Shown here one piece after another: positions 1-64,000 of a stretch of 64,000 nucleotides of DNA. The DNA comes from an uncultured Alphaproteobacteria bacterium (lineage in GTDB: Bacteria; Pseudomonadota; Alphaproteobacteria; Rhizobiales; Xanthobacteraceae), in NCBI GenBank assembly GCA_963765365.1, contig CAVXWL010000036.1, positions 18,502 to 82,501 on the forward strand, in the 5' to 3' direction. The notes under the pieces are model-generated. The model searched no databases and had not been told where the DNA came from. It saw nothing but the letters and a program-made list of their open reading frames with translations. A program made the position numbers and the translations under genes. Within the stretch, counting starts at the first letter, position 1. Every line of letters starts with the position of its first letter.

Positions 1-380
1 TCGCCAATTCCTATCCGCACCAATTGTCGGGCGGGATGCAGCAGCGCGCGGCGCTGGCACGAGCGCTGATGTGCGATCCCGAGGTGCTCTTGCTCGACGA
101 GCCGTTCGGCGCCCTCGATGAACTCACCCGCGAGGTCCTCAACGAAGAGCTGATCCGGATCTGGCAGAGCCGGGAGACCCGGTTGTCCACGGTGCTCATG
201 GTCACCCATTCGATTCCGGAAGCGGTCACCATGTCGGACCGCGTCATCGTGTTGTCGAGCCGGCCGGCACGCCTGATCGACGACGTCGTGGTGCCGTGCC
301 CACGGCCGCGCGCGCCCGAAGATGCCGATACCGGTGCCATCATCCGCCGCATCCGCGCCATGATCAGGAGCGGCCAATGA
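1..380 (+). CDS. ABC transporter ATP-binding protein, NitT/TauT-like (C-terminal part; 5' end outside window)
   Basis: Open from window edge; ABC signature [15 protein letters not shown], Walker [13 protein letters not shown]-loop MVTHS; stop overlaps next start (ATGA, 377-380). Confidence 0.9.
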
Positions 381-1120
381 TGTCTCGTGCCGCCGCACCA
401 CTCGCCTTCGGCCTGCTGCTCATCGTCGCCTGGCAAGCCATCGTGACCATCGGCCGGATTCCGGAATATCTGTTGCCGGCGCCAACCGCGATTCTTGCTT
501 CGGTCGATCGGTCGCTCGCCGTTTCATTTGCGGTCACGTTCGTCGAGGCCTTTACCGGCTTCGTCATCGCCAGCGTCCTGGCCTTCGCCATTGCGACGCT
601 GTTCGTGCGATTTCACACGCTCGAGGAGGGTTTGTTTCCCATCGCGATTGCGGTGAAGACGACGCCGATCGTGGCGATCGCGCCGCTTTTGGTGATCTGG
701 CTCGGCACCGGCTGGTGGTCGAAAATCGTGGCGGCGATTCTGATCTGCTTCTTTCCGGTGCTGGTGAACACCGTCAAGGGCCTCAAGGCCGCCGATCTGG
801 AATATTGCGAGCTGTTCGAAACGCTCGGCGCAAGCCGCGCCCAGGAATTCCGCAAGCTGCGCATTCCCTATTGCCTGCCGTATCTGTTCTCGGCGCTGAA
901 GATTTCGTCGTCGCTTGCGGTCATCGGCGCCATCGTCGGCGAATTCGTCGGCGCGACCCAGGGTCTCGGCTATCTCATCATCATTTCCTCGGCGCATCTT
1001 GAAACGGCGACGCTGTTTTCGGCGATCATCGCCGCGGCCTTTGCCGGCATCGCGATGTTTTACGTCATCAGTTTCGCCGAGCGCCGGTTGATCTTCTGGT
1101 CGAGCGGGGAGGTGGAATGA
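377..1120 (+). CDS. ABC transporter permease (NitT/TauT-type)
   Basis: Start MMSRAAAP chosen at ATGA overlap with upstream ATPase; multi-TM hydrophobic protein with binding-protein-dependent permease look; ATGA overlap with next gene. Confidence 0.85.
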
Positions 1121-2232
1121 CCAGCCGTACGATCTCGGTCGACGTCATTCGCGTTCCGACCAAAGGCCCCGGCGACGTATCCGGGCTCACGGCCCTGATC
1201 GAGGCCGGCGCGATCGACCCTGCGACGATCCTTGCCGTGCTCGGCAAGACCGAGGGCAACGGCGGCGTCAACGATTTCACCCGCGAATACGCGCTTGCCG
1301 CACTGTGCGAAGCGCTGGCGCCGTACCTGAAGCTGCCCGCGCGTGCGGTTGAGGACAGGATTGCCTTCGTCATGTCGGGGGGCACCGAAGGCGTGCTCAG
1401 CCCGCATGTGACGGTGTTCACGCGCAGCGTCAATGACGCGGCCGCCTCCGGCTCGCCGGCGGGCGGCAAGCGGCTCAGCCTCGGTATCGCGCATACCCGT
1501 AACTTCTTGCCCGAGGAACTCGGCCGCCAAGCGCAGATCGAGGAGACCATGAAGGCTGTGCATCTGGCCATGCGCGACGCCGGCATCGACGATCCGCGCG
1601 ACGTGCATTTCGTGCAGATCAAATGTCCGCTGCTCACCAGCGAACGCATCGAGGCTGCGCTTCACCGCGGCCAAAAGACCGTGACCACCGGCGCCTATGC
1701 TTCGATGGGCTACTCGCGTGGCGCCTCGGCGCTCGGCGTCGCGATGGCGCTGGGCGAACTTAAGGGCGCGGTTCGCGAAGATCAGGTGTTGAAGGACTGG
1801 GATCTTTATTCGTCCGTTGCGTCGTCATCGGCCGGCATCGAACTGATGCACAATGTGGTCATCGTGCTGGGCAATGCCGCGGCGTCGCGGAGCCCATTCG
1901 TGATCGGCCATGCGGTGATGCGGGACTCGATCGATCTTGCCGCGGTCATGGCGGCTCTCGGCAGTGTCGGGCTCGGCGACGAAACCGCGCGGCAAAACGG
2001 CCGGCTGGTCAACATCTTCGCCAAGGCCGAGGCGTCTCCGGACGGCTGCGTGCGCGGCTTCCGCCACACCATGCTCGACGATTCCGATGTCGGCTCGACG
2101 CGTCATGCCCGCGCCGCGGTCGGCGGACTGGTTGCCGGGTTGTCCGGAAACGGCGCCGTCTATGTTTCGGGCGGCGCCGAGCACCAGGGGCCGCCCGGCG
2201 GCGGCCCGGTTGCCGTCATCGCGCGCGTTTGA
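1117..2232 (+). CDS. Ring-opening amidohydrolase (cyanuric acid amidohydrolase / barbiturase family, AtzD/TrzD-like)
   Basis: 371 aa; N-terminus VIRVPTKGPGDVSGLTALIEAGAIDP..VLGKTEGNGGVNDFTREYA and FVMSGGTEGVLSPH, VQIKCPLLT closely resemble AtzD/barbiturase as I remember them. Confidence 0.8.
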   Translation: MTSRTISVDVIRVPTKGPGDVSGLTALIEAGAIDPATILAVLGKTEGNGGVNDFTREYALAALCEALAPYLKLPARAVEDRIAFVMSGGTEGVLSPHVTVFTRSVNDAAASGSPAGGKRLSLGIAHTRNFLPEELGRQAQIEETMKAVHLAMRDAGIDDPRDVHFVQIKCPLLTSERIEAALHRGQKTVTTGAYASMGYSRGASALGVAMALGELKGAVREDQVLKDWDLYSSVASSSAGIELMHNVVIVLGNAAASRSPFVIGHAVMRDSIDLAAVMAALGSVGLGDETARQNGRLVNIFAKAEASPDGCVRGFRHTMLDDSDVGSTRHARAAVGGLVAGLSGNGAVYVSGGAEHQGPPGGGPVAVIARV

Positions 2233-2254
2233 TCGCGCACATAACGGGACGATA

Positions 2255-3115
2255 CTATCGCGCCAGCAATTGCCTGGCGCGCGCCAGATGCGGCCTGTCG
2301 TACATCACGCCGCCGATGCCGACGACGCCGGCGCCGGGATTGTTCGCGAACGCATCGACGATCGCCTGCGCCCGTTCGCGGGCTGCCGCCGTCGGCGTGA
2401 ACACCTCGTTGATGATCGGCACCTGCGCGGGATGGATCGCCATTTTGCCGACAAAGCCGTCGCGGCAGGCTTCTTCGCATTCGCGCCGGAAACCCTCGCT
2501 GTCGCGAAAATCGACATAGACCGTGTCGATGGCCGGCACGCCGGCTGTGGCGGCGCCGGCGATGCACAGGACGCGGGCCAGCCGATAGGGATCGAGAAAA
2601 CGGCCGTCGCCATCGCGGTTGGCTTGCGCGCCGAGATCGGCCGATAAATCCTCCGCGCCCCAGGTCAGCCCGATCAGCCGGGCGCTCGATCCGGCGAATG
2701 TGCCGGCGACAAACAAGGCCGCGGCGGTTTCGGTGGCGATAGGCAGGATTTTGATATGCCCGTCCGGCAGACCGCTTTGCGCTTCGCGCACCGCGAGCTT
2801 GGCGTCGGCATGAATGACGGATGCACCGCCTTCCGCCTTCGGCAGCATGATGGCGTCCGGCTTTGCCGCGGCAATGCCGTCGAGGTCGGCGTCGGTCAGG
2901 CCGCTCTGCAATCCATTGACGCGCACCATGAGGGTGGGCCGCGTCGTTGCGGCGAGGGCCTCTTTGAGAAAGGCCGCGGCGCCCGCGCGGGCCTTGGTTT
3001 TGCCGTCGAGCGCAATCGAATCTTCGAGGTCGACGATGACGACATCGGCGCCGCTCGTCATCGCCTTGTCGAGCTTTTTGCTGCTGTCGGCGGGAACAAA
3101 CAGAAGGGAACGCAT
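2255..3115 (-). CDS. HpcH/HpaI aldolase - citrate lyase beta (CitE)-like acyl-CoA lyase
   Basis: Start at MRSLLFVPADS (typical CitE-like N-terminus), VIVDLEDS motif; 286 aa. Confidence 0.8.
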   Translation of the reverse strand: MRSLLFVPADSSKKLDKAMTSGADVVIVDLEDSIALDGKTKARAGAAAFLKEALAATTRPTLMVRVNGLQSGLTDADLDGIAAAKPDAIMLPKAEGGASVIHADAKLAVREAQSGLPDGHIKILPIATETAAALFVAGTFAGSSARLIGLTWGAEDLSADLGAQANRDGDGRFLDPYRLARVLCIAGAATAGVPAIDTVYVDFRDSEGFRRECEEACRDGFVGKMAIHPAQVPIINEVFTPTAAARERAQAIVDAFANNPGAGVVGIGGVMYDRPHLARARQLLAR

Positions 3116-3132
3116 CGCGGGGAGGGTGAGCT

Positions 3133-3618
3133 TTATTTCGGCCGCATGCGGATAAACGCCTGCCGGCGGCATTCGGCGACGAGCTTGTCGTCCTGATTAT
3201 AGGCGCGGTGATGAAATTCGACGATGCCGGCGCCCGGCCGCGATTTCGATTCGCGTTTGCCGACCACCTCGGTACTGCAGTGCACTGTGTCGCCTTCGAA
3301 CAGCGGATGGGGGAATTTGACATCGGTCATGCCGAGATTGGCGATGGTGGTGCCGACCGTCATGTCGGAAACCTGGATGCCGATCATCAGCCCGAGCGTG
3401 AACAGCGAATTCATCAGCGGCTGGCCCCATTCGGTCTCCTGCTCGCAGAAATGCCGGTCGATATGGAGCGGCTGCGGGTTGAGCGTCATGTTGGAGAACA
3501 GCATGTTGTCCATCTGCGTGACGGTGCGGGTGTAGCGATGCTCGACGCGCTCGCCAGGGACAAAATCCTCGAAATAAAGCCCGCCGCGCTTGTGCCGTGT
3601 GGCTGTCTCGCTCGCCAT
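3133..3618 (-). CDS. MaoC-like (R)-specific enoyl-CoA hydratase/dehydratase
   Basis: 161 aa hot-dog fold look (NPQPLHID, GDTV..VV); AGGAGG RBS before ATG at 3618; 17 nt upstream of CitE-like gene. Confidence 0.8.
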   Translation of the reverse strand: MASETATRHKRGGLYFEDFVPGERVEHRYTRTVTQMDNMLFSNMTLNPQPLHIDRHFCEQETEWGQPLMNSLFTLGLMIGIQVSDMTVGTTIANLGMTDVKFPHPLFEGDTVHCSTEVVGKRESKSRPGAGIVEFHHRAYNQDDKLVAECRRQAFIRMRPK

Positions 3619-3715
3619 ATTTGCCTCCTGCGCCGCCGTTAAGCCGACGTTTACCATACTTGTTAATGATCGCTAACGCCCAAAGCGCCGGTGGGAGCCG
3701 GCAGGGGAGCATGCC

Positions 3716-4750
3716 ATGCTGGTCGATCCCAGCAATCAGACCGCCGGCGCGACGGTGACCGGTGCTATCAGCCAGGCGGCGCAAGCCACCGGGACGAGTT
3801 TCCATTACCTGCTGGCGACGGCGCAGGTCGAGTTGGGCCTCAATCCGCGGGCCGGCGCCGCGACCTCGTCGGCGCGCGGCCTGTTTCAATTCATCGACCA
3901 GACCTGGCTCGCCACCATGAAGCAGTCGGGTCCGGCGCTCGGCTACGGCCAATATGCGGCGGCCATCACCAAGACCGCATCGGGCCATTACGTGGTGAAC
4001 GATCCGGCGATGCGCAGCGAAATCCTCAAGCTGCGCAATGACCCGACGGCCAATGCCACCATGGCGGGCGCATTTACCCAAGCCAATGCCGCAGTGCTGT
4101 CCGCACGCCTTGGCCGCTCGCCCAGCGAAGGCGAACTCTACATCGCGCATTTTCTCGGCGCCGGCGGCGCGGCGCGGCTGATCTCCTCGGCCGCCGCCGA
4201 TCCGAATGCCAGCGCCGCGAGCTACTTTCCGGTTGCCGCGCACGCCAATGCGCCGATTTTTTACGACCGCTCGACCGGCCAGCCGCGCAGCCTCGCGCAA
4301 GTGCGCAACATTCTCACCGCGCGCTACGATGTTGCGGCGCGTACCAGTCCGGCAGCACCGGCGAGCGCGGTCGCGCAGGCTGCAATCGCGCCGAATACGG
4401 CGACTGCGGCAACCGTCGCCGTCTCGGCCAATATGCCAACGCATTTCGTGCGCACCGTCCCCATCTTCGCCATGGCGGCAGCGCATGCCGACGCGCCACC
4501 GATGGCCGCGGCCGTCCCCGACACGGCAGGAATCACCAGCGCTTTCGCCGCGGCTGCACCGGATCGCATTGCGCAGGAACACGAGATCTTCCACGGCCTG
4601 TTTTCCGATCCGGGGCGCAGCGGTCCGGTCGCGGAGGTGGTGAGCCAGTTGTGGGGCGTCGCCAATACGCCGCCAGGCACAGATGCGGCACCCGCTGCGT
4701 CCTCGGACATGATGCATAACCTCTTCAAGGACAACACGCGCGGGACGTGA
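3716..4750 (+). CDS. SLT-domain (lytic transglycosylase-like) protein with Ala/Pro-rich C-terminal half
   Basis: ARGLFQFIDQTW and ELYIAHFLG motifs typical of SLT-like domains; no obvious signal peptide. Confidence 0.6.
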   Translation: MLVDPSNQTAGATVTGAISQAAQATGTSFHYLLATAQVELGLNPRAGAATSSARGLFQFIDQTWLATMKQSGPALGYGQYAAAITKTASGHYVVNDPAMRSEILKLRNDPTANATMAGAFTQANAAVLSARLGRSPSEGELYIAHFLGAGGAARLISSAAADPNASAASYFPVAAHANAPIFYDRSTGQPRSLAQVRNILTARYDVAARTSPAAPASAVAQAAIAPNTATAATVAVSANMPTHFVRTVPIFAMAAAHADAPPMAAAVPDTAGITSAFAAAAPDRIAQEHEIFHGLFSDPGRSGPVAEVVSQLWGVANTPPGTDAAPAASSDMMHNLFKDNTRGT

Positions 4751-4868
4751 GCAGGGGCACCACCGCCCGGTATGTCCTGGATATTGCGGCGATTTATGGT
4801 GAACGATTTGTTAAGCGGGGAGGCTTTAGGATTGCCGAAGGCGCCAGGGGGCGTGGCGTGAGCGAGCC

Positions 4869-6038
4869 ATGATCGTCCGCGACTTTCTGCAATGGGTACG
4901 CACCGCGCCGGCGAGCGATCGGGCCGAGGCCACAAGCGCGCTGGCGCGCGCCTATCTTTATTCCGATCTGTCGTCCGACGACCTCGCCGCCGCGGAAGGC
5001 GCGATGTTGATGCTGCTCGACGATCCGTCGCCGCTGGTGCGCCGCGCGCTGGCCGATGCGCTGGCTGCCAGCCCAAGCGCGCCGCCCGCGGTCGTAGTCG
5101 CGCTGGCGGCCGACCAGCCGCAGATCGCGGCGCCGGTTTATGCGCTTTCTCCGCTGTTCGTCGACGCCGATCTGGTGGATGCCGTTGCGACCGGCGGCGC
5201 TCAAGTGCAAACGGCGATCGCAAGCCGCGCGGCGCTGCCATGCTCGGTCGCGGCGGCGATTGCCGAAGTCGGCAGCGCGGAATCCTGCCTGCTGCTCGTG
5301 GAAAATCCCACCGCCGATATTGCGCCGTTCTCGATCGACCGCATCGTCGATCGCTTTGGTCATCTCGCCGCGATCCGCGAGGCGCTGCTGATGCGCGAGG
5401 ACATACCGGCCGCCGCACGGCAGGCGCTGGTTATAAAACTGTCCGAGACGCTCACCGGCTTTGTCGCCGGGCGCGCCTGGCTTGATGCCGACCATGCCGA
5501 GCGCATCGCGCGTGAGGCTTGCGAGAAGGCCACCGTCACGATTGCCGTCGAGACGCCGGCAAATGAACTTCGTCCGCTGATCCGGCATTTGTGCGCCAGC
5601 GGACAGCTTACCGCCGGCCTCATTCTGCGCACGCTATTGTCGGGCAATATCGCGCTGTTCGAGGAGGCGCTGGCCGAACTGACCGATATGCCGGTCGCGC
5701 GCGTGTCGGCTCTGATCCACGATCGCGGCACCGTCGGTTTGCGCGCGGTGTTCGAGAGAGCGCAGCTGCCGCCGTCGACCTATCCCGCCTTCAAGGAAGC
5801 AATCGAAGCGATGCGCGAGGGCTTGTCGCAAGAGCCGGGCGGAACGGCACGCCTCAAACGGCGGATGATCGAGCGCGTTCTCACGCGCTGCGAGGAAGCC
5901 GATCTTGGCGAGCTGGCGCCGCTATTGACGCTGTTGCGGCGCTTTGCCACCGAAGCCGCCCGCGAAGAGGCGCGGCTATTCTGCGACGAGCTCGTCAGCG
6001 ACGACTTTGCTGCCGAAGATCACTCGGTCGCGGCGTAG
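4869..6038 (+). CDS. DUF2336 domain protein
   Basis: 389 aa, repeated Ala/Leu-rich helices, LLDDPSPLVRRALADALA pattern recalled from alphaproteobacterial DUF2336 proteins. Confidence 0.65.
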   Translation: MIVRDFLQWVRTAPASDRAEATSALARAYLYSDLSSDDLAAAEGAMLMLLDDPSPLVRRALADALAASPSAPPAVVVALAADQPQIAAPVYALSPLFVDADLVDAVATGGAQVQTAIASRAALPCSVAAAIAEVGSAESCLLLVENPTADIAPFSIDRIVDRFGHLAAIREALLMREDIPAAARQALVIKLSETLTGFVAGRAWLDADHAERIAREACEKATVTIAVETPANELRPLIRHLCASGQLTAGLILRTLLSGNIALFEEALAELTDMPVARVSALIHDRGTVGLRAVFERAQLPPSTYPAFKEAIEAMREGLSQEPGGTARLKRRMIERVLTRCEEADLGELAPLLTLLRRFATEAAREEARLFCDELVSDDFAAEDHSVAA

Positions 6039-6044
6039 GTCTCG

Positions 6045-6629
6045 TCATTTCCCGGTGGCGCCGGGAGCGAGCGGCGGCGAGAAAATGTTTTCCAGATAAT
6101 CCGGGCGGAAGCTGTTTTCCCGCCTGAGGAAGTCGTCGGTAACCTCGCGCAGCCGCGCCGTCAGCGCACCGGCGAGGTTGCGAAGATCCGGACGGGCATG
6201 CTCGCGGGTGATGGCGCGCACCGCGTCGACGTGCCGATCGACAAGCTCGATCGGAATGCGGGTGATATCCGGCGTGTGCTCGAGCAGCCGGCACAGGCTT
6301 TCGGCAACGCCGGCGGCCTCCGGATATCCGAAGGTCGCGGCCTCGCCCTTGATGTCATGGGCGGCGCGGAACAGCTCCTGGTGGATTGTCTCGGTGAAGC
6401 CATCGTGCCTGACTTCGAGGCGCGCCGCTTCGAGGCGTTCGCATTCGGATCGCATCCATTCGGAGAATTCAGACGACAGTTCGGCCAGCGCCGCTTCGGC
6501 GCGTGCGACCGGATCGTCGTCGCTTTCGCCCGGCGGCGCGACGGCTCTGCGCAGCTCGTGCGGCGGCGTGATCACTTCGTGATCGGCGTAGGTCGCGATC
6601 GACGGAGTTTCGTCCTTGCGCTGGGCCAT
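6045..6629 (-). CDS. Hpt (histidine phosphotransfer) domain protein
   Basis: AAHDIKGEAATFGY matches the HxxKG phosphotransfer motif; directly downstream of a receiver gene. Confidence 0.75.
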   Translation of the reverse strand: MAQRKDETPSIATYADHEVITPPHELRRAVAPPGESDDDPVARAEAALAELSSEFSEWMRSECERLEAARLEVRHDGFTETIHQELFRAAHDIKGEAATFGYPEAAGVAESLCRLLEHTPDITRIPIELVDRHVDAVRAITREHARPDLRNLAGALTARLREVTDDFLRRENSFRPDYLENIFSPPLAPGATGK

Positions 6630-6650
6630 TGTGGATGATGCTCCTGGCGG

Positions 6651-7196
6651 TCAGACCGTGACCTTGGCTTTATCGAGCAATGGTTGCTGGCGCGTGACTT
6701 CCGCCTTGCCGCCTTTGCGCCGCTCCGGTCCGACATAATTGGGGTTGACGTTGCGCCGCCGGTCCGGGCCGAAATAGGTCTTGCTTTTGATGAAGGGCCG
6801 CGGATTGGCGACGACGTTGAGGATGCGTTCGTAGAGCGCCTTGGCCGAAATCGGCTTTGCCAGAAATTCGGTGATGCCGGCATCGCGCGCATTCATGATG
6901 CGTTTCTTCTCGGAGTGCCCGGTGAGCATGATGATCGGCACGTAGGGATTGGCGTTGGCGCCGGGCTGGCGGATCATCTGCGCCAATTCCAGACCATCGA
7001 AGATCGGCATGACCCAGTCGGTGAGGATGATGTCCGGCATGTAATGGGTGAAGGCTTCGAGGCCGGCAGCGCCGTCCTCGGATTCATAAACTTCGCGCGT
7101 GCCGAAGCCATGCAACAGCGTGCGCAGGATGCGCCGCATATGCGCATTGTCGTCGATGACCAGAAAGCGCAAGCGGTTGAAGTCGATGCGGACCAT
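6651..7196 (-). CDS. Response regulator (receiver domain with basic C-terminal tail)
   Basis: LVIDDN, ILTDWVMP (phospho-Asp), ITEFLAKP receiver motifs. Confidence 0.9.
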   Translation of the reverse strand: MVRIDFNRLRFLVIDDNAHMRRILRTLLHGFGTREVYESEDGAAGLEAFTHYMPDIILTDWVMPIFDGLELAQMIRQPGANANPYVPIIMLTGHSEKKRIMNARDAGITEFLAKPISAKALYERILNVVANPRPFIKSKTYFGPDRRRNVNPNYVGPERRKGGKAEVTRQQPLLDKAKVTV

Positions 7197-7288
7197 GGGA
7201 CTCTCCGCGCGGCAGACCGGCGGAGTCAGCCTCGCGTCGTCAAACGTAAAGAATTGTTGTTAACGCTCGGTTAAGCATTCGACGATGG

Positions 7289-8077
7289 TCAGTAGCCGAA
7301 TTGCTCGCCGAGAATGCGTTCATCGAGGCTGTGGCCGGGATCGAACAGCATGTGCATCACGGTTGCATGGTCCATGCTGATCTCGACCGAGCGAACGGAG
7401 CGTACCTCGTTGTGATCGGCGACCGCGGCGACCGGACGTTTGCCGGCTTCGAGCACCTCGATCGTGACCTTGGCGCGATCGGGCAGCAATGCGCCGCGCC
7501 AGCGCCGCGGCCGGAACGGGCTGATCGGGGTCAGCGCCATCAGCGGCGCGCCGATCGGGATGATCGGACCCTGCGCCGAGAGATTGTAGGCAGTCGATCC
7601 GGCCGGCGTCGCCAACAGGACGCCGTCGGCGACGAGTTCGGCGAGCCGTTCCTTGCCGTCGATCAAAATGCGCAACCGCGCCGCCTGATAGGTCTGGCGG
7701 AACAGCGACACTTCGTTGATGGCGCGGTGCCGGTGCACGCGGCCGGCGGCATCGCGTGCGCGCATCGCCAGCGGGTGGATGACCGTGACCTGCGCGGCGG
7801 CGAGGCGCTCGACGAGGCCCTGCTCGGAATACTCGTTCATCAGAAAGCCGACAGTGCCGCGATGCATGCCATAGATCGGCTTGCCGGAATTCATGAACCG
7901 TTGCAGGGTCGCCAGCATCAGGCCGTCGCCGCCGAGCGCGACGATGACGTCGGCGGTCTCCGGCCGGGCATCGCCATAGCGGCGGATCAGCAGGCGGCGC
8001 GCCCGCTGCGCTTCCGCGACGTCGCTCGCCACGAATGCGATGTGCTTGAAGCGGGGAGTGGGACGGCGTTTCGGCAT
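7289..8077 (-). CDS. nadK: NAD kinase
   Basis: [10 protein letters not shown] (GGDG), [13 protein letters not shown] and [16 protein letters not shown] motifs. Confidence 0.9.
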
Positions 8078-8139
8078 GGCGATCGGGCTTCACAATAGGG
8101 CGGCGCGGCGCCACCGCAGATCGATAGGGGACAATCGGG

Positions 8140-8481
8140 ATGAATACAAATCAGCGCGCGGTGTTCGTCTATACGACCTATCCATCCATTGTCGAGGCGG
8201 AGCATGCCGGCCGCGCTTTGGTCGAACGCCGGCTCTGCGCCTGCGTCAATATCATGCCCGGCATGGTTTCGCTGTACTGGTGGCAGGGCACGATCGAGCG
8301 CGGCGACGAAGTTGTGATGATCATCAAGACCCGCGCCACACTGGCCGAAGCGGTACGCGCGGCCGTCAAACAAATGCACACCTACACCACCCCCGCGATC
8401 CTGGTTCTGCCGATCGAGAGCGTCGATCCGGATTATCAGGCGTGGATCATGGCGGAGACGGAAGGGGAGGGTACGAACTAG
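8140..8481 (+). CDS. cutA: Divalent-cation tolerance protein CutA
   Basis: 113 aa; ACVNI.PG..S.YWWQG.IE motif. Confidence 0.85.
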   Translation: MNTNQRAVFVYTTYPSIVEAEHAGRALVERRLCACVNIMPGMVSLYWWQGTIERGDEVVMIIKTRATLAEAVRAAVKQMHTYTTPAILVLPIESVDPDYQAWIMAETEGEGTN

Positions 8482-8596
8482 AGTGTGCTCGGGCCGTGCA
8501 CTCGAACGAAGTGATTGACAAAAAGAGGCGCGGAATTATCCGCTTGATCTGCACTGTCGGTGGATGGCCATACTGACGTACACTATATCGGCTGCC

Positions 8597-8794
8597 TCAA
8601 GCGGCGTTACGTTTCTGCTCCGGCGCTTCGACGGTTTCGCAGTTCACAATTTTAAAGCGGCGTTCCAAGTCGGCGACCTCCTGCTTGTACCGGAATTCAG
8701 AACGGCCCCGGCCAAACTGAAGGCCCAGCCAGAAACAGCAGGCCCAGCTTGCAAGCATAAGTACAAATACCGACGCGTCCATGGCGGCGCTCAT
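8597..8794 (-). CDS. Small hypothetical membrane protein (65 aa)
   Basis: One hydrophobic helix then charged tail; only an ORF call. Confidence 0.3.
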   Translation of the reverse strand: MSAAMDASVFVLMLASWACCFWLGLQFGRGRSEFRYKQEVADLERRFKIVNCETVEAPEQKRNAA

Positions 8795-8979
8795 GCGCCC
8801 GTGCCGTGTTGGCGTCGAATGTAAAGCGCCGCGATGGTGGCCAAGCCACTAAGCCCGGCGACGCAATTTTACTCGGCTTGCGCAGAAAGCGTCACAAGTC
8901 CTCGCCGGGCATCATTATTTGGCGCGACAGCACGGCTTTTTCGCCACCGCGGAGCGCCCTTCCGGGGCGCCGCTGTATC

Positions 8980-9522
8980 CTAATATGTCACAGTGCCGTC
9001 GATTGCCGCTTTGAGCGCCGTATAGGATCGGCACTCGGTGCCGCAGATGCTCTTGACCTTTTCCAGGTCGTCCTTGGCCTTGAGGATGTTGCCCTGTTCG
9101 GCCTGCCACATGCCGTAATAGGACCAGGTCAGCGCGTGGTTGGGATCGGCGGCGAGCGCGCGGTCATACCAGATCTTGGCGTCGTCGTAGCGGCCGAGCT
9201 TGCGGCTCGCATAGCCGATCAGCGTCGCCACGTCGGCGTTGTCGTCATAGCCCATCGCCCGCAGCACAGAGATACCGTCGACATAATCGGCCTTGTCGTA
9301 AATCAGCGCGTAGGCCTGATGCCAACCTTTGTGGAATTCGTCGGTCGCACTCGATTTTTTTGACTTTTTGACGTGCGCTTTCTTGGTGCCTTGGCTGGGG
9401 GGCGGCGATTGAGTCGTCGTTTGCGGCGCCGCGGGGCTGCCGCTCTCAATAGCCACGGCGAATTTCGGCGCGGCAATGGCGACTACGAGAACGGCGGCGG
9501 TAAACAGCATGGTTTTGCGCAT
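8980..9522 (-). CDS. Secreted TPR-repeat protein
   Basis: Start at MRKTMLFTAAVLVVAIA (signal peptide); TPR-like YDDAKIWYDRALAADPNHA. Confidence 0.7.
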   Translation of the reverse strand: MRKTMLFTAAVLVVAIAAPKFAVAIESGSPAAPQTTTQSPPPSQGTKKAHVKKSKKSSATDEFHKGWHQAYALIYDKADYVDGISVLRAMGYDDNADVATLIGYASRKLGRYDDAKIWYDRALAADPNHALTWSYYGMWQAEQGNILKAKDDLEKVKSICGTECRSYTALKAAIDGTVTY

Positions 9523-9953
9523 GACGTCCCTCCGGTTATGGGCACTGGTGTGCTGGCGCGTTGTAAACACCGCGACCCCGGCAGTTCATCCCGGCATTCG
9601 GCGCCAGTTCCACATCGCGGAACGGACGAGGTCCCGGCTGGGCAGATTACAGGAATTTCACGTAGGTGAACGAATTCTGCCAATGCACTTCAGCGCCCAT
9701 TCACGCCGCCGGGTTTAAACGGGTGTTTGAAAACGGCGCGATCTCGCAATCGCAAGCCGCCAGAATCGAACGAGATTGCCTGCGATCCGGAATATGCATC
9801 CCCACAAAGGTTGCGAACCGAGGCCCGGATCGTGCGCACCGGCTTGCAGCTATCGGGCGGCTCAACCGTCCGATGCGCAAGCCGGACTTTAGCCGACCTC
9901 GCGGGACCGGCGACCAGCCGTTCCGAACAAGAACGCAAAGCCGCGAGGATCAA

Positions 9954-9987
9954 GGAGGCCGGCCTTTGGGCCGGCCTCCGATCTTTT
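9954..9987. terminator. Rho-independent terminator hairpin (11-bp GC stem GGAGGCCGGCC / GGCCGGCCTCC, loop TTTG, then GATCTTTT on + strand)
   Basis: Perfect inverted repeat read from sequence; lies 5 nt beyond the stop of the minus-strand gene at 9992, with a T-run on the plus strand. Confidence 0.6.
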
Positions 9988-9991
9988 GGCA

Positions 9992-10961
9992 TTACAGCGT
10001 CGTTTGCCACTCCACCGGGACGTGTTCATAGCCGGTTGCGGTCTTGATCAGATGGCCGCAGGCCGGGAACGGGAAATGATAGCCGGTGATCAGCATGCGG
10101 TCGGCCGCGGCGCGGTCGAAGATTTTCTTGCGCGTTGCCACCGCCTCCGGACCATCGACGTCGAATGCCGCCTCCCAGTCGGGATGACGGGCAAACACGG
10201 CGGGATGCTGCGCGGTGTCGCTGAGAACCAAAAGCGATTGCGCGCCGGAATGAATGGCAAAAACCGTGTGTCCCGGCGTGTGACCCGGTGCGGGCAGGGT
10301 GACGATGCCGGGCGCGACTTCCTTGCCTGGCTGGTACTGGGTCACATGCTTGGCGATATCGGCGAAGATGCGCCGCTGATTGAGGAATGTCGGTTTCATA
10401 TCCGCAGGCGCGGCGTTCAGATTGGCGTCATCCATCCAGAACGCCCATTCCGGCGCCGGTACCATGATCTCGGCATTGGGAAAGATCAGCGTGTTGTTCT
10501 TGTCCTTGATGCCGTTGATGTGGTCGGGGTGGAAATGCGAAATGACGATCTGGTCGACCGCATTCGGATCGATGCCGGCGGCAACGAGATTGTCGCGCAG
10601 CTCGCCGGCCGAGTGGTGAGATCTGGCCGCCGGTGCCGGTATCGATCAGAACAAGCTTGCTGCCGGTGTTGACGACGAGTGCGGTGAACGGCGTCGCCAG
10701 CTTGTCGTGCGGCATGAAGGCTGCGTCCAGCGCATGCTCCACGTCGGCGAACGGCGCGTTGCGAATGAATTTGTCGGTGATCGGGCGATACCAGATGCCG
10801 TCATAGAGGGCGGTGATCTCGTACGAGCCGATCTTGTAGCGATAGATGGCGGGCGCTTGTTTGCCAGCCGGAGGTGCTGTCGCCGCCGCCGGAGCCATGC
10901 CGGCGGCAAATGCCGCGGCCGCCGTGCCGGCAAGGACCGTGCGTCGCGTCAATGCCGGCAT
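9992..10961 (-). pseudogene. MBL-fold metallo-hydrolase with Tat signal, interrupted by one frameshift near 10616
   Basis: N-part MPALTRRTVLAG..LVLIDTGTGGQIS (ORF 10428-11060) continues as HSAGELRDNLVAAGIDP..HFHPDH-type region in the frame of ORF 9992-10465; removing one C at 10615-10616 joins them. Confidence 0.75.
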
Positions 10962-10986
10962 TGCGTGCTCCTTTCGCCTCCCGATA

Positions 10987-11238
10987 TCAATGGACGTCGA
11001 CGTCCGTCGTGACCGTACCGCCGATCTTGACGCAGGCGTCCGTCCCAGGGAGCTGGACAAATCCGGCGCCGAAAGCGCTACAGGCCTTAAGGCGTCCTGT
11101 CGCCGGCGATTTCGCCGACATCGGCGGTGGCGGCGGACTTGTCTTGGCGTCGGGGTTTGTCAGCGTCGGTGCGCTATCGAATGCGCTAACCGACGCCGCG
11201 ATGAGAGAGAGCGCCAAGAGCGGAAGTGCGCGATGCAT
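10987..11238 (-). CDS. 83-aa porin N-terminus-like ORF (probable gene remnant)
   Basis: Signal peptide MHRALPLLALSLIAASVSA and CSAFGAGFVQLPGTDACVKIGG resemble the start of alphaproteobacterial porins, but the ORF stops after 83 aa; its ATG overlaps the repaired stop of the upstream hydrolase (TGATG). Confidence 0.4.
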   Translation of the reverse strand: MHRALPLLALSLIAASVSAFDSAPTLTNPDAKTSPPPPPMSAKSPATGRLKACSAFGAGFVQLPGTDACVKIGGTVTTDVDVH

Positions 11239-11965
11239 CACAGCGTCTCGGCGAAAAAATCGCGCATCAGGCATGTAGGATTTGCGGCAGAGTTTTTCAT
11301 CGTAACGCTGCGCGGCGGCGTTCGCCGTCGGATCGCAGAACGAATGCACCGCGCCGCCGAACATCATGACCTGCCAATCGATCTTGGCCGCGGTCAATTC
11401 ATCCTCGAAGGCGTCCATCATCGGTTTCGGCGTAACCGGATCCGCCGAGCCGTGGATCGCCAGTACGCGGCCCTTGATGTTGCAGGGCGTGCCGGCAACG
11501 ACCGGATTCGGATTTGTGACATGGAAGACGACTACGGCCTCGAAATTCGCGGCCGCGCGCGCCTGTTCGAGGGCGTAACCGCCGCCCGCGCAAAAGCCGA
11601 TCGCCCCGATCTTTGTCGTGTCGGCGACGCCGAGCTTGCTGCGCTTCGGCCAAAAGCGTGTCGTAGGCCTTGCCGCCGCAGGCAAGCGTGAAGGGCAGGT
11701 TCTTGTGTACCGCGAGCATGCCGGCCCGCAAGTCGTCGACGGTTTTCGGTTTCGCGCCATAGCCTGAGCCGAACATATCGGCCATCAGCACGACATAGTC
11801 CTTGCCCGCGACGGCGCGCGCCTGGCCGATCGTATCGGGACAGACGCCCTTCCAATCGGGCTGCATGAAGACGATCGGGCGCTTTGCCGTCACGCTGTCG
11901 TCATAGACAATCACCCCCTCGAATTGACGGTCGTCGACTTGATACGGCACCTTCTGCTCGGCCAT
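11238..11965 (-). pseudogene. Dienelactone hydrolase family protein with two frameshifts (about 11640 and 11271)
   Basis: MAEQKVPYQ..AYDTLLAEA (ORF 11399-11965) then KLGVADTTKIGAIGFCAGGG..LAIHGSADP..GAVHSF (frame of ORF 10987-11760) then LMRDFFAETL-stop in a third frame. Confidence 0.75.
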
Positions 11966-12107
11966 CGTGCGCTCCCTGGTCGTTTCGGCGCACCGATACT
12001 AACCGAAATAAGGGGGCAATATTCCACCGATAGGAGGCGAAGGGGAGGCGGCTGAATAATTCATACTTCGGGGTCGTTGCCGAAGCCCGCGATCACATGT
12101 AGGAGCA

Positions 12108-12341
12108 GTGTTGTCACGAGGAAGAATGCCTGAAATGTCAAAGCAAGAGATGCGCGAAGAGGCTGAGCGTCTCGTCAAAGAGGCCCTGGAGCGCAAAACC
12201 GTCACCATTAAGCAGGGTAATACCCGGATCGAGACCAAGTGCGGCAAGTGCGGGGCACCAAACCGCGTCACGGCGGCTCCGGGAGAGACACGGGTCGAAT
12301 ACACCTGCAAGGAATGCGGCGCCAAGCAGCGGACCTTGTAA
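12108..12341 (+). CDS. Small zinc-ribbon protein (two CxxC pairs); true start may be an internal Met
   Basis: CGKCG and CKECG pairs; charged N-terminus. Confidence 0.5.
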   Translation: MLSRGRMPEMSKQEMREEAERLVKEALERKTVTIKQGNTRIETKCGKCGAPNRVTAAPGETRVEYTCKECGAKQRTL

Positions 12342-12480
12342 GCTGGCGGCGAGGCGGACCTGACGGCGACGCAGAAGCGGCGTCACCCCTGCCGCTTTCC
12401 CCACTTGCGCTCGTTTCGAGGCATTGCCTCGCGCATTGCTCAGATGATTGATACCCGCTGCATTGATGCGAGAGAGCTTT

Positions 12481-12711
12481 ATGAAGGTCATACTGCTTGG
12501 CCTGATCGGCTTGTTTTTAGGGGCGATCACGGGCGGTGTCATTGGAACAGGACTGGGCCTGGCCTGGACCAGCATCTTCAAGACAACCGGTTTTGAAGGC
12601 TATTCAGGCATGCTGGTATTTTACACCTTCATGCCGGTCGGAATCATCGTCGGCGCGCTCGCCGGCGCCATCGGGCTTGGCATCGTCGCCGCCCGCGATC
12701 ACCCGGTCTAG
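12481..12711 (+). CDS. Small Gly-rich two-helix membrane protein
   Basis: Start at MKVILLGLIGLFLGAITGG; two hydrophobic helices. Confidence 0.45.
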   Translation: MKVILLGLIGLFLGAITGGVIGTGLGLAWTSIFKTTGFEGYSGMLVFYTFMPVGIIVGALAGAIGLGIVAARDHPV

Positions 12712-12719
12712 ACGGCCTG

Positions 12720-14093
12720 TTACGATGCCCGACCGGCTGGCACATCGTTTGGGTGGGCAACGCGCGAAACAAGCTGGTTCAGATTTCGCATCACGGACGA
12801 GAGCGAATCTCGTGAGCTCAGTACCGTCAAGGCGGACTGCAAAAACGCGGCGGTTCGTTCGTCAAGCACGGGCGCGGCGGCATCTTGAAACTTGTTGCGG
12901 ATGTCGGTTTCACGAAATGGATGCGCGGGATCGCCGGGAATATCGCGTACGCGCCGTTCGTATCGGCCGGATTTTGTGGTGACGACGATGCGCGCCGGCC
13001 AGGAGCTTGGGTATTCGGCGAGCAGAGCGTCATCGGCGGCGACTTTGATGCGCTCCATGAAGGCTTGCAGCGGCGGCAATGCTGTCTCTGCCGGCTGTCC
13101 GAGATTGAGCATGTCGTCCGGATGGAGCGCTACCATCGCCAATTGATAGGGCAGGCTGGTGAGGAACGACGCTCGGTTGCCTGACTTAATCCCGTGATCG
13201 ATCATCTTCAAATGCGGCGGCAGGACAAAGGCTGTGACGTCGGTAATGTCGGCGACCGTCACGCCGTCATCGAGAAGTTCGCGCAAGGCTTGGGTTGCCG
13301 CCATGGTCTGGCGTGCCGCGCACCATGGCTTGAAGGAGACGCGCGCGAGAGCAACTTCGCCGGCGGCTCCTTGGCTGATCATGCCGGCGTCGGGCTCGAT
13401 GCCATAAACGTCAGGAAATAGCCGCGAGTTCAGCGCATCGGTGTCTGCGGTGAATCCCGCTTGCGCCGCATACGCCGCCGCCAGTCCGCTGCGTGCGGCA
13501 TTGCCGACCAGGAGCCACCGCGCGGTGGTCGCGGCATGATGCTGGCCAACCGTGGGGGACGCCATGACGAGCGCCAGCGCGAGCGCCTGTGCGGTTTCAC
13601 TCCGATCGAGCCGCATCAGGCGCGCCGCTACCGCCGCAGTCGCAATGCCGGCGGCGAAATAGGTCGGCCAGATGCCACGGTAGAGGATGTTCGGGCCCTT
13701 CACGGCCAAGCCAAAGCGGATCATTGCCTCGTAGCCGCCGATGATCGCCGCCACGACGTCGCCGGAATCCACATCGGCCATTTCAGAAGCCAAAGTCAGC
13801 GCGGCCGGAATCACGATCGAACCCGGCGTCGTCATGGATGCAAGGTGGATGTCGTCGATCTCGCTCAAGCGGGTCAGCGCGCAGTGAAGGGCGACGCCGT
13901 CGAAGTCATCGCTGCGCGGATGCGACTGACGGGCAAAGGCAATGAGCAATTCGCCTTCGGGGGTTTTCGTGGCTGCCACCCAGGCGCCAATCGTATCGGC
14001 GACGTGCAGCCGCAACTTCTCCAGCGTGCCCGCTGCGACGTTGTCCGCTCGCAGGTCAGTGATGAAGCCGGCAAGCTCGTCGATACCATTCAT
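12720..14093 (-). CDS. MmgE/PrpD family protein (2-methylcitrate dehydratase-like fold)
   Basis: 457 aa; overall MmgE/PrpD pattern (..ALTRLSEIDDIHL..TTPGS.VIPAAL..); ATGA overlap with upstream gene. Confidence 0.8.
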   Translation of the reverse strand: MNGIDELAGFITDLRADNVAAGTLEKLRLHVADTIGAWVAATKTPEGELLIAFARQSHPRSDDFDGVALHCALTRLSEIDDIHLASMTTPGSIVIPAALTLASEMADVDSGDVVAAIIGGYEAMIRFGLAVKGPNILYRGIWPTYFAAGIATAAVAARLMRLDRSETAQALALALVMASPTVGQHHAATTARWLLVGNAARSGLAAAYAAQAGFTADTDALNSRLFPDVYGIEPDAGMISQGAAGEVALARVSFKPWCAARQTMAATQALRELLDDGVTVADITDVTAFVLPPHLKMIDHGIKSGNRASFLTSLPYQLAMVALHPDDMLNLGQPAETALPPLQAFMERIKVAADDALLAEYPSSWPARIVVTTKSGRYERRVRDIPGDPAHPFRETDIRNKFQDAAAPVLDERTAAFLQSALTVLSSRDSLSSVMRNLNQLVSRVAHPNDVPAGRAS

Positions 14094-15220
14094 GACGAGG
14101 CACCGTGCCGCCACAGCACATCAGGTCCATTCGGCGTCACCGCGACCATGGCCGACGCAACGGCGCCCGCCCCAGTGTCATCGATCAGCCCGGCGCGCAG
14201 CGAATAGACCGCTCCGGCCTCGAGCCTTGTGCCGCTATCCGGAGTCAGCGCCGGCGCTTCATCCCGTGCAAGACCGATGGAACTGCCGAGCATGGTCGCT
14301 GCAAGCGGATGAAGCTGGAATGCTCCGCGGCCTTGATCGACGATCCCCCGCAACTCCCGGCATGACTGGCCGGGTTTTGCGCTCGTCACCATGGCGTCCA
14401 GGATGCCGTCGACCTTTTCTTGCAGGGCGTCCTTTGTCGAAGCGACGCGGACAAAACCTTCGGCCCAATAACCGTCATGCCGCGCGGCGAGATAGACCTG
14501 CAGCGGGTCGCGCCGATCCGGGATCGGAAGGTCGAATGGCCGAAGCGTGCGGCCGCGATCGAGGCTGAAGAGAGAGCGTACATCCTGCGCGCCGCGTTGC
14601 AATGCGGCGTGCTCGGCCGTGAGAATACAATCGGTAACGTTCTTTCTCGCCAACACGGCATCGCGCAATGCCGTTGCCGCCGCGGCGAGTATGTCGCAGG
14701 CCTCACCCATGGCGCGCAGCTCGCGCGGCCGCTTGCGGCGCATGCCGGCCTGCAATGTCCGATCCGCCACTTCGACCTTGATATCAGAACCCAGCGCCTG
14801 GTCGAACGCGCCGCGCATGCCAAGCGGCATCGCGTCGCCGCCAATCAAAAGCAACGCACCACCGCCCTGCAATGCGCCGGCCCAGGCGGCGGCGGTTTTG
14901 GTGGCCTCGCGCAGCGGCGCCAGGTTTTCCACGAAAGTCAAAGGCTTCGCCGCCGGCACCATATTGACCCCGCCGCCGATAAGGAGTTGCGCCTTGCCAT
15001 GGCGTGGAATGAGCGCCAGCGCTGCCTCCAGCTTCGGCGTGAAATTGGTGAGGTAGGCCAGCGCCGCGTAATCGCTGCTGTTGCCATAGACGATGGCGCC
15101 ACCCGCGTTTGGATGGCTTTGCCACAGCGCGGCGAGCCGCTCCTCGAATTCCACGCGCGGCATCTGCCGCGGATCCCAGTCGGCAGGGCCGACCAAAAGA
15201 GTAGGGTGCATGGTTTGCAT
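14090..15220 (-). CDS. Creatinase/Xaa-Pro peptidase (M24)-fold protein, apparently lacking the metal ligands
   Basis: Start at MQTMHPTLL; pita-bread-fold layout by eye, but the canonical D/D/H/E/E positions look substituted. Confidence 0.6.
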   Translation of the reverse strand: MQTMHPTLLVGPADWDPRQMPRVEFEERLAALWQSHPNAGGAIVYGNSSDYAALAYLTNFTPKLEAALALIPRHGKAQLLIGGGVNMVPAAKPLTFVENLAPLREATKTAAAWAGALQGGGALLLIGGDAMPLGMRGAFDQALGSDIKVEVADRTLQAGMRRKRPRELRAMGEACDILAAAATALRDAVLARKNVTDCILTAEHAALQRGAQDVRSLFSLDRGRTLRPFDLPIPDRRDPLQVYLAARHDGYWAEGFVRVASTKDALQEKVDGILDAMVTSAKPGQSCRELRGIVDQGRGAFQLHPLAATMLGSSIGLARDEAPALTPDSGTRLEAGAVYSLRAGLIDDTGAGAVASAMVAVTPNGPDVLWRHGASS

Positions 15221-15239
15221 ATCCAGCTCTCTCGACGGG

Positions 15240-16352
15240 TCAGAAGGGTAGTTCCGCCAACGCGGCCTGTCGGCGGGTGAGAACATTCGCACCCTGCGGT
15301 GTCATGGCCACCGGCTCGCCGCAGAGCAAATAGCCGGTTTCCGGCAAATATTGGTTCGGGTGAATCATGAACAGCATATCCGGCTCAAGCACGATGGCGT
15401 TGTCGAGCGCGACGTCGCCAGGCCCGATCGAACCGAAGCCAAGGCCATGGCCGCGGCGGCGGATATGCGGCGGGTAACAGAATTCGCCGTAGCCTTCCGC
15501 CTCCAGCACCATATTGATGGCGCGGCAAATGTCGGCCATTGCGGCGCCGGGTCTCGCGGCGGCGAAGCCGGCATTCATGGCCGTGACTACGAGATCATAT
15601 TTCTCCCGCAACATCGCCGGCGCCTTGCCGAGCACGATGGTGCGGCAGATTTGAGCGAGCTGGCCGCGATAGCTCGGCGTCAATTCGCAGACGATGATGT
15701 CGCCTTTCTGCATTCGCCGGCCGTTCGACGGTGCGACGGCCCTGTTGTGCGGTCCGGCGCACAGCAGAACGAAATTATCCTCCGCCCCGAGCGATTTCGA
15801 ATGCCAGCGCAGTTCGCTCGCCAATTCGTCTTCGCTCATTCCCGGCCGCGCCAATTCCAGGAGCCGCGCAAAGCCGAGCTCGGCGATGCGGGTGGCCTCG
15901 CGCGCATAAGCAAGCTCGCTGTCGATCTTGCGCCGCGCCGGTTCGAATAAAATGTCGTCGCCAGGTTGGGCGTGCGGCAAGAGTTCGGTCAGGCGCTTGC
16001 CGATCCAATAAGGCGCGGCCGCAAGTCCGGCGATGCCGATCCCGGTACGCCCGGCAGACGAGCCCAGCGCCACTTCAAGCCCGGCGACGACATCGTCGGC
16101 CGGCACGATTCTGACGTTCGGACAGACCTCGCGCGCCCGCTCGGCATCCCATTGCGGCGTCACCACGAGGCTCACCGCGCCGGAGCGGTCGAGCAGCGCG
16201 GCGACCGGCCCGAGCGCTTTGAATCCGGTGAGCACCTTCACCGGATCGGGCTTCTCGATGAAATGTGCGCCATCGTGGACAGCGACCAGGCAGTCGAGTG
16301 CCGTCGTCAACAGACAGTTGCGAATTTCGGCGAGGCGTTGCTCGAAGGTCAT
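15240..16352 (-). CDS. M24 family (creatinase / Xaa-Pro peptidase / ectoine hydrolase-like) protein
   Basis: KGDIIVCELTPSYRGQLAQICRT, RRGHGLGFG, MIHPNQY align by eye to M24 motifs with non-canonical ligands. Confidence 0.75.
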   Translation of the reverse strand: MTFEQRLAEIRNCLLTTALDCLVAVHDGAHFIEKPDPVKVLTGFKALGPVAALLDRSGAVSLVVTPQWDAERAREVCPNVRIVPADDVVAGLEVALGSSAGRTGIGIAGLAAAPYWIGKRLTELLPHAQPGDDILFEPARRKIDSELAYAREATRIAELGFARLLELARPGMSEDELASELRWHSKSLGAEDNFVLLCAGPHNRAVAPSNGRRMQKGDIIVCELTPSYRGQLAQICRTIVLGKAPAMLREKYDLVVTAMNAGFAAARPGAAMADICRAINMVLEAEGYGEFCYPPHIRRRGHGLGFGSIGPGDVALDNAIVLEPDMLFMIHPNQYLPETGYLLCGEPVAMTPQGANVLTRRQAALAELPF

Positions 16353-16358
16353 GGTCGC

Positions 16359-17342
16359 TCAGAAGTCTTCGGAGCCGGTGGCGTCGCCGAGATCGGTGTC
16401 GGCGAACAGTTCGCCAAGCGGCGCGGCCTTGCCGATCAAGCCTTGCTGCAGGCAGTAACGCTGCACCGTCTGCAAATTCTTCACGTTGGCCGGCGTGAGC
16501 CCGTAGGACCATGGGTCTTTGCCGAGCGTTGCTTCCTGTTCCTCGACCGCGGTGCGGACGAAAGCGAGCGGCACCATGCGCGGATTGGCGAGACGACGAT
16601 AGGCGAGCTGTTTCGATTTTTCGAAGGCCTTGACCAGATTGGTGGCCACCCATGGATATTTGTCGGCGATCTCCTGCTTGACGGTGGTGACATGCATGAT
16701 GGGGAAAATGCCGGTGTCCTTGAAATAGGCGAGCTCGACATCCTTGTGGTTGGGGAACAGGCGGGCGATGCGCTTATCGCCGTCGACGAAGGGCCGCGGC
16801 AGCGTCGGCGTGATCATGGCCGGAATATCGCCATCGGCCAGCATGTCGCTCAAGGGCTTGTCTGACGTCTTCATTTCGATGCGCAAGCCTGGCGGCGGGC
16901 TGAACGCGACGTCTTCGGTGCGCTCGACGAGCCAGGTGATCGAGCGGTGATCGAGGCCGTAATGCTCTTCCAGGATGCCCCTGATCCAGATGCTGGCGGC
17001 CGGCTGGAAATTGGTGCCGCCGACCACCTTGCCGTTGAGATCTTTCGGCGTCCTGATCCCGGCCGCGGTGTTGACGAAGACGAAGCCATGGCGGAAACGG
17101 CGATGCAGAAACACCGGAATGGCGGTGAGCGGCTCGCCCTGGTCGCGGATGATGAAATAAGCGCCGACATTCTCCTCGCAGACATCGAATTCGTGCTTGC
17201 GGCCCATGCGCCAGTGGCGCTCGCGCGGCCCCATCTCCGAAAGAAAAATCAGGTCGAGGCCGTCGGCCTCGACCACGCCTTCCTTGAGCGGGCGCACGAT
17301 ATCGTAGTCGCCGCACGCCACCGTCAACCTCAATTTGCCCAT
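16359..17342 (-). CDS. Cytoplasmic binding-protein-fold protein, 4,5-dihydroxyphthalate decarboxylase (PhtD)-like
   Basis: MGKLRLTVACGDYDIVRPLKEG N-terminus without signal peptide, as in PhtD-type proteins. Confidence 0.65.
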   Translation of the reverse strand: MGKLRLTVACGDYDIVRPLKEGVVEADGLDLIFLSEMGPRERHWRMGRKHEFDVCEENVGAYFIIRDQGEPLTAIPVFLHRRFRHGFVFVNTAAGIRTPKDLNGKVVGGTNFQPAASIWIRGILEEHYGLDHRSITWLVERTEDVAFSPPPGLRIEMKTSDKPLSDMLADGDIPAMITPTLPRPFVDGDKRIARLFPNHKDVELAYFKDTGIFPIMHVTTVKQEIADKYPWVATNLVKAFEKSKQLAYRRLANPRMVPLAFVRTAVEEQEATLGKDPWSYGLTPANVKNLQTVQRYCLQQGLIGKAAPLGELFADTDLGDATGSEDF

Positions 17343-17364
17343 TTTGATGTCCCGTTCGTGTCAA

Positions 17365-18180
17365 TCAATCGCGCCATCGCGCATAATGCAACTCGGCGCG
17401 GCGCACAATCTCGTTGAGCGCGATCGCGATCGCCGCCAGCATCGAGACCAGCCCCATCAGCTTCGCCGCATCGAGATTTTGCGTGAAGACGCTGGTGAAA
17501 TAACCGATGCCCGCGGTGGAGACATAGAGCTCGGCCAGCAGCACGCCGAGCAATACGCCGCTCATGGCAAGGCGCATGCCGGTAAAGAAGCTCGGAACTG
17601 CGTGCGGGAAGATCACATGGCGGAGCAATTGCCAACGGCTGGCGCCCATGGAGCGTGCGCTGACAAACAGCACCGGCTCGATCTTCTGCACACCGGCGGC
17701 CACCGCGATCATGATGGGGAACATGCCATGGCTGACGCCAAAAGCAATTTTGGAGGCGGCGCCGATGCCGAACAACAGGATGAAGATCGGCAGGATGGTG
17801 ATTTGCGGTATGCCGTAAAGCAAGAGAACGATCGGCATAAAACTCTGGTGGGCAAAACGATTGAGCCCGACGGCAAGGCCGACGGCGGCGCCGATGAACA
17901 CCGCCAGCACGAAGGCGATCGCGATCTCATATAACGTCAACCACAAGGCCGGCGGTACGCCTGGCGTGCCGAATAATTTGCCGAGCGACATCAGGACAGT
18001 CGAAGGTGGGCTGACAAAATCGCGATCGAGGAAATAACGCGCCGCGATTTCCCAGAGCAGGAGGAGTAGCACCACCGCGCCGAGCCGTGCGACGCCGGGA
18101 CGGCGTAACAGCCAGCGCCGCAAGGCGGGGAAGGCCGGCGCTATGGCCGGCTGCGCGCCGTCGCTCCGGATCACCGCCAT
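17365..18180 (-). CDS. ABC transporter permease (NitT/TauT-type)
   Basis: Six-TM hydrophobic profile; overlaps upstream permease by 10 nt. Confidence 0.85.
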   Translation of the reverse strand: MAVIRSDGAQPAIAPAFPALRRWLLRRPGVARLGAVVLLLLLWEIAARYFLDRDFVSPPSTVLMSLGKLFGTPGVPPALWLTLYEIAIAFVLAVFIGAAVGLAVGLNRFAHQSFMPIVLLLYGIPQITILPIFILLFGIGAASKIAFGVSHGMFPIMIAVAAGVQKIEPVLFVSARSMGASRWQLLRHVIFPHAVPSFFTGMRLAMSGVLLGVLLAELYVSTAGIGYFTSVFTQNLDAAKLMGLVSMLAAIAIALNEIVRRAELHYARWRD

Positions 18181-18944
18181 CGTGCACGGCCTTCGAGCTT
18201 CGACACGGCGGTATTGAGGACGGCAACGATCGCGATGACAAAGACGATGTAGGCGAACATGCGCGCCGTATCCATGTCTTCGGCGAGGTTGACGATGCGG
18301 TGCCCCAGGCCGGCGAACGAGGCGATGGTCTCACTGGCTATCACCGACAACAGCGCGACAGTGAAACCCATGCGCAGCCCCGCCAGTACGACCGGCAGCG
18401 CGCCGGGCAGCAGCACGTGGCGGAACATCTGCAGGTCGCCTGCTCCCATCGACCGCGCCGCTGTGACCAGCCTCTGATCGGCATGGCCGAAGCCCGCGAT
18501 CGTGCTCAGCACGATAGGAAAGAAGCTGATCGTGGCGCCAAGTGCGATCTTGGATTCCGGGCCGAGGCCGAACGACATGACGTAAAGCGGCAAGAACAGG
18601 ATGATCGGCACGGCATAGATCGCCGCCAGCAACGGCTCAAAGACCCGGATCATGTAGCGCGAGCGGCTGATCAGATAACCGAGCGACACGCCAAGCGACA
18701 TCGCGATGGCGAAGGCAGCGGCGAGTTCGCCGAGCGTTACCTTAAGGTCGGGGATGAAAGCACCCGAGACGACGATGTCCACCAGTTGATGCCAGGCATC
18801 GACTGGCTTCGGCAGCAGGATACGGCTGACGCCCCACACGCTGGTTGCCAAGAACCACAACAGCAGCAGTGCCGCCAGGAATCCGACCTGCACGAGCCGG
18901 CTCAGCAGGCGGCTTCTGAGGCCGGATGGCGTGCTAGGAGTCAT
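18171..18944 (-). CDS. ABC transporter permease (NitT/TauT-type)
   Basis: Start at MTPSTPSGLRS chosen (11-nt overlap with ATPase stop); paralogous to 17365-18180. Confidence 0.8.
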   Translation of the reverse strand: MTPSTPSGLRSRLLSRLVQVGFLAALLLLWFLATSVWGVSRILLPKPVDAWHQLVDIVVSGAFIPDLKVTLGELAAAFAIAMSLGVSLGYLISRSRYMIRVFEPLLAAIYAVPIILFLPLYVMSFGLGPESKIALGATISFFPIVLSTIAGFGHADQRLVTAARSMGAGDLQMFRHVLLPGALPVVLAGLRMGFTVALLSVIASETIASFAGLGHRIVNLAEDMDTARMFAYIVFVIAIVAVLNTAVSKLEGRARWR

Positions 18945-19797
18945 GCGCGCCGTCCGATTTGGCCGCAGTGTCCTGGTCGTAGCGCCGGCGCGGCTGCGCA
19001 CTCTCCGACATCGCTTTGCGAATTTCGTCGTGGAGGAGGCCATAAAGCTGATCGCGCAGCGCATGAAACTTCGGTGCGGTCATGAATGACGGCTTGCGCG
19101 GATGCGGCTCGTCGACCGTGATGATCTGCTTGATGGTGCCGGGCCGCGCCGAGAATACGGCGACACGGTCGGCCAGGAACACGGCCTCGCCAAGGCTGTG
19201 GGTGACGAAGACGATGGTCTTTGCCGAATGCGACAGCAACACCGATAGATCTTCGCCCAGCACCATGCGCGTCTGTTCGTCGAGCGCGCCGAACGGTTCG
19301 TCCATCAGCAGAATGTCGGTCTCCAGGCTGAGCGCGCGCGCCAGCGCGGCGCGCTGGCGCATGCCGCCGGACAGTTGCCCGGGATAGTGATCGGCAAAAT
19401 CCAGGAGCCCGACCGCTTCGAGGGCGCGACGGGCGCGCTCACCCCGTTCCGCTTTGGCGACGCCCTGGAACGTCATGCCAAGCACGACGTTCTCAAAAAC
19501 GCTATTCCAGGGAAACAACGCACTCTCCTGGAACACGAAGGCGAGATCGCGCGGCATGGGGCCGCGTACGGTTTTGCCGGATACGTCGATGCTACCGGCC
19601 GTCGGCGCGATCAATCCGCCCATGATGCTGAGCAATGTCGACTTACCGCAGCCCGAAGGTCCGATCAGGCAGTGCAATTCGCCGCGCGCGATTTCGAGCG
19701 ACGTATCGCGCAGCGCCTGCACGTGGCGCGCCTCGCCGGCTTCGCCGAATTGATGCGAGACGCCGCGGACGCTGATGGCGGATGGTGCAGATGTCAT
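18934..19797 (-). CDS. ABC transporter ATP-binding protein
   Basis: Walker A GPSGCGKST, signature [15 protein letters not shown], Walker [13 protein letters not shown]. Confidence 0.9.
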   Translation of the reverse strand: MTSAPSAISVRGVSHQFGEAGEARHVQALRDTSLEIARGELHCLIGPSGCGKSTLLSIMGGLIAPTAGSIDVSGKTVRGPMPRDLAFVFQESALFPWNSVFENVVLGMTFQGVAKAERGERARRALEAVGLLDFADHYPGQLSGGMRQRAALARALSLETDILLMDEPFGALDEQTRMVLGEDLSVLLSHSAKTIVFVTHSLGEAVFLADRVAVFSARPGTIKQIITVDEPHPRKPSFMTAPKFHALRDQLYGLLHDEIRKAMSESAQPRRRYDQDTAAKSDGAHDS

Positions 19798-19856
19798 GCG
19801 GTCTCGGCGATGTCGCGCGGCCGGGTCAAGCGGAAGGCACAGCCGGCCGTGGCGGC

Positions 19857-20831
19857 CTAATTCGGCAGAAACTGCTCGGTATAGAGTGTCTTGAGATCAG
19901 GCGGTTCCTTGAGCATTCCGAGTTGGATCCAGGACCGCGCCAGCACGTCCAGCGCCTTCTGCTGGAATTTGCCGTCGGCGGAGAACATCGGCATGACTTC
20001 GTCGTAAGTGCGGCTGGAGACATCTTCGTCCTTGCCCATGACGGCGCCGGCGATCTTGACCGTCTCGGCCTTGTGCGCGCGCATATAGGCGATGGTCTCG
20101 AACCAGCCTTTGAGGAAGCTCCGCAGGTCGTCCGGCTTGCCGGCGATGTCCTTGTCGGTCGCATAGATGACGTGGATGATGAAGTCCTTCATCTGCGTAA
20201 AGCGCACGAGAATTCGGCCTTCGCCTTTCTTCTCGAGATTAAAGGCGTTGCCGACGTCCATGATAATGCCGTCGATGTCGCCGCGCTTGAGCGCGGCGAT
20301 CTGGCCGTCCATCGCGCCCATCGGCTCGATGTCGATGCCGTTCGGACCCCAGCCCTGGCTGCGCGAGGTTTCGCTCACCAGAAAGTAAGTCAGCGAGCCG
20401 GCGGTGGAGACGCTGACTTTCTTGCCTTTGAGATCGGCAACCGTCTTGGGACCATCGGGCCGCACCACGATGGCGAGCAACAGCGGCGGCCCGGCCATTG
20501 CGGCGATCGCCTTCACCGGCGCTCCCTTGGCAATGAAGGCCATTGCAGGCCCGGAGCCGAGCCCGACGTCGATACTGCCGGCCGCCATCGCCTGCTGCAT
20601 TTTGGCATCGCCGGCGAACGCGGTCTCCTGGATGTCGAGACCGTATTTCTTGAAGATGCCCGTCTGCATTCCGACGTCGAGCGGCGTAAAGGAAAAGGCT
20701 TCCGGCACCGCCTTGCCGACGCGCAGCATGTCCTCGGCTTTCGCGCTGGCGGCTATACCGGCAAGGCCGGCGGCGACGATGGCAATCGTCGCGATACGAC
20801 GCAGCGGCTTGAATGTCGCGAGCTTGTGCAT
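19857..20831 (-). CDS. Periplasmic substrate-binding protein (NMT1/THI5-like), paralog A
   Basis: Start at MHKLATF.. with signal peptide ..AASAKA; more than half of positions match 20878-21864 by eye. Confidence 0.8.
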   Translation of the reverse strand: MHKLATFKPLRRIATIAIVAAGLAGIAASAKAEDMLRVGKAVPEAFSFTPLDVGMQTGIFKKYGLDIQETAFAGDAKMQQAMAAGSIDVGLGSGPAMAFIAKGAPVKAIAAMAGPPLLLAIVVRPDGPKTVADLKGKKVSVSTAGSLTYFLVSETSRSQGWGPNGIDIEPMGAMDGQIAALKRGDIDGIIMDVGNAFNLEKKGEGRILVRFTQMKDFIIHVIYATDKDIAGKPDDLRSFLKGWFETIAYMRAHKAETVKIAGAVMGKDEDVSSRTYDEVMPMFSADGKFQQKALDVLARSWIQLGMLKEPPDLKTLYTEQFLPN

Positions 20832-20877
20832 GGCTGTCACTTCTCCTCCGTTTGCGCGTCGTGACGTCGGCGTGTCG

Positions 20878-21864
20878 TTATTGTTTCGGCAGGAACGCAT
20901 CGGTAATGAGTTTGCTCATGTCGGGCTCCTGCTGCAGCGTCTTCATCTCGACGAAGGAACGTTGCAGCGCTGCCAGAGCCTGCGGGTCGAAGCGGCCGTC
21001 GTCGGAGAACATCGGCATCAACTCGTCGTAGATCTCAGCGGTGAGCTTGGCGTCGGTGTCCATCACCGGCATGGCGATCTTGACCGTCTCGGCCTTGTGG
21101 CCGCGCATGAAGGCGATGGTCTCGAACCAGCCTTTGAGAAAGCGGCGCAAGTCGTCGGGCCTGTTCCGGATCGCGTTATCGGTGGCGAAGATGACGTGGG
21201 CGATGAAATGTTTTGCGATGTCACCGAAGCGCAGAATGATGCGACCGTCGCCCTGATCGGCATAGTTGAGCGCGACCGCCAGGTTGACCACGGCGGCATC
21301 GAGCGACTTGGATTTCACCGCGGCAACGCGCGCGCCGTCGTCGCCGACCGGCACCTGCATCATGCCGTCATTGCCCCAGCCTTTTTGTCGCGAGACTTCC
21401 TCGACCAGCCAGCTCGTAAGCGAGCCGACGGTGGAGACGCCGACCTTGCGGCCTTTCAGGTCGTCGACCGATTTGACGCTGCCGTCATTGCGCACAACCA
21501 GTGCGAAGATCAGCGGCGGCCCGGCCATCGCGGCAATACCCTTCACCGGCGAGCCTTTGACGATGAAGGCGAGGCCTGGCCCGGAACCGAGGCCGATATC
21601 GATGCTGTCGGCTGCCATCGCCTGCTGGACCTTGGCGTCGCCGCCGAAACTCGACACTTGAAGATCGAGACCGTTGTTCTTGAAAATGCCGGTCTGGCTG
21701 CCGACGTCGGCGGCGACAAAGGAGAATGCGGTGCGGCCGGCTTTACCGACCCGCAGTGTGTCGGTGCCGGCGGATGCCGCCGGCGCGAACGCAAGTGCCG
21801 CGAGGCTGGCCACGCCGATCAGTGCACCGTAAAGCGCAGCGCGCGAATATGCTCGACCCACCAT
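20878..21864 (-). CDS. Periplasmic substrate-binding protein (NMT1/THI5-like), paralog B
   Basis: Signal peptide ..APAASA; shares LRVGKA, IAAMAGPPL, FLKGWFETIA.MR.HKAETVKIA with paralog A. Confidence 0.8.
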   Translation of the reverse strand: MVGRAYSRAALYGALIGVASLAALAFAPAASAGTDTLRVGKAGRTAFSFVAADVGSQTGIFKNNGLDLQVSSFGGDAKVQQAMAADSIDIGLGSGPGLAFIVKGSPVKGIAAMAGPPLIFALVVRNDGSVKSVDDLKGRKVGVSTVGSLTSWLVEEVSRQKGWGNDGMMQVPVGDDGARVAAVKSKSLDAAVVNLAVALNYADQGDGRIILRFGDIAKHFIAHVIFATDNAIRNRPDDLRRFLKGWFETIAFMRGHKAETVKIAMPVMDTDAKLTAEIYDELMPMFSDDGRFDPQALAALQRSFVEMKTLQQEPDMSKLITDAFLPKQ

Positions 21865-21913
21865 GAAACGATCCTGCCCCTAGATTTTTCTTGTCCGCAG
21901 CGGTTGGCCTATC

Positions 21914-23743
21914 TTAACCGCCGGCACCGCCGTTGCGACCGGTTTTTTGCCGCATTTCGCGGCGCAAGGCATCTGTGGCGGTGCGGTCCAGCGCGAAGTC
22001 GTCTGACATCACGACGCCGTAGAGGGTGCGCGCGGCGTCCCGCGAGATGAACTCCTCGCGCACATCGTCGATCACCTTTGCCGGATCGCGGTCGCAGGGG
22101 TCGCCCCAGCCGCCGCCGCCGCCGGTGCGCACGATCGCAGCGGCGCCAAGCGGCACCGGCAGCCGGGCTCCGGCCAGTTGACGGAAACCGGTTTCGTCCG
22201 GCAATCGCAACAGGTAGCCGCCGGTCTCGCCGGAGGTGCCGCCGCGCAGTCCCCACGGCGGACATTGCGTGCGCCGGGTCTGTTCGAAATTCCACAGGCC
22301 CTCGACCAGATTGCGAACCCGCATGTCGATGCCTAATCCGCCGCGGTATTTTCCGGCGCCGCATGAATCCGGACGCAGCGCGCGGCTCTCCACCAGCACC
22401 GGACATTTCAGCTCGATGCCTTCGATCGAGCCGTTACGAACGTCGCCCTGACAGACCGACACGGTGCCGGATTCGCCGTCTTCGTAGGGCCGGCCGCCCC
22501 AGCCGCCGCCTTCCAGGCTCTGCACCACAAACCGCCGTCCGGTCTTCGGATGCAGGCCGAAAAACACCACCGCGCCGCCAAGCAGGCCGTGGTGGCCGGC
22601 CGGCACACGGTCGGGCATCGCGGGAGCGAGCGCTGCCACGATGCAGTCGACCACCGTCGGCACGATCGCGCTCCAGCCCGCCATCGGCGCCGGGAACCGC
22701 GCCATCATGATGTTTCCTTCGGGAATGATCACCTCGAGCGCGCGGAACGATCCCTCGTTGACGGGATCGACCGGGCCGGTCAGCGCTTTATAGGCGACGC
22801 GGGCGCCCGCGAGCGTGCGCGAATTGATGCCCGCTTTGCGTTCGGCGGAGCAACCGGACAAGTCGATGGTCATGGACGAGCCTTTGACCGTGACCTTGGC
22901 GTGGATCGGCACCGGCTCGCCTTTGCGCACGCCATCGTCGTCGATCGACGCCACGGCCTCGTAAACGCCATCGGGAAGTTGCGCCACGACATTGCGGCAC
23001 TTCTGCTCGGTCTCGTCAAAAATGCGCACGATCGCCGCCAGGATCGTGTCGCGGCCGTATTTGTCGAAAAGCTCGTCCATCCGGCGCGCGGCGAGGCGGC
23101 AGGCCGCCATTTGCGATTTCATGTCGCCGAGCGAGGATTCGGGAAAGCGGATGTTGTCCTTGATGACACGATAGAGCGTCTCGTCGAGCACGCCCTTGCG
23201 ATAGATCTTGAGCTGGTCGAATTGCATTCCCTCGAGCCACGGATCGGCGACCTGGGGGCCCGCGCCAAATCCGGTCGAGGTGCCGCCGACGTCGATCCAA
23301 TGGGCGCGCACCATGGCAAACATCAACAGCTCGCCGCGATAGAAATACGGCATGTAAATGACGATGTTGTTGAGATGCTGGCCGGCGACTGCCTGGTGAT
23401 TGGTGATGATGGCGTCGCCGGGCTCGAAACCCGTGGCGCCGTAGCGCTTCATGCTGTCGGTGATGATGACGCCAAGATCAGCAACGAAATGCGATACGCC
23501 GCCGACGTTCTGCGAGATCAACTGACCTTTGGGATCGACCAAAGCCGTGCAAAAGTCGCGCACCTCATAGATCATCATATTGTAGGAGGTGCGCTGCAGG
23601 TCGGCGGCCATCTCGTTGGCGATTGCCGGCAGCGCATTGCGGATCACCTCCAGCGTCACGGGATCGAGCGTGACGCGGCGCGTCGCGCGCGGGCGCCGGG
23701 CCGGCTTTGCCTTCGGTTTCTTCATGGGTGATTTCCCGCTCAT
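21914..23743 (-). CDS. hyuB: Hydantoinase B / oxoprolinase family protein
   Basis: DPVTLEVIRNAL..ANEMA..L.RTSYN..I.E..DF..AL N-terminus typical of HyuB; ATGA overlap with hyuA. Confidence 0.9.
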   Translation of the reverse strand: MSGKSPMKKPKAKPARRPRATRRVTLDPVTLEVIRNALPAIANEMAADLQRTSYNMMIYEVRDFCTALVDPKGQLISQNVGGVSHFVADLGVIITDSMKRYGATGFEPGDAIITNHQAVAGQHLNNIVIYMPYFYRGELLMFAMVRAHWIDVGGTSTGFGAGPQVADPWLEGMQFDQLKIYRKGVLDETLYRVIKDNIRFPESSLGDMKSQMAACRLAARRMDELFDKYGRDTILAAIVRIFDETEQKCRNVVAQLPDGVYEAVASIDDDGVRKGEPVPIHAKVTVKGSSMTIDLSGCSAERKAGINSRTLAGARVAYKALTGPVDPVNEGSFRALEVIIPEGNIMMARFPAPMAGWSAIVPTVVDCIVAALAPAMPDRVPAGHHGLLGGAVVFFGLHPKTGRRFVVQSLEGGGWGGRPYEDGESGTVSVCQGDVRNGSIEGIELKCPVLVESRALRPDSCGAGKYRGGLGIDMRVRNLVEGLWNFEQTRRTQCPPWGLRGGTSGETGGYLLRLPDETGFRQLAGARLPVPLGAAAIVRTGGGGGWGDPCDRDPAKVIDDVREEFISRDAARTLYGVVMSDDFALDRTATDALRREMRQKTGRNGGAGG

Positions 23744-25776
23744 CGTCCGCGGCCCACCGCGATGATCAGTTCGCCGGACGGCGCAACACGGCAATTGTCG
23801 CCCGGATAAAGCACGGTCGTCGTGCCATGCTCCTCGATCAGCGCCGGCCCGCGGATGCGGGCGCCGGCCGCGAGCGTATCGCGCGCATAGACCGGGCAGG
23901 CAACCGGCTTTTTGTCGTCACCCAGATAGACCGGGCGGCGGTGCACCGAAGCGTGCTTCGTTGCGCGTTTGCGCGGGAATGTGAGCTTCGGCCGCTTGCC
24001 GATCACCGCGAGCCGGATATTGACCATCTCCACCGGTTCCTCCGGCGAATGATGGGCATAGCGCTGCTCATAGAGGCGATCGAACGCGGCCCGGATGTCG
24101 CGGCGATCGGCCTTCTTCAACTGCGCAAGCGTGACCGGCACCGGCAGGGTGAATTCCTGTCCGGTATAGCGCAGGTCGAGATGGATTTGCCGCGCGGCGC
24201 CGCGGGCGTGACGCAAGCCGGTCTGCGCTTCCGCCACCATCTCGGCGTGCACCTTCAGCAATTTGCCGAAGTCGACGGCGGCAAGATCGGCGTAATAGGT
24301 GCGGATGAAATCGTGGCGCTCGTCGGCGAGCAGCATGCCGAGCGCCGAAAAATGCGATGGGAACAGCGGCACGATCACCGTCGGAATGTGCAGTTCGCGC
24401 GCGACGTCGAGGACGTGGAGGGGACCGGCGCCGCCGGATGCCACCAGAACGAAGTCGCGCGGGTCGTAGCCCTTCTCGACCGACACTTCGCGCACCGCAA
24501 GCGACATTTTGTTGACTGCGATTTCGAGGATCGCGCGCGCGGCTTGGGTCACCGTCATGCCGAGCGGTCTGGCGATCTTGTTCTCGATCCCCCGCGCCGC
24601 GCCGTCGGCGTCAAGCACCATGGTGCCGCCGAGAAAATTATGCGGATCGAGCCGGCCGAGCACCACATTGGCGTCGGTGATCGTCGGTTCGGTGCCGCCG
24701 CCGCGATAGCAGATCGGTCCCGGATCGGCGCCGGCGCTTTGCGGGCCGACCTTCAAGGCGCCAATCTCGTCGCGCCAGGCGATCGAGCCGCCACCGGCGC
24801 CGATCTCGACGACGTCGATCATCGGCACCATGACGGGATGGCCGCTGGCGTAGCCGCCGACGTAGTAGCCGGGCGCCATTGTCGGTTCGCCGTCGCGGAT
24901 CAGGCTCGCCTTCGCGGTGGTGCCGCCCATGTCGAAGGAGATGACGTTGCCGTAGCCGAGCTTCTCCCCAACGCGTGCCGAAGCGATGATGCCGCCGACC
25001 GGGCCGGATTCCATCATCGCCACCGGGCGCTCCTCCGCCACTTCCGGCGTCATCACGCCGCCGTTGGAGCGCATGATCGAGAGGTTGCCCGTAAACCCGA
25101 TAGTCTCGAGCTTGCCTTTCAAGGCACGCACATAGCCGCCGACCCGGCGGCCGACATAGGCATTGACGACCGTCGTCGAGGTACGTTCGTACTCGCGATA
25201 TTCGCGCAGAATCTCGTGGGACAGGGAGAGATAGGCGTTGGGCAGTATCTGCCGGACGATCGCGCCGGCCGCGCGCTCGTGCTCGGGGTTGAGGTAGGAG
25301 TGCAGGAAGCATACTGCGACGGCGTCGACGCCCTCCGCGGCGAGCGCGCGCGCGGCTATTTCCACGCCGTCGCGGTCTAGCTCCTCGTGGACCGCGCCCG
25401 AGGCCAGCACCCGCTCGGCGACCTCGCGGGTAAGATGCCGCGGCACCAGCGGACGATGGCGATGAAAGAAAAGATTGTAGGCCTCCGGGCGGTTGCCGCG
25501 GCCGATGATGTAGACGTCGCGCGTTCCATTGGTGACGATCAGCCCGGTCTTTGCCCCGGTGCGTTCGATGAGCGTGTTGATGGCGATGGTCGAGCCATGG
25601 ATGAGTTCATCGATTCCGCCCGCGGTCAGGCCGCTCTTTTGCAGGCAATCGATTATGCCCTGCACGAGATTGGCCGGTGTGGTGAGGCTCTTGGCGTCGA
25701 CGAAGCGCCCGGCGCGGTCGTCAAATCCAACCAAATCGGTAAAGGTGCCGCCGATATCGATGGCAACGGCAATCAC
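23740..25776 (-). CDS. hyuA: Hydantoinase A / oxoprolinase family protein
   Basis: AIDIGGTFTDLV N-terminus, FDMGGTT(A)K and other HyuA ATPase motifs; 678 aa. Confidence 0.9.
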   Translation of the reverse strand: MIAVAIDIGGTFTDLVGFDDRAGRFVDAKSLTTPANLVQGIIDCLQKSGLTAGGIDELIHGSTIAINTLIERTGAKTGLIVTNGTRDVYIIGRGNRPEAYNLFFHRHRPLVPRHLTREVAERVLASGAVHEELDRDGVEIAARALAAEGVDAVAVCFLHSYLNPEHERAAGAIVRQILPNAYLSLSHEILREYREYERTSTTVVNAYVGRRVGGYVRALKGKLETIGFTGNLSIMRSNGGVMTPEVAEERPVAMMESGPVGGIIASARVGEKLGYGNVISFDMGGTTAKASLIRDGEPTMAPGYYVGGYASGHPVMVPMIDVVEIGAGGGSIAWRDEIGALKVGPQSAGADPGPICYRGGGTEPTITDANVVLGRLDPHNFLGGTMVLDADGAARGIENKIARPLGMTVTQAARAILEIAVNKMSLAVREVSVEKGYDPRDFVLVASGGAGPLHVLDVARELHIPTVIVPLFPSHFSALGMLLADERHDFIRTYYADLAAVDFGKLLKVHAEMVAEAQTGLRHARGAARQIHLDLRYTGQEFTLPVPVTLAQLKKADRRDIRAAFDRLYEQRYAHHSPEEPVEMVNIRLAVIGKRPKLTFPRKRATKHASVHRRPVYLGDDKKPVACPVYARDTLAAGARIRGPALIEEHGTTTVLYPGDNCRVAPSGELIIAVGRGR

Positions 25777-26258
25777 GCAGCAGACTCCTGGTTGTTGGGG
25801 CGACTGGGTTGCCGGGTGCCCGTTTCTTTCAGACCCCCCGACTGATCGGCTTGGGCTTGTTCTCTATCTGGGGCCCTCAAGGCCGTCTAGAAGCCACCAT
25901 AGCCGCATTGGGTTCCGAGAGGCCAGCATCGCTAAGCGCTGCTGCAAGGAGTGCATAGCGTGAAGCATGGACTCGACCGGTCGATGAAATTCCCAGAGGG
26001 GTAAGCGCGGCTGGCCGGCGACTCGACAGCGTGTAGCGACCTCCAATGAAGAGAAGACCTCTACATTGGACGAACTCCGCATTTCGGCACGGGGCCGGCA
26101 ATCAGGATCGCCGGCCGATCGTGTTGGAGCGGTCGCCAACGGTCTTACCGGTTCGGCTGGCGTCGTCCTGCCGTTCGCGCGGCCTCGCGCGCTATTCGCC
26201 GAACTTTTGGGCTCTGTCGCAAACCAGGATTGTGGACGAAATGTGCGAAGAGCAGATG

Positions 26259-26699
26259 CTACCTCAAACCTATCGTCATGCCGCCAAGGCCCAGCGATAA
26301 CTGAAACCCGACCTGCGGCCCATGCAGCGTCAGCACGACGCCCTTCTCGTTTTGCAGCGTTGCGACCTGTCCGCCGCCGACAAACGCGGCGCCCGCGCCC
26401 GCCGCACCATACGTGCCGGCGATATCGGATGGGTGGTGCAAATTCGAGGCGGTGCCACTGAGCGACACGCCGGCGATGCCGAGACTCCCCACGCCGATCC
26501 CGCCGACGCTCAAACGGTAGGTATGGCCGTGGTAGTGCAATGTGCCGGAGCCACCGCCAACACCGACGATGAACCCCGCCTTGATGATATTGAGATTGAC
26601 CGATCCAGACTGAGCATGCGACGGCGTTGCCACCCCCATGCCCACCATGACCACTGCCGCAGCAGCCAGAAGCCTCAACGCGCGAATAGCACCAATCAT
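26259..26699 (-). CDS. Secreted Gly-rich conserved hypothetical protein (paralog of 34798-35253)
   Basis: Signal peptide ..ATPSHA; GSGTLHYHGHTYRLSVGGIGVG..GTASNLHHPSDIAGTY..LQNEKGVVLTLHG aligns with the 34798-35253 product. Confidence 0.6.
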   Translation of the reverse strand: MIGAIRALRLLAAAAVVMVGMGVATPSHAQSGSVNLNIIKAGFIVGVGGGSGTLHYHGHTYRLSVGGIGVGSLGIAGVSLSGTASNLHHPSDIAGTYGAAGAGAAFVGGGQVATLQNEKGVVLTLHGPQVGFQLSLGLGGMTIGLR

Positions 26700-26808
26700 T
26701 TTGTCGTCCTCCCCGTTAAACGTCGTGCTAACTTAGTCCCATGGGCCGGCGCGGCCCGCAGATTATGCAACAACCGCCAACCGCATACGTGTTGCCGGAT
26801 TGAACTCA

Positions 26809-26822
26809 TTGACATAGATCAA
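26809..26822. promoter_or_regulatory. FNR/FixK-type box TTGACATAGATCAA
   Basis: Exact TTGA-N6-TCAA palindrome in the divergent intergenic region between 26699 (-) and 26918 (+). Confidence 0.7.
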
Positions 26823-26917
26823 GTTTGTCGGGGCCTAACCGGTTATTGTGTTTCAATGTCAATATGTTCACTCTGCCTCCACGCGGACGATCTGCCTCGT
26901 CAAGGTAAGGAGCGTAA

Positions 26918-27340
26918 ATGTCCGCGCAGCTGAATCCGGCAGCTTCGCACCATCTGCCAATCTTCATTACAGCTCCGGGCGACACCGACGTGCTCATGGT
27001 CGTGGCGGCCCTTACGCTCCTGGCTGCTACGCTGGCGTTCGGTCTTATATTTTTGTACCTGCACACGCTGCCGGAACGCATGGCGCACCGGTCACACAAA
27101 TTGCAATTTGAGATCGTCGCGGTGCTGGGCTTGCTCGCCCTGTTCACCCATACACACGTGTTCTGGGTGGCGGGCCTCTTGCTCGCCTTGATCGATATTC
27201 CTGACTTTGGCGGCTGGATGGGCCGGATCACGGCGGCAGTCGAGAAAATTGCGGGACAGAAGTCTGATGCGGGCGGACTGACTGCGCTGGACGGAACGCA
27301 GCCAAGCGAGGTTACGTCGAAGGAGCCCGCGGATGCTTGA
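26918..27340 (+). CDS. Small inner-membrane protein (YibI/DUF3302-like by context)
   Basis: Two or three TM helices; AAGGAG RBS; overlaps the HlyD-family gene by 8 nt. Confidence 0.5.
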   Translation: MSAQLNPAASHHLPIFITAPGDTDVLMVVAALTLLAATLAFGLIFLYLHTLPERMAHRSHKLQFEIVAVLGLLALFTHTHVFWVAGLLLALIDIPDFGGWMGRITAAVEKIAGQKSDAGGLTALDGTQPSEVTSKEPADA

Positions 27341-28562
27341 GCTTCTTCTGTGTTCTCTCGTGACGATCCTTCCGGATTATCTGTACCGCCGGTACCGGCA
27401 GGGCAAGCGTTTCGGGCACGAAATCACGCTCTACTCGGTATGGTATGAGCTGCGATGGGGCATCACCACATGCCTGATGCTGACCGTCTGCCTCATCACG
27501 CTCATTTTCTATTTTCACCCGTCGACCGACAGCGTCACGCTGTATTTCAGAACAGTCCCGATCCTCCCCGAGACGAGCGGTCGTGTCGCCAAGGTTTATG
27601 TCGATTTCAGCGGTCCTGTTAAGCAGGGCGCCCCGATCTTCAAGCTCGATAGCTCCAAACAGGAAGCCGCGGTAGAAACCGCACGGCGCAAGATCGCGGA
27701 AGTCGAGGCCGATATCGTGGCGGCGAAAGCCGACATCGTGAAAGCCGACGCGCAGATTCGGGAAAGCCAAAGCAACTATCAACAGGCGGTCGACGAGCTT
27801 GACACCAAGCAGGAGCTGCAGCGGCGGAATTCGGGAACTGTACCCGAACGCGAGATCGAGCGGCTCCAGCTGCTGGTGCAGGGCCGTAAAGCGTCGCTCG
27901 AAGCCGCGATCGCGACAAAGGATGTTGAGGAATCGCAAGTGACGAATGAGTTTCCTGCCGAAAAGTCCAGTGCCGAAGCGTCGCTGGCCCAGGCGCAGGT
28001 CGATCTCGACAAGACCGTCATTCGCGCCGGCGTCGATGGCCGGGTCGAGCAATTTGCGCTGCGGGTCGGCGATGTCGTCAATCCGCTGATGCGTCCGGCC
28101 GGCGTGTTGGTTCCCGACAAGACCGGACGCAACCTGGTCGCTGGCTTCGACCAGATCGAAGCCCAGATCATCAAGCCGGGCATGATCGCCGAAGTCGCCT
28201 GCGTGTCGAAGCCATTCACCATCATCCCGATGGTTGTCACCCAAGTTCAGGATTTTATTGCCGCGGGCCAATTCCGCGGCGGCGATCAATTAATCGATCC
28301 GCAGCAGGTGACTCGGCCCGGGACGCTGCTTGCGTTCCTTGAGCCGCTCTACGACGGCGGCATCGATGACGTAACGCCGGGCAGCAGCTGTATCGCCAAC
28401 GCCTATACCAACAACCACGATCTGATTGCGTCGCCGGAGACCGGCACGCTGAAGGGTTTGGTACTGCATGCCGTCGATGGCCTCGGCCTCGTCCATGCGC
28501 TGCTGTTGCGGATCCAGGCGCTGGTTCTTCCGTTCCGGACGCTCGTCTTCAGCGGCCACTAA
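27333..28562 (+). CDS. HlyD-family membrane-fusion/secretion protein (YibH-like)
   Basis: N-terminal TM helices, long coiled coil (QEAAVETARRKIAEVEADI..), VIRAGVDGRVEQF lipoyl/barrel motifs. Confidence 0.8.
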   Translation: MLELLLCSLVTILPDYLYRRYRQGKRFGHEITLYSVWYELRWGITTCLMLTVCLITLIFYFHPSTDSVTLYFRTVPILPETSGRVAKVYVDFSGPVKQGAPIFKLDSSKQEAAVETARRKIAEVEADIVAAKADIVKADAQIRESQSNYQQAVDELDTKQELQRRNSGTVPEREIERLQLLVQGRKASLEAAIATKDVEESQVTNEFPAEKSSAEASLAQAQVDLDKTVIRAGVDGRVEQFALRVGDVVNPLMRPAGVLVPDKTGRNLVAGFDQIEAQIIKPGMIAEVACVSKPFTIIPMVVTQVQDFIAAGQFRGGDQLIDPQQVTRPGTLLAFLEPLYDGGIDDVTPGSSCIANAYTNNHDLIASPETGTLKGLVLHAVDGLGLVHALLLRIQALVLPFRTLVFSGH

Positions 28563-28587
28563 GACGAGTTGGCAAATTGCGCTGAAG

Positions 28588-29313
28588 TCAGCCGTTGATG
28601 CGGCGAAGCGTCGAACGGTTTCGCAGGACCACCTGTCGGGTCGACACTTCGATCCCGCCGTGATCTTTGAGAAATTTCAGCGTCCGCGACACTGTCTCTA
28701 TGGTCAGCCCGAGATAATCGGCGATGTCCTGACGTAACATCGGCAATTCAATCGAGTCTCCCGTCGATCGCTTGGCCATTTCGAGGATGAACCAGGCGAC
28801 GCGCTCCTCAGCGGTTTTGGCGAGCAGCAATACGCGATCTTGCACACGGGCCAGTTCACGGGCGGTAAGCATCAGCAGCTGGCGCGCTACCGCCGCGTCG
28901 CTACTTGCCAAGGCCATCAGCGCTGCGCGTTTGACAACTAGAATCTTGGCGTCCGATATGGCTTCTGCCGCGCGGTCGTGCCGATCGATATGTTCGAGCG
29001 CGAAACTTTCGTCCGCCAGGTAGAACGAGTTGATGTGGCGGCGGCCGTCGCTGAGGATTTTGTAGGTACAAACAGTGCCGGCCAGAACTTTGTAGATTTG
29101 GTTGGCCGGCCCCTCGTCGCCGAAAATCTGTTTGTTCCGAGAAAAGGACCTGACCACTCCCACGCTGAGCATGGCGTGCTCAAGCGCCCCGCTGCTCCCT
29201 GTATTCGGAGCGACCTGCTTGTATTCCAGTAACGCAAGCGGATTTTGGACTGCCAGATTTTGAGAAACACGGAGAGCCGTCGCCTGCGTCTGCATATGCC
29301 GCCCCATTCTCAA
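28588..29313 (-). CDS. Crp/Fnr family transcriptional regulator, FixK-like
   Basis: cNMP-like barrel (IYKVLAGTVCTYKILSDGRR) and C-terminal HTH RQDIADYLGLTIETVSRTL; no N-terminal Cys cluster, so FixK-like rather than Fnr-like. Confidence 0.85.
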   Translation of the reverse strand: MRMGRHMQTQATALRVSQNLAVQNPLALLEYKQVAPNTGSSGALEHAMLSVGVVRSFSRNKQIFGDEGPANQIYKVLAGTVCTYKILSDGRRHINSFYLADESFALEHIDRHDRAAEAISDAKILVVKRAALMALASSDAAVARQLLMLTARELARVQDRVLLLAKTAEERVAWFILEMAKRSTGDSIELPMLRQDIADYLGLTIETVSRTLKFLKDHGGIEVSTRQVVLRNRSTLRRING

Positions 29314-29451
29314 TGGTTTCGACAGCAGTGGACCGTACGGAATGAGGAATATGCTGCCGCCGGCCTCGCTTCGATCACTTCGCGGAGCGATTGTGCGATA
29401 TCGGATTCGCGATCGGAAGCTACACGAAAGGACGGGTGGCTCAACTTTGGT

Positions 29452-29874
29452 TTAGGGGCGGCCACCCACCGCGGCGGAAAGGCAATCGATCAAAGATCGC
29501 TCGTCAAATGGCTTGGTCAAGAAGCCGATGGCGCCGGCGCCCAACGCATGCTCGCGTCGTCTGTCATCCGGAAAGGCGGTGATGAAAATGATCGGGATGC
29601 GATAGCCCTTGCTGCCGAGCTCGCGTTGGAGGTCCAAGCCGCTTAGGCCCGGCATTTGCAAATCGGTGATGACGCAAGCCGTTGTGTTCAAGACGTCGGA
29701 CTCAAGAAATTGCTCCGCGGACACGAACGCGAACGCCTCGTAGCCAAGCGATTCGACAAGCACCCGTATCCCATCCCGGGCCCAGCCATCGTCGTCGACG
29801 ATCGAGATGGTGGCTGGCTTAGGCAATTTGAGAAGCCCCGCTCCGCAAGATCTTTTCCTTTGTAAATTCGCCAA
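29452..29874 (-). CDS. Receiver-only response regulator
   Basis: ISIVDDD, VITDLQMPG, GFLTKP receiver motifs; no output domain. Confidence 0.85.
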   Translation of the reverse strand: MANLQRKRSCGAGLLKLPKPATISIVDDDGWARDGIRVLVESLGYEAFAFVSAEQFLESDVLNTTACVITDLQMPGLSGLDLQRELGSKGYRIPIIFITAFPDDRRREHALGAGAIGFLTKPFDERSLIDCLSAAVGGRP

Positions 29875-29919
29875 ATCCTGTCTTGGCTCATATCCACAGG
29901 TGAGGTGTCATTCCGAAAA

Positions 29920-30561
29920 TCATCTGGATCGCCCAATGCCGAGCGTGTCGGCAATTCGCACCAAATCGGCAACGGAGTGCGCCTCCATTTTTCTCATCAG
30001 GTTATGCCGATGGGCTTTTATGGTGCCTTCGCTGAGGCCGATCCGGGCCGCGGTCTCCTTGTTCATCATTCCTGCAATGACATGGGCCATTACTTCGCGC
30101 TCGCGCTCGCTGAGCATTGCGTAGCGGCGCCGCATTTCCGATAGCTCGTTATCCAACCGCCGTTCCTTGCGATCGCGGGCAAGCGCCGCGCCGACGGCGT
30201 TCAGCACGTCCTGTTCGCGCAGCGGCTTGGTGAGGAAATCTACGGCGCCGGACTTCATGGCGTCCACCGTCATCGGGATGTCGCCATGTCCGGTAATGAA
30301 AATGACGGGAATCTTGTTCCGCGCCTCGATCAGCTCTTTTTGAAAATCAAGGCCGTTTATTCCCGGCATGCGAATGTCCAGTATCAGACAACGCGAATCG
30401 CCGGACGGGCTGCTGCGTAAAAAGTCTTGCACCGATGCGAAAGTGATGCAGCCGAGGCCGACCAATTCAAGCAAATGCTTGAGGCCGCTGCGGACGTCGG
30501 GATCGTCATCCACGACAAAGACCACAGAATCTGCATCGGGCTGGATTAGCGTCGTCGCCAT
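29920..30561 (-). CDS. FixJ/LuxR-type two-component response regulator
   Basis: Start at MATTLIQ; VFVVDDD, LILDIRMPG, DFLTKP receiver plus LSEREREVM..ETAARIGLSEGTIKAHRHNLMRKM HTH. Confidence 0.9.
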   Translation of the reverse strand: MATTLIQPDADSVVFVVDDDPDVRSGLKHLLELVGLGCITFASVQDFLRSSPSGDSRCLILDIRMPGINGLDFQKELIEARNKIPVIFITGHGDIPMTVDAMKSGAVDFLTKPLREQDVLNAVGAALARDRKERRLDNELSEMRRRYAMLSEREREVMAHVIAGMMNKETAARIGLSEGTIKAHRHNLMRKMEAHSVADLVRIADTLGIGRSR

Positions 30562-30842
30562 CAGGACGTCCTTTGAGGGGTCTCTCATAAATATTGAACC
30601 ACGCCGGCCGCGCGGAGAAAACCGCGCGCGGACGCCGATGGCACAATCAACATCAGGAGGAACGGGTTCAGTCATGACCGTTTCGCCCGGCTGCGAATGT
30701 GCGCCCTTCGGCTTTGTCACCGGCCGAGGCTGCGCTGAGGAGTTTCGCCGAACTGGAAGAGGGCGGTCTCCGGGACGCTGGGTACGCGTCCGGCGCACAT
30801 TCTGCTCCAAAGTCCATGTTAAAGAGGGCCGGGGACGAGGCT

Positions 30843-30856
30843 TTGATTTACATCAA
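30843..30856. promoter_or_regulatory. FNR/FixK-type box TTGATTTACATCAA
   Basis: Exact TTGA-N6-TCAA, about 100 nt upstream of the kinase start at 30949. Confidence 0.7.
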
Positions 30857-30948
30857 ATATCGCGACAATTGGCGATCCCGGCTCCTGCGTCACTTTTGCC
30901 GTCCGGTGGGCCTGTTCGCTGGCGTGTATTGCGTTAGGATGGCGCGCA

Positions 30949-32599
30949 TTGCGACAGCATAAGGCTAATTCATCGACTGCGGAGGCACGCGTGGCCGGAC
31001 GCGGGGCGACCGACGGATTAGATTTCTCGATTGCAACAATTCCGCCGACGCCGCGGCAGCGAAAGCTCGCCGTCGGCGTCGTGGCGGTGCTGCTCGTTGG
31101 ATTTGCGGTTGTCGCTCCGTTCGCCGCGACGCGATTGCCGCGCCTGGACAGTTTCGTTCCCACCGTCGAGGCCATCGTCCTCGTGGCCGACCTCGCGACG
31201 TCAGCACTGTTGTTTAGCCAGTACGCCAATGTGCAGTTGCGCGGCCTCCTGATTTTGGCGGACGGTTATCTTCTCTCGGCGCTGATCGTCGTTCCGCACG
31301 CGCTTTCATATCCGGGCGCATTTGCGCCCGGCGGACTATTCGTCTCGGGACTTCAGGTTACGCCGTGGCTTTATACGGCCTGGCATTTGCTGTTCTCAGT
31401 CGCGGTCCTCGTCTATGCATGTCTCAAGCGCGAGACGCAAAACGATATTTCAGGCGCTGCCACGGCGTATCCTGCGATTTATTGGAATGTCGCTGCGGTC
31501 GCGACCTTCGTCTGTGCGTTTACATGGCTCGTTACGGCGGGAGAAAAGTTCGTACCGCGGCTGATTGCCGACGAGGTCAGCTTTACGCCGATGGCGAGTT
31601 ATGTGACCGGCGTGACCGTGGCGACAACCATTTCTGCGCTTCTGGCACTTTGGGTTCGGCGCAATTCGCTCCTCGATCTTTGGCTCATGGTTGCAACCGT
31701 TGCGGCGCTCGTTGAACAGGCGATCGTCAGCTTATTTATCGGCGGCCGCTTCAGCGTGGGCTTTTACACAAGCCGTCTATTCTCGGTCGTGGTCTCGACG
31801 ATTGTCCTGGTCGCGCTGCTTTCGGAAACGATTACACTTTACGCACGGCTGGTGCGCGCCAACCGCGCGCTGCAGCGTGAGCGCGACAGCAAGCTGCTGA
31901 ATCTCGAAGTGGCCGTGGCGGCGATCGCGCACGAGGTCCGCCAGCCCTTGACCGGCATCGCCACGATGAGCGCGGCCGCACGCCGGTTCCTGTCGCGCGA
32001 ACCGCCGGATATTCCACGCGTTCAGGCGATATTGGATGAGGTCGCAGGCGCCGGCTTTCGCACCAACGAGGTGATTGAAAGTGTCCGCGCGTTGTTCCGG
32101 AGTCCTGAGCAGGATCAGCATCCGGTGGACCTCAACGGCGTGACGCTGGAAGCCCTGCAATTGCTGCGCCGGGACTTCGATGATTACGGTATCATTGTAA
32201 GCACGGAGCTGACATCCGAATTGCCGCTGATCATGGGGAATAAAGGGCAATTGCGGGAGGTCGTCCTGAAATCTGATGCAAAATGCCATCGATGCCATGG
32301 CGGGCGTTATGGATCGGCGGCGGCGCCTGCGCGTCGAGACCGAACGGCGCGAGGGAACGGTTGCAATATCCGTGGAAGATAGCGGTCCTGGGATCGATCC
32401 AAAAAGTCTGCCGGGCATCTTCGATCCGTTTGTGACCACAAAGACGAATGGCATGGGATTGGGCCTCGCCATCTCGCAGATAATCGTCGAACGACATAAC
32501 GGCCAGCTTGCGGTGGTCCCCGGCGCCGTCCGTGGTGCGCGATTTCAAGTCACGTTTCCGATCAAACCAGCAAGCGATGCGGCGGGGGCAACCGGTTAA
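30949..32599 (+). pseudogene. Membrane sensor histidine kinase, frameshifted between HisKA and HATPase (A-run 32269-32271)
   Basis: Multi-TM N-terminal half, H-box AHEVRQPLTGI, then GQLREVVL | NLMQNAIDAM..DSGPGI..GMGLGLA continues in the next frame (ORF 32276-32599); CTGAAATCTGATG would read LNLM with one A fewer. Confidence 0.8.
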
Positions 32600-32621
32600 G
32601 TTCTCCGCGCGCGGCGTAAAT

Positions 32622-33425
32622 TCAATATCGCTCGGTTACGAAGCGCCAATTCTTCAATGGCGCCTGGTCGTCATATTTATTTTTCTTCGAACGCGGCGGC
32701 AGCGTCACTTTTTCACGCGGCAGTTTTTTGTAGGGGATGCGCGAGAGAAGATGTGAAATGCAATTCAGCCGTCCGCGCCGCTTGTCATCGGTCCGTACGA
32801 TGTACCAGGGCGCGATTTTGGTGTCGGTTGCTTCCAGCATGAGGTCGCGAGCTCGAGAGTAATCGTACCAGTGGCTATAGGACTCGACATCCATCGGGCT
32901 CAATTTCCATTGCCGCATCGGGTCGTCGATGCGCGCCATGAAACGACGCTCCTGCTCCTCCATGCCGACTTCCAGCCAGATTTTGATCAGAATGATGCCG
33001 GCTTCGGCGACGTAACCCTCGATCGTCGGACAAAGCTCCAAAAAGCGCTTGTGCTGCTCCTTGGTTGCAAATCCCATGACGTATTCGACACCCGCCCGAT
33101 TATACCAGCTGCGATCGAAGATCACGACTTCACCCGCCGCGGGAAATTGAGTGACGTAGCGTTGCAAGAACATCTGGCCCTTCTCGCGGTCGCTTGGGGC
33201 CGGTAGGGCGACGACTCGGAAAACGCGGGGGCTCACCCGTTCGGTGATTGCCTTGATGGTGCCGCCTTTGCCCGCGGCGTCTCGCCCTTCGAAGACGATG
33301 ATGATCTTCAGGCCCTTGGCTTTAATCCATTCCTGCAGGCGGCAAAGTTCGACCTGGAGCTTGCGCAGCTCTTTTTCGTAGGCTTTGCGTTTGAGGGCTT
33401 CCGGCGCCTTAGCTTTTCCTGCCAT
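32622..33425 (-). CDS. ppk2: Polyphosphate kinase 2
   Basis: Start at MAGKAK; FEGRDAAGKGG Walker A, FDRSWYNR, typical PPK2 layout. Confidence 0.9.
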   Translation of the reverse strand: MAGKAKAPEALKRKAYEKELRKLQVELCRLQEWIKAKGLKIIIVFEGRDAAGKGGTIKAITERVSPRVFRVVALPAPSDREKGQMFLQRYVTQFPAAGEVVIFDRSWYNRAGVEYVMGFATKEQHKRFLELCPTIEGYVAEAGIILIKIWLEVGMEEQERRFMARIDDPMRQWKLSPMDVESYSHWYDYSRARDLMLEATDTKIAPWYIVRTDDKRRGRLNCISHLLSRIPYKKLPREKVTLPPRSKKNKYDDQAPLKNWRFVTERY

Positions 33426-33502
33426 GACCAATTCACCCCGACGATGCAATGAACCCAACTCGTTGAAACCATTGATGGTAGCCCCAAAATAAATACGCAT
33501 TC

Positions 33503-33516
33503 TTGAGATAGATCAA
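33503..33516. promoter_or_regulatory. FNR/FixK-type box TTGAGATAGATCAA
   Basis: Exact TTGA-N6-TCAA between ppk2 (-) and 33571 (+). Confidence 0.7.
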
Positions 33517-33570
33517 ACTCTATCGCGGTGGAGGCGGCTAAGGAGTATCGGATTTGCGAGGACTGGTGCC

Positions 33571-34044
33571 ATGGCCGAAGCGACGAAGTCTGCGACGTCA
33601 GATCCCCTGGCGGGCTTGCCGAGCGCCAAAGAGGTGATGGCGGAAATTGCCCGCAAGGAGGCCGAGAAGGCGTCGGCGGCGGTGCAGGAAATGTCGGCGG
33701 CGGACGCCGAGAAAAAGGCTTTGCTGGAGAAGTTTTCCAAGCCGTCCGGCGTTTCCGACGAAGATCGGCTCGAGCGCGCAGCCGCCATCATCAGGCGCGC
33801 CGCCAGCAATGGCCTGTTCGAGGTGGAGATCGTTCGCTTTCCCAACGAGATGTGCACCGACCGCGGCCGCGCGATCAATCAGGGCGAAGCAGGATGGGAA
33901 AAGACTCTGACGGGATTCCCGAAGGAGCTCTATGACTTCTGGGAACGGCACCTAAGGTCCAAGGGCTACAAAGTCGGATTCCGAATTGTGGATTTCCCTG
34001 GCGGCGTGCCCGGCGACGTCGGCATGACGCTACGCTGGAATTAG
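33571..34044 (+). CDS. Conserved hypothetical protein (157 aa)
   Basis: Coherent ORF with a charged helical N-terminal half; FixK-type box about 60 nt upstream. Confidence 0.55.
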   Translation: MAEATKSATSDPLAGLPSAKEVMAEIARKEAEKASAAVQEMSAADAEKKALLEKFSKPSGVSDEDRLERAAAIIRRAASNGLFEVEIVRFPNEMCTDRGRAINQGEAGWEKTLTGFPKELYDFWERHLRSKGYKVGFRIVDFPGGVPGDVGMTLRWN

Positions 34045-34081
34045 CGGCGTCGCGAATTTATTTCTCTCGATCCTTCGTCCG

Positions 34082-34753
34082 TCAGGCGGGCTTGGGTTTT
34101 TTGGTCTTCCGCTTTTTATTCTTTGTACGGCCGGCCAAGTCCTTGGCGACGATGTCGTCGATTTTCTGCATGACCATGGTGTGAAGTCGCGGCGATTTGT
34201 CGATCGTCGTGTGCGAAAGACCGGTCTCCGCGGTGAGATCGAAATTCGTGAGTTCACCCTGAAAGCCGGGTCCTGCGGCGACCCGCTTACCGAAGCCGTT
34301 TTGCTGAAACAAGTTCACCAGGTGCAGAACATTCTTCGGCACCGGCTGCGGGCTGGTCGCGTCGAAGGTGACGATCAGTTCGATCGGAATATTCTGCCGA
34401 TTGAGCTCATTGGCAATGTCGAAGGTCGCATTGGCTCCCAGGGAGTGACCGATAAGCACGATGATCGGCTTGTGGCCGCGGGTATATTGGTCGGCAATGC
34501 GCTTGGCCGCGGTAGGCCAGCCATTCGTGCTGTAGACGCGCGCGCTATATCCTTGGCGGTTCAGCTTTTCCGTGAGCGTGTCCATGCCGCGGGAGAAAAT
34601 GTCGGCAAGCCCGCGAAATAGATCGACCTGAACCTGCTTTGCGGTAGGGGCGTCTGGCTGCGCCGCATTCGCCAATCCGCACCAATCCATCACCGGCAAA
34701 ACCGTGGCGCCAGCAAAGAGTCTCCGAAGAAAAAGTCGCCGCTCTATCTGCAT
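34082..34753 (-). CDS. Secreted alpha/beta-hydrolase (lipase/esterase-like)
   Basis: Start at MQIERRLFLRRLFAG (Tat-like signal), nucleophile elbow GHSLG; Lys-rich tail. Confidence 0.65.
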   Translation of the reverse strand: MQIERRLFLRRLFAGATVLPVMDWCGLANAAQPDAPTAKQVQVDLFRGLADIFSRGMDTLTEKLNRQGYSARVYSTNGWPTAAKRIADQYTRGHKPIIVLIGHSLGANATFDIANELNRQNIPIELIVTFDATSPQPVPKNVLHLVNLFQQNGFGKRVAAGPGFQGELTNFDLTAETGLSHTTIDKSPRLHTMVMQKIDDIVAKDLAGRTKNKKRKTKKPKPA

Positions 34754-34797
34754 GTTTTTCCCCTCTGCGACTAACGTCAATGCACCTGGAACCGCCG

Positions 34798-35253
34798 TTA
34801 CTTGATCGATTTTTGCGATGACCATCCGCGGCCGGCGATGGTCAGGCCGCCGAGATCAGGCACGATCTTTCCGGTGTCGCGACCGTGCAATTCTACAACG
34901 ACGCCTTTGGTGTTCTTCAGCCTTGCCGGGTGTGCCGCGGTGGCAACGGCAGAGTTGCCTTCAGGGCCAGCATAAGGGCCCAGAATGTCGGACGGGCTTT
35001 GCAAATTTGTAGCCCTGCCGACCAGATAGCTCCGCGCGGACTTGAATTTGCTGGCGTCGATGCCACCGACATCGATGCGATATCGGCGACCATGATAGAA
35101 CAGGCTGCCGCTGCCCTCGATGTGGGCGCCCGATTTTATGAATATGATGTGGAGCTGGCCGTCCTCCGCAAACGACGGCTTCATCGCGGCGCCGAGCAAG
35201 GTAATTGCGGCGGCGGATGCGGCAATAAAATTCCTTGGTCGTGATCCAAGCAT
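34798..35253 (-). CDS. Secreted Gly-rich conserved hypothetical protein (paralog of 26259-26699)
   Basis: Internal Met MLGSRPRNFIAASAAAITLLGAAMKPSFA is a signal peptide; its ATG overlaps the repaired GNAT stop (TGATG at 35251-35255). Confidence 0.6.
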   Translation of the reverse strand: MLGSRPRNFIAASAAAITLLGAAMKPSFAEDGQLHIIFIKSGAHIEGSGSLFYHGRRYRIDVGGIDASKFKSARSYLVGRATNLQSPSDILGPYAGPEGNSAVATAAHPARLKNTKGVVVELHGRDTGKIVPDLGGLTIAGRGWSSQKSIK

Positions 35254-35823
35254 CAATTGACGCCGTGGTTCAGGGGTTTCTCGGCCGGCGCGCTTTGCGG
35301 ATGCAGGTAAAGCGTCACGTTTATCGAGTCCGAACTCACGCTTGGTGCTGATGCGAACGCCGGCGCGCTCGAATATCTTCAGCATGGGTGTGTTCGCCGG
35401 CAGCACATGCGCCAAAAGTTCATCAAGTCCAGCATTCCGCGCGATCGTGATGACATGACGCATAAGAACTGAGCCGATGCCCAAACCCTGATATCGATCG
35501 ACAACCGTAAATGCGACCTCGGCCTGCCGCGGGTTCTCGACCACGTAACGTGCACCGCCGGCGATCGTCGGTTTCCCATTGTCCTCAATGACCGCGACGA
35601 GCGCGACATGCTTGATGAAATCGATGTCGAGGAAGAATGAACGCTCTTTTTCAGTGAAATGGCGCTTAGCCGCGAAAAACCGCCGATAGAGCGACTGACT
35701 GCTCACCCGGTCGACGGCCGCAAGATAGTCATCCCGATCTTCCGGCCGCAGCGCGCGGACGGTCAGGCGACGTCCGTCGCCAAGTGCCTCTATTGCCGAA
35801 TAATATGCGGCATTCGGTTCCAT
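35253..35823 (-). pseudogene. GNAT family N-acetyltransferase with C-terminal frameshift (near 35334), giving an apparent fusion ORF
   Basis: RYQGLGIGSVLMRHV acetyl-CoA motif; after ..STKRE the next frame reads SDSINVTLYLHPQSAPAEKPLNHGVN-stop. Confidence 0.7.
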
Positions 35824-35861
35824 GTTTGGCCGAGATTGGGACAGCAGCGTTCTGGATAGCA

Positions 35862-35875
35862 TTGATCTATATCAA
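35862..35875. promoter_or_regulatory. FNR/FixK-type box TTGATCTATATCAA
   Basis: Exact TTGA-N6-TCAA between the GNAT gene (-) and 35931 (+), about 60 nt before the ATG at 35931. Confidence 0.7.
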
Positions 35876-35930
35876 ACGCACAATTCGGCCCGGCCGCTAA
35901 ATTCGCCGGTCAGCCGGCAAGGAGGAAGCG

Positions 35931-37427
35931 ATGATCCCAAAAATAACAAGATCGATCGTGTTTGCGGTCTTTGTTCTGTTGCCGTTTGCCGCTCTGGCGC
36001 AGGGATCGCCGCCACCGGCCGCGGCGCCGTCCTCCCAGACGCTTCTCAAACCGGAACAGCTCGACGCGCTGGTCGCGCCGATTGCTCTTTATCCGGACAA
36101 TCTCCTGTCGCAGGTGCTGATGGCGTCGACTTATCCGCTTGAAGTCGTGCATGCGGAACGTTGGCTTGAGGCCAACAAGAAGCTCTCGGGTGAGCAGCTT
36201 GAGGTCGCTGTCGCCAAGCAGGATTGGGACGACAGCATAAAATCGCTGGTAGCGACGCCAAGCGTGCTTGCCATGATGAGCGAGAAGCTTGATTGGACCC
36301 AGAAACTGGGCAACGCGGTCGTCGGGCAACAGCCGGATGTGATGGATGCCGTCCAGCGGCTGCGTGCCAAGGCGCAAGCGAATGACAAATTACAATCGAC
36401 CAAGGAGCAAAAGGTCACGGTGACTCAGTCACAAGGCAAGCAGGTCATTGCCATCGCGCCGGCCGACCCGAATACGGTCTATGTGCCGTATTACAATCCC
36501 GCCGTCGTCTATGGGTCGTGGCCGTATCCGTCCTATCCCCCGTATTATTGGCCGCCACCCGGTTATATCGCCGGCGGTCTCATCGCGACGGGTCTGGCTT
36601 TCGGCGCGGGCTACGCGCTCGGCCGGTGGGCGTCAGGGGGCTATTGGGGCGGCAGCGTCAATTGGAGCAACAACAATATCACCATAAACCGGCCTGGCGG
36701 CGGCGGCGGCAATTGGAACCGCGGGGCACATATCGAGCATCGCGCCGGTAATCGCGGCAACCGCCAACTCGATTTCCGCGGCCGCAACGGTCAACAGGTG
36801 ATCCGGCCGGGTAACGATCGCGGCAATCTCGGCAATCGCAACCATGCGAGTACCCGTCCGTCGGGCGGCAATCGTCCACACGCGGGCCATCGTCCAGCCG
36901 GCGGCAACCGTCCACACACGGGTCATCGTCCGGCCGGCGGTAATCGTCCTCATGCGGGCCATCGTCCAGCGGGTGGCAACCGTGGCGGGCATGCCGGCAA
37001 TCGCGTCCAGCATAGGGCGGCTGGTGGTGGCGGCCATCGCGGCGGCGGCGGCGGTCATCGCGGTGGTGGCGGTGGAGGCCATCGTGGCGGCGGCGGCGGC
37101 CATCGCGGTGGTGGCGGCGGCGGCGGCCATCGCGGTGGTGGCGGCGGTGGACGGCGGTCCGACATCAGGCTCAAGCACGACATCGTGCTTGTCGGTCGCC
37201 TCGATAACGGGTTGGGCGTCTACCGGTTCGTCTACAACGGTGGCAACAAGGCCTATGTCGGCGTGATGGCGCAGGAAGTTCAGCAGGTCATGCCGCAGGC
37301 CGTCGAGCGCGGAGCGGACGGCTACCTTCGGGTGCATTACGAAAAACTCGGCCTGAAATTCGAAAGCTATCGGCACTGGCTCCAATCCGGATCGCACCTG
37401 CCGACCGCAGTCGGCTACCGCCAGTGA
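35931..37427 (+). CDS. DUF3300-type secreted protein with His/Gly/Arg-rich repeats and a C-terminal tail-fibre-type intramolecular chaperone (Peptidase_S74-like) domain
   Basis: Signal peptide ..PFAALAQG; LDALVAPIALYPD..LL.QVL.ASTYPLEVV (DUF3300 hallmark); residues from 37158: SDIRLKHDIVLVGRLDNGLGVYRFVY..YVGVMAQEVQQVMPQAV..DGYLRVHYEKLG. Confidence 0.75.
   Translation: MIPKITRSIVFAVFVLLPFAALAQGSPPPAAAPSSQTLLKPEQLDALVAPIALYPDNLLSQVLMASTYPLEVVHAERWLEANKKLSGEQLEVAVAKQDWDDSIKSLVATPSVLAMMSEKLDWTQKLGNAVVGQQPDVMDAVQRLRAKAQANDKLQSTKEQKVTVTQSQGKQVIAIAPADPNTVYVPYYNPAVVYGSWPYPSYPPYYWPPPGYIAGGLIATGLAFGAGYALGRWASGGYWGGSVNWSNNNITINRPGGGGGNWNRGAHIEHRAGNRGNRQLDFRGRNGQQVIRPGNDRGNLGNRNHASTRPSGGNRPHAGHRPAGGNRPHTGHRPAGGNRPHAGHRPAGGNRGGHAGNRVQHRAAGGGGHRGGGGGHRGGGGGGHRGGGGGHRGGGGGGGHRGGGGGGRRSDIRLKHDIVLVGRLDNGLGVYRFVYNGGNKAYVGVMAQEVQQVMPQAVERGADGYLRVHYEKLGLKFESYRHWLQSGSHLPTAVGYRQ
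36864..36971 (+). repeat. 3 x 36-nt in-frame tandem repeat (GGNRPH[A/T]GHRPA)
   Basis: Three near-identical 36-nt units read directly from the sequence. Confidence 0.9.
37023..37151 (+). repeat. Degenerate in-frame (Gly4-7-His-Arg) coding microsatellite, about 6 units
   Basis: GGGGHRGGGGGHRGGGGGGHRGGGGGHRGGGGGGGHRGGGGGG encoded by GGY/CAT/CGY runs. Confidence 0.85.
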
Positions 37428-37436
37428 CAATGCCGA

Positions 37437-39155
37437 TCAGCGCGCTTCGCCTTCGGCCGCGGTAAGACTGCTCAACAGGCTGTCGAGCGTTATCACGCGC
37501 GCGAGGCCGCCGACTTTTTCACCGAGTCCATCGGCACGAAGAAGGTCGCGCACGCGGCCGCGCGCGCCGACGATGCGCAACACGATATTGTAAGGGGCAA
37601 GCTCGCCATGCAGTTGATGCAGCATCCGCGACCCTGCAAGATCGACATAAGGCGAGGCGGAGAGGTCGCAGACCACGGCGCGAATATTGCGGAATCCGAG
37701 CTGCCGGACACGATCAAGAACCAGGTGCAGCACCGGGTCGGCGTTGACATAAAGCAGTGAGGCTTCCGGACGAAACGCCAGCACATGCGGCAAATTCTCG
37801 TTTTCCGGATGCCGGTCGAGGTCGGAATAGCTGTGTGTGCCGGGAACGCGACCTAGAAACGCAACGTGTGGCTGTGAGGCGCGGGCGACCAACATCAAAA
37901 GCGAAATGCCCGCGGCGAGGAGCATGCCCTGCATGATCCCTAGAAGCAGCACCGCGCAAAGAGCGACAGCCGCCGCGTAGAAATCCATTTTGCTGATGCG
38001 CCATGTCCGGTAGAGCGACCGCACATCGACGAGCCCGATCACGGCCGTGAAGACAACCGCTGCCAACACCGCCTTGGGGAGATTCTCCAGAAACCCCGTC
38101 AGAAACATGAGGCACAGCGCGAGCGTGATCGAAGCGAAAATCAGGGATAGCGGCGTGCGGGCGCCGGCTTTGTCGTTGACGGCCGATTGCGACAGGCCCC
38201 CGGCGACCGGGTAGCCCTGACCAAGCGCCGCCGCCAAATTCGCCGCGCCGAGGCCGAGAAGCTCCTGCCGGGGATCGAGCTCGTAGCCGTGCTTGGCGGC
38301 GAAGGCGCGCGCCGCCGAAACGCCCTCGATGTAAGCGAGCAGGAGGCATCCCGCTGCCAGCGGGAAGATCCCCTCGACGTCCCGTAAACGTAGATCCGGT
38401 CCGCTTAGCGCCGGAAGCCCGGGCGGGATCTTTCCTGTAACCGCGACACCGAGAGCGGACAGTCCGAAGACCGAAGCGATGATGATGGCCACCGCGACAA
38501 CCACGAGCGCGATCGGCCTTCCCGGCATGAAGCGATCGCCCAGCAGAAGGGCCGCAATCGCCAGAACGCCAATTGCGAGCACCAGAGGCTGCGTTTGGCC
38601 GAGATGCTCGGCAAAGAGCAGGATGCGCTCAAAAAAATTGTGCCCGCCGCCCGGAATACCAAACAGGCTGGGCAACTGAGTCATGATGATGGTAAGGCCC
38701 GCGCCGGCCTTAAAGCCGAGCAGGATGCTGTCGCTGATCAGGCGCACCAACATACTCAGACGCAGAAGCCAGGAAATTGCGCACAGCAATGCGACGGTGA
38801 ACGCCGCGAGGCTTGCGATCGCGATATATCGCTGTGCATCGCCACCGGCCATGGTGACGACGGTGGCGGCTATCATCAACGAGATCGCCGAGGTCGGTCC
38901 GACTGCGAGTTGGCGCGACGAGCCAAAAAGCGCGTAGCCGATCCCGCCGAGGAGATAGCCATAGATGCCGACCTGCGGCGGCAGTTCCGCCAATGCTGCA
39001 TAGGCCAACGAGACCGGAATGGCGTAGGCGGCGAGTGTCACGCCGGCGATCAGGTCGTGCGGCAACCACTCCTTTTGATAGGTCGCGAGCCACCGCACCG
39101 GCGGCAGATAGCTGAACCGAGCAGACCGATCCTTGTGCTGTGCTGACTCTTCCAT
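37437..39155 (-). CDS. SulP family inorganic anion transporter with C-terminal STAS domain
   Basis: 572 aa; DL.AG.T.A...IP..LAYA.LA.LPP..GLY N-terminal SulP signature, anti-sigma-antagonist-like tail. Confidence 0.9.
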   Translation of the reverse strand: MEESAQHKDRSARFSYLPPVRWLATYQKEWLPHDLIAGVTLAAYAIPVSLAYAALAELPPQVGIYGYLLGGIGYALFGSSRQLAVGPTSAISLMIAATVVTMAGGDAQRYIAIASLAAFTVALLCAISWLLRLSMLVRLISDSILLGFKAGAGLTIIMTQLPSLFGIPGGGHNFFERILLFAEHLGQTQPLVLAIGVLAIAALLLGDRFMPGRPIALVVVAVAIIIASVFGLSALGVAVTGKIPPGLPALSGPDLRLRDVEGIFPLAAGCLLLAYIEGVSAARAFAAKHGYELDPRQELLGLGAANLAAALGQGYPVAGGLSQSAVNDKAGARTPLSLIFASITLALCLMFLTGFLENLPKAVLAAVVFTAVIGLVDVRSLYRTWRISKMDFYAAAVALCAVLLLGIMQGMLLAAGISLLMLVARASQPHVAFLGRVPGTHSYSDLDRHPENENLPHVLAFRPEASLLYVNADPVLHLVLDRVRQLGFRNIRAVVCDLSASPYVDLAGSRMLHQLHGELAPYNIVLRIVGARGRVRDLLRADGLGEKVGGLARVITLDSLLSSLTAAEGEAR

Positions 39156-39187
39156 GCGCGTGAACCAAGGACCGCCCGGTCCATCGC

Positions 39188-39991
39188 CTAGTCCATGATG
39201 TGATAGCCGCCGTCGATATAAAGCGTCTCGCCGGTGATAAGGCGGGCCGCGTCATGGGCCAGAAACGCGACGGCGACGCCGACATCGTCGATACTGACGA
39301 GACTGCGCGCCGGAGCCTTCGCTTTCGCCTTGTCGAGCAGGGCGTCGAACTCAGGGATACCCGACGCCGCACGCGTCGCCAGTGGACCGGGCGAGATGGC
39401 ATGGACACGAATGCCCTTGGGGCCGAGTTCGGCTGCGATATAGCGCACCGCGGACTCGAGCGCGGCCTTGGCGACGCCCATGATGTTGTAGTTCTTCACC
39501 ACCATCTGGCTGCCGTAATAGGTCATGGTGAAAAGCGTGCCGCCTTTGCGCATCAGCGGTTCGGCCAGGTGCGCCATCCGGATGAACGTCCAGCACGACA
39601 CATCCATGGTCTTGAGGAAGCCGTCCTGTGTGACGTCGACGACGCGGCCGTGGAGCGCTTCTTTCGGCGAAAAGGCAATGGAATGGACCACGAAATCAAG
39701 CTTGCCCCAGATCTTGGTAATGCGCTCAAAAACCGCTTCCATCTGACCGGGGACGTTCACGTCAAGCGGCATGACGATCGGCGCCTCAAGATCGCGCGCC
39801 AGCGGTTCGACATATTTTTTCGCTTTGTCGTTGAGGTAGGTGACCGCGAGCTCGGCACCGAACGCGCGGAACGCCTTGGCGCAGCCCCAGGCGATCGAAT
39901 CTTCGTTGGCGATTCCGACAATCAGTCCGCGCTTACCCTCAAGGAGTTTCGCCTTCACCACGGGGATGCCGTTTTTGACCGGCAGACTCAT
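39188..39991 (-). CDS. fabI: Enoyl-[acyl-carrier-protein] reductase (NADH), FabI-type
   Basis: Start at MSLPVK; GKRGLIVGIANE.SIAWG, Y..MGVAKAALE catalytic Tyr-Lys, YIDGGYHI end. Confidence 0.9.
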   Translation of the reverse strand: MSLPVKNGIPVVKAKLLEGKRGLIVGIANEDSIAWGCAKAFRAFGAELAVTYLNDKAKKYVEPLARDLEAPIVMPLDVNVPGQMEAVFERITKIWGKLDFVVHSIAFSPKEALHGRVVDVTQDGFLKTMDVSCWTFIRMAHLAEPLMRKGGTLFTMTYYGSQMVVKNYNIMGVAKAALESAVRYIAAELGPKGIRVHAISPGPLATRAASGIPEFDALLDKAKAKAPARSLVSIDDVGVAVAFLAHDAARLITGETLYIDGGYHIMD

Positions 39992-40085
39992 TTCGATGCC
40001 CTCGTGCGACGACGAACTGCTCTCGTTACCCCGGCAAAAGACGCGCGGAACCAACGTTTTATTGCATCGCACCGCGCCGGGCGAT

Positions 40086-40099
40086 TTGACTTAGATCAA
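40086..40099. promoter_or_regulatory. FNR/FixK-type box TTGACTTAGATCAA
   Basis: Exact TTGA-N6-TCAA in the divergent region between fabI (-) and the DUF3141 gene (+). Confidence 0.7.
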
Positions 40100-40217
40100 A
40101 GCGATGCTGCAACGCACGTGATTTCCTTGGGTTTTCGTCGCTTGCCTTGGTGAGCGCGAGCTCGCGGCCATTTCGCCAAATGCAGTCGTAGACCAGCCGG
40201 AAAAGTGAGCGGATAAA

Positions 40218-42455
40218 ATGCCGTCGCACCAAACGGACCAACCGTCGCCTGGTGCATTTGGGGTCTTTGGCCTGTTTGCGCCGGCCCTCGAATACGCATT
40301 CGACGCCGCTCAGCGCAGCATCCTGTTCCTGGATGTCATGCGGCAGCGCGGCAATCAATATCGCGAGCATCTTGCCGAAACGGCGCCGCATGTTCTCGAT
40401 TATGAAGTCGAGGTTGTCGTTGACGGCCGCAAGCTCAATCGCCCGGTCAACTATGCGCTGGTCCGGATCATTCCGCCGCCGGGCGCGAAAATCGTTCCGA
40501 CGCAAAGGCCGTTTGTCGTGGTCGACCCGCGCGCGGGGCATGGCCCGGGGATCGGCGGCTTCAAGGCCGACAGCGAAATCGGCGTTGCGTTCAAGGCTGG
40601 TCATCCATGTTACTTCGTCGGCTTCCTTCCGGAGCCGATGCCCGGGCAGACAATCGAAGACATCGCGGCCGCGGAAGCGATCTTTTTGAAGCAGGTCGCG
40701 GAATTGCATCCGCAGGCAGACGGCAAGCCTTGCGTCATCGGCAATTGCCAGGCCGGATGGGCGGTGATGATGCTGGCCGCCATGCGTCCGGAGTTGTTCG
40801 GGCCAATCATCATCGCGGGCACGCCGCTGTCGTACTGGCAGGGCGTTCATGGCAAATATCCGATGCGCTACTCGGGCGGCCTTCTCGGCGGCAGCTGGCT
40901 CACTGCGCTCGTCGGCGACCTTGGCCACGGCAAATTCGACGGCGCCTGGCTGGTGCAGAATTTTGAAAATCAAAATCCGGCCAACACGTTGTGGACCAAG
41001 CAGTACAATCTCTATTCGAAGATCGACACCGAGGCACCGCGATATCTCGGCTTCGAGCGGTGGTGGGGCGGCCACGTCAATCTCAACGCCGAGGAAATCC
41101 AGTTCATCGTCGATGAGTTATTCGTCGGTAACAATCTCGCGGCCGGAAAAATTCAAACGTCCGACGGCACGGCCATCGATCTCCGCAATATCCGTTCGCC
41201 GATCGTCGTGTTCTGCTCCAAGGGCGACAATGTCACGCCGCCGCAGCAGGCGCTGGGATGGATTCTCGAACTTTACGACAATGTGGACGAAATCCGCGCT
41301 TATGGCCAAACCATCGTCTATACAATTCACGAAAATATCGGCCATCTCGGGATCTTCGTGTCCGGCGACGTTGCTCGGAAAGAACATGGCGAGTTTTCCA
41401 GCAACATCGATCTGATCGACACGCTGCCGCCCGGTCTCTACGAGGCGGTTATTGAGCCGCGGCCCGAGGATGCAGTGGATAGCGACCACGGTGCGTGGAT
41501 CATGCGCTGCGAAGCAAGGACGCTCGATGATATCCGCGCGCTTGGCGGCAATGACATCGAGGATGAGCGCCGTTTCGCGGCGGTCGATCGTTTGTCGCAG
41601 GCCAATGCCGCGCTTTACCGCACCTTTATGCAGCCAGTCGTACGCGCCTTCACCAATCCGCAATTGGCGGAATTGACGCGGCAGCTGCATCCATTGCGGC
41701 TTCAATACGAATTTTTTTCAAACGCCAATCTCATGATGGCACCAGTTGCCACGTTAGCGGACCAGGTCCGGAGAAATCGCCAGGCTGCCGCGCCTGACAA
41801 CCCATATGTCAAACTGCAGCAGAATGTGTCCCGTCAGATTGTCGCCGCGCTCGATACCTGGCGCGAGGCCAGCGAGGCTTTCGCTGAAAAGACGTTCATG
41901 GCGCTCTACAGTTCGCCGCTGTTGCAAGCCGCCCTTGGCGTCGATCCTGCATCATCACAGCCGCAGCGGAAAGCTGCCAAGAGCGAGATCCATCAGGCGC
42001 TCAAGGAGAAGCAAATCGCCGAACTGAAATCGCAAATCGCGATCGGCGGGCTGCGTGAGGCGACCATCCGAGGGCTTCTGTACGCCGGAATGGCGCGCAA
42101 GTCGGTTGACGAGCGCGGATTCGACGTCGTGCGGCGTGCTCGCAAGGCTTACACCGACCTTTCGCTTTCGGCGTTCAAGAAAATCGTGCGCGAACAGTTC
42201 TATATGCTTCTCATCGACCAGGAGGCGGCGCTCGCCGCCATTCCTGAGATGCTTCCGAACGATTTTGGGGCGCGGCGTCAGGCATTGGATCTGATTGCCG
42301 AGGTTTTGGAAGCGCGCGGCGAATATGCCCCGGAAGATCGCGAGCGGATGCAGCGCGTCGTTGCTCTCTTTGGCGTCGAGAGACAACCGGGCAAATTAAG
42401 AACCGTCTCGATCGTTTCCAACAATCATATGAAAAAGCCGGCCAAAGGTTCCTGA
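40218..42455 (+). CDS. DUF3141-type large alpha/beta-hydrolase-fold protein (PHA synthase/depolymerase-like)
   Basis: 745 aa; GNCQAGW nucleophile-elbow-like motif, conserved N-terminal 450 aa pattern recalled from DUF3141 proteins found next to pta/ackA. Confidence 0.65.
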   Translation: MPSHQTDQPSPGAFGVFGLFAPALEYAFDAAQRSILFLDVMRQRGNQYREHLAETAPHVLDYEVEVVVDGRKLNRPVNYALVRIIPPPGAKIVPTQRPFVVVDPRAGHGPGIGGFKADSEIGVAFKAGHPCYFVGFLPEPMPGQTIEDIAAAEAIFLKQVAELHPQADGKPCVIGNCQAGWAVMMLAAMRPELFGPIIIAGTPLSYWQGVHGKYPMRYSGGLLGGSWLTALVGDLGHGKFDGAWLVQNFENQNPANTLWTKQYNLYSKIDTEAPRYLGFERWWGGHVNLNAEEIQFIVDELFVGNNLAAGKIQTSDGTAIDLRNIRSPIVVFCSKGDNVTPPQQALGWILELYDNVDEIRAYGQTIVYTIHENIGHLGIFVSGDVARKEHGEFSSNIDLIDTLPPGLYEAVIEPRPEDAVDSDHGAWIMRCEARTLDDIRALGGNDIEDERRFAAVDRLSQANAALYRTFMQPVVRAFTNPQLAELTRQLHPLRLQYEFFSNANLMMAPVATLADQVRRNRQAAAPDNPYVKLQQNVSRQIVAALDTWREASEAFAEKTFMALYSSPLLQAALGVDPASSQPQRKAAKSEIHQALKEKQIAELKSQIAIGGLREATIRGLLYAGMARKSVDERGFDVVRRARKAYTDLSLSAFKKIVREQFYMLLIDQEAALAAIPEMLPNDFGARRQALDLIAEVLEARGEYAPEDRERMQRVVALFGVERQPGKLRTVSIVSNNHMKKPAKGS

Positions 42456-42490
42456 CCTAGCCGGATCTTCAGCCAAGCAATGGGGTCACG

Positions 42491-43487
42491 ATGCCAGCGG
42501 AAAGAGAAAGCGAAATAGGTACGATCCGGGCCCACGGCCCAGGCGCCCATCCGCCGGAATCGAAATACGAAAGGCTGATCGGCCGGGCAAAAAGCGTCGT
42601 CCCAGGCAAGACCATTGTCGTGCATCCTTGCGACAAGTCGTCGCTTCGCGGTGCGATCGAGGCAGCCCAACTCGGAATCATCAGCCCGATACTTGTCGGG
42701 CCCAAATCCAAGATCGAAGCGGCCGCCCGGCAAAGCAAGCTCGATATCAGCGGGTTTGAGATCGTCGATGTGGCGCATAGCGATGCCGCGGCCGAGCGCG
42801 GCGTAGAGCTCATTCATGAAGGGCGCGGCGAGCTCTTGATGAAAGGCAGTTTGCACACCGACGAACTGATGCGGGCGGTGACCGCTTCCAAGACGGGTTT
42901 GCGAACCGAGCGGCGCATCAGCCATGTCTTCATCATGGATGTGCCGACCTATAGCGAGACCCTGTTCATCACCGATGCCGCTATCAATATCTTTCCCGAT
43001 CTCGACGCCAAGCGCGACATCATTCAGAACGCGATCGACCTCTTCACGGCGGTAGGTCTCGGTACGCCGCGGGTTGCGATCCTCTCCGCGGTCGAAACCG
43101 TTACCTCCAAAATTCCGTCGACAATCGAAGCGGCCGCGCTTTGCAAAATGGCCGATCGCAAGCAGATTACCGGCGGCGTTCTCGACGGCCCGCTTGCATT
43201 CGATAATGCGATTGATCCGGAAGCGGCAAGGATCAAGGGGATCGAGTCTCCGGTCGCCGGCCGGGCGCAAATTCTGATCGTGCCCGATCTCGAGGCCGGC
43301 AACATGCTGGCGAAAAATCTGATCTTCCTGTCGAAGGCGGAATTCAGCGGGGATCGTCCTTGGAGCGCGGGTGCCGATCGTGCTCACCTCGCGTGCGGAT
43401 TCGGTGCGAAGCCGCATGGCGTCCTGCGCCGCCGCCGTGATTTATGCCGCCGCGCGGCGGGAGACCCCAAACAAGGCCGTGGTGTAG
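42491..43487 (+). pseudogene. pta: Phosphate acetyl/butyryl-transferase (PTA_PTB family) with frameshift in G-run 43349-43352
   Basis: ..ILVGP.., LMKGSLHTDELM, DAAIN, PDLEAGNMLAKNL; after ..SKAEFSG the next frame gives IVLGARVPIVLTSRADSVRSRMASCAAAVIYA..-TAG (43485-43487). Confidence 0.8.
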
Positions 43488-43493
43488 TCGGCC

Positions 43494-44672
43494 ATGGACG
43501 CGGTTCTCGTTGTCAATGCGGGCTCTTCCAGCGTTAAATTTCAGATTTTCGAACATTCGCCGTCTGCGGCGCCGATATGTCTCGTCAAAGGCCAGATGGA
43601 CGGGATCGGCACCAAGCCGCGGCTGCGCGCCACCGACGGCAACGGGACGCCACTCGTCGATCAGACTTACGGGCCAGGCGAGATAGCCGATGGGCCGGCG
43701 GCGATCGCGGCGGTCGGTGACTGGCTGCGCAATACCCAGAAACTCGCACTCGTTGCGGTCGGCCACCGCGTCGTACATGGCGGGCCCGATTACGATCGTC
43801 CCATTCTGCTCGACTGCGATGTGCTGACGCGGCTGGAGAAGTATTGTCCGCTCGCGCCGCTCCACCAACCCAACAACCTTGCGCCTATTCGCATGCTGAT
43901 GGAACGGCGTCCTGATCTGCCTCAGGTCGCTTGTTTCGACACGGCATTTCATCGCTCGCACGGACCGCTCGCTGACAGATACGCGATCCCGGAAAAGTTT
44001 TATCGCGAAGGCGTGCGGCGCTACGGTTTCCACGGTCTATCCTACGAATATGTCGCCGGTCGGTTGCCTGAAATCGCGCCGGATATAGCCCACGGGCGTG
44101 TTGTCGTCGCCCATCTCGGCAGCGGTGCATCGATGTGCGCGCTGTTTGAGGGAAAAAGCGTCGAAAGCACCATGGGCTTTACCGCGCTGGACGGCCTGCC
44201 GATGGGAACCCGTCCCGGCCAGATCGACCCGGGCGTCCTTCTTTATCTGTTCACGGCGAAGGGCATGAGCGCGTCGGCGGTGGAAGACCTGCTCTATCGC
44301 GACTGCGGCCTCAAGGGGATGTCCGGTATCAGCAACGATTTGCGGGAACTGCTGACGAGCGAGGCCCCGGCCGCGGCATTGGCCATTGACTATTTCGTTT
44401 ATCGCATCGCGCTGAATGCCGGCATGCTGGCGGCCGCGCTGGGTGGGCTGGACGCGTTTGTCTTTACCGCGGGCATCGGCGAAAATTCGGCGACGATCCG
44501 TTCGCGCATCGCGCAGAAGCTTGCGTGGCTCGGCGCAAATTTCGACGAACAAGCGAACGAAAGCAGCATGGCGCTGATATCCGGTCCGGGCAGCAAGATA
44601 AAGATCTACATCGTGCCGACAAACGAAGAGTTGATGATCGCCCGCCATACGCTGCAGCTTCTTCGGAAATAG
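43494..44672 (+). CDS. ackA: Acetate (short-chain acyl) kinase
   Basis: [49 protein letters not shown] motifs. Confidence 0.9.
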
Positions 44673-44704
44673 AGTTTTGCATCCAGCAACATAACGTTTG
44701 CGCT

Positions 44705-44718
44705 TTGATGTAGATCAA
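44705..44718. promoter_or_regulatory. FNR/FixK-type box TTGATGTAGATCAA (core of a 24-nt perfect palindrome 44700-44723)
   Basis: Exact TTGA-N6-TCAA about 75 nt upstream of the pflB start. Confidence 0.75.
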
Positions 44719-44786
44719 AGCGCCTGGCGGCGCGTCGCCCGTAAAATTCTTGCAAAATCGGATAATTTGCGGAGAGGAGCGTCGCC

Positions 44787-47068
44787 ATGGAGGCACCGGC
44801 CGGCAGGCCCGAAGGTGGCACGCATGATCGGGCTTGGAGATCGTTCACTCCGGGCGATTGGCGCACGACAATCGACGTGCGGGACTTCATTACGCGCAAT
44901 GTCAAGCCTTACGCCGGCGACGAGAAATTTCTTGTAGGGCCGTCCTCCCGCACCAAGGCCGTTTGGGCCCGATTGCAGCCTTATTTCGAGCAGGAGCGGA
45001 AAAAAGGCGTGCTTGCCGTCGACGCCCACACGCCTTCGACGCTGCTCGCCCACAAAGCCGGCTATATCGATAAGGACAACGAAGTCGATCGTCGGGCTGC
45101 AGACGGACCAGCCTTTCAAGCGCGCGATATTCCCGTACGGCGGCTTGCGGATGGTGGAGGCCGGCCTGAAGGCCGCGGGCTTCGAAGCCGATCCCCAGGT
45201 CCATCGAGACCTTCACCAAATATCGCAAGACGCACAACGACGGCGTGTTCGATGCCTACACGCCCGAAATCATGAAATGCCGCAGGTCGGGCATCATCAC
45301 CGGCCTGCCGGATTCCTATGGCCGCGGGCGCATCATCGGCGACTACCGCCGCGTCGCCCTCTACGGCGTCAAGCGCCTGCTGGAGGTCAAGCAGGCCGAA
45401 CGCGCCCAGATCGACGATATGTGGCCGACCGACGAAATCATCCGTCAGCGCGAGGAACTCGCCGAGCAGATCCGCGCGCTCGGCGATCTGGTCGCCATGG
45501 CCAAGCTTTACGATTGCGATATCACGCAGCCGGCCATCGATGCCCAGGAAGCGGTGCAGTGGACTTACCTCGCTTATCTTGGCGCCGTAAAGGAAGCCAA
45601 CGGCGCGGCGATGTCGATCGGCCGCATCTCGACCTTCCTCGATATCTTCATTGAGCGCGACATGCGTGACGGCGAACTGGATGAAGAGGGCGCCCAGGAA
45701 TTGTGGGACCAGCTCGTCCAGAAACTACGCATCGTCCGGTTCCTGCGCACGCCGGACTATGATGCGCTGTTCAGCGGCGACCCGTATTGGGCGACCGAAT
45801 GCGTCGGCGGTCATCGGTCTGGACGGACGATCGCTGGTCACCAAGAGCAGCTATCGCATGCTGCACACGCTGACCAATCTCGGTCCTGCGCCAGAGCCCA
45901 ATATCACCGTATTGTGGTCGAAGCAGCTGCCGGACAATTTCAAACGCTACTGCGTCAAGGTCAGCCGCGACACGTCATCGCTGCAATACGAGAACGACGA
46001 CCTGATGCGTCCGTATTGGGGCGACGATTACGGCATCGCCTGCTGCGTTTCTGCGATGCGGCTCGGCAAGCAGATGCAATTCTTCGGCGCGCGCGTGAAT
46101 CTCGCCAAGGCGCTGCTCTACGCCATCAATGGCGGCCGCGATGAAATGTCCGGCGACCAGATTGCGCCGCCGGCGCCGCCCGTGACCGGCGAGATACTTG
46201 ACTACGATGAGGTCTTCGCGAAGTTCGATCACATGATGGAGTGGCTGGCGCGCACCTACGTGCATGCCATGAATTGCATCCACTACATGCACGACAAGTA
46301 TTTCTACGAACGCCTTGAGATGGCGCTGCACGATCGCGACGTCTTGCGCACCATGGCGTTCGGCATCGCCGGGCTGTCGGTGGTCGCCGACAGCCTTGTC
46401 GGCGATCAAATACGGCAAGGTCCACGTTATTCGCGACGCTACCGGTCTGGCCGTCGATTATCGCATCGAATACGACGGCATCAATGCCGTGCCGCAATTC
46501 GGCAACAACGACGATCGGGTGGACAGCATCGCCGCGGAACTCGTCACGCGGTTCATGGAGAAGATCCGCAAGCATCCGACCTATCGCAACGCGACCCATA
46601 CCCAGAGCGTACTGACCATCACGTCGAACGTGGTCTACGGCAAGGCGACCGGCAACACGCCGGATGGGCGCCGCAAGGGCGAGCCGTTCGGGCCCGGTGC
46701 CAACCCGATGCACGGCCGCGACAGCCATGGCTGGCTGGCGTCGTGTCTGTCAGTTGCGAAGTTGCCCTACAAGGATGCGTTGGACGGCATCAGCTACACC
46801 GTATCGGTTGCGCCGCAGAAGGCGCATCTGTCCGACACCGAACTCGTCGACGCCGCGGTCAAGGCTTTCGACATGTATTTCGGTCAAGGCGGCTTCCACA
46901 TGAATTTGAACGTCATCGACAAGGAGACGCTCGAAGACGCCATGAAGAATCCGGACAAGTACCCGCAGCTTGACGATCCGGGTATCCGGCTATGCGGTCA
47001 ACTTCATTCGCCTCACGCGCGAGCAGCAATAGGACGTGATCAACCGCACCTTTCACGGCCAAGTTTGA
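44787..47068 (+). pseudogene. pflB: Pyruvate formate-lyase (glycyl-radical enzyme), 5 frameshifts plus 1 premature TAG
   Basis: Collinear with E. coli PflB as I remember it, across frames 0,1,2,0,1,2: breaks at 45087, 45202, 45812, 46398, 46972; IACCVS active site and RVSGYAV glycyl-radical motif present; TAG at 47030-47032 where PflB has Gln (EQQ-Q-DVI). Confidence 0.9.
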
Positions 47069-47083
47069 GCCGGGAGGCAATCG

Positions 47084-47914
47084 GTGTCACAACTCGGTGA
47101 ACTGGAGCCAGGAAGCCGGTACGATCTGCATGTCGGGATTTCGCCCGACGCGCCGGATGAGAGCGCTCTGCGGGACGATGCCGAAGGCGCTTTCGGCTAT
47201 GCGCACTCCTACGAAACCTCGTCACGCTACGACGGCCCGGGATTGCGCGTCGTTCTGTTCGTCTCTGGCTGCCTCCTTCGCTGCACCTATTGTCATAACC
47301 CCGATACCTGGCATCTGAAGGACGGCACCTACGTCTCGGCGAAGGATGTCATCGACCGACTTGCGGGTTTTGCGCCGTCGCTTCGGGTCCTGGACGGCGG
47401 CCTCACCATCTCCGGCGGCGAACCGATGGTTCAGCTCGCTTTTACCCGGCGCATCCTGGCGGGCGCAAAGCAGCTTGGCCTGCATACCGCGATCGAAACC
47501 TCGGGGTTTCTGGGCGATCACGCCGACGAGCGATATCTCGCCGCGCTCGATCTCGTCTTGCTCGACATCAAGAGCTCGGATCCGGACACCTACCGTGCTG
47601 TCACCGGGCGCGAATTGGCGCCGACGTTGCGCTTCGCCGAGCGGCTGGCTGCGATCGGCAAGCCGGTGTGGGTGCGGTTCACGCTCGTTCCAGGCCTTAC
47701 CGACGACCCCGGCAACGTCGAAGGCATCGCCCGCTTTGTCGCGCCGATGAAGAATGTCGAATGGGTCGAGGTGCAGCCATTCCATCAGCTCGGCGCCTTT
47801 AAATGGAAAGCGATGCATCTCGAATACAAGGATGCGCAGACTGCACCGCCGACTGCCGAACTGAAGGATCGCGTTCTTGAACAATTCCGTGCGGCCGGTT
47901 GCCGCGTGCGCTAG
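47084..47914 (+). CDS. pflA: Pyruvate formate-lyase activating enzyme (radical SAM)
   Basis: [14 protein letters not shown] (CxxxCxxC), [14 protein letters not shown]; intact ORF. Confidence 0.85.
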
Positions 47915-47961
47915 CCGCCATTGCAGCGGCGCGAATAGAATGCAGGGCCGGAGATAAGATC

Positions 47962-49566
47962 ATGCTCGATTTTGCACGCGGTATCATCGGTTCGCAACCG
48001 ATCCTGACCGCCTTTCTCGCCATCGGATTGGGCTATCTCGTCGGCCAGATCAGCATCGGCGGATTTTCGCTCGGTGTAGGCGCGGTGCTGTTTGTTGGTC
48101 TTGCGCTTGGCGCATTCGCGCCGAAGGCGCAGATCGTCGGCCCCGATTGGACTGATCGGGCTGATCATGTTCCTCTACGGCGTCGGCATTCTCTATGGCC
48201 GGCAATTCTTCGAGGGTATGACGGGCGTCGAAGGGCGAAAATACAATCTGCTTGCTCTCGTTGCCGTTGCCGTCGGCCTCGCTGTCGCCCTTGGGCTCGG
48301 TCACGTCTTCGGCGTAAAAATCGGTCACACGCTTGGCATTTTTGCCGGTTCGATGACCAGCACCGCCACGCTGCAGGCGGCGCTCGACACGATGAAAAAC
48401 ACCGAGCCGTCGATCGGCTATTCGGTTGCCTATCCCTTTGGCGTCATCGGCCCGATTCTGTGCATGTATTTCATGACGCGCATGGTCCAGCCGAAATTTC
48501 CGCCGAAGGCGCCGCAAATGCATATGGGCGAGATCGCGCTCGGTCCAAATTTTGGTGGCCAGCCGCTCCATGAACTCAGCAAGGACCTTCCGAGCGGCAT
48601 GCAAGTGACGATGGTACGCAAAGGCGGCCAAAACTACCTGCCTTCCGCCGCTTTGCTGCTTGAAGCCGGGGACGCTCTTTTGGTCGTCGCCGAACGGCAG
48701 GACGACATTGCCGCGACCGCGGCGCGTTTGGGCACGCTCGAGCCGGGACGCATCGTCAAGGACCGCGCGGATCTCGACTACATCCGCGTCTTTGTCGGCA
48801 AGGCGAATGTTGTCGGCGTGCCGCTGGCGAAGTTGTCTTTGCCCAGCGGACTTTCCGGTACAGTTGCTTCACGTCAGGCGGTACGACGTCGACCTGGTTC
48901 CTTCGCCGGATTTGACGCTGGAGTTCGGCGATCGGGTCGGCGTTCTGATGCCCCCGGATCGCAAGGAAGAAATCCGGCGCTACTTCGGCGATACCGTGAA
49001 ATCGGCAGCCGAATTCAGCTATGTCTCGCTGGGCGTCGGAATGGTGCTCGGGCGTTTTGATCGGTCTCGTTCCAATTCCGATCCCTGGCGTCGGCACCGT
49101 GACGCTCGGTATCGGCGGCGGTCCGCTGATCGTCGCGCTGATTGCCGGCAAACTCCGCCGAACCGGCCCGCTGCTTTGGGTCATGCCGCTGCCAGCGAAT
49201 ATCGTGCTCCGCAACTTTGGCCTCGCGCTGTTCCTGGCTACGGTCGGGGTCAATGCCGGCCAGCCATTTTTGAAGACGATAACGGAAACCGGATTCACGC
49301 TGTTCTGGATCGGCGTCGCAGTTCTCTTGGCTACGGTCCTGATTGTACTGCTGGTCGGATATTATGTCTTGAAAATCGCCTACGACGACCTGATGGGGAT
49401 CGCTGCCGGCGCCACCGGAAACCCGGCGATCCTGATCTACGGCACGCGCATGGCGCCGACCGAACGTCCCGATGTCGGCTACGCCATGATCTTTCCATCG
49501 ATGACCATCGTTAAAGTGATCGCAGTGCAGATCGTCGGTTTGATGTTTGGGGTCGGCATAAGCTGA
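47962..49566 (+). pseudogene. AAE-family (aspartate:alanine exchanger / YidE-YbjL-like) transporter with 3 frameshifts
   Basis: MLDFARGIIGSQPILTAFLAIGLGYLVGQI.. then frames 1,2,0,1; breaks at C-run 48141-48144, about 48849, and G-run 49050-49052; central TrkA-C-like segment, duplicated membrane halves. Confidence 0.8.
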
Positions 49567-49743
49567 AAGGCGTTTAGATCGCCAGCCATGGACGATCAAT
49601 CGTTGTCTCAAACGGGATGGTCCTTCACAGTTTGCGGTGTGTTCCACTGGTCGAATGTTGGTGGCCGCGGCAGACCCCGCTCTTCGGTTTGCAGGGCTGG
49701 ACCAATTTTCCATCGTCGTAAGAGGACGAACGCAGGCATGTAT

Positions 49744-49757
49744 TTGATTTAGATCAA
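49744..49757. promoter_or_regulatory. FNR/FixK-type box TTGATTTAGATCAA
   Basis: Exact TTGA-N6-TCAA about 125 nt upstream of the ORF starting at 49879. Confidence 0.65.
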
Positions 49758-49878
49758 GGTATCCGATCGCCGCGGCGGTAATTTTTTTGCATTGAGTAAC
49801 TGGCAAATGCGCCTTTTGCCGGTTCCTTCGCTTGTTCTCGTCGGCAACCGACGCGCCAAACTCGACCGGGAGGTAACA

Positions 49879-50112
49879 ATGTTGCGCATGGGTCTGTCTG
49901 CCGTGCTTTGTCTGAGCACAATACTCTCGCTTGCTATCATTTCGCCGGGTAGCGTATCGGCAGCTACCAAGAAAAAGCTGACCTACGAAGAAGCGTGGAT
50001 CTATTGCAAGAACAAGCTCGATAAGGAGAAGGCTTACGGCACAACGCTTCAGGGCAATGAACGCTTCCTGCGCGGTGGCGCGTGTATGAAGCACTTCGGC
50101 TACAATCTGTAA
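49879..50112 (+). CDS. Small secreted Cys-containing protein (77 aa)
   Basis: Start at MLRMGLSAVLCLSTILSLAIISPGSVSA (signal peptide). Confidence 0.45.
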   Translation: MLRMGLSAVLCLSTILSLAIISPGSVSAATKKKLTYEEAWIYCKNKLDKEKAYGTTLQGNERFLRGGACMKHFGYNL

Positions 50113-50273
50113 GTTCCACTCCGCCATTCCCTCTGGCCGCCGGCGTGACGGAAAAGATTTTGCGCGTTGGTGTCGATGACCAATTCGCTCCGATGTTTCG
50201 GGAGCTTGGCGGATTGCGATTGCAGCATCGCCCGTTCGCAGATCCGGTATATGCAGATCAAGGATCGCTCTGA

Positions 50274-50960
50274 ATGGCAACCTTGAGAGAACGGGTTTTG
50301 GCGCTCGGCGGCAAGCTCAATGATCAGTTACTCGTCATCATCACGATTTTGCTGTCGGTGCTGTTATTTTTAGTCGCGCCGCTGGAATCCAACGGGGTAA
50401 TCTCAGGGAGCACTTTCGGATTTATCTTCGGGGCGGCTCTTATACCCGCTGCGTTCCTGGTCTATCGCGAACAACTGGCGGTGGGCGCGATCGGGACTGC
50501 CATTGTGCTTATCATTGTCGCGTCGGAGCTGGAATTCCGGAGATTTTCGCTGCTCGACCAATATCTCGACGCGACAGCATGGCTCATTGCAGGACTTGCG
50601 CTAAGCAGCGTTGTCGCGCGTGCCGTGTTCGCGCCAGGAAGGGTTACGCATCATCGGATCGTCGGTGGTATTCTGCTTTTCCTCAGCATCGGGTTGGTTT
50701 TCGTAGCGATCTTCAGCTTTTTGCTTCTGCTTGCCCCGAATGCATTCACCAATATCGAAGCTCGCCGGGGTGATTTCCCTGTTGGAAGCCTGGTCTATTT
50801 CAGTTTCGTCACACTCACCACCATGGGCTACGGCGATATCGTGCCTGTGCACCCGTACGCCCGCGGTCTGGTCAATATCGAGGCGATTATTGGCCAGCTT
50901 TATCCGGCAACCTTGTTGGCACGGCTGGTGACACTGGAGCTCGCCAGTCACGCCGAATGA
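50274..50960 (+). CDS. Potassium channel (Ion_trans_2 / 2TM-type)
   Basis: Selectivity filter TLTTMGYGD preceded by a pore helix; several TM helices. Confidence 0.8.
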   Translation: MATLRERVLALGGKLNDQLLVIITILLSVLLFLVAPLESNGVISGSTFGFIFGAALIPAAFLVYREQLAVGAIGTAIVLIIVASELEFRRFSLLDQYLDATAWLIAGLALSSVVARAVFAPGRVTHHRIVGGILLFLSIGLVFVAIFSFLLLLAPNAFTNIEARRGDFPVGSLVYFSFVTLTTMGYGDIVPVHPYARGLVNIEAIIGQLYPATLLARLVTLELASHAE

Positions 50961-51035
50961 CGACGCGGGCAAGCTGCTTGGAAGTGGGCGTGTCCGGGGT
51001 TAGCCTCACGGCAGACACTCATGCGGTGAAAAACG

Positions 51036-52055
51036 ATGATGGCAATGCGGCGACGGCGATTCCTCCAGGGGCTGATTTGCGCACCGCTCGTGACGTGGGC
51101 GAATTCCGCTTTGGCGATAGACTTGGCGGATATCAAGGCTCTCAAGCACGGTGAATTCATCTGGCGGCCGGAGTTATCCCCGCGAGGACCTGTCGTCATT
51201 CTGGTTTCTCTGCCGCATCAAATTGTCCACGTATTCAGAAATGGATTGGCCATTGCCGCGTCGACATGCTCAAGCGGAGCACGCGGGCATGCGACGCCGA
51301 CGGGGGTTTTCACGATCCTGCAGAAGCGCAAAGAACACTATTCCAGTACGTATAACAACGCGCCGATGCCGAATATGCAGCGGCTGACTTGGCAGGGCAT
51401 CGCATTACATGCGGGGCACCTGCCGGGGTACCCCGCGTCTCACGGCTGCATCCGGCTGCCGGTCCGGTTCTCCGAATTGCTGTTTTCGGTGACCCAGCAT
51501 GGCACGCCGGTCATCATCGCAGACAATGACTCACCGCATAGCACGGCTTTGGAGGCGGGGCTTATGATGCCACAAGGCGTTGGCGATGCCGCAACAGCCG
51601 CAAAACGCAAGGCGGCGCAATCGGGGAAGCCGAAGGTCGAGCCCGACGAAGTTGTCTCGTCAATTCTGGTATCCGGCGCAGACCGCAAGGCCTATCTCAT
51701 GATTGACGGCGTGCTGACGTTCGAAACGGCGATCAGCGTCGTTGATCCGGCAAAGCCGCTGGGCACTGAATTGTTCTCTCTCATTGGATTTGCCCCTGAT
51801 AAGCACTTTCTGCAATGGACGGCTTTCGGCCTCGGCGGAAGTCCGGATACTGGAGTAGCGGCCGATATCTGGTCGAATTCAGTGCTGTCGCGGATCGACT
51901 ATCTGGATGGTGCAGCGATCTCGCGTATCGAGAGGACGCTTCAACCGGGGACCACGATGGTGATCACCGATTACTCTGCCGGGCCCGCGACCCGTACCGG
52001 ACCGGGCTTCACCGTGATCTCTGAAGACTTCAAAACGGCGGGCAAGCGTCTTTGA
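51036..52055 (+). CDS. L,D-transpeptidase (YkuD) family protein
   Basis: Tat-like signal MRRRRFLQG; catalytic motif HAG..PGYPASHGCIRLP. Confidence 0.85.
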   Translation: MMAMRRRRFLQGLICAPLVTWANSALAIDLADIKALKHGEFIWRPELSPRGPVVILVSLPHQIVHVFRNGLAIAASTCSSGARGHATPTGVFTILQKRKEHYSSTYNNAPMPNMQRLTWQGIALHAGHLPGYPASHGCIRLPVRFSELLFSVTQHGTPVIIADNDSPHSTALEAGLMMPQGVGDAATAAKRKAAQSGKPKVEPDEVVSSILVSGADRKAYLMIDGVLTFETAISVVDPAKPLGTELFSLIGFAPDKHFLQWTAFGLGGSPDTGVAADIWSNSVLSRIDYLDGAAISRIERTLQPGTTMVITDYSAGPATRTGPGFTVISEDFKTAGKRL

Positions 52056-52299
52056 CGGGTAGCTCGCCCGGCTGGGCGGCGATCGAAGAGAGATTCTCAT
52101 TGCCGCGGTGCATGCGTCCCATAATGGCACGCAGCGTCACCTTCGATGAGTGCGCAGTTGGAGGCCGACCGGACAGCGATATGCTAAAGTATGGTCCTCA
52201 GCCTGGGCACGAAGACTTCGAAACGACGCAAGTTCATTAAGCTGTGAAGAGTTCTCGGGCGAGAAAATAGACCTCAGGACGTTACCAAGGAGGATCACG

Positions 52300-52683
52300 A
52301 TGTTTTTCTTACAAGAAGGCTTCACCTATCGAAACTTCCTGATGGATATGGTTTCGGTATTCGCATTCGTCGTGTGGTTCTGGCTGCTCATTGTTATCTA
52401 CGGCGATCTGTTCAGGCGTCACGACATCCCGGGTTGGGGCAAGGCGCTATGGGTGCTGGCGCTGGTCGTAACCTCCTACCTTGGCATTTTTGCTTACCTC
52501 ATCACCCAGGGGAGAGGCATGGCGGAGCGCAACACGCAGCAAGCTCAGCAGGCGCGCGACGAACTGCGGCGCGTCGTCGGGTTTAGTGTCGCAGACGAAA
52601 TTACCAAGCTCGATCAGTTAAAGAAATCCGGATCGATAACCGATGCCGAGTTCGGACATCTTCGCGCCAAGCTGGTTCAGTAG
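52300..52683 (+). CDS. PLDc_N-type small membrane protein with C-terminal SHOCT domain
   Basis: AAGGAGG RBS before ATG at 52300; W.LIVIYGDLFRR..GWGKALWVL pattern and LDQLKKSGSITDAEF..LRAKL (SHOCT). Confidence 0.7.
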   Translation: MFFLQEGFTYRNFLMDMVSVFAFVVWFWLLIVIYGDLFRRHDIPGWGKALWVLALVVTSYLGIFAYLITQGRGMAERNTQQAQQARDELRRVVGFSVADEITKLDQLKKSGSITDAEFGHLRAKLVQ

Positions 52684-52769
52684 GTAGCGGCGTTCTTTTG
52701 TTTGCTGGCTTGGGCCGAGTTGCTGCCTCGTCCTGAGCCTCGGGACAGCCATGCGACGCGACTGGAATT

Positions 52770-53855
52770 ATGCTGATGAGCGGTGATCGGAAGCTTCCAC
52801 CCGGTTCCGAAGAGGCCGCTTCGTCATTCATCGAAGTGGCGATTCGGCTCGGAGCTCTTGCGCTCCTTCTCTACTGGTCTTTGATCCTTCTCCAACCCTT
52901 TATATCGATCGCCATCTGGAGCGCGGTGCTGACGGTTGCGCTTTATCCTGTCTTCGAATGGACGTCGCGTCGGCTTGGCGGCCGGCGCCGGATCGCTGCC
53001 GCGCTGATCACGCTTTTGAGCCTGTTGATTATCATCGGACCGGCGGCATGGCTCGCATTGGGGCTGGTCGACAGTCTCCGGTTGATTTCGCATCGGCTCG
53101 ATCTGGCAAGTCTGACGATACCCCCACCGTCGACCGCGGTAAAAGCCTGGCCGCTGATCGGCGACCCTGTCTATGAATTCTGGGATCTGGCGTCGACAAA
53201 TCTCAGCGCTGCCCTCGCCCAGATCATGCCGCAGCTAAAACCGCTGGGCGGCAGTTTGCTGCGCATCGGAGCGAATACCGGCCTTGGCATAATCACGTTT
53301 CTCGCTTCCGTCGTTGTCGCCGGATTTCTCTTTTCTCCGGCGCCGGCCATCGCCGAAGCGATCAAGAAATTCTCGCTGCGGCTCAATCCGGCGCATGGCG
53401 AAGAGTTTGTCGAGCAGGCCGGCGCAACCATTCGGGCCGTGTCACGCGGCGTTATCGGAATTTCGGTGTTGCAGGCCCTGTTCGCGGGCGTCGGCCTGAT
53501 GGTCGCCGGCATTCCCCAGGCCAGCCTGATTACGTTCGGCGTTCTCGTATTCGGGATCATTCAGATCGGCCCGTCGATCATAGTGATCCCCGTCATCATA
53601 TGGGCCTGGACGATGATGGATCCTTTGCCGGCATTTTTGTTTACGGCCTACATGGTGCCCGTCAATCTGCTGGATAATTTGCTCAAGCCGATCGTGATGG
53701 GGCGGGGATTGAAGACACCGATCCTCGTGATCCTGATCGGCGTGATCGGCGGCACCATCGCTTATGGAATCACGGGCCTTTTCCTTGGACCGATCGTGCT
53801 GGCAGTCATTTGGGAACTGTTTGCTTCATGGATAGATGACAAGAATAAAAGCTGA
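52770..53855 (+). CDS. AI-2E family transporter (PerM/UPF0118)
   Basis: 361 aa, 7-8 TM, typical ..LLDN.LKP..MG..L..P..VI..G..GG.. C-terminal motif. Confidence 0.85.
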   Translation: MLMSGDRKLPPGSEEAASSFIEVAIRLGALALLLYWSLILLQPFISIAIWSAVLTVALYPVFEWTSRRLGGRRRIAAALITLLSLLIIIGPAAWLALGLVDSLRLISHRLDLASLTIPPPSTAVKAWPLIGDPVYEFWDLASTNLSAALAQIMPQLKPLGGSLLRIGANTGLGIITFLASVVVAGFLFSPAPAIAEAIKKFSLRLNPAHGEEFVEQAGATIRAVSRGVIGISVLQALFAGVGLMVAGIPQASLITFGVLVFGIIQIGPSIIVIPVIIWAWTMMDPLPAFLFTAYMVPVNLLDNLLKPIVMGRGLKTPILVILIGVIGGTIAYGITGLFLGPIVLAVIWELFASWIDDKNKS

Positions 53856-54042
53856 CATCACCATCACCTTTACGCGTCGAATGTCGGCTAGCTGCATTTC
53901 AGAGACATTGCGCGATGGCTGAGCTGCGGCCCGTAACCGTGACTAGGCTGAAGGAGGCGATACTGCCGGCCGGGCAGTTCGCAGCCTGATCGTGAAAGGC
54001 GCTCCAGCTTCATTGGCAGAAGGCCTCTCAATCGGGGAAAAG

Positions 54043-54117
54043 TGGTGCCGGGTGAGAGAATTGAACTCCCGACCAACGGTTTACAAAACCGCTGCTCTAC
54101 CGCTGAGCTAACCCGGC
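54043..54117 (-). tRNA. tRNA-Thr (anticodon UGU), CCA encoded
   Basis: Folded by hand: acceptor GCCGGGT/ACCCGGC, D arm GCTC/GAGC, anticodon stem GCGGT/ACCGT with loop TTTGTAA, T arm GGGAG-TTCAATT-CTCTC, discriminator A, CCA. Confidence 0.9.
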
Positions 54118-54303
54118 CTTTTCGTGATTTGGCATTCTTCCGACGCCGCCTTGGCCCATCGTCGATGGTTCGCCTCAACCACGGCGGATTGATAGCAGCG
54201 CCGATACGCTTAGTCACTCTCGTTGCGCTGTCGCCGAGGTTTGGGCTTGGCCGCGACTGGCGCGAAGCGGGGTGTGCCACTGGCGCCGGAAACCGCCGTC
54301 TCC

Positions 54304-54672
54304 TCAGCCCTTGCCAGTCCAGACCGGTGTTCCGCTCTCCCATTGCAGCCGCGGAAAGTAGCTCATGAGGGTGAAGAAATTTGTTTGCTTGAGCGCCTCT
54401 ATTTCTTCCTGCGATTGAACCGGGATCAGCGTGGAGTAGCTCTTGTCGTTGCCGTCATCCCAATCGACCCACTCATACCATTCGTAGAAATAGAGCTGGC
54501 CGCATTCCCGGCATTTATACAAAGTGCGGGTCAAGTGGCTGCTGTCTTCGTAAGTCTCAACTTCTTCGAAAAGTTCAGCGAACTTGCCGGGGAGCCGTTC
54601 CGGATGGTTCCACAGGACGCATTGGGTCGGATGGCCCAAGTGAACAAGCTTGTCCGGTTCCTGTTCGGTCAC
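54304..54672 (-). CDS. Hypothetical protein (122 aa, CxxC, Trp/Tyr/Glu-rich), lower GC than its surroundings
   Basis: Clean ORF; composition visibly more AT-rich; no family recognised. Confidence 0.5.
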   Translation of the reverse strand: MTEQEPDKLVHLGHPTQCVLWNHPERLPGKFAELFEEVETYEDSSHLTRTLYKCRECGQLYFYEWYEWVDWDDGNDKSYSTLIPVQSQEEIEALKQTNFFTLMSYFPRLQWESGTPVWTGKG

Positions 54673-54891
54673 TCAATGCCCCTCCGAGTCCGGTCAATTG
54701 GCTTATTTTGTCACAGTTGCGGGCCCTGCGCGCCCATTTTCCCGTCAGACCATAACGCTAAGACCAGCCTGGAAAATCTGGAAATGCGGACATGGCTTTA
54801 CCCGATCACCGTTTCCTGAATGGCAGGTGAGGCGTTGGGAACTTATCTCAGGAACCGCGCGGTTTCGCGCCTCAAGATCGGAGACCTGACC

Positions 54892-55038
54892 ATGAGTGCG
54901 ATAAAAATCATTCTGGCATTGGCGCTTCTAGCCGGCGCCACGGCGACCGCTTTTGCCAATGCTCCCGGCGGCGCCTACATCCAATGTGATCCGAACAACA
55001 AATCTTCCCCGGTCAGGTGTACCCCGGACGGCTGGTAA
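54892..55038 (+). CDS. Possible small secreted peptide (48 aa)
   Basis: MSAIKIILALALLAGATATAFA signal-like start; weak call. Confidence 0.3.
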   Translation: MSAIKIILALALLAGATATAFANAPGGAYIQCDPNNKSSPVRCTPDGW

Positions 55039-55284
55039 AACAGCGCTCCGACCCGCCGCTTTGCCTTGTGAATTGGTGTGCATTGTCGAAAAATACACGC
55101 GGCTGTCACACGCTTGCGCTGTTCTACATTGAGCCCTTCTGCCGTCGGGTCACAGTCCCCTCTGTGGCCAGTCCCCACTGACGGACGGCGGCGGGGCTCG
55201 CCTCCGTAAGGGGCATTTCTGCGCCGCTACGCCGCAATGTGGCGCTGCTTGCTGGACCACCGCCGGAGATTTAGAATTGCCGGC

Positions 55285-56163
55285 ATGCAGGAAAGATCGG
55301 AAGTAATCGCAGCCGCGTGCGGTTTTGCAGTCGGCGTGCTGGCATTGGCGCTGCCGATTGCCTCGATTGACACCCCGGCCCGCGCGCAATCGGCCGATAT
55401 CGTGCTGTGTGACCGCCTTGCCGCCGATCCGAGCGATCCGGACAAGCCTGCGGGCGTCAAAGGCACCGATACGATTGCCCCGTCCGATGTCGCCACTGCG
55501 ATAAAATTTTGCCGGGTCGCGGCGGCGGCGAAGGCCCCGGCCACCGCGCGCCGTTCGCTCTATGAGCTCGGCCGCGCCTACGCGGCCGCCGGACAATTAC
55601 CGGACGCCGTCGGCGCCTATCGCAAGGCGGTCGACAAAGGCAGCACCTCGGCGATGGTCGAACTCGGCGTCATGTTCGCCAACGGAACCGGCGTCGCCAA
55701 GGACGACGCCCAGGCGCGGGCGCTGTTCCAGCGCGCCGCCGAGGCCGGCAACCCGCGGGGTGCGACCAACCTTGCAGCCATCTCCGGTAATGGCGGTACG
55801 CCCGCGGATCCGGTCGAGGCGCGGGCTCTGCTGACAAAAGCCGCGGCGACGAATTCCGCCGAGGCCGAGTTTCAGCTCGGATTGATGATGGCCAATGGTA
55901 CCGGCGGACCCAAGGATGATGTTGCCGCGCGGGATTTGTTCGCCAAGGCGGCGGCGCAAAATCATCCCGCCGCGCTGGAATGGCTGGCTTCGTTTGAGGA
56001 AAGCGGGCGAGGGGGCCCGAAGAATAAAGACGCCGCCAAAGCAGACTACGAGAAGGCGGTTGCGCTTGGCGATGACAATGCCAAGGCCGGGCTTGAGCGG
56101 ATGAAATGTCCGCTCGAGCTGACGACCAAACGCGGCGAGCTGTGGACGCGCCTTTGCTTCTAA
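55285..56163 (+). CDS. Sel1-repeat (TPR-like) secreted protein
   Basis: Repeated ..G.GV.KD...A..LF.KAA..G.. units; signal peptide after MQERSE. Confidence 0.8.
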   Translation: MQERSEVIAAACGFAVGVLALALPIASIDTPARAQSADIVLCDRLAADPSDPDKPAGVKGTDTIAPSDVATAIKFCRVAAAAKAPATARRSLYELGRAYAAAGQLPDAVGAYRKAVDKGSTSAMVELGVMFANGTGVAKDDAQARALFQRAAEAGNPRGATNLAAISGNGGTPADPVEARALLTKAAATNSAEAEFQLGLMMANGTGGPKDDVAARDLFAKAAAQNHPAALEWLASFEESGRGGPKNKDAAKADYEKAVALGDDNAKAGLERMKCPLELTTKRGELWTRLCF

Positions 56164-56209
56164 GCGTGATCCGGAAAAGTGGACGCCGGTTTTCCGAAAA
56201 GATCACGCT
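56163..56209. repeat. REP-like nested palindrome AGCGTGATC-CGGAAAA..TTTTCCG-..GATCACGCT between convergent genes
   Basis: Outer 9-bp and inner 7-bp inverted repeats read from the sequence; related copy at 62612-62659. Confidence 0.6.
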
Positions 56210-56230
56210 CGATCAGCCGCCTGATCCGGA

Positions 56231-57028
56231 TCAGGCGTCGTGCATTTCGTGGACCGCGACCGCGCCGCGGCGCCAATAGCCGGCGGCACGCGTCCATTTC
56301 GGGTTGGCGCCGCAATCGGCAATCAATTGGCGGCGCAGCGCCTTGGCGATGAGCGATTCGCAGGCGACCCAGGCGTAGTAATCGCCAACCGGCAATTTCA
56401 ACGTTGCCAGCGTTTGCGCCAGCACGTCGCTGCCGCCGGGCGGTGCGCCGCGGCGATGAGCCCAGGTGATATTCGCGTTCGCGGACGTTTCAAACGCAAG
56501 CTCGTCGCCCGGCCCGTCGACTTCGGCGAGGACAACGACGCGCGTTGCGGCGGGCAGTTCGCCAAGCCGCCGGCCGATGGCCGGTAGTGCGGTTTCGTCG
56601 CCGATCAGGAGATGCCAGTCATAGCTCGTCGGGATAACGAAGGAGCCGCGCGGGCCGCCAAGCGGCAGCGTTTGTCCGGGCTTTGCGCCTTCGGCCCATT
56701 GGGTCGCCGGGCCGGCTTCGTGGATGGCAAAATCGATCTCCAGCGTGTTGGCGGCGCGATCGAAACGGCGCGGCGTGAAATCGCGCCCGATCGCATTGGG
56801 GATGCCGTCGGCATTCGCCGTGCCGTCGGGGAAGAACAGCTTGACGTGATCGTCGAAGCCGAGGCTGGTGAATCCGTCGAGGTCGCCGGTCAGCGTGATG
56901 CGGATCATATGGGCCGCGATCTTTTCAACGGCCTTGATCGTCAGCATGCGGCGGCGCGCCTCGTGGCGCACGCGGCGAGGCATGCGCGGATCAGCATCCT
57001 GCATCGCGGCCGGAGCGGTGATTGACAT
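56231..57028 (-). CDS. Siderophore-interacting (FAD-binding 9 / ViuB-like) protein
   Basis: Start at MSITAP; R.FTPR, LLIGDETALPAI, YAWVA.E motifs. Confidence 0.85.
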   Translation of the reverse strand: MSITAPAAMQDADPRMPRRVRHEARRRMLTIKAVEKIAAHMIRITLTGDLDGFTSLGFDDHVKLFFPDGTANADGIPNAIGRDFTPRRFDRAANTLEIDFAIHEAGPATQWAEGAKPGQTLPLGGPRGSFVIPTSYDWHLLIGDETALPAIGRRLGELPAATRVVVLAEVDGPGDELAFETSANANITWAHRRGAPPGGSDVLAQTLATLKLPVGDYYAWVACESLIAKALRRQLIADCGANPKWTRAAGYWRRGAVAVHEMHDA

Positions 57029-57175
57029 TAGAACAACTCCAACGTTATTGCGGTCAATTCGCTGCAAACTGGTGCCTCGCGCCCCGCTTTGCAAGCATAA
57101 CATTCGCACGTCCATTATGCGCGCACGCCGGGCGCGCTTTTAACTTCAGGCCCGCCGCCCTACATTAGAACAACT
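57025..57175. promoter_or_regulatory. Two copies of a 14-nt direct repeat ACATTAGAACAACT (57025-57038, 57162-57175) in a divergent promoter region
   Basis: Exact duplicate read from the sequence; first copy overlaps the ATG of the 56231-57028 gene, second lies 32 nt before the ATG at 57207. Confidence 0.4.
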
Positions 57176-57206
57176 GGTAACAGCCTTCCTTTGCAGGGTT
57201 CACAAC

Positions 57207-58538
57207 ATGTCGTCCTCCCGCCAACTCCATCTCGGCGCCTTTATGCGGCCGGCGTCCATCCACACCGGCGCCTGGCGCTATCCGGGCGCCTGGCCGGACA
57301 TGAATTTCAATCTGGCTCACACCAAGGAAGCGATCCAGAAACTGGAGAGAGCGAAGTTCGACGCGTTTTTCATGGCCGACCACATGGCCGTGCTCAATAT
57401 GCCGATGGATGCGCTCAAGCGCAGCCACACGTCGACCTCGTTCGAGCCATTCACGCTGTTGTCGGCGCTATCGCAGGTGACCGAGCGTATCGGGCTGGTC
57501 GCCACCGGCTCGACGACTTTCGACGCGCCCTATCACATCGCACGGCGCTTTGCCTCGCTCGATTATTTGTCGGGCGGCCGCGCCGGCTGGAACATCGTCA
57601 CCACCTCCAATCCGGATGCCGCGCTCAATTTCGGCATGGAAGATCATATGGAGCACGGCGAGCGCTATCGCCGCGCGCGCGAGTTCTATGACGTGGTGAC
57701 CGGGCTGTGGGACAGCTGGGCCGACGATGCGTTCATCCGCGACGTCGAGGACGGCATCTTTTTCGATCCGGCAAAGATGCATGTGCTCGACCACAAGGGC
57801 AAATATCTCTCCGTGCGCGGCCCGCTCAACATCGCGCGGCCGATCCAGGGCTGGCCGGTGATCGTGCAGGCCGGTGCTTCGGAATCCGGGAGGCAGCTTG
57901 CGGCGGAAACTGCGGAAGCCGTCTTCACCGCGCAGAGCGACCTTGCGGTCGGCCGCAAATTCTATGCCGACGTCAAAGGCCGCATGGAAAAGCTCGGGCG
58001 CTCACGCGAGCACATGAAGATTTTGCCGGCGTGCTTTGTCGTGGTCGGCGACACCGTGGAGGAGGCGAAGGCGAAACGCGCCAAGCTCGACAGCCTGGTT
58101 GATTACGCCAATGCGATCGCGTCTCTGTCGATCGCGCTCGGCCACGACGCCTCGAAATTCGATCCGGATGCGCTATTGCCCGACAACATTCCGGAGAGCA
58201 ACGCTTCGAAAAGCGGTCGCGAGCGCGCTATCGCGCTTGGCAAGCGCGAGAACCTGACGGTTCGCGAGCTCGCGCAACGGCTCGGCGGCTATTCCGGACT
58301 CGCCATGGTCGGCACGGCGCAAACGATTGCCGACGAGATGGAGGAATGGCTCGAGACCGAGGGCTCCGACGGCTTTACCGTGATGTTTCCCTATCTGCCG
58401 GGCGGGCTCGACGATTTTGCTGAGCGAGTCGTTCCGGAACTGCAGCGCCGCGGCCTGTTCCGGCGCGACTATGAAGGTACGACGCTGCGCGAGCATCTCG
58501 GTCTGCCACGGCCGAAGAACCGCTTTTTCGAGAATTAA
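57207..58538 (+). CDS. LLM-class flavin-dependent monooxygenase (NtaA/SnaA/DszA family)
   Basis: 443 aa; HLGAF....H.GAWR.P, GR.GWN.VTS, typical NtaA/DszA layout. Confidence 0.85.
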   Translation: MSSSRQLHLGAFMRPASIHTGAWRYPGAWPDMNFNLAHTKEAIQKLERAKFDAFFMADHMAVLNMPMDALKRSHTSTSFEPFTLLSALSQVTERIGLVATGSTTFDAPYHIARRFASLDYLSGGRAGWNIVTTSNPDAALNFGMEDHMEHGERYRRAREFYDVVTGLWDSWADDAFIRDVEDGIFFDPAKMHVLDHKGKYLSVRGPLNIARPIQGWPVIVQAGASESGRQLAAETAEAVFTAQSDLAVGRKFYADVKGRMEKLGRSREHMKILPACFVVVGDTVEEAKAKRAKLDSLVDYANAIASLSIALGHDASKFDPDALLPDNIPESNASKSGRERAIALGKRENLTVRELAQRLGGYSGLAMVGTAQTIADEMEEWLETEGSDGFTVMFPYLPGGLDDFAERVVPELQRRGLFRRDYEGTTLREHLGLPRPKNRFFEN

Positions 58539-58802
58539 GGCTCCTCACTTGTTTGCCGTCATCGGGATCGCGGGGCACCAGTTTTGCCGGCGCGGGTCGT
58601 CAGCCAAAGTCGCCACGAGAACATTGCCGAGCGGCGGCCCATTACGCATGGCAAAACATAAATAGCGCCTCGCCCGACCGAAACGCCGTGCGATTGGCGT
58701 AGCGCAGCGCGAGCGCGCGGGGTGAGCCGATCGCGGTTGATTGCAGACGATTCCTCCGTGCCCTAGAGTGGCGCGGCCGCAAAATCGGCTCGAGGAAACG
58801 CC

Positions 58803-60116
58803 ATGAGCGAGAAGGGGCTGCGCGCGTTTGCGCATGACCGGCCCGATCCGATCGAATCGGCAGGCGTCGACGAGTTGCGGGCCCTCCAGCTCGATCGGCT
58901 CAAGACGGCTGTCGCGCGCGCGGCAAGCGTGCCGCATTACCGGAGTAAGTTCGCTGCAGCCGGCATAGATCCGGGCGATGTGAAGAGCCTCGGCGATCTT
59001 GCGAGCTTTCCCTTCACCACCAAGGAAGATCTGCGGCAAAACTATCCGTTCGGCATGTTTGCGGTGCCGATGAGCGAGATCGTGCGCATTCATGCGTCGA
59101 GCGGTACCACCGGCAAGCCGACGGTCGTCGGCTATACGCGCGGCGACATCGATATGTGGGCGATGCTGATGGCGCGCTCGATCCGCGCCGCCGGCGGGCG
59201 GCCCGGCGACAAGATGCACGTTGCCTACGGCTATGGCCTGTTTACCGGCGGGCTCGGTTTTCATTACGGCGCCGAATATCTTGGTTGTGCCGTCATTCCC
59301 GTCAGCGGCGGCTTCACCGAGCGCCAGGTCCAGCTGATCGTAGATTTCAAGCCCGATATCATCGCGGTCACGCCGTCATATCTCCTGGCGATCGCCGACG
59401 AGTTCGACCGCCAGGGGATCGACGCGCGAAAATCGTCGCTGCGCATTGCGCTTCTCGGCGCCGAGCCGTGGACCGAAGGGATGCGCGCCGAGATCGAGCG
59501 GCGGATGGGTCTCGATGCGGTCAATGTCTACGGGCTGTCGGAGGTGATCGGTCCCGGCGTCGGCCAGGAATATGCCGATGCCAAGGACGGACTGACGGTC
59601 TGGGAGGATCATTTCTTTCCCGAGATCATCGATCCCGAGACCGGCAGAACGCTGCCCGACGGCGAGGAGGGCGAACTGGTCTTCACCTCGCTGACCAAGG
59701 AGGCCATGCCGGTCATCCGCTATCGCACGCGCGATCTGACGCGGCTTCTTCCCGGCAACGGCCGGGCGATGCGCCGGATCGAACGGATCAAAGGCCGCAG
59801 TGACGACATGCTGATCATCCGCGGCGTGAATGTTTTTCCGAGCCAGATCGAAGCGGCGCTCGCCGCCGAGCAAGCGTTCGCACCGCACTATCTCATCGAG
59901 GTGACGCGGCCCGAGCGGCTCGACGAGCTTGAAGTGATTGTCGAGACGCGCAATGTTCTGCCGCCGGACGCCATGGCGGTGCTGGCCGACCGCGGCGTGC
60001 ATCTCATCAAGGCGCGTGTCGGCGTGACAACGACGGTGCGTGCAGTCGAGCCCGGCACGATCGAGCGGTCGCAAGGCAAGGCCAAACGCGTCATCGACAA
60101 GCGGCCGCGAAACTGA
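58803..60116 (+). CDS. paaK: Phenylacetate-CoA ligase family protein
   Basis: FPFT.K.DLR..YPFG, HASSGTTGKPTVV, GYGLFTGGLG, RYRT.D, GRSDDM.I.RGVNVFP. Confidence 0.9.
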   Translation: MSEKGLRAFAHDRPDPIESAGVDELRALQLDRLKTAVARAASVPHYRSKFAAAGIDPGDVKSLGDLASFPFTTKEDLRQNYPFGMFAVPMSEIVRIHASSGTTGKPTVVGYTRGDIDMWAMLMARSIRAAGGRPGDKMHVAYGYGLFTGGLGFHYGAEYLGCAVIPVSGGFTERQVQLIVDFKPDIIAVTPSYLLAIADEFDRQGIDARKSSLRIALLGAEPWTEGMRAEIERRMGLDAVNVYGLSEVIGPGVGQEYADAKDGLTVWEDHFFPEIIDPETGRTLPDGEEGELVFTSLTKEAMPVIRYRTRDLTRLLPGNGRAMRRIERIKGRSDDMLIIRGVNVFPSQIEAALAAEQAFAPHYLIEVTRPERLDELEVIVETRNVLPPDAMAVLADRGVHLIKARVGVTTTVRAVEPGTIERSQGKAKRVIDKRPRN

Positions 60117-60145
60117 ACCGCAAATCTCAGCCACGAAATTGAACG

Positions 60146-61552
60146 ATGACCATCGCAGAAGACATATCGCCAGGGACTGTTTTCGACCGCGCCGGCCTGG
60201 CGCGCGAGACAATGGCGGCTTGGCACGCTTGCGATGGCGTCGTGGTGGGGGACTTTCGGCGCGACAGTGAAAATCTCTCGCGGCAATGGCGCATTGGCGC
60301 CGATCTTGTGTCCGGCTTGCCGGCCAAGCCGGCGCGCTCGGAAGGTGAAGCGGCCGCGGCCGCCGCGATCATGGAGCGCGACCGGGGCGCGCGCGTAAAA
60401 TTTCTCGATGCTCACGGCGAGGCGCTCTATCGCCGCCTGACCGACAATCTTGCGAAATTCGTCCGCGTCGAGGATTTGGTCCGCGCGGCCGCGGCAGTCG
60501 TGCCGGGACTGGTGCCGGACGGCGATACATTGGCGCGTGAAAACGGTCTGCCGCAACGCGACAAGGACGGCGCCGAGATCGATCAGGGGCTTCTTCTCTC
60601 CCACCTTCTCGCCAATCCCGCAGCCGGCATGCATTTGTGTCATGCCATGCTGTTGCCGCGTCCGGAGGCGGCCGAACAAGGCCGGCGCTTTGCCGAGCGT
60701 GGAAAAATTGCGTTTGACGGCGCGACGCTCGAACGCCACGGCAAGGCGGCACTCGTCACCATGCGCAATCCGCGATTTCTCAATGCAGAGGACGAAGCCA
60801 CGCTCGACGGTCTCGAAACCGCGATCGACGTCGCCACGCTCGATGCCGAAACCGATATCGCAGTATTGCGCGGCGACGTTGTCGAGCATTCGAAATATCG
60901 CGGCCGACGGCTGTTCTCTGCCGGCATCAACCTGACACACCTCTATCACGGCAAAATCGCTTACGTCTGGTACATCAAGCGCGACATGGGGCTCGTCAAT
61001 AAACTGTTTCGGGGCGTGGCGCGGCCGGATGCGAACCCGGACGAGATCGCCGGCGGTACAACTGAGAAACCGTGGATCGGCGTGGTCGAGGGTTTTGCTA
61101 TCGGCGGCGGCTGTCAGCTGCTGCTGGCGCTCGACTACGTGCTGGCGGCGAGCGACGCCTATATGACGCTTCCGGCGCGCAAGGAAGGCATCATCCCCGG
61201 TGCCGCCAATTTGCGGCTGTGGCGTTTCACCGGCGATCGCATTGCGCGCCAGGCAATCCTCTATGGCCGACGCCTCGATTGCGATACGCCCGAGGGGCGA
61301 TTGATCTGCGACGAGATCGCGCCGCCGGCGTCGATCGATGCGGCGCTTGATCAGGTGATCGACGGCTTCACCAGTTCCGGCGTCGTCAGCGCCGCCGGCA
61401 ATCGCCGCGCCATCCGCGTCGGCCAGGAGCCGCTCGATATGTTCCGCCGCTACATGGCCGTCTATGCCCGTGAGCAGGCTCAATGCCACTTCAGCCCGGC
61501 GCTGATCGCTAATCTCGAACGCAATTGGGACGCGCATAATCGCCGGGCCTGA
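60146..61552 (+). CDS. Crotonase-fold protein resembling DpgC ((3,5-dihydroxyphenyl)acetyl-CoA 1,2-dioxygenase)
   Basis: 468 aa with long N-terminal extension; RNPRFLNAEDE, FSAGINLTHLY.GKI, AIGGGCQLLL, LPARKEGIIPGAANLRL.RF.G.R.ARQAIL match my recollection of DpgC; needs an alignment. Confidence 0.6.
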   Translation: MTIAEDISPGTVFDRAGLARETMAAWHACDGVVVGDFRRDSENLSRQWRIGADLVSGLPAKPARSEGEAAAAAAIMERDRGARVKFLDAHGEALYRRLTDNLAKFVRVEDLVRAAAAVVPGLVPDGDTLARENGLPQRDKDGAEIDQGLLLSHLLANPAAGMHLCHAMLLPRPEAAEQGRRFAERGKIAFDGATLERHGKAALVTMRNPRFLNAEDEATLDGLETAIDVATLDAETDIAVLRGDVVEHSKYRGRRLFSAGINLTHLYHGKIAYVWYIKRDMGLVNKLFRGVARPDANPDEIAGGTTEKPWIGVVEGFAIGGGCQLLLALDYVLAASDAYMTLPARKEGIIPGAANLRLWRFTGDRIARQAILYGRRLDCDTPEGRLICDEIAPPASIDAALDQVIDGFTSSGVVSAAGNRRAIRVGQEPLDMFRRYMAVYAREQAQCHFSPALIANLERNWDAHNRRA

Positions 61553-61567
61553 TGCGACGGTCGTTGG

Positions 61568-62590
61568 CTAGCGCGCGGCAAAATTCATCTGGTCGAAGCG
61601 GCCCTTTTGCGCGTCGTCCAGTTTCATCTCGAAATTGGCCAGCGCCACCTGGATGGACAGCACCGAGCGCCAGGTTGCATCAAGCCGGGCCTCGATGGCA
61701 TCGAGACGTCCGACCGCAGTTGGCGGCACCGTCGTTGGGCAATGCGCTTCGAGATCGTCGGCGGCTTTGCCGAAGGCCTGCCTGACATCCGTCAGGGCCG
61801 GCCGTTGCGCGTCGGTCGGCTGCACCGATCGATCGATCTGGTCGATGGTCGAGTCGATTGCCACCGGTGAGCTGCCGCAGGCCGGCGCGATTGCGTCCGA
61901 CCGGTTCTCACGATCGGCATCCGGCGCGGTTGCCGCGACCGTCTCAAACTTGGCTTTCTGCTCGTCGCTGAGCGATTGCTCGAAATCCTGCAGCGGCTGA
62001 CGCGCGACGTCGACCGCCATGGTCAGCACCTCGATCTGGGATTCCATCAGCTGCAACCGGGCAACCGGCTGTGCGGGTATGTCCGTCGGGCATGCTTTGG
62101 CCAAGTAGCCGGACGATTCACCGAGCGCGCCGCCAAGCTTCTGCAGAAGCTGCATCTGATCCGCGGTTGGCGACACTTCCTTGGCGATACGCGCCACAAT
62201 TTCATTGGCATCGAGGCTTGGCCGGCACAGTTGCTGATCTTCGCTCGCCGGCACCTTGGCAAAGGCGGTCGAGAAGATGTGTTCATAGCCGAACGGCCAT
62301 AGCGACTGGGACTGGGCATCCGGAAAGAAGACGTTTTGGAAAATCACCGGCAGCGCGAGGGTTGGATAAAGCAATGCCGATGTCAGGCCGCGTGCCGACC
62401 CGGGATGCGCCAGATCATGACGGTTGGCCCGCATATAAAGCGGATGGTGATGGAAGCGAAAGTGCGGAAAATAGAGCGGAACGCCGATATGAAACGGCCC
62501 GATACGCAGCCCGAAGGCCGCGGCTGGCGGCGAAGCACAGACAATTGTGGCTAACGCCGCACTGGCGAGAAAAGCGCCGACCTTTCGCAT
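61568..62590 (-). CDS. Periplasmic Spy/CpxP-like (LTXXQ-type) protein with an internal duplication
   Basis: Signal peptide; two similar about 90-aa units each with C-P-T, ..RL.. and ..L.D.QK..F.. helices. Confidence 0.55.
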   Translation of the reverse strand: MRKVGAFLASAALATIVCASPPAAAFGLRIGPFHIGVPLYFPHFRFHHHPLYMRANRHDLAHPGSARGLTSALLYPTLALPVIFQNVFFPDAQSQSLWPFGYEHIFSTAFAKVPASEDQQLCRPSLDANEIVARIAKEVSPTADQMQLLQKLGGALGESSGYLAKACPTDIPAQPVARLQLMESQIEVLTMAVDVARQPLQDFEQSLSDEQKAKFETVAATAPDADRENRSDAIAPACGSSPVAIDSTIDQIDRSVQPTDAQRPALTDVRQAFGKAADDLEAHCPTTVPPTAVGRLDAIEARLDATWRSVLSIQVALANFEMKLDDAQKGRFDQMNFAAR

Positions 62591-62611
62591 GATCAGGCAC
62601 CCAAATGTTTA

Positions 62612-62659
62612 GAGCGTGATCCCGAAAAACGACTTCGCTTCTCGGATTAGATCACGCTC
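62612..62659. repeat. REP-like palindrome GAGCGTGATC..GATCACGCTC (variant of 56163-56209)
   Basis: 10-bp outer inverted repeat with CCGAAAA inner arm; intergenic between two minus-strand genes. Confidence 0.55.
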
Positions 62660-62670
62660 AACCACAGTTT

Positions 62671-63984
62671 TCAACGCGCAGTAGGCCCCAGCGGTTCCAT
62701 CCGCTCGTGAATCTCCACGGCATGACCTTGTGGCTTGGAGCCGAGGCGAAGAAACGGCACCAGCACGAAGGCGAAGGCCGTGAAAGCCGCCGACATTAAA
62801 ATGAGCGGCGGCAGCGACTTGTGGAAAACATGTGTGTAGAGAAACGACCCGATATTGTCGGCAAGCGTGGTCGAAAGATTGATGATCGACATCAAAATGG
62901 CGAAGGAAAATCCCTCCGCGCGGCGCGGGCAATAATCCGCCGCCAGCGTCACCGTCGCCACGGTCGCGAGCATGGCGGCGAAGCCGGCGCAGAAGCTGAT
63001 GACTGCCGCTACCGGCTCATTCCAGAAGAAAAGGAATGCCAGGGTCGCCACCGTGCCGATCGCGATGCTGAGATTGAGAATGTTCTTCATGGTCAGGCCG
63101 CCAAAGAAGCGGCGATAGCACAGCGCGCCGACCACCCAGCCGGCGGAACCGATCGAGCCCAGGATTCCGATATAGGCTTGCGAGAATTTCAGATCGTCGG
63201 TCATGTGATAGTAGAGCGGCGTGGTCATGCCGGGACTGAAATAATAGAGAAAAATGAAGCCGGCGACGATCCAGAGATGCCGCCGCTCGAAGGCCGCCAA
63301 CAAGCCGCGAAACGAATCTTTGAGACCGCGCACGTTGACGCGCGCCTTTTTCTCGGGGATCAGGAACATTGTGCCGCCGATGACGGCGACTGGCGCGCAG
63401 GCGACGATGGCGGCCGCGACATGGAGTGCTGCCGCGGGCGGCAGATGCTGCACCAGCTGGCCGCCCACGATCGCCGCCGTCATTGCGGCGATGTTGTACC
63501 AAAGCCATTGCTGATTGACGAACGCCGCGCTCTCGCTCAGCCGCTGGCCGTTTTCCACAAGGACCGCGCCACACAACGTACTCGATACGGCCATGGCGTA
63601 AGCGGTGAGCATGAGCGCGAAGGCAAGATCGGTCGGGGCGAGGAGCCTGGTCACCCAAAAATACCCGACGATGGCGGCCAGGTTGGCGAGGATCAGATAG
63701 CTTTTGCGCCGGTAGCCGAATAGCGGCACGAAATCCGAAACGATGCCGTATACCGGCTTGATGATCCACGGCAGATTGAACGCGGTGAAAAACGCCGTGA
63801 CCTGGACCGGCGTCCAGCCGTGAATTTCCTTGAGATAAAAAGTCAGCGGCTGCGAGACCAGGCCAACGATCTGGCCGAGGCCTTCGACGACATAAACCAG
63901 TCCGAAAAACAGCAAGAGCTGGCCGATATCGGCCTTGGGTTCCGGCGCCGCGGCGGCTGTTAAGGCGAGCGGCTCCTCGTTCAT
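62671..63984 (-). CDS. MFS transporter, folate-biopterin transporter (BT1) family
   Basis: 437 aa, 12 TM; N-terminal LPW..KP.YG..SD motif characteristic of BT1. Confidence 0.8.
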   Translation of the reverse strand: MNEEPLALTAAAAPEPKADIGQLLLFFGLVYVVEGLGQIVGLVSQPLTFYLKEIHGWTPVQVTAFFTAFNLPWIIKPVYGIVSDFVPLFGYRRKSYLILANLAAIVGYFWVTRLLAPTDLAFALMLTAYAMAVSSTLCGAVLVENGQRLSESAAFVNQQWLWYNIAAMTAAIVGGQLVQHLPPAAALHVAAAIVACAPVAVIGGTMFLIPEKKARVNVRGLKDSFRGLLAAFERRHLWIVAGFIFLYYFSPGMTTPLYYHMTDDLKFSQAYIGILGSIGSAGWVVGALCYRRFFGGLTMKNILNLSIAIGTVATLAFLFFWNEPVAAVISFCAGFAAMLATVATVTLAADYCPRRAEGFSFAILMSIINLSTTLADNIGSFLYTHVFHKSLPPLILMSAAFTAFAFVLVPFLRLGSKPQGHAVEIHERMEPLGPTAR

Positions 63985-64000
63985 CTCGTCGGCGCCTGGA

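Follow-up and report, generated by a model that had tools for sequence, protein, structure and literature searches.

Frame breaks around an alphaproteobacterial pyruvate formate-lyase locus are most probably insertion errors of a long-read assembly

Results

Fourteen +1 frame breaks in seven genes

A 64,000-nucleotide stretch of an alphaproteobacterial MAG (the window) carries 14 single-base frame breaks which, judged from the assembled sequence and its comparison with other genomes, are most probably false one-base insertions in a long-read-only MAG consensus and not mutations. The fermentation genes that they interrupt should accordingly be treated as intact rather than decaying. An earlier, sequence-only reading had listed the breaks and left two explanations standing, poor assembly quality in this region or a fermentative module in genuine decay, and the artefact option is supported here by controls across assembly types and by breaks in essential genes.

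The breaks were examined by homology, using tblastn with intact proteins of relatives, and with a codon-usage frame-switch scan that recovered 10 of the 14 known window breaks and returned an occasional false positive. All 14 are present, at or a few bases from the positions originally listed, and every one is a net +1 shift caused by a single extra base, with no deletions and no larger events. Seven genes carry them all (Table 1), so the earlier statement that they are confined to seven genes holds inside the window, but the same type of break occurs throughout the genome beyond it. The regions that had been described as undisturbed (before 10 kb, 12.7-25.8 kb and after 50 kb) gave no further +1 break in the scan. 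A +1/-1 pair that the scan placed at 36872/37157, in a DUF3300 gene, was rejected as a false positive, as the relatives have a single frame there, and a frame switch at 23676-23753 is the ordinary boundary between overlapping hydantoinase A and B genes. The comparison of sister loci that had been proposed as a check showed the orthologues of relatives to be in one frame at the loci compared; none of 20 relatives provided a DNA-level match to the pfl region, for which protein-level relatives were used instead.

Table 1. Genes of the window that carry +1 frame breaks, with the two intact genes of the same fermentation region
Gene	Position	Strand	Status
MBL-fold hydrolase	9995..10973	-	one +1 break, 10612-10616, patch type
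Dienelactone-hydrolase-like gene (DLH)	11241..11998	-	two +1 breaks, 11636-11640 and 11254-11271, patch type
MASE4 histidine kinase	30949..32599	+	one +1 break, 32268-32273
GNAT acetyltransferase	35253..35862	-	one +1 break, 35332-35337
pta (phosphate acetyl/butyryl transferase)	42476..43460	+	one +1 break within 43335-43351
ackA (acetate kinase)	43494..44672	+	intact; Pfam Acetate_kinase 5.8e-105, relatives in single frame
pflB (pyruvate formate-lyase)	44784..47068	+	five +1 breaks and a premature TAG, patch type
pflA (PFL activase)	47084..47914	+	intact; Pfam Radical_SAM and Fer4_12, relatives single-frame at 80% identity
Asp-Al_Ex (AAE/YidE-type) transporter	47941..49566	+	three +1 breaks, patch type

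Intact 326-330 aa proteins of relatives match the MBL-fold hydrolase in frame -3 and then frame -1 with 83-94% identity, with the tblastn junction at 10612-10614 and the scan break at 10618. For DLH, proteins of 246-253 aa match frames -1, -2 and -3 in succession (junctions 11636-11637 and 11254-11270), and the scan recovered one break, at 11636. In the histidine kinase, successive frames hold HisKA and then HATPase_c, and reading through at 32269 yields an unbroken N-box (...QLREVVL/NLMQNAIDA...); the break, placed at 32271 by the scan, lies in a GAAATC that equals GAATC, a GANTC site, plus one A. Similarly, the GNAT break lies in a GAACTC that equals the GANTC site GACTC plus one A. The alignment of this gene to relatives stops at 35335 (scan break 35319), a read-through in the next frame reaches a TGA overlapping an ATG at 35251-35255, and the break joins the gene to a downstream ORF for a secreted protein.

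In the pfl region, pta has a Pfam PTA_PTB match, the alignment to relatives passes from frame 2 to frame 3, and the interval of its break holds GAATTC at 43340-43345, which is a GANTC site plus one base. The five breaks and the premature TAG reported for pflB were both seen. Intact relatives align to this gene through frames 3, 1, 2, 3, 1 and 2 at 67-91% identity, with tblastn junctions at 45073-45088, 45194-45204, 45811-45813, 46393-46397 and 46970-46971 (breaks at about 45087, 45202, 45812, 46397 and 46971), and the TAG is at 47030-47032. A GC3 frame plot likewise gave five +1 shifts, with GC3 of 0.8-0.9 kept in the shifting frame. Identity is 67% over the first ~100 residues and 84-91% in the segments, which are thus more conserved than the intact ackA (71%) and pflA (80%). 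The AAE transporter is broken at 48143-48144, 48843-48850 and 49051-49052; its relatives align through frames 1, 2, 3 and 1, and its Pfam Asp-Al_Ex and TrkA_C pieces are spread over three frames.

Rates of +1 breaks across assembly types

The assembly (38 contigs, 4.78 Mb, 96% completeness) gave 326 +1 candidates in the scan, or 6.8 per 100 kb, and 147 -1 candidates, or 3.1 per 100 kb. The contig that holds the window, with 12.2 +1 candidates per 100 kb, is unremarkable. When the same counts were made in other genomes, Bradyrhizobium and Nitrobacter isolates had one +1 and 31 -1 candidates in 668 kb (0.1 +1 per 100 kb) and short-read MAGs had one and nine in 244 kb (0.4 per 100 kb), whereas Nanopore MAGs of the Microflora Danica (MFD) set had 37 and seven in 621 kb (6.0 per 100 kb). 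The division recurs within the genus of the window, where few-contig genomes have 18 +1 candidates in 360 kb (5.0 per 100 kb) and many-contig genomes have none in 179 kb. Apart from the one candidate in each of the isolate and short-read sets, +1 breaks were therefore restricted to few-contig and Nanopore MAGs: their number follows assembly type, while the -1 candidates represent the background of the method. The +1 rate also varies strongly between MAGs of the same MFD set.

The nearest ackA loci are those of MFD Nanopore MAGs, and a related MFD MAG set was produced by Flye (--meta --nano-hq) plus a single Medaka 1.8.0 round, with no short-read polishing (PMC12313526). The error signature, the contiguity and these nearest relatives point to a Nanopore origin for the present genome, which is most probably an assembly of the Flye/Medaka kind.

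Sequence context of the breaks

A GAANTC or GANTTC hexamer occurs within 20 nt of 104 of the 326 +1 sites, compared with 8% of random sites and 13 of the 147 -1 sites, and the enrichment peaks 0-10 nt from the junction (-10 to 0 nt). The enrichment extends to every variant of N (GAACTC, z=14.7; GAATTC, 8.9; GAAGTC, 5.3; GAAATC, 4.9). The hexamer is found at 53% of isolated sites versus 11% of tightly clustered ones (Fisher p=8e-10), and about a quarter of the +1 breaks of the genome are at GANTC sites read as GAANTC or GANTTC. In the window this applies to three or four of the 14: the breaks at 32270 and 35334 are of the GANTC type, that at 43350 probably is, and that at 45087, which is inside the pfl patch and has a hexamer at 45081-45086, possibly is. 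Further error motifs suggested by eye (GATC/ATCG, CTTG and GTCGGC) were discarded, as no k-mer was prominent once the GANTC-type sites had been removed; the best residual 6-mers, at z of about 4-4.5, were borderline given some 2,000 tests.

The breaks had also been ascribed to homopolymer over-calling. Many of them do sit in homopolymers, but this is uninformative, with runs of four or more commoner at random positions: such runs are near 9% of +1 junctions versus 15% of random positions, which speaks against over-calling. Run length pointed the same way: within 12 nt, the longest run averages 2.63 at +1 junctions and 2.75 at random positions.

A gene for the GANTC methyltransferase CcrM was not found in this assembly with Pfam PF01555, motif regular expressions or a Caulobacter-type CcrM as tblastn query, searches that gave only two beta-class methyltransferases, both unrelated. 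Of 20 relatives, 19 carry the gene, among them 11 of the 12 that belong to the same genus.

Clustering and breaks in essential genes

A uniform error model had been judged a poor description of the breaks, and gap and variance statistics for the whole genome bear this out: the variance-to-mean ratio of +1 breaks is 2.2-2.9, 100 gaps are shorter than 1 kb where 19 would be expected, and breaks are twice as dense within 20 kb of a contig end. Of the 28 clusters, the pfl patch comes roughly seventh in rank. Clustering is thus a property of the errors across the genome, and there is nothing special about the genes of the window. Other patches break BamA (four POTRA domains and Omp85), MurJ, UDP-glucose dehydrogenase (Ugd), a PyrD-type dihydroorotate dehydrogenase and GshB. 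BamA and MurJ contain several +1 breaks each, are present only once in the assembly and are covered by patches as dense as or denser than that at pfl; since both are single-copy and essential, they cannot be pseudogenes. The proposed link between the breaks and a low-oxygen regulon is not supported, as breaks occur at comparable density genome-wide, single-copy essential genes included.

Collapsed repeats or duplicates were rejected as the source of the patches at pfl, at MBL/DLH, on contigs C13, C38 and C16 and at the end of C20. Positions 1-14,998 of C20 are a fold-back copy, the sole patch that fits such a reading.

Discussion

We propose that two modes of insertion error would together produce this pattern. 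In a systematic mode, one A or T would be added in the CcrM site GANTC to give GAANTC or GANTTC, so that isolated breaks appear anywhere in the genome, among them those at 32270 and 35334, probably 43350 and maybe 45087; GANTC would accordingly be methylated in this organism. In a patch mode, several generic single-base insertions would fall within a few kb, probably where reads gave poor support because depth was low, strains were mixed or a contig end was near, as may be the case in the window for pflB with the transporter and for MBL with DLH; the patches would then reflect weak read support. Both modes would insert and almost never delete, which would put all 14 breaks in one direction.

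The lesions resemble bacterial pseudogenes and reductive decay in that several of them, all generating stops, fall in neighbouring, related, dispensable genes. True decay of the ackA-pta-pflBA-transporter module and a few dispensable genes by real frameshifts would fit a pfl locus that is patchy in the genus (found in seven of 60 other genomes), which makes it dispensable and its loss plausible, and would also fit the substitution-type TAG in pflB, the eight breaks within 4 kb and the broken pflB of another genus member (G021). We nevertheless consider it quite improbable. Decay would not be expected to leave a single type of lesion that recurs about 326 times in the genome and is found, within the clade, in long-read assemblies only, nor to strike BamA and MurJ equally or more densely; pflA and ackA of the same module are intact, and the broken pflB is better conserved than these neighbours and has full codon bias, with no sign of relaxed constraint. 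One lesion type, retained constraint, equally affected essential genes and one assembly technology set the pattern apart from reductive decay. It is decidedly improbable that a minority of the pfl lesions, such as the TAG or some of the pflB breaks, are real and have errors layered on top, in which case a soil alphaproteobacterium would have been caught early in the loss of pyruvate formate-lyase fermentation.

The uniform direction and the strong association with GAANTC/GANTTC could also be produced by real, direction-biased mutation, for instance in a mutator lineage or through +1 slippage where CcrM methylates GANTC. This is very unlikely: GANTC methylation is to be expected just as much in clade isolates and short-read MAGs, which nevertheless have the single candidates given above, many-contig genomes of the same genus have none, some 300 or more frameshifts that include BamA and MurJ would be untenable for a free-living cell, and errors linked to GANTC have been documented as an artefact of Nanopore data (PMC12710330, PMC12392509). 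Recoding, whether by programmed +1 ribosomal frameshifting or by transcriptional slippage, would supply the identical +1 correction needed at all breaks, but its probability is minute, as no slippery or stimulatory motif is common to the 14 sites, the orthologues of relatives are single-frame with the junction sequence conserved in none at the loci compared, and five events within one gene would be unprecedented.

Insertion error, as the preferred reading, is an artefact already known and implies no new biology, but it has practical consequences. Annotation pipelines will label pflB, pta, the AAE transporter and the histidine kinase as pseudogenes, along with hundreds of further genes, and a metabolic reconstruction would falsely deny the organism mixed-acid fermentation. 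The two error regimes, isolated GANTC breaks and insertion-only patches, can be told apart, and comparing the number of +1 breaks with that of -1 breaks offers a simple diagnostic, the +1 class being nearly absent from isolate and short-read controls. Together, these features could serve to flag and mask such errors in catalogues of alphaproteobacterial long-read MAGs.

GANTC errors in Nanopore assemblies have been described in agrobacteria (PMC12710330) and Brucella (PMC12392509). Like methylation-motif errors, the present breaks are concentrated at GANTC independently of local context and recur genome-wide, and their class is present in Nanopore MAGs but, apart from one candidate per control set, absent from isolate and short-read assemblies of the clade. 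Unlike the substitutions near methylated bases stressed in those papers, they are insertions duplicating an A or T, in a scan that sees frame breaks only, and no ccrM was found in this bin. They also differ from classic Nanopore indels, which are deletions in long homopolymers, in being nearly all insertions with long homopolymers unenriched. Their clustering, higher density at contig ends and MAG-dependent rate are shared with the residual indels of low-coverage Nanopore-only MAGs, and the authors of the MFD catalogue tied lower coverage to lower coding density (PMC12313526).

Each break in the window is one extra base

The sequence-only reading had reported 14 frame breaks in seven genes, each consisting of a single extra base ('+1', repaired by deleting one base). 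All 14 were borne out by relatives' proteins (tblastn), domain content and read-through translation. Junctions were narrowed by tblastn with proteins from the 20-kb neighbourhoods of PflB-bearing relatives, and closer relatives were used for the metallo-beta-lactamase (MBL) and dienelactone hydrolase (DLH) junctions in the 10-12 kb region. A GC3 frame plot of 44.6-49.7 kb showed five one-base forward steps of the high-GC3 codon position inside pflB, to which the intact PflB of each of three genus members (open frames of 765-785 aa) aligns at 67-91% identity per segment. In the histidine kinase (HK), HisKA and HATPase_c occupy successive frames and the N-box becomes contiguous on read-through at base 32269. 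For the GNAT gene, the relatives' alignment ends at 35335, and the next frame reaches a TGA overlapping an ATG 26 codons further on.

Break junctions, doubled-base hexamers and methyltransferase genes (window coordinates unless a contig is given)
Feature	Position	Frames	Basis or remark
MBL hydrolase	10612-10614	-3>-1	closer relatives' proteins
Dienelactone hydrolase	11636-11637, 11254-11270	-1>-2>-3	closer relatives' proteins
pta	43335-43351	2>3	tblastn
pflB	45073-45088, 45194-45204, 45811-45813, 46393-46397, 46970-46971	3>1>2>3>1>2	tblastn
Asp-Al_Ex transporter	48143-48144, 48843-48850, 49051-49052	1>2>3>1	tblastn
GAAATC	32268-32273		HK break
GAACTC	35332-35337		GNAT break
GAATTC	43340-43345		inside permitted interval of pta break
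GAAGTC	45081-45086		pflB; relatives better fitted by removal of another base
Beta-class methyltransferase	C31:9410-10522		601-aa ORF adjoining a transposase-like gene
Beta-class methyltransferase	C15:278743-279585		riddled with stops

The '+1' class is widespread in this genome and in long-read assemblies

The genome comprises 4.78 Mb in 38 contigs (62.6% G+C; CheckM-type completeness 96%, contamination 2%). It was scanned with a seven-state Viterbi model (non-coding plus six frames) using a codon-usage log-odds table trained on 1,192 of its long ORFs, and same-strand switches were kept if the old frame stayed open for more than 30 nt beyond the switch. The scan recovered 10 of the 14 known breaks, plus one false-positive +1/-1 pair at 36872-37157 in a DUF3300 gene, a compositionally odd stretch that relatives read in one frame. 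The whole genome yielded 326 '+1' and 147 '-1' candidates; the breaks are thus confined to seven genes inside the window, as had been stated, but not genome-wide. The contig holding the window carries 12.2 '+1' candidates per 100 kb, several contigs carry more, and 6.7% of sliding 64-kb windows hold at least as many as this one.

Control scans covered loci around ackA in other genomes and stretches from the window's own genus. Isolates of Bradyrhizobium/Nitrobacter (668 kb) gave one '+1' and 31 '-1' candidates and short-read MAGs (244 kb) one and nine, whereas Microflora Danica Nanopore MAGs (621 kb) gave 37 and seven. Within the genus, few-contig genomes (360 kb) gave 18 and six, with the '+1' candidates spread very unevenly from genome to genome, and many-contig genomes (179 kb) none and one. 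Based on these counts, the '-1' class is the background of the method, probably reflecting overlapping neighbour genes, and the '+1' class is tied to long-read assemblies, which explains the 14 of 14 direction bias without recourse to biology. A related MAG catalogue was produced by Flye --meta --nano-hq assembly followed by one Medaka 1.8.0 round, and its authors noted traces of Nanopore error in MAGs of low coverage (PMC12313526). We infer that the present genome is likewise a Nanopore-only MAG. A 20-kb stretch of a nine-contig genus member (G011:C1:270000-289999) contains nine '+1' breaks; the 74% completeness estimated for that genome may have been lowered by frameshift errors.

Isolated breaks often coincide with doubled GANTC sites

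The sequence-only reading had proposed homopolymer over-calling, but '+1' junctions show no enrichment of long homopolymers, so this is not the cause. Instead, k-mer enrichment within 20 nt of '+1' junctions identified GAACTC/GAGTTC (z 14.7), GAATTC (z 8.9), GAAGTC/GACTTC (z 5.3) and GAAATC/GATTTC (z 4.9), which together make up GAANTC/GANTTC. GANTC is the CcrM methylation site of Alphaproteobacteria, and GAANTC is GANTC with its A doubled (T on the other strand). The doubled form accompanies 104 of 326 '+1' sites, compared with 8% of random sites and 13 of 147 '-1' sites, and peaks 0-10 nt from the junction. No second motif emerged from k-mer enrichment among the '+1' sites once GANTC-type sites were removed.

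GANTC is presumably methylated in this organism. No ccrM orthologue was found in the assembly, although 19 of 20 relatives carry the gene, among them 11 of 12 from the same genus; its absence is most simply, and probably, due to bin incompleteness. Nanopore assembly errors at GANTC have been documented in agrobacteria (PMC12710330) and Brucella (PMC12392509). The genome encodes only two other beta-class N6/N4 methyltransferases (table). In a 10-contig relative, ccrM is split over two overlapping frames (G003:C5:140529-141264), likely another long-read frameshift error.

Isolated and clustered breaks separate cleanly. The doubled motif is found at 55 of 104 '+1' sites whose nearest neighbour is at least 5 kb away and at 11 of 101 with a neighbour within 500 nt, close to the 8% background (Fisher p=8e-10 for neighbours within 1.5 kb versus none within 5 kb). 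The window behaves likewise: the three scattered breaks (HK, GNAT and pta) are GANTC-type, in pta probably so, and the eight-break pflB/transporter and three-break MBL/DLH patches are generic.

Patches of breaks also disrupt essential genes

Genome-wide, '+1' sites are over-dispersed (variance/mean 2.2-2.9), with 100 neighbour gaps below 1 kb against 19 expected and about twofold density in the outermost 20 kb of contigs. They form 28 clusters of at least three sites, among which the pfl patch ranks about seventh. Other patches fall in genes for BamA (four POTRA domains plus Omp85), a molybdopterin oxidoreductase, MurJ, UDP-glucose dehydrogenase, dihydroorotate dehydrogenase and its Fe-S subunit, and glutathione synthetase, and in their read-through translations Pfam domains span the frame switches unbroken. 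The assembly holds no second copy of BamA or MurJ, and breaking these seven or eight times is impossible for a free-living bacterium. Patches might be duplicates, but this holds for C20:1-14998 only, an inverted copy of the adjoining 15 kb (C20:12497-27511; 87% identity, 239 gaps) outside the window. It contains 13 '+1' breaks, including a broken gshB whose inner copy is intact, and resembles a fold-back (hairpin) artefact of assembly at the end of the contig. The patches themselves would reflect low depth or strain mixture.

Decay of the fermentative module is unlikely

Genuine decay of the ackA-pta-pflBA-transporter module could draw on its patchy, accessory distribution, since the PFL-like family occurs in seven of 60 other genus genomes, and on a premature TAG in pflB (47030-47032), a substitution without an indel that replaces Gln in ...LTREQQ(Q)DVINRTF..., 11 codons ahead of the natural TGA; the TAG may be a further consensus error or a real variant. 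However, decay is an unlikely explanation, as every lesion is a one-base insertion, codon bias persists at full strength throughout the shifted pflB segments, and most of broken pflB is 84-91% identical to intact relatives (67% in the first ~100 residues), above intact ackA (71%) and pflA (80%). The proposed link to a low-oxygen regulon also vanishes against the genome-wide break list. Judged from the sequence itself, relatives and control genomes, the 14 breaks are best read as a known sequencing and assembly artefact, not biology, and the seven affected genes should be treated as intact.

Another genus member also has a broken pflB, in two pieces with two in-frame TGA codons (G021:C7:23380-25123). 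The minus-strand '11-gene operon' (12720-25776), which is intact, has no relation to low-oxygen metabolism: it is a cluster for N-heterocycle or amide catabolism, with genes for hydantoinase/oxoprolinase A and B, two M24 (creatinase-like) peptidases, an MmgE/PrpD-family protein and an NMT1-type ABC transporter.

Follow-up and report, generated by a model that had tools for sequence, protein, structure and literature searches.

Related systems and how the locus compares

Anr-dependent pyruvate fermentation (ackA-pta) is reportedly a means of anoxic survival in Pseudomonas aeruginosa (Eschbach et al. 2004; Trunk et al. 2010, as cited in PMC3721108). In Bradyrhizobium, the FixK2 box reads TTGA/C-N6-T/GCAA, and the regulon that experiments have assigned to FixK2 counts an acetate kinase paralogue, an RND adaptor and a response regulator among its members (PMC9104804). 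The lxa locus of Burkholderia cenocepacia J2315 carries 17 such motifs, an Anr-like regulator and a two-component system (Sass et al. 2013, PMC3721108). Low oxygen induces this locus, whose other genes include ackA, pta and those for a PHA synthase and a sulphate transporter (PMC3721108). In the FixLJ-FixK-FixT module of Caulobacter crescentus, boxes upstream of fixK and fixJ are predicted to close a feedback loop (PMC4999443, PMC7078487). We analyzed a 64-kb stretch of DNA (the window) from an uncultured soil bacterium, in which a cluster of seven boxes appears to be a real but ordinary case of this well-known low-oxygen control circuit, comparable to the FixK2 regulon of Bradyrhizobium and to lxa of Burkholderia.

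Like lxa, the locus is a compact cluster of atypical composition with intergenic TGA-N6-TCA motifs (17 in 50 genes in lxa, 7 in about 25 here), and both contain an Anr/FixK-like CRP regulator, a two-component system, acetate kinase, phosphate acetyltransferase, a PHA-synthase-like enzyme and a sulphate-transporter-family protein. The likeness spans two bacterial classes, Betaproteobacteria for lxa and Alphaproteobacteria here, and need not reflect orthology. The universal-stress-protein, alpha-crystallin and ribonucleotide-reductase genes that dominate lxa have no match among the window ORFs scanned, whereas pflBA and ppk2 are present here.

With Bradyrhizobium diazoefficiens FixK2, the locus shares the 14-bp box, including T/C at position 5 and A/G at position 10, and target classes that overlap in acetate kinase, efflux adaptor, response regulator and PHA-synthase-like gene (PMC9104804). 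In contrast to B. diazoefficiens, the cluster lacks fixNOQP, fixGHIS, hemN and denitrification genes, a divergent MASE4 kinase takes the place of an adjacent heme-PAS FixL, a box lies upstream of the regulator operon, and pflBA is a predicted target. The string fixJ, single receiver, fixK is common to both, the USDA110 order being fixL-fixJ-bll2758-fixK2.

C. crescentus likewise has boxes that close a feedback loop and a single-domain receiver protein encoded inside the module, but its FixT is a four-Cys Fe-S protein, and the kinase here is not FixL. An FNR-family box in P. aeruginosa also drives ackA-pta, so that this aerobe can make ATP by substrate-level phosphorylation while not growing; unlike the present case, however, Anr is a true Fe-S oxygen sensor, and the P. 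aeruginosa genes lie scattered, not beside their regulator.

Seven exact boxes, all intergenic

An exhaustive scan of both strands for TTGA-N6-TCAA returned exactly seven matches in the window, reproducing every position and sequence listed in the first-pass annotation:

26809..26822, box 1, TTGACATAGATCAA, between a secreted Gly-rich protein gene (-) and a small-membrane-protein/HlyD-adaptor operon (+)
30843..30856, box 2, TTGATTTACATCAA, between the fixJ-like/receiver/fixK-like string (-) and a MASE4 histidine kinase gene (+)
33503..33516, box 3, TTGAGATAGATCAA, between ppk2 (-) and a 157-aa hypothetical gene (+)
35862..35875, box 4, TTGATCTATATCAA, 5' of the DUF3300 gene, between divergent GNAT and DUF3300 genes
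40086..40099, box 5, TTGACTTAGATCAA, between fabI-sulP (-) and DUF3141-pta-ackA (+)
44705..44718, box 6, TTGATGTAGATCAA, 33 nt past the ackA stop and 75 nt ahead of the pflB start
49744..49757, box 7, TTGATTTAGATCAA, 129 nt upstream of a 77-aa secreted protein gene

T7, A8 and A10 are common to all seven (consensus TTGAynTAgATCAA). Dinucleotide shuffles of the window (n = 100) gave a mean of 0.61 matches and a maximum of 3, none reaching seven, in agreement with the earlier estimate of about one chance match or fewer per 64 kb. By the curated gene map, all seven sites lie outside genes, as had been claimed, within intergenic DNA that makes up 7134 nt or 11.1% of the window (7 observed vs 0.046 expected, ∼150-fold enrichment). 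Coding DNA holds none (0.26 expected). Variants with one mismatch (21 extra vs ∼15 expected) and the looser FixK2 pattern TTGM-N6-KCAA (3 extra, each in coding DNA, vs ∼3.8 expected) yielded nothing above chance in the window, which sets the number of sites at exactly seven. Likeness between sites is limited to the 14-bp core, with unrelated flanks, and the boxes are thus no dispersed repeat.

Promoter geometry

Start codons had been placed 60–130 nt from the boxes; measured from box centre to likeliest start, the range is instead 45 to 288 nt. Five sites (1–5), rather than the four proposed, lie in divergent promoter regions, and sites 6 and 7 fall between co-directional genes. Of 120 unique boxes, 47 have a TAnnnT that begins 28.5–30.5 nt from the centre (mean 5.1 and maximum 14 at other offsets), a count that takes in homologous promoters, so that the boxes are not fully independent. 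This is the spacing of class II FNR/FixK promoters, with the box at −41.5, and a −10-like hexamer stands at the expected distance at six of the seven window sites.

At box 1, TATTGT (26844–26849) is oriented to the plus-strand small-membrane-protein/HlyD-adaptor operon. At box 2, TAACAT on the reverse strand (30816–30821) faces the regulator genes; the fixJ-like start lies 288 nt from this box, behind a conserved non-coding leader of ∼247 nt. TACCAT at box 3 points to ppk2, and TAAATT, TAAAAT and TAATTT lie on the plus side of boxes 4, 6 and 7, respectively. Box 5 lacks a convincing −10 element at this spacing; its one candidate, TGcAATAAA towards fabI, is weak. The GNAT start is 45 nt from box 4, too close for a class II site, and in relative locus L012 a ∼300-bp insertion parts the box from the GNAT gene while the distance to the DUF3300 start is unchanged.

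Regulator genes and kinase

Four regulatory genes flank box 2, in an order (fixK/REC/fixJ/divergent kinase) that is the same in relative loci L010, L011 and L012:

28588..29307 (-), FixK-type CRP/FNR regulator, 239 aa, cNMP-binding and HTH_Crp_2 domains
29452..29826 (-), stand-alone receiver-domain protein, 124 aa, between the fixJ-like and fixK-like genes
29920..30561 (-), FixJ-like response regulator, 213 aa, REC and LuxR/GerE HTH
30991..32599 (+), MASE4-HisKA-HATPase_c histidine kinase

The FixK-like call previously made at 28588–29313 holds as to family, with coordinates now 28588–29307. The best PDB match of this protein is Bradyrhizobium FixK2 (4I2O; E = 5e-45, ∼48% identity over the aligned region), with which it shares the ETVSR recognition helix and the subfamily trait of lacking Fe-S cysteines, but it has Leu in place of the redox-sensitive Cys183. 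It contains a single Cys, with no N-terminal Cys cluster and no FNR-type Fe-S ligands. Its best NCBIfam model is the Caulobacter FixK (198 bits vs an equivalog cut-off of 300), and a protein from a Xanthobacteraceae MAG matches it at 100% identity; the window stems from a MAG lineage of this family. The FixJ-like protein scores 204.6 bits against the FixJ model (NCBIfam equivalog cut-off 255). The receiver differs from FixT in having just two Cys, and its phospho-acceptor pocket is normal.

The three minus-strand genes apparently form one operon with its own upstream box, which suggests feedback on regulator synthesis. A heme-PAS domain is the defining feature of FixL; the MASE4 kinase has no PAS or heme domain, and FixL, fixNOQP and hemN were not found among the window genes.

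Predicted targets

The genes next to the boxes define the following predicted targets:

26918..28562 (+), operon of a 140-aa membrane protein and a 409-aa HlyD/EmrA-family periplasmic adaptor
32622..33425 (-), ppk2, polyphosphate kinase 2
35931..37427 (+), DUF3300 protein with signal peptide and Gly/His-rich repeat tail
37437..39991 (-), operon of a fabI-like enoyl reductase (39188–39991) and a SulP/STAS transporter (37437–39155)
40218..44672 (+), operon of DUF3141 (PHA-synthase-like alpha/beta hydrolase), phosphate acetyltransferase and acetate kinase
44787..49566 (+), operon pflB-pflA-transporter
44787–47065 (+), pflB, with five frameshifts in the assembly
47084–47914 (+), pflA activase
about 47.95–49.57 kb (+), Asp-Al_Ex/TrkA_C transporter, split over several frames
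49879..50112 (+), 77-aa secreted protein

The first-pass identities were for the most part right: Pfam and NCBIfam bear out Crp/FNR, FixJ-like, PPK2, GNAT, DUF3300, FabI, DUF3141, Pta, AckA, PFL and PflA. For the pair annotated as YibI/HlyD, the HlyD-family adaptor is weakly supported, and YibI matches only a sub-threshold DUF3302 (E = 0.0015).

Conservation in relatives

Boxes 1–4 stand out in L011 and L012 (relatives ∼85% identical) as invariant islands amid intergenic DNA with divergence or insertions. Box 1 with its −10 element and box 2 with TAAyrT are kept in both loci, box 3 is kept in L012, and a further relative locus, L025, has a box identical to box 5. Across 80 related soil-metagenome loci we counted 125 boxes against 3–3.7 expected (∼35-fold enrichment), with at least one box in 59. 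A box lies ≤ 300 nt upstream of 19 of 20 DUF3141 homologues (the first gene of DUF3141-pta-ackA), 9 of 11 SulP homologues and 5 of 7 homologues of the 157-aa hypothetical gene, all four homologues of the 77-aa secreted protein gene have an upstream box, and in 25 of 73 relatives a box occurs ≤ 300 nt after ackA. The exact box is absent at DUF3141-pta-ackA-fabI of Rhizobium sp. Pop5 and at pflB in Azospirillum, and regulon membership is therefore lineage-specific.

Proposed circuit and alternatives

Five independent lines support the prediction that these sites are FNR/FixK-type activator boxes: intergenic enrichment, conserved islands, class II spacing, an adjacent FixK-type regulator, and targets (pflB/pflA, pta-ackA and ppk2) that fit anoxic energy conservation. 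A FixK-type CRP/FNR activator would bind each palindrome as a dimer, with transcription starting ∼41.5 bp downstream; the most likely binder is the FixK-like protein encoded nearby. This protein, which cannot itself sense oxygen, would probably be made upon phosphorylation of the neighbouring FixJ-like response regulator, whether the divergent MASE4 kinase or a FixL from another part of the genome is the phosphate donor, and would probably feed back on its own synthesis through box 2. About seven units would be switched on: pyruvate formate-lyase with its activase and transporter, DUF3141-pta-ackA, fabI-sulP, ppk2, the DUF3300 protein, the small-membrane-protein/HlyD-adaptor pair and small secreted proteins. 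With these genes an aerobic soil bacterium could make ATP through substrate-level phosphorylation and outlast spells of micro-oxia or anoxia. We put the probability of this whole account at roughly 75%; the term "compact regulon" applies within the 64-kb window. As the regulator has no Fe-S cysteines, the kinase no heme-PAS domain, and the window no FixL, fixNOQP or hemN, we infer the low-oxygen label from analogy and from the nature of the targets.

Service of the boxes by the local regulator is likely rather than proven, because FNR, FixK and DNR paralogues bind the same motif (PMC2908626). There is a modest chance, clearly smaller than that of the local circuit, that genuine boxes are served mainly by another CRP/FNR paralogue encoded outside the window. 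Candidates would be an oxygen sensor of the cysteine-bearing FNR/FnrN/AadR type and an orthologue of FixK2 under FixLJ control; on this reading the local fixK-like gene would itself rank among the targets, in a second tier comparable to FixK1 or NnrR of Bradyrhizobium. Alphaproteobacterial FNR, FixK and DNR motifs are virtually identical, with several paralogues per genome (PMC2908626), Bradyrhizobium loci around a different FixK paralogue also have 2–10 boxes per 20 kb, and both the kinase architecture and the box ahead of the regulator operon, as expected of a downstream tier, would suit this reading. Against it, regulator genes and box-bearing genes stay linked in L010–L012, and the local protein retains the full ETVSR helix; the two readings are in any case compatible, not exclusive.

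The circuit might also answer a signal other than oxygen, as a general stress or stationary-phase module in which the MASE4 membrane-sensor kinase responds to another cue, for example membrane or energy state or a metabolite. A kinase without PAS or heme, a regulator with neither Fe-S ligands nor Cys183, and DUF3300, HlyD-adaptor and secreted proteins without obvious oxygen link point that way. We consider it improbable, however, given that the glycyl-radical system PflB/PflA is oxygen-labile and of use only in the absence of oxygen, that Pseudomonas ackA-pta is Anr-dependent, and that FixK-family regulators characterized so far exert micro-oxic control; moreover, ackA and pta of Burkholderia are induced when oxygen is low (PMC3721108), and in Bradyrhizobium expression of the acetate-kinase paralogue bll2517 under micro-oxia depends on FixK2 (PMC9104804). 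A reading without regulatory role, in which the boxes clustered by chance or are copies of a dispersed repeat or of the end of a mobile element, is effectively refuted: all that speaks for it is that an AT-rich palindrome has low complexity and that intergenic DNA is richer in AT, against the shuffles and intergenic expectation, the unrelated flanks, the phased −10 signal, and positions relative to orthologous genes kept across dozens of diverged loci.

The frameshifts in pflB, the kinase and the transporter have the look of errors from long-read assembly; 13 relatives have an intact pflB, and the kinase ORF, which a 1-nt homopolymer insertion at 32269 breaks in the window, runs uninterrupted for 535 aa in contig L010 (99.9% identical).

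Distribution of the boxes

An exhaustive scan of both strands of the window returned exactly seven matches to TTGA-N6-TCAA, identical in coordinate and sequence to those reported in the first-pass annotation, whereas dinucleotide shuffles of the window yielded a mean of 0.61 matches and never more than three. On a gene map built from ORFs, Pfam/NCBIfam matches, and gene calls from near-identical public contigs (GC3-based gene calling proved uninformative here), intergenic DNA amounts to 7134 nt (11.1% of the window) and holds all seven boxes against 0.046 expected, while coding DNA holds none against 0.26 expected. The comparison of intergenic, coding, and shuffled sequence proposed in that annotation thus bears out its claim that all the boxes are intergenic. 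Two details of layout have to be revised: probable start codons lie ∼45 to 288 nt from the boxes rather than 60–130 nt, and five intergenic regions, not four, are divergent. In the window, a one-mismatch scan and the looser published FixK2 form TTGM-N6-KCAA added only coding matches, at chance level.

Boxes, neighboring genes, and genes to which the predicted promoter hexamers point
Box 1 (26809): left, secreted Gly-rich protein (26259–26699, −); right, 140-aa membrane protein (weak DUF3302 match) and HlyD/EmrA-family adaptor; hexamer points to the 140-aa membrane-protein/HlyD operon
Box 2 (30843): left, Crp/FNR regulator (28588–29307, −), single receiver domain (29452–29826, −), and REC-LuxR response regulator (29920–30561, −); right, MASE4-HisKA-HATPase_c kinase (30991–32599, +); hexamer points to the fixJ-like operon
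Box 3 (33503): left, ppk2 (−); right, 157-aa hypothetical protein; hexamer points to ppk2
Box 4 (35862): left, thioesterase-like protein and GNAT (−); right, DUF3300 protein; hexamer points to the DUF3300 gene
Box 5 (40086): left, sulP and fabI (−); between boxes 5 and 6, DUF3141, pta, and ackA; weak hexamer candidate only
Box 6 (44705): between boxes 6 and 7, pflB, pflA, and Asp-Al_Ex/TrkA_C transporter; hexamer points to pflB
Box 7 (49744): right, 77-aa secreted protein; hexamer points to the 77-aa protein gene

All seven were assigned to the FNR/FixK type of site (TTGAT-N4-ATCAA; FixK2 box TTGA/C-N6-T/GCAA), defined as a 14-bp palindrome with TTGA/TCAA half-sites, a 6-bp spacer, T/C at position 5, and A/G at position 10. 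T7, A8, and A10 are common to all of them (consensus TTGAynTAgATCAA); T, C, or G stands at position 5 and always A at position 10, preferences that also hold in 135 boxes from relatives. When the flanks of the seven sites were compared, no larger repeat unit was found around them. Because the sites have only the 14-bp core and these three bases in common, they are not copies of a dispersed repeat. We regard chance or a repeat element as effectively excluded as their origin. From sequence, reading them as FNR/FixK-type boxes is supported.

Promoter geometry and predicted targets

Among 120 unique boxes, 47 have a TAnnnT hexamer starting 28.5–30.5 nt from the box center, against a mean of 5.1 and a maximum of 14 at other offsets; some of the promoters counted are homologous, which makes the boxes look more independent than they are, but the signal is large. 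Six of the seven window sites show the same spacing, which would place the box near −41.5 of the predicted promoters, the class II arrangement of FNR/FixK activation. The GNAT gene was rejected as a target of box 4 on the basis of this spacing and of an insertion in L012, a metagenome contig ∼85% identical to the window.

At box 2, the −10 element is conserved as TAAyrT in three genomes. Between this predicted promoter and the fixJ-like start lies a conserved, non-coding leader of ∼247 nt (30562–30808), in which substitutions show no codon-position bias and which could hold a second promoter or an RNA element. Longer fixJ-like starts (251 and 296 aa) were rejected, since 30562–30675 lacks codon-position bias and a good ribosome-binding site precedes the 213-aa start. 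The intergenic stretch between the receiver and fixK-like genes (29308–29451) is also unusually conserved in L012 and in L011, a second ∼85%-identical metagenome contig, its long invariant runs including CCTAAACCAAAGTTGAGCCA and GATATCGCACAATCG. A full FixK box is absent from this stretch, which could be a FixJ-dependent promoter of the fixK-like gene.

Conservation in relatives

Boxes 1–4 are invariant islands in both L011 and L012. The surroundings of box 4 have otherwise largely diverged in these relatives, and in L012 an insertion of ∼300 bp lies between box and GNAT gene; the spacing from the box to the DUF3300 start is kept despite it. Across 80 soil-metagenome loci with AckA relatives of 66–83% identity (579 kb in all), we counted 125 exact boxes where 3–3.7 would be expected, with at least one box in 59 loci. 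A box lies ≤300 nt upstream of the DUF3141 gene in 19/20 cases, of sulP in 9/11, of homologues of the 157-aa gene following box 3 in 5/7, and of homologues of the 77-aa gene following box 7 in 4/4; a box also occurs ≤300 nt after ackA in 25/73 loci. The association of boxes with DUF3141-pta-ackA is therefore conserved over many soil metagenome loci.

Two other sets of matches were set aside. Relatives from the plasmid collection offered no footprinting support, being a distant DUF3141-pta-ackA-fabI locus (Rhizobium sp. Pop5) and a pflB locus (Azospirillum), neither with an exact box. Matches to the regulator in the genome collection were only Bradyrhizobium paralogues of 42–50% identity without synteny, and their loci were used solely to compare box density. 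Around this other FixK paralogue, Bradyrhizobium carries 2–10 boxes per 20 kb, indicating that a high box density close to fixK genes is usual for the family. In loci L001–L009 of this set, two boxes are conserved at ∼1.1 and 2.5 kb upstream of the gene for the regulator, the density reaches 10 boxes per 20 kb, and the box centers are more GC-rich (e.g. TTGAGCCAGGTCAA) than the TA-centered boxes of the window. Exact-protein look-ups with the DUF3141 and DUF3300 products returned no match, probably reflecting start-codon or assembly differences.

Assembly quality

Several box-flanking genes are frameshifted in the window assembly. Positions 22533–34353 are 99.92% identical to JBAURM010000053.1 (L010, from Xanthobacteraceae MAG GCA_049581205.1), differing by two homopolymer indels (25834 and 32269) and seven substitutions, five of which are G-to-A changes inside GANTC (30464, 31038, 32404, 32648, and 34243). 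GANTC is the CcrM methylation motif, and G-to-A changes within it, together with homopolymer indels, are typical of methylation-linked long-read basecalling errors. This pattern suggests that the frameshifts of the window are artefactual. The sensor kinase, intact at 535 aa in the MAG contig, is cut short in the window by the indel at 32269. Five frameshifts leave pflB (44787–47065) in six reading-frame segments, each sharing 67–93% identity with an unbroken PflB from a relative (82–93% for the four main pieces), and the gene is intact in 13 related loci; the transporter after pflA (∼47950–49566) is spread over at least three frames. We read the kinase and pflB defects as probable long-read assembly errors and not as gene decay.

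The 341-aa “GNAT” ORF (34798–35823, −) joins a GNAT domain to a copy of the secreted Gly-rich protein beside box 1. GNAT is a separate 188-aa gene in L012, and a further frameshift artefact may account for the fusion. The Gly-rich family had no match among Pfam or NCBIfam models.

Regulator, FixJ-like protein, and kinase

The regulator combines a cNMP-binding-like domain with a C-terminal Crp-type HTH (PF00027, PF13545, and PF00325). Among solved structures, Bradyrhizobium FixK2 is the best match (4I2O, E = 5e-45), with FNR (E ∼1e-16) and DNR far behind, and its recognition helix, GLTIETVSRTL, aligns with GLTLETVSRAL of FixK2, retaining the E--SR pattern that reads TTGAT. The only cysteine (residue 80) is not N-terminal and aligns with no FNR [4Fe-4S] ligand. 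As the FixK group is defined by the absence of at least one of the four FNR [4Fe-4S] cysteines (Dufour et al., PMC2908626), the regulator belongs to that group. At the redox-sensitive Cys183 position of FixK2 it has Leu (PMLRQDI vs PM(C/S)RRDI), which places it in that respect outside the FixK2 sub-group of Bradyrhizobium, Nitrobacter, and Rhodopseudomonas, to which Cys183 is confined.

The FixJ-like protein consists of a receiver and a LuxR/GerE HTH domain (PF00072 + PF00196). The best NCBIfam models are FixK for the regulator (NF050806, 197.9 bits; next Fnr, 83.6 bits) and FixJ for the response regulator (204.6 bits), below the equivalog cut-offs of 300 and 255 bits, respectively. The two regulators that the first-pass annotation had placed mid-region are thus FixK-like and FixJ-like, short of demonstrable orthology. 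The adjacent kinase comprises MASE4 (52–284), HisKA (309–371), and HATPase_c (418–525), with no PAS match and no room for a PAS domain, so it does not qualify as FixL, a heme-PAS kinase encoded with fixJ; a FixL may be encoded elsewhere in the genome. The window contains no second Crp/FNR gene, heme-PAS kinase, or fixNOQP.

Proposed regulation and alternatives

We propose that a FixK-type dimer would bind each palindrome and, positioned at about −41.5, recruit RNA polymerase. Being FixK-like, the protein cannot sense oxygen itself; by analogy with FixLJ-FixK systems, the FixJ-like regulator in its phosphorylated form would determine its level. Box 2 and its conserved −10 element would drive the fixJ-like/receiver/fixK-like string through the leader, and this placement suggests feedback of the FixK-like protein on its own operon, as predicted for Caulobacter species (PMC4999443). 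The predicted regulon could supply substrate-level ATP by converting pyruvate to acetyl-CoA and formate, and acetyl-CoA through acetyl phosphate to acetate. Further putative targets would serve polyphosphate-nucleotide exchange, transport, and the envelope, and FabI with the PHA-synthase-like DUF3141 protein may offer a reductant sink.

We infer which protein occupies the boxes, that it activates transcription, what signal it answers to, and what the response does for the cell; the link to oxygen is the weakest step of the explanation. Two other readings are less likely. The main binder of the boxes could be another CRP/FNR paralogue encoded outside the window, given that FNR, FixK, and DNR have one motif in common (PMC2908626); alternatively, the signal could be other than oxygen, as the adjacent kinase passes directly from MASE4 to HisKA without a PAS or heme domain. 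The MASE4 kinase is a possible alternative input to a FixJ-FixK cascade. A broader version strikes us as tentative and on the unlikely side: a FixL-independent cascade from the MASE4 kinase through the FixJ-like protein and single receiver to a cysteine-free, self-activating FixK, forming a portable, self-contained module that controls pyruvate-formate-lyase fermentation, is widespread in uncultured soil Xanthobacteraceae, and occupies different chromosomal contexts in close relatives.

Comparison with known systems

Among the closest known systems are the FixLJ-FixK-FixT circuit of Caulobacter and FixLJ-FixK2 of Bradyrhizobium; compared with the latter, the window has the MASE4 kinase in FixL's place and lacks Cys183. 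The experimentally defined Bradyrhizobium FixK2 regulon includes an acetate-kinase paralogue, an RND adaptor, and a response regulator (PMC9104804). Equally close is the lxa locus of Burkholderia cenocepacia, which is induced by low oxygen and associated with anoxic survival; its 17 TGA-N6-TCA motifs accompany ackA, pta, PHA synthase, and a sulphate transporter as well as an Anr-like regulator and a two-component system (PMC3721108). Dense intergenic TGA-N6-TCA motifs and an Anr/FixK-like regulator with a two-component system also characterize the window cluster. The lxa locus differs in its several genes for universal stress proteins and its gene for alpha-crystallin, whereas no Usp or Hsp20 domain occurs among the scanned ORFs of the window. 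Relative to known systems, the cluster is also distinguished by pflBA as a predicted target and by the absence of universal-stress-protein and cbb3-oxidase genes.

The finding leaves current understanding of FNR/FixK regulation unchanged. For an uncultured soil Xanthobacteraceae lineage known only from metagenomes, it predicts a regulon in a clean form open to testing, with seven promoters, one candidate regulator, and feedback, and it suggests that these nominally aerobic bacteria hold a dedicated pyruvate-formate-lyase/acetate-kinase program for oxygen-poor microsites.

Genomic context

The cluster is flanked by ordinary metabolism and transport genes. GC content is 0.57–0.60 over ∼26000–54120 against 0.63–0.65 in the flanks, and the low-GC stretch ends at a tRNA-Thr (54043–54117, −), the only hit of the Rfam and tRNA scans. 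Neighbors to the left of ∼26.25 kb differ between relatives (DUF992, creatinase, and an RND pump in L011; an AraC regulator in L012). The region from ∼26 to 54 kb may be an island that is transferable or prone to rearrangement, although no integrase turned up. Hpt-domain and receiver-domain proteins are encoded side by side at 6045–7259 (−), 20 kb from the cluster and without a box or evident link to it. Within the cluster, the 3′ part of the DUF3300 gene carries tandem repeats (36830–37172), three 36-nt units followed by 21–27-nt units of the GGCGGCCATCGC type, which encode a Gly/His-rich repetitive C-terminal tail.

Follow-up and report, generated by a model that had tools for sequence, protein, structure and literature searches.

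S74 domains, or intramolecular chaperone auto-processing (ICA) domains, are known as folding nuclei of rigid phage and bacterial fibres. Cleavage on the N-terminal side of a serine has been shown for the T5 tail fibre protein pb1 (Thr1263-Ser1264) and for MyRF (P586-S587) (PMC4690869, PMC8326128), and every S74 domain with an SDxxxK motif tested so far cleaves (PMC4690869, PMC8326128, PMC10769870). In MyRF, cleavage requires trimerisation, not contacts with the upstream stalk (PMC8326128). Export has a precedent in the Bdellovibrio MAT (mosaic adhesive trimer) fibres, signal-peptide proteins with a self-cleaving S74 domain (Bd3182 S782A; PMC10769870).

In the locus described here, an S74 domain caps the disordered Gly/Arg tail of a member of DUF3300, a widespread exported protein family. 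The literature searched hardly mentions DUF3300 or DUF2950, and it yielded no paper on a DUF3300-S74 fusion and none tying 'chaperone of endosialidase' to Bradyrhizobium. The gene lies in a 64,000-nucleotide stretch of an uncultured Xanthobacteraceae genome, referred to as the window. What is new here is that the S74 domain is predicted to cut just where unfused DUF3300 relatives have their native C-terminus. This match provides the first structural hint for the DUF3300 family, pointing to trimer formation from the C-terminus.

The gene and its protein

The encoded 498-aa protein begins with a Sec-type signal peptide and continues with a DUF3300 domain; a disordered Gly/Arg/His tail containing in-frame repeats then leads to a C-terminal Peptidase_S74 domain (Table 1). 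The DUF3300 match in Pfam (PF11737; E 4.3e-83, 278.7 bits against a cut-off of 25), together with the signal peptide, bears out the earlier note, which had described the N-terminal half as a secreted DUF3300 protein. No other stretch of the protein is as hydrophobic as the signal peptide (Kyte-Doolittle mean 2.16), and signal peptidase I is predicted to cut after A23, directly ahead of Q24, a residue nearly invariant in 108 homologues. In the AlphaFold2 model, pLDDT exceeds 90 at about residues 40-210, with helices at 41-150 followed by strands at 160-252. A Foldseek search of PDB structures with the full-length model returned nothing at E <= 0.001, and with no solved DUF3300 relative the structure therefore gives no hint of function. 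Searching the protein against NCBIfam gave no match, and a promoter and terminator scan gave no signal exceeding shuffles. On the 3' side the neighbour is a convergent SulP/STAS transporter gene (37437-39155), and the DUF2950 partner is absent downstream; the sole DUF2950 gene of the genome sits after a DUF3300 paralogue at another locus (L001). The surrounding genes are metabolic and regulatory, which rules out a prophage origin.

Table 1. Features of the DUF3300-S74 gene and its upstream region (window coordinates)
Feature	Position	Strand	Basis
FixK/FNR-type box TTGATCTATATCAA	35862..35875	+	perfect TTGAT-N4-ATCAA palindrome
Shine-Dalgarno AGGAGG, 5 nt upstream of ATG	35920..35925	+	read from sequence
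ORF, 498 aa, open throughout	35931-37427	+	reading-frame call
Signal peptide, residues 1-23 (…FAALA/QGSPPP)	35931..35999	+	hydrophobicity; A-L-A motif read from sequence
DUF3300 domain, residues 41-254	36051..36692	+	Pfam
Gly-zipper-like hydrophobic stretch, residues 212-232 (YIAGGLIATGLAFGAGYALGR)	36564..36626	+	Kyte-Doolittle mean 1.46
Disordered basic Gly/Arg/His/Asn tail, residues 255-409, pI 12, end GGGGGGRR	36693..37157	+	composition, pLDDT
36-nt in-frame repeat x3.3 (GGNRPHAGHRPA)	36864..36983	+	Tandem Repeats Finder score 170, 82% matches
Gly(4-7)-His-Arg units (GGC/GGT runs)	37017..37157	+	Tandem Repeats Finder periods 21, 27, 45
Predicted scissile bond R409-S410 (codons CGG TCC)	37155..37160	+	homologue motif; ends of unfused relatives
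S74 (intramolecular chaperone auto-processing) domain, residues 410-498, 89 aa	37158..37424	+	Pfam, motif, model
Stop codon TGA	37425..37427	+	reading frame

Frameshifts are present in other genes of this genome, for example in the L001 paralogue, and an assembly error in an error-prone MAG could have fused two genes. This can practically be dismissed, because a near-identical protein from an independent JGI sequence (P0213), which differs by one additional Gly and two substitutions, has the identical reading frame, and because the single-ORF architecture is also present in isolate genomes of Bradyrhizobium and Afipia and recurs throughout the homologue lists. The best 120 homologues are all similar in length, and all except one carry both Pfam domains. 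The joining of two genes by a sequence error, which the earlier note had named as a way in which its reading might fail, is thus refuted.

A related S74 domain occurs in more than 2500 protein clusters, with DUF3300 also present in 117 of the best 120, and a similar C-terminal domain is found in 100 phage records. The combination, initially taken to be undescribed, proved common in databases and is already labelled 'DUF3300/Chaperone of endosialidase' by JGI. The fused proteins form one clade inside Hyphomicrobiales (tree of 80 sequences: 79 loci plus the window), and among the Hyphomicrobiales loci sampled, DUF3300 occurs most often in this fused form. DUF2950 is missing in 22 of the 80 tree sequences, some of them on cut contigs. 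Neighbourhood clustering of the 80 loci identified it as the only neighbour conserved across phyla; the HlyD-like gene and the histidine kinase near DUF3300 loci represent lineage-specific synteny.

The S74-type domain that had been proposed for the C-terminus, with its Ser at 37158, is recognised by Pfam above the cut-off (PF13884; residues 410-458, E 7.7e-8, 33 bits against 22, model positions 1-57 of 58). It starts with SDIRLKHDI at 37158, and the SDxxxK motif (S410-D-I-R-L-K415) is present in 209 of the 209 relatives collected. Ser410 and Lys415 (37173-37175) are presumed to form the catalytic dyad; their Ser-x4-Lys spacing equals that of S911/K916 in endoNF, S587/K592 in MyRF and S1264/K1269 in T5 pb1 (PMC8326128, PMC4690869). 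A domain-only profile was compared with PDB sequences instead of the full-length family profile, which was swamped by scFv Gly-Ser linkers. Its top three matches were 7dc3 (MyRF), 6f45 (phage long tail fibre) and 3gud (GA-1), the last with a chain that starts with SDERHK. The E-values are borderline (0.0038-0.0042), but the three matches are independent, and each is anchored at SDxRxK and AQEV. When the C-terminal 100 aa were compared as a single sequence with PDB sequences, nothing but chance matches came up.

The S74 monomer model reaches a pLDDT of 87.9; solved ICA domains are intertwined trimers. Foldseek matched this monomer to predicted models of phage ICA domains (E 1.8e-6, TM 0.71, rmsd 1.4 A over 74 columns), and against solved structures in the PDB it gave none at E <= 0.001 (best E 0.76). 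The long C-terminal coiled coil of endoNF, T5 pb1 and MyRF is absent, as it is from short phage S74 versions, and the helices modelled beyond AQEV are all short (470-473 and 480-485). The domain closes with a conserved 25-residue extension (F477, Y480, W483, G487, P491), which is missing in phage versions.

The tail has a pLDDT below 50 over residues 270-404 in the AlphaFold2 model and a net charge of +24, and it carries a conserved motif, LDFRGRNGQQV, common to fused and unfused relatives. The absence of G-X-Y periodicity rules out a collagen-like tail. Tandem Repeats Finder confirmed both the 36-nt and the Gly-run/His-Arg repeats noticed earlier in this low-complexity middle, and the suspected variation in tract length was observed among relatives, where length changes stay in frame: P0213 has one more Gly, and the closest relatives (P0002 and P0003) have 2 copies of the 12-aa unit against 3 in the window protein. 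It had also been suggested that the His-rich linker could bind metal. Taken further, metal binding by this module would be the main point of the protein, an idea favoured by the 16 His of the linker and by the H-x-x-H spacing within GGNRPHAGHRPA and five Gly-run-HR units read from sequence. However, His content is not conserved among relatives (median 6, range 2-16), with just 3 of 152 reaching 16; F, M or A occupies the same positions, and the conserved tail residues are Gly and Arg instead. If the linker binds metal at all, this would therefore be a local trait; the data do not support metal binding as the function of the family, and such a module appears very unlikely to be what the protein is for.

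The predicted cut site and the ends of unfused relatives

The residues directly ahead of the Ser are ...GGGRR in 205 of the 209 fused proteins. In a sample of 120 unfused DUF3300 proteins, the last two residues are RR in 86 and GR in 30, and all close a Gly-rich tract with Arg; at least six of the last 14 residues are Gly in every one of the 120, and the expectation for RR from composition is about 3%. The loci set gives a similar picture, with ...GGRR before the Ser in 37 of 38 fused members and an RR terminus in 24 of 38 unfused ones. Unfused members nested in the fused clade (L038, L041, L046, L047, L050, L071) terminate exactly in GGGRR(R). Because the genome's other S74 protein (L003) has ...SGQP ahead of its Ser, RR is to be assigned to the DUF3300 tail rather than to S74. 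A cut at R409-S410 would therefore recreate the native C-terminus of the family. The tail of E. coli YacH differs, being built of Gln/Arg repeats, and the GGRR end is therefore not universal in DUF3300.

The S74 domain might instead stay uncut, remaining at the tip of a flexible tail as a lasting knob for trimerisation or anchoring. Such a role would suit a short variant that lacks the coiled coil, and the 25-residue extension could serve a role of its own. This is nevertheless improbable, since Ser and Lys are invariant in all 209 relatives, as for a catalytic dyad, the S74 boundary matches the native C-terminus of unfused relatives, and SDxxxK domains have cleaved whenever tested.

Proposed maturation, topology and low-oxygen control

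The favoured explanation, which is reasonably probable, is a Sec-exported DUF3300 envelope protein, probably FixK/FNR-induced, whose short S74 domain of phage type trimerises, cuts itself off at R409-S410 and thereby matures the tail. The whole chain would be exported via Sec and the signal peptide removed after A23, giving a globular DUF3300 domain followed by a predicted 155-residue, disordered and very basic tail. Three S74 domains would most likely associate and align three tails in register, whereupon each Ser410-Lys415 dyad would cleave its R409-S410 bond. This would free a 10.1-kDa fragment; the mature protein, of 40 kDa, would end in ...GGGGGGRR-COOH, as unfused DUF3300 proteins of other phyla already do when synthesised. 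The S74 domain may thus represent a removable assembly or maturation aid added to an older protein. The analysis shows the domains, the conservation of the motif and of the box, the matching boundaries and the phyletic pattern; export of the whole chain, trimerisation of the upstream part by S74, cleavage, topology, FixK dependence and the role of the mature protein are all inferred. As a best guess, the mature protein would form a trimer associated with the envelope, its basic tail binding either a partner protein or some anionic component of the envelope.

Two features of the domain and its surroundings run against this explanation. MyRF trimerises by means of a long C-terminal coiled coil (PMC8326128), which is lacking in the window protein, and what precedes S74 is disordered poly-Gly, not a beta-helix in need of a folding nucleus. 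The failure of Foldseek and of the single-sequence search to match a solved structure also counts against it, as does the different tail of YacH.

Topology depends on residues 212-232, which could be either part of the DUF3300 fold or a marginal membrane segment. Their hydrophobicity, combined with the tail charge, means that tail and S74 domain could be cytoplasmic: the stretch would form a Gly-zipper transmembrane helix, leaving the DUF3300 head periplasmic, with trimerisation and cutting on the cytoplasmic side. Consistent with this, the stretch contains GxxxG motifs (read from sequence) and is hydrophobic in all relatives despite its variable sequence, the charge of the tail agrees with the positive-inside rule, some relatives carry the JGI label 'membrane protein', and cytoplasmic S74 action would parallel MyRF and cytosol-folding phage proteins. 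AlphaFold2, however, models 212-232 as a strand within the globular domain (pLDDT 72-90), and values of the Hessa biological hydrophobicity scale, summed by hand, come to about +3 kcal/mol, a result that disfavours insertion. In E. coli YacH, the corresponding stretch has Arg and Asp inside and an acidic run after it, YacH is listed as extracellular (PMC9600279), and the partner protein DUF2950 bears a signal peptide (PMC4653623). A membrane-spanning arrangement is accordingly judged unlikely, if well worth keeping in mind, and export of the whole chain is preferred.

A more speculative version of the exported-trimer explanation, regarded as a long shot, treats S74 as a device that sets the C-terminus. 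Free ...GGGRR-COOH would then appear only on correctly trimerised chains, the end would owe its conservation across phyla to being a recognition or assembly signal in its own right, and the in-register poly-Gly might form a polyglycine-II-type bundle. If this were true, DUF3300 proteins would represent a novel type of trimeric envelope element, switched on when oxygen is scarce. For the fusion as a whole, the wider biological gain is modest as long as no role is established for the mature protein.

The FixK-type box that had been reported ahead of the gene is indeed a perfect palindrome at a promoter-compatible distance, 69 nt before the ATG with its centre 62.5 nt before it, and it is kept in relatives. 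The window contains four perfect TTGAT-N4-ATCAA boxes against 0.06 expected (four were reached in 0 of 100 shuffles), and another of them is flanked by genes for a FixJ-like regulator and a sensor kinase. Perfect boxes also stand upstream of 15 related loci, many of those in Bradyrhizobium and Afipia at about -67 to -70. Class II geometry, with the box centre at -41.5, would place the transcription start near 35910. Most likely, a FixK/FNR-type regulator switches the gene on at low oxygen, the conserved box being the one line of evidence that points to FixK control. The supplements of one microoxia study hold no DUF3300 entry, and the gene was matched to no B. diazoefficiens locus tag. Induction in legume nodules has been reported for DUF3300 and DUF2950 genes (PMC4653623), and for DUF3300 this report stands beside the conserved low-oxygen box at the window gene.

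Comparison with described systems

The phage ICA domains of K1F endosialidase, the L-shaped tail fibre pb1 of T5 and the GA-1 neck appendage share with the window protein the C-terminal position, the Pfam match, SDxxxK with Ser-x4-Lys spacing, a G-V-x-AQE-V helix and profile matches (3gud, 6f45, 8hqz). In contrast to these, the window domain is shorter (89 residues against 133 in T5 pb1; PMC4690869), has no long coiled coil and follows disordered poly-Gly/Arg where the phage proteins have a triple beta-helix; its gene is chromosomal and outside any prophage, and its cleavage is predicted. Closest in sequence, and of the same short format, are the domains at the C-terminal end of podophage structural proteins, in Brucella phage Tb_23 and Rhizobium phage RHph_N2 (EVC05_012), with 47-48% identity over 64-67 residues (pairwise E 1e-18 and 5e-12; 47% for the C-terminus of Tb_23). 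These end about 25 residues sooner and have a hydrophobic Gly-rich stretch before the Ser, whereas the window protein has GGGRR.

The S74 subgroup of Bdellovibrio bacteriovorus MAT fibres, such as Bd3182, is likewise chromosomal, with a signal peptide and an SDxxxK S74 end (PMC10769870). Self-cleavage has been demonstrated for the Bdellovibrio proteins (PMC10769870) and is only predicted for the window protein. MAT proteins are beta-helical fibres of about 1000 aa with a conserved N-terminal beta-rich domain (PMC10769870), whereas in the window protein a disordered tail follows a helical/beta DUF3300 head, and a fibre is not predicted. MyRF shares the Ser-Lys dyad and a weak profile match (7dc3). 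There, the cut liberates a transcription factor from a membrane anchor located C-terminal of the domain; in the window protein S74 is the last element, hence only self-release would result.

E. coli YacH combines a signal peptide, a DUF3300 head and a low-complexity tail of Gln/Arg repeats without S74. Unfused DUF3300 proteins, which as a rule have a DUF2950 partner (PMC4653623), show the same order of signal peptide, DUF3300 head and low-complexity tail; S74 is absent from them, and their Gly-rich ...RR end equals the window sequence before Ser410.

Domain architecture and spread of the fusion

The product of the DUF3300-S74 gene carries a Pfam DUF3300 domain at residues 41-254 (E 4.3e-83) and, over residues 410-458, a Peptidase_S74 match that scores 33 bits (E 7.7e-8; gathering score 22), as the earlier note had proposed for its two ends; an NCBIfam search of the protein gave no match. 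The secreted start read there is likewise borne out, as the N-terminus (MIPKITRSIVFAVFVLLPFAALA, followed by QG) has the highest hydrophobicity in the whole protein and an A-x-A signal-peptidase site. Tandem Repeats Finder recovers both the three 36-nt repeats and the Gly-His-Arg units, and in-frame length differences among close relatives agree with the suggested variation in repeat length. The linker is indeed histidine-rich here (16 His), though relatives have a median of 6 (range 2-16) and carry F, M or A at the His positions; high His content is thus a local feature. The gene itself is real and well conserved, and its C-terminus is a genuine short S74 domain.

Features of the DUF3300-S74 locus and of loci compared with it
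Feature	Position	Strand	Remark
DUF3300-S74 ORF	35931-37427	+	498 open codons
Shine-Dalgarno AGGAGG, strong	35920-35925	+	5' of the ORF
36-nt repeat, x3.3	36864-36983	+	encodes GGNRPHAGHRPA
Gly(4-7)-His-Arg unit run	ends 37157	+	
Antisense ORF	36633-37430	-	265 aa
FixK/FNR box TTGATCTATATCAA, perfect	35862-35875		upstream of the ORF
GNAT gene	34798-35862	-	divergent, upstream; annotated start codon 35860-35862
SulP/STAS transporter gene			downstream, convergent
Another perfect FixK/FNR box	30843-30856		between the next two genes
FixJ-like response regulator	29923-30810	-	
MASE4/HisKA sensor kinase	30949-32379	+	
Second DUF3300-S74 paralogue, L001	G000:C16:408993-412142		different contig
Third S74 protein, L003	1393-2853 (G000:C16:227196-230342)	-	486 aa
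Brucella phage Tb_23 S74 protein, L084	1718-2698		
Rhizobium phage RHph_N2 S74 protein, L085	1700-2719		
Two tandem DUF3300-S74 + DUF2950 pairs	G015:C504:2199-7552		genome of another genus of the family

The antisense ORF shadows the GC-rich Gly tract; its counterparts cluster over 69 related loci, and annotation of these as genes should be avoided.

An assembly artefact, in which two genes had been joined by sequence error, is rejected. The frame is unchanged in P0213, an independent, near-identical JGI sequence, which carries weight in a MAG that has indel errors at other places, and the fusion is widespread: of some 8000 homologues, the top 120 (407-544 aa) have both Pfam domains, with one exception. 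The C-terminal 94 residues alone retrieve 2569 clusters, with DUF3300 also present in 117 of the best 120. The combination, of which the earlier note knew no description, therefore proves common, and several homologues are already named 'DUF3300/Chaperone of endosialidase' by JGI; no study of the fusion was found in the literature. When species were scanned at one genome each, 80 loci came with organism names, and the fusion was seen in Bradyrhizobium, Afipia, Pseudolabrys, Hyphomicrobium and many MAGs of Xanthobacteraceae. The roughly 35 DUF3300 loci sampled outside Hyphomicrobiales all lack it; among them are members of Nitrospirota, Desulfobacterota, Beta- and Gammaproteobacteria, Acidobacteriota and Planctomycetota. 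When the N-terminal domain is placed in a tree, a single well-supported Hyphomicrobiales clade (100/99) takes in 40 of the 41 fused proteins. Across 60 genera of the family to which the window belongs, one genome each, S74 matches occur in 19 and DUF3300 in 16; about ten DUF3300 genes are fused, four full-length ones are unfused, and the other S74 matches belong to different proteins. The fusion is thus common within one bacterial order.

DUF2950, the usual partner gene of DUF3300 and reported with it in connection with nodule induction (PMC4653623), is the only conserved neighbour over the 80 loci. None lies beside the gene here; the genome's sole DUF2950 gene is directly downstream of the second, frame-broken paralogue, which is legible only over three frames, probably owing to assembly indels. 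A genome of the same genus carries a single DUF3300-S74 gene and lacks DUF2950 altogether, so the fused protein can occur without this partner. The scant literature naming DUF3300 yielded no characterisation of its function; the E. coli family member yacH is reported to be CpxR-regulated, and its deletion to give higher survival in protamine (PMC9600279).

The predicted cut site and the native C-terminus

Arg-Arg directly precedes the Ser in 205 of 209 fused proteins, with Gly runs ahead (...GGGGRGGGGRR, then SDI...), and unfused DUF3300 proteins of other phyla end at the matching point. Within the loci set, RR is the ending of 24 of 38 unfused proteins, and HR, GR or RHR that of most others; in a large protein collection, 86 of 120 unfused ones end in RR, against about 3% expected from composition, 30 end in GR, and six or more Gly occur among the last 14 residues of every one. 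The third S74 protein of this genome has ...SGQP before the Ser (its N-terminal 400 residues have no Pfam match), so RR comes with the DUF3300 tail rather than with the S74 domain. Unfused proteins nested within the fused clade (Nitrobacter L038; L041, sister of fused L040; L046; L047; two Methyloceanibacter loci) stop exactly at GGGRR(R), and domain gain and loss therefore happen at the predicted scissile bond.

A predicted cut between R409 and S410 would restore the native C-terminus of the family, releasing a 40.2-kDa mature protein and a 10.1-kDa fragment. This boundary match, drawn from sequence comparison, offers indirect evidence for S74 removal that is independent of the motif argument. 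It is the main new point, on which the moderate significance of the fusion rests, and it turns self-cleavage into a sharp, cheap prediction. As to why a disordered tail should carry a presumed trimerising chaperone, the most natural interpretation is a mature protein that acts as a trimer assembled from the C-terminus, or a free RR end that is to be exposed only after assembly.

Topology and probable low-oxygen control

The full-length model exceeds pLDDT 90 at about residues 40-210, falls below 50 at 270-404 and is confident again over the S74 part. The DUF3300 head, with helices at 41-150 and then strands at 160-252, resembled nothing found among solved structures. Residues 212-232 show moderate hydrophobicity (Kyte-Doolittle 1.46) and the tail carries a net charge of +24, which makes a membrane anchor that leaves the tail in the cytoplasm a serious rival to export of the whole chain. 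However, the model places this stretch within the DUF3300 fold, its insertion free energy is unfavourable by hand calculation, and the equivalent stretch of E. coli YacH contains Arg and Asp, followed by an acidic run. Whole-chain export is considered the more probable arrangement. S74 processing works on signal-peptide proteins in Bdellovibrio MAT fibres (PMC10769870).

The suspected FixK-type box is a perfect copy. The window holds four perfect boxes against 0.06 expected, and further perfect boxes precede 15 related loci, in many of which the position relative to the start codon is -67 to -70, matching the one here. The conserved boxes, and the one between FixJ-like regulator and sensor kinase, make low-oxygen control of the gene likely, and the window as a whole resembles a low-oxygen island. 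The box at 35862-35875 also overlaps the annotated GNAT start codon: either that start is misannotated or the box serves the plus-strand gene alone.

Relation to known S74 domains

The 89-aa S74 domain is a short variant. A tblastn search against phage genomes matched 100 records, and the C-terminal 65 residues of proteins from Brucella phage Tb_23 and Rhizobium phage RHph_N2 are 47% and 48% identical to it. In these phages a short S74 ends a structural protein of 326-339 aa, whose gene adjoins N-acetyltransferase and internal-virion or peptidoglycan-hydrolase genes and is not an obvious tail fibre. Four other small proteins (P0215, P0216, P0217 and P0330; 196-329 aa) have two separate S74 matches each, possibly tandem domains.

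AlphaFold2 models the domain with confidence (pLDDT 87.9), and the result overlays predicted 'intramolecular chaperone auto-processing' domains of phages (E 1.8e-6, TM 0.71, rmsd 1.4 A). Foldseek with this monomeric model found no match among solved structures, which would be expected if the solved S74 domains are intertwined trimers; by fold alone, kinship to solved S74 domains stays tentative. With a domain-only profile, the three top-ranked entries are solved S74 proteins, namely MyRF (7dc3), the phage long tail fibre 6f45 and GA-1 (3gud), whose chain starts SDERHK; all three score E about 4e-3.

In MyRF a long coiled coil drives trimerisation, whereas the variant here is without one; it carries a conserved extension of 25 residues that phage versions lack. 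S-D-x-x-x-K is retained in all 209 collected relatives, and its Ser-x4-Lys spacing equals that of the dyads S911/K916 of endoNF, S587/K592 of MyRF and S1264/K1269 of T5 pb1, in which the bond N-terminal of the Ser is cut and a Ser-to-Ala change stops the cut (PMC8326128, PMC4690869).

Follow-up and report, generated by a model that had tools for sequence, protein, structure and literature searches.

The window analysed here, a 64,000-nt stretch of DNA from a member of the Xanthobacteraceae, contains two divergent transcription units separated by a FixK/FNR-type box, TTGACTTAGATCAA (40086-40099), which differs by one mismatch from TTGAT-N4-ATCAA. On the plus strand, a DUF3141 gene (40218-42455, 745 aa; PF11339, 943 bits) is followed, 35 nt after its stop codon, by the start of pta, which encodes a Ptb-like phosphotransacylase (42491-43487 when frame-corrected; NF008852, 453 bits), and then by ackA, an intact gene for a 392-aa kinase of the acetate/propionate family (43494-44672; PF00871, 352 bits). 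On the minus strand lies a fabI paralogue (39188-39991, 267 aa; NF005717, 448 bits), the third FabI of the genome, whose true start is the ATG at 39991 (the listed GTG at 40072 would add 27 unsupported codons). Because the gene for a SulP-STAS anion transporter (sulP; 37437-39155, minus strand), a recurrent neighbour of this module, sits 32 nt past fabI, the box lies between two divergent operons. Directly downstream of ackA are pflB and pflA with a perfect FixK box of their own (44705-44718, within a palindrome at 44700-44723), located upstream of pflB. Further away are the genes for a PPK2 polyphosphate kinase (32622-33500, minus strand; FixK-type box at 33503), which recurs near DUF3141 in other loci, for a conserved 157-aa protein without family match (33571-34044, plus strand), for a Crp/Fnr regulator of the FixK type that lacks the FNR cysteine cluster (28588-29313, minus strand) and for a FixJ-like response regulator (29920-30810, minus strand). 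A sequence-only reading of this stretch had listed fabI, DUF3141, pta and ackA around a box at 40086, with fabI transcribed divergently from the same box-bearing promoter region, and ORFs and family profiles bear out both the positions and the layout. It had also placed the same box at the PPK2 and PFL genes, where it is indeed found.

One extra base disrupts the reading frame of pta, and the ORF as printed reaches 43537, overlapping ackA. Of the two short gaps that had been claimed within the plus-strand unit, the 35 nt before pta stand, while the 6 nt between pta and ackA hold only once the frame has been corrected. When pta is compared with its closest relative and with the family consensus xADxAG, the extra base falls in the AA at 43341-43342; an extra G in a GGGG run was considered as the lesion and rejected, since homologues show xADxAG there, which favours an extra A. 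With its pta frame-broken, this copy of the operon may be inactive. It could even be a decaying remnant, in which case the pta lesion would be real, the FixK island would be partly on its way out in this soil lineage and the module would not work here, whatever its role elsewhere. Besides the extra base itself, this would account for two neighbours, pflB and an AAE transporter gene, that are split over several frames while the copies in relatives are intact, and for an in-frame TAG in ackA of the closest relative; moreover, the lesions are concentrated in a few genes, the region examined on another contig of this genome (C18) being intact and long-ORF coverage being normal across most of the genome. 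The island falls in the lowest few percent of the genome by that coverage, a measure confounded by short genes and lower GC3. However, the genes for DUF3141, AckA, FabI, SulP, PPK2 and PflA are intact, the pta lesion is a single indel in a 2-base run near the 3' end, the name of the contig of the closest relative suggests a nanopore assembly, which makes indel errors plausible, and a Pta paralogue on C18 (60% identical) could stand in for the broken one. Decay is thus an explanation that we entertain but rather doubt.

The window contains 10 FixK-type sites with at most one mismatch where 1.43 are expected, a number reached in none of 100 shuffles, and 23 of 75 related loci have a box in the 450 nt that precede DUF3141, where chance would give 0.029 per 470 nt; the motif is hence both commoner than chance in the window and kept in relatives. 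The boxes are likely read by the Crp/Fnr regulator encoded at 28588-29313. The sensor kinase beside the FixJ-like gene has a MASE4 domain rather than the haem-PAS domain of FixL, and the signal may therefore not be oxygen itself.

The operon type is already known and widespread, and the window holds another copy of it. Linkage was assessed in 58 related DUF3141 loci flanked by 5 kb or more in both directions and in an even sample of 400 Pseudomonadota genomes, 27 of which carry DUF3141, with 21 long-form loci. Of the 58 loci, 47 have FabI close to DUF3141, 44 have Pta and 43 have AckA; the full trio is present at 37 and at least one of its members at 51. The order DUF3141-pta-ackA of the window recurs in at least 31, and its divergent fabI layout in seven close relatives; in the 400-genome sample, Pta and AckA adjoin 16 of the 21 long-form loci, in several different gene orders. 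Other neighbours recur less often: the 157-aa protein in 20 of the 58 loci, PPK2 in 15 and PflA in only three. Linkage of DUF3141 to pta, ackA and fabI had been set beforehand as a test, its absence counting as refutation; it is tight, across classes and phyla, and the refutation fails. The earlier interpretation as a whole is partly supported, its gene set, box and linkage being upheld.

The best known relative is the orfA-pta-ackA-fabI operon of Sinorhizobium meliloti, described in 1999 (Summers, Denton and McDermott, J Bacteriol 181:2217) and cited as PhoB-controlled, according to passages of PMC8231600 and PMC5789663. A phosphate-responsive operon of this kind had been mentioned in the sequence-only reading; it exists, and the order DUF3141-Pta-AckA-FabI was seen in S. 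meliloti. The same four families are involved (identity to the window is ~70% for DUF3141, 75% for Pta and 79% for FabI), and in both species the DUF3141 gene is directly followed by a Ptb-like pta and ackA. Unlike in S. meliloti, where the four genes are co-directional, fabI in the window is divergent, outside the DUF3141 unit and paired with sulP, and pta is frame-broken. The window promoter has a FixK-type box, and a scan for CTGTCAT-N4-CTGTCAT with up to five mismatches gave no meaningful PHO-box match there; since none was found upstream of the S. meliloti gene either, this consensus may be wrong. Closer by taxonomy, Bradyrhizobium diazoefficiens blr3456-blr3459 (hypothetical protein, pta, ackA2 and fabI; PMC10888616) is of the same operon type in the same family (Xanthobacteraceae sensu GTDB), and in Bradyrhizobium loci DUF3141-Pta-AckA-FabI is preceded, at a distance of about 110 nt, by a FixK-type box; a NodN/MaoC gene adjoins fabI there but not in the window. 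In Burkholderia sp. SFA1 the order is PPK2-SulP-DUF3141-pta-ackA-fabI.

More distant are the 'group D' clusters of Burkholderia sensu lato, PhaC-(PhaJ)Pta-AckA-FabI (PMC8231600), and the lxa locus of B. cenocepacia, an analogous PhaC-Pta-AckA cluster that is 75- to 242-fold up at low oxygen and is required for anoxic survival (PMC3721108). In these clusters, too, a Ptb-like Pta and AckA stand beside an enzyme of the PhaC superfamily, in the company of SulP, an alcohol dehydrogenase, a cation ATPase and an FNR-like motif (PMC3721108, PMC8231600), but the polymer enzyme appears to be a PhaC with PhaC_N rather than DUF3141 and is 2-24% identical to the S. meliloti ORF. In this genome the closer counterpart of lxa is a second cluster, on C18, in which a genuine PhaC lies beside Pta-AckA. 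A genuine PhaC at the same position, in the Burkholderia clusters as in that on C18, fits a synthesis or sink direction equally well.

In the DUF3141 protein, a PhaC-like alpha/beta core is followed by a C-terminal half made up of helices and by a short basic tail. Its AlphaFold model (pLDDT 84.8) finds its best solved matches in PhaC catalytic domains, and places Cys177 at the strand-helix elbow typical of a nucleophile; Asp337 and His376 are invariant, and 199 of 201 homologues with the motif have the Cys. According to the model, DUF3141 is thus a PhaC-fold protein with a near-invariant Cys-Asp-His triad. It has the alpha/beta core, the triad and the elbow Cys in common with class I/III PhaC (PDB 5XAV, 5HZ2, 5T6O and 9KNJ), but is only 14-18% identical to them, lacks PhaC_N (Pfam gives PF11339 only), scores far below the synthase models (22 bits for TIGR01836, cut-off 365; 19.5 bits for TIGR01838, cut-off 623) and carries about 300 residues more in its helical C-terminal half. 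PhaZa1, an intracellular PHB depolymerase of Cupriavidus necator, uses a cysteine nucleophile, as DUF3141 is predicted to do. In a passage of PMC7147478 that cites Uchino et al. 2007, PhaZa1 releases 3HB-CoA by thiolysis, which makes it a precedent for the chemistry proposed below; it differs in that a domain search found no PHB_depo_C (PF06850) match in the DUF3141 protein of the window, and most DUF3141 genomes retain a canonical PhaZ as well.

A link to poly-3-hydroxybutyrate (PHB) emerges from the comparative data. About 7% of the sampled Pseudomonadota genomes carry DUF3141, all of them PhaC-positive: PhaC_N is present in 27 of 27 DUF3141 genomes, compared with 156 of 400 overall. In Pseudomonas veronii, DUF3141-pta-ackA-fabI is transcribed away from a divergent phasin gene and phbB and phbC lie close by, and Pseudomonas PHB islands are reportedly always accompanied by DUF3141, PhaR and PhaP (bioRxiv 10.1101/2025.03.12.642780). 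In B. diazoefficiens, blr3456-blr3459, which have candidate PhaR boxes, are up about 7-fold in a phaR mutant, and the adjacent nodN (MaoC) is up 9-fold (PMC10888616). The published motif for PhaR boxes is a degenerate one. The polymer link that had been postulated for DUF3141 therefore has good comparative support, from the 27/27 co-occurrence with PhaC, the P. veronii neighbourhood and the phaR derepression. Two simple roles for the protein were rejected: it is not the sole PHA synthase, every sampled carrier having PhaC, nor does it replace PhaZ, which is retained in 23 of the 27 carriers, so that DUF3141 is not needed as the only depolymerase.

The module might work towards either mobilisation or synthesis. 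In the latter case it might serve as an electron sink, acetyl-CoA from PFL or pyruvate dehydrogenase being split under oxygen limitation so that one part yields acetate and ATP via Pta-AckA while the other is reduced and stored by DUF3141 acting as an alternative PHA polymerase; or else AckA-Pta might activate acetate at the expense of ATP that PPK2 regenerates from polyphosphate, in the manner of polyphosphate- and glycogen-accumulating organisms. The structural matches and the synthase-type triad are in line with this, as are the real PhaC genes found with Pta-AckA in the group D and C18 clusters, the recurrence of PPK2 as a neighbour, carriers such as Competibacter, Contendobacter, Defluviicoccus and Dechloromonas and the proposal by Sass et al. 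that PHA synthesis is the sink of the lxa locus (PMC3721108). However, with a canonical PhaC in all 27 sampled DUF3141 genomes a second synthase would be redundant, DUF3141 has no PhaC_N domain and spending ATP on acetate activation is costly in anoxia. Furthermore, the MaoC-Pta fusion and the FabI paralogue, described next, lead away from 3-hydroxyacyl-CoA and not toward polymer. For these reasons a role in synthesis seems unlikely to us.

The closest solved structure to the Pta of the window is 7VG9, a phosphate butyryltransferase (188 bits, against 61 for Pta), but the protein stays below the cut-off of the Ptb equivalog (264 against 410). In four loci (L054, L077, L083 and L125) a MaoC is fused to the Pta beside DUF3141; the window cluster contains no MaoC gene, the nearest being 36 kb away. 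The kinase is of AckA type (the butyrate-kinase model, Buk, gives only 70 bits) and retains the acetate-pocket residues Val93, Leu122 and Phe179, but has Ala at the position of Methanosarcina thermophila Pro232, as do 69 of the 71 members of the linked AckA clade. In the work of Summers in 1999, the S. meliloti enzymes were reportedly assayed with acetyl substrates. The AckA-family kinase with its acetate-pocket residues, these assays and the lack of a MaoC gene in the cluster count against the PHB route proposed below. The FabI paralogue has an SDR fold and keeps the catalytic Tyr-Tyr-Lys, and has Pro, Asp and Ala at E. coli K201, R204 and K205, which reportedly form the basic ACP-docking patch (Rafi et al. 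2006). A structure of FabI in complex with ACP, 2FHS, falls in the same sequence group of E. coli FabI. Asp occupies the Arg204 position in 73 of 77 linked FabIs, whereas the two housekeeping FabIs of this genome (found with NF006019) keep Arg, and the docking patch of the linked clade is, judging from the aligned residues, charge-reversed. The suggestion that the reductase acts as a redox sink gains sequence-level support from this reversal and from the MaoC-Pta fusions.

The kinase and the neighbouring genes would also suit plain acetate fermentation, in which Pta-AckA turn acetyl-CoA from the adjacent pyruvate formate-lyase into acetate and ATP; DUF3141 would then be an esterase or acyltransferase unconnected with them, and FabI would contribute to membrane-lipid synthesis at low oxygen. 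The kinase is of the acetate/propionate type, pflB-pflA follow immediately downstream with their own perfect box, and P. aeruginosa uses AckA-Pta in anoxic pyruvate fermentation (as cited in a passage of PMC3759415). Nevertheless, the four-gene linkage survives many rearrangements, also in lineages that have no PFL gene close by (only 3 of 58 loci have PflA near them), DUF3141 is confined to PhaC-positive genomes of the sample, and neither the phasin, PhaR and PhbB/PhbC links, nor a Ptb-like Pta that is MaoC-fused in relatives, nor a FabI clade without the ACP-docking charges would be expected, which leaves acetate fermentation on its own an improbable explanation.

The reading that we prefer is that the module is an accessory branch of PHB metabolism, of which the window holds a local DUF3141-Pta-AckA-FabI copy behind a FixK-type promoter common with fabI-sulP; we put its probability at roughly 45%. 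In the scheme that we propose, DUF3141, with its PhaC fold and Cys-Asp-His triad, would transfer 3-hydroxyacyl units thiolytically between CoA and the PHB chain, giving (R)-3-hydroxybutyryl-CoA, the Ptb-like phosphotransacylase would swap CoA for phosphate and the kinase would produce ATP and the free acid. The FabI paralogue and a MaoC dehydratase, whose gene lies at another place in this genome but is fused or adjacent in relatives, would take part of the 3-hydroxyacyl-CoA through crotonyl-CoA to butyryl-CoA, re-oxidising NADH, so that when respiration fails each monomer would provide, on balance, roughly one ATP together with one NADH sink; the Pta-AckA pair could additionally handle acetyl-CoA from the neighbouring pyruvate formate-lyase. 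We infer all the enzymatic steps of this route from PHB through acyl-CoA and acyl-phosphate to ATP, and the linkage, the restriction to PhaC-positive genomes, the MaoC-Pta fusions, the FabI patch, the change in the kinase pocket, the phaR derepression, the conserved boxes and the low-oxygen induction of the analogous lxa locus agree with it and with its NADH sink. As in the clostridial butyrate branch (Crt/Bcd, Ptb and Buk), enoyl-CoA reduction would be followed by a phosphotransacylase and a kinase that yields ATP, and the window Pta is closest to a solved Ptb; in contrast, the reductase is a FabI-type SDR instead of Bcd-Etf and the kinase belongs to the AckA family instead of Buk. In its most specific form, this makes DUF3141 a PHB:CoA 3-hydroxyacyl-transferase (a thiolytic depolymerase) feeding a CoA-level pathway of MaoC, ACP-independent FabI, Ptb-like and AckA-like enzymes, through which the cell would ferment its own PHB to butyrate, plus 3-hydroxybutyrate or acetate, with substrate-level ATP and NADH re-oxidation, an assignment that is tentative and that we offer as a possibility.

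According to the common view, PHB stores carbon and redox equivalents that a cell can exploit only by respiring. If the route is correct, the energy of the polyester bond would be conserved as ATP along with an NADH sink, and PHB would serve bacteria that otherwise respire as a genuine energy reserve in anoxia, which would explain anoxic survival of obligate respirers such as rhizobia, Burkholderia, Achromobacter and soil Xanthobacteraceae and would give DUF3141 a function. This copy adds little in itself, because the operon type is in print; the new comparative clues are the nesting of DUF3141 in PhaC-positive genomes, the charge reversal of the FabI patch, the Pro-to-Ala change in the kinase and the MaoC-Pta fusions. 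Lastly, C18 also encodes a 464-aa cousin of DUF3141 that has both DUF3141-like and PHB_depo_C signals.

The four genes that the sequence-only reading had combined into an anaerobic module, yielding ATP from storage polymer or acyl-CoA, were all recovered by ORF and profile searches in this window (G000:C36:18502-82501) of the 4.78-Mb, 38-contig source assembly. A FabI paralogue is encoded on the minus strand (39188-39991, with the real ATG at 39991; NF005717, 448 bits), and the plus strand carries genes for a 745-aa DUF3141 protein (40218-42455; PF11339, 943 bits), the phosphotransacylase Pta (starting at 42491; NF008852, 453 bits) and an acetate/propionate-family kinase, AckA (43494-44672; family profile match). 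The 35-nt gap between DUF3141 and pta proved exact, but that of 6 nt between pta and ackA holds only after frame correction, as pta continues to 43537 in the sequence as printed. Since a SulP-STAS transporter gene (profile match) trails fabI by 32 nt in the same direction, the FixK/FNR-type box TTGACTTAGATCAA at 40086 lies between two divergent operons, fabI-sulP and DUF3141-pta-ackA.

Comparison with the closest relative contig (L099, whose DUF3141 is 89% identical) and with the family consensus xADxAG places one extra base of pta in the AA at 43341-43342. Further downstream, pflB (44787-47100) is broken up among four or more reading frames and an AAE-family transporter gene (47899-49566) is also split, while the activase gene pflA (47084-47914) is intact; relatives have single intact genes, encoding a 765-aa PflB and a 536-aa AAE protein. 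The concentration of lesions in a few genes suggests real decay; that pta has a single indel, placed in a short run, and that the MAG may come from long reads, points to sequence error. In L099, pta and pflB are intact and ackA has an in-frame TAG in place of the window's CCG (L099:14140-14160; GAGGCCTAGGCC vs GAGGCCCCGGCC), so this operon is damaged in a second close lineage too, at another site.

With clusters from S. meliloti, Burkholderia and Pseudomonas in print, the operon is of an already known type. The orfA-pta-ackA-fabI arrangement that the sequence-only reading mentioned for Sinorhizobium does exist, and its description in S. meliloti dates, according to later papers citing it, from 1999 (PMC8231600, PMC5789663); related clusters were reported in Burkholderia (PMC8231600).

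Linkage of DUF3141 to its partners, which the sequence-only reading had proposed to check, is strong. Pattern scanning across genomes, one per species, gave 598 DUF3141 relatives, of which the best 80 were taken with 10-kb flanks. Among the 58 of these loci whose flanks reach 5 kb or more on both sides, FabI, Pta and AckA lie within 7 kb of DUF3141 in 47, 44 and 43, respectively, all three in 37 and any of them in 51. The commonest order is DUF3141-Pta-AckA-FabI, and a divergent fabI, as in the window, is common to seven close relatives. Carriers among the best 80 include Alpha-, Beta- and Gammaproteobacteria (with Competibacter, Contendobacter, Defluviicoccus and Dechloromonas), Desulfobacteraceae and one Nitrospiraceae MAG, the closest relatives being Xanthobacteraceae, Pseudolabrys and Rhodoplanes MAGs. 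To escape best-hit bias, an even sample of Pseudomonadota, 400 genomes in all, was searched as well; 27 of them (23 genera) contain DUF3141, and 16/21 long-form loci have both Pta and AckA no more than 8 kb away, in at least four arrangements. That linkage survives rearrangement argues for functional coupling. None of the seven short forms (~600 aa) in this sample has the pair that close, and short forms may constitute a subfamily with a function of its own. Two such proteins (~590 aa) are found in copper/heavy-metal resistance islands without Pta or AckA, in Roseobacter litoralis pRLO149_83 (L088) and B. vietnamiensis pBVIE02 (L104).

DUF3141 resembles PHA synthases in both fold and active site. 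Across 34 diverse homologues (34-89% identity) Asp337 and His376 are invariant and the motif G-N-C177-Q-x-G-W nearly so, its Cys being kept in 199 of 201 motif-bearing sequences. In the AlphaFold model (pLDDT 84.8) Cys177 sits at the strand-helix elbow, Asp and His follow the expected strands, and a Foldseek search of the PDB has catalytic domains of PhaC as its seven top matches. From residue ~440 onwards the model has an extra all-helical half ending in a short basic tail. This disordered tail (42380-42455, …MKKPAKGS) is like the PAKKA-type tails found in PHB proteins that bind granules or the nucleoid.

Pta scores only 69 bits against canonical Pta (TIGR00651), and its nearest solved structure is a phosphate butyryltransferase (7VG9, 188 bits vs 61 for Pta); in several relatives the DUF3141-adjacent Pta has an N-terminal MaoC dehydratase domain. 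FabI, the third of the genome, keeps Tyr-Tyr-Lys. Where E. coli FabI (reference sequence identical to 1C14) has K201, R204 and K205, reported as ACP-docking positions (Rafi et al. 2006), this paralogue carries Pro, Asp and Ala. Of the linked FabIs, 73/77 have Asp in place of R204, and Arg is kept in the two housekeeping paralogues of the genome. Val93, Leu122 and Phe179, reported for the acetate pocket of the M. thermophila kinase (Ingram-Smith et al. 2005), are retained in this one. Pro232 of that pocket is replaced by Ala in 69/71 linked kinases and is Pro in the five closest solved ones.

The most coherent reading is a five-step route from PHB to ATP. DUF3141 would thiolyse PHB to (R)-3HB-CoA, for which PhaZa1 is cited as a precedent (Uchino 2007, via PMC7147478), a MaoC enzyme would dehydrate this to crotonyl-CoA, a FabI no longer docking ACP would reduce it with NADH, the Ptb-like enzyme would swap CoA for phosphate and the kinase would yield ATP; the same Pta-AckA pair would also handle PFL-derived acetyl-CoA. 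The main rival reverses the flow, PHA synthesis serving as electron sink, and fits both the synthase-like fold of DUF3141 and the analogous PhaC clusters, but DUF3141 would then be redundant and no role would be explained for MaoC and FabI.

A PhaC_N-type synthase occurs in 27/27 DUF3141 genomes of the even sample vs 156/400 overall, a complete nesting, although kinship of genomes inflates any formal test of it. It is the 12 carriers from outside the Alphaproteobacteria that are informative, since PhaC is far less common in the background there. As 23 of the 27 also have a PHB_depo_C depolymerase, DUF3141 is accessory, replacing neither synthase nor depolymerase. In the annotated record of P. 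veronii 1YdBTEX2, DUF3141-pta-ackA-fabI and a phasin gene diverge, and phbB and phbC follow downstream. According to a preprint, horizontally acquired class I phaC in Pseudomonas always comes with DUF3141, PhaR and PhaP, some of these PHB islands also having pta, ackA and fabI (bioRxiv 10.1101/2025.03.12.642780). In B. diazoefficiens, blr3456-blr3459 (hypothetical protein, pta, ackA2, fabI), with candidate PhaR boxes at -97 and -92, is ~7-fold up in a phaR mutant, and the adjoining nodN (MaoC family) is 9-fold up (PMC10888616).

A second PHB-linked cluster, intact, lies on another contig of the genome (G000:C18:174900-189500; locus L090, C18:176000-193000). It encodes PhaC, an SDR, a thiolase, a Zn-ADH, a CBS protein, a Ptb-like Pta, AckA, a P-type ATPase, a 464-aa DUF3141/PhaC-III-like cousin (hhalign probability 99.2%, same xCQxGW elbow) and SulP, with a FixK paralogue ~16 kb upstream. 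The cluster is similar to the low-oxygen-activated lxa locus of B. cenocepacia, in which the genes for PhaC, Pta, AckA and ADH are 75- to 242-fold up at low oxygen (PMC3721108).

The window has 10 FixK-type boxes, a number reached in 0/100 shuffles, vs 1.43 expected. Seven are in intergenic promoter regions within 23 kb (26809, 30843, 33503, 35862, 40086, 44705 and 49744), those at 33503 and 44705 bearing out the claim that the PPK2 and PFL genes carry the same box. This stretch (26.8-49.8 kb) holds genes for a FixK-type regulator that lacks the FNR cysteine cluster, a FixJ-like regulator, a MASE4 kinase, PPK2, PflB-PflA, a GNAT, a DUF3300 protein and an AI-2E transporter, which with the seven boxes define a regulon island, as well as the AAE transporter; many of the island genes recur near DUF3141 in other genomes. 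In 23/75 loci the 450 nt upstream of DUF3141 contain a FixK/FNR box (0.029 expected per 470 nt), and since fabI is downstream in boxed loci such as those of Bradyrhizobium, Ensifer and Achromobacter, the box serves the DUF3141 operon. We infer that the module is induced by low oxygen in this organism. A consensus scan for PHO-box-like sites found none at the window's operon, and was blank at the S. meliloti gene too.

The sensor kinase next to FixJ (30949-32382) has MASE4 and HisKA domains, with HATPase_c detected in a relative's 466-aa orthologue but not in this copy; as it is not a haem-PAS FixL, the sensed signal may not be oxygen directly. A conserved 157-aa protein (33571-34044), without a Pfam or NCBIfam match, is encoded next to PPK2 behind a FixK-type box. 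Its homologues occur near DUF3141 in 20/58 loci, frequently just upstream of it or between it and pta. Towards its C terminus the protein is similar to the end of the CBS protein encoded upstream of the C18 pta.
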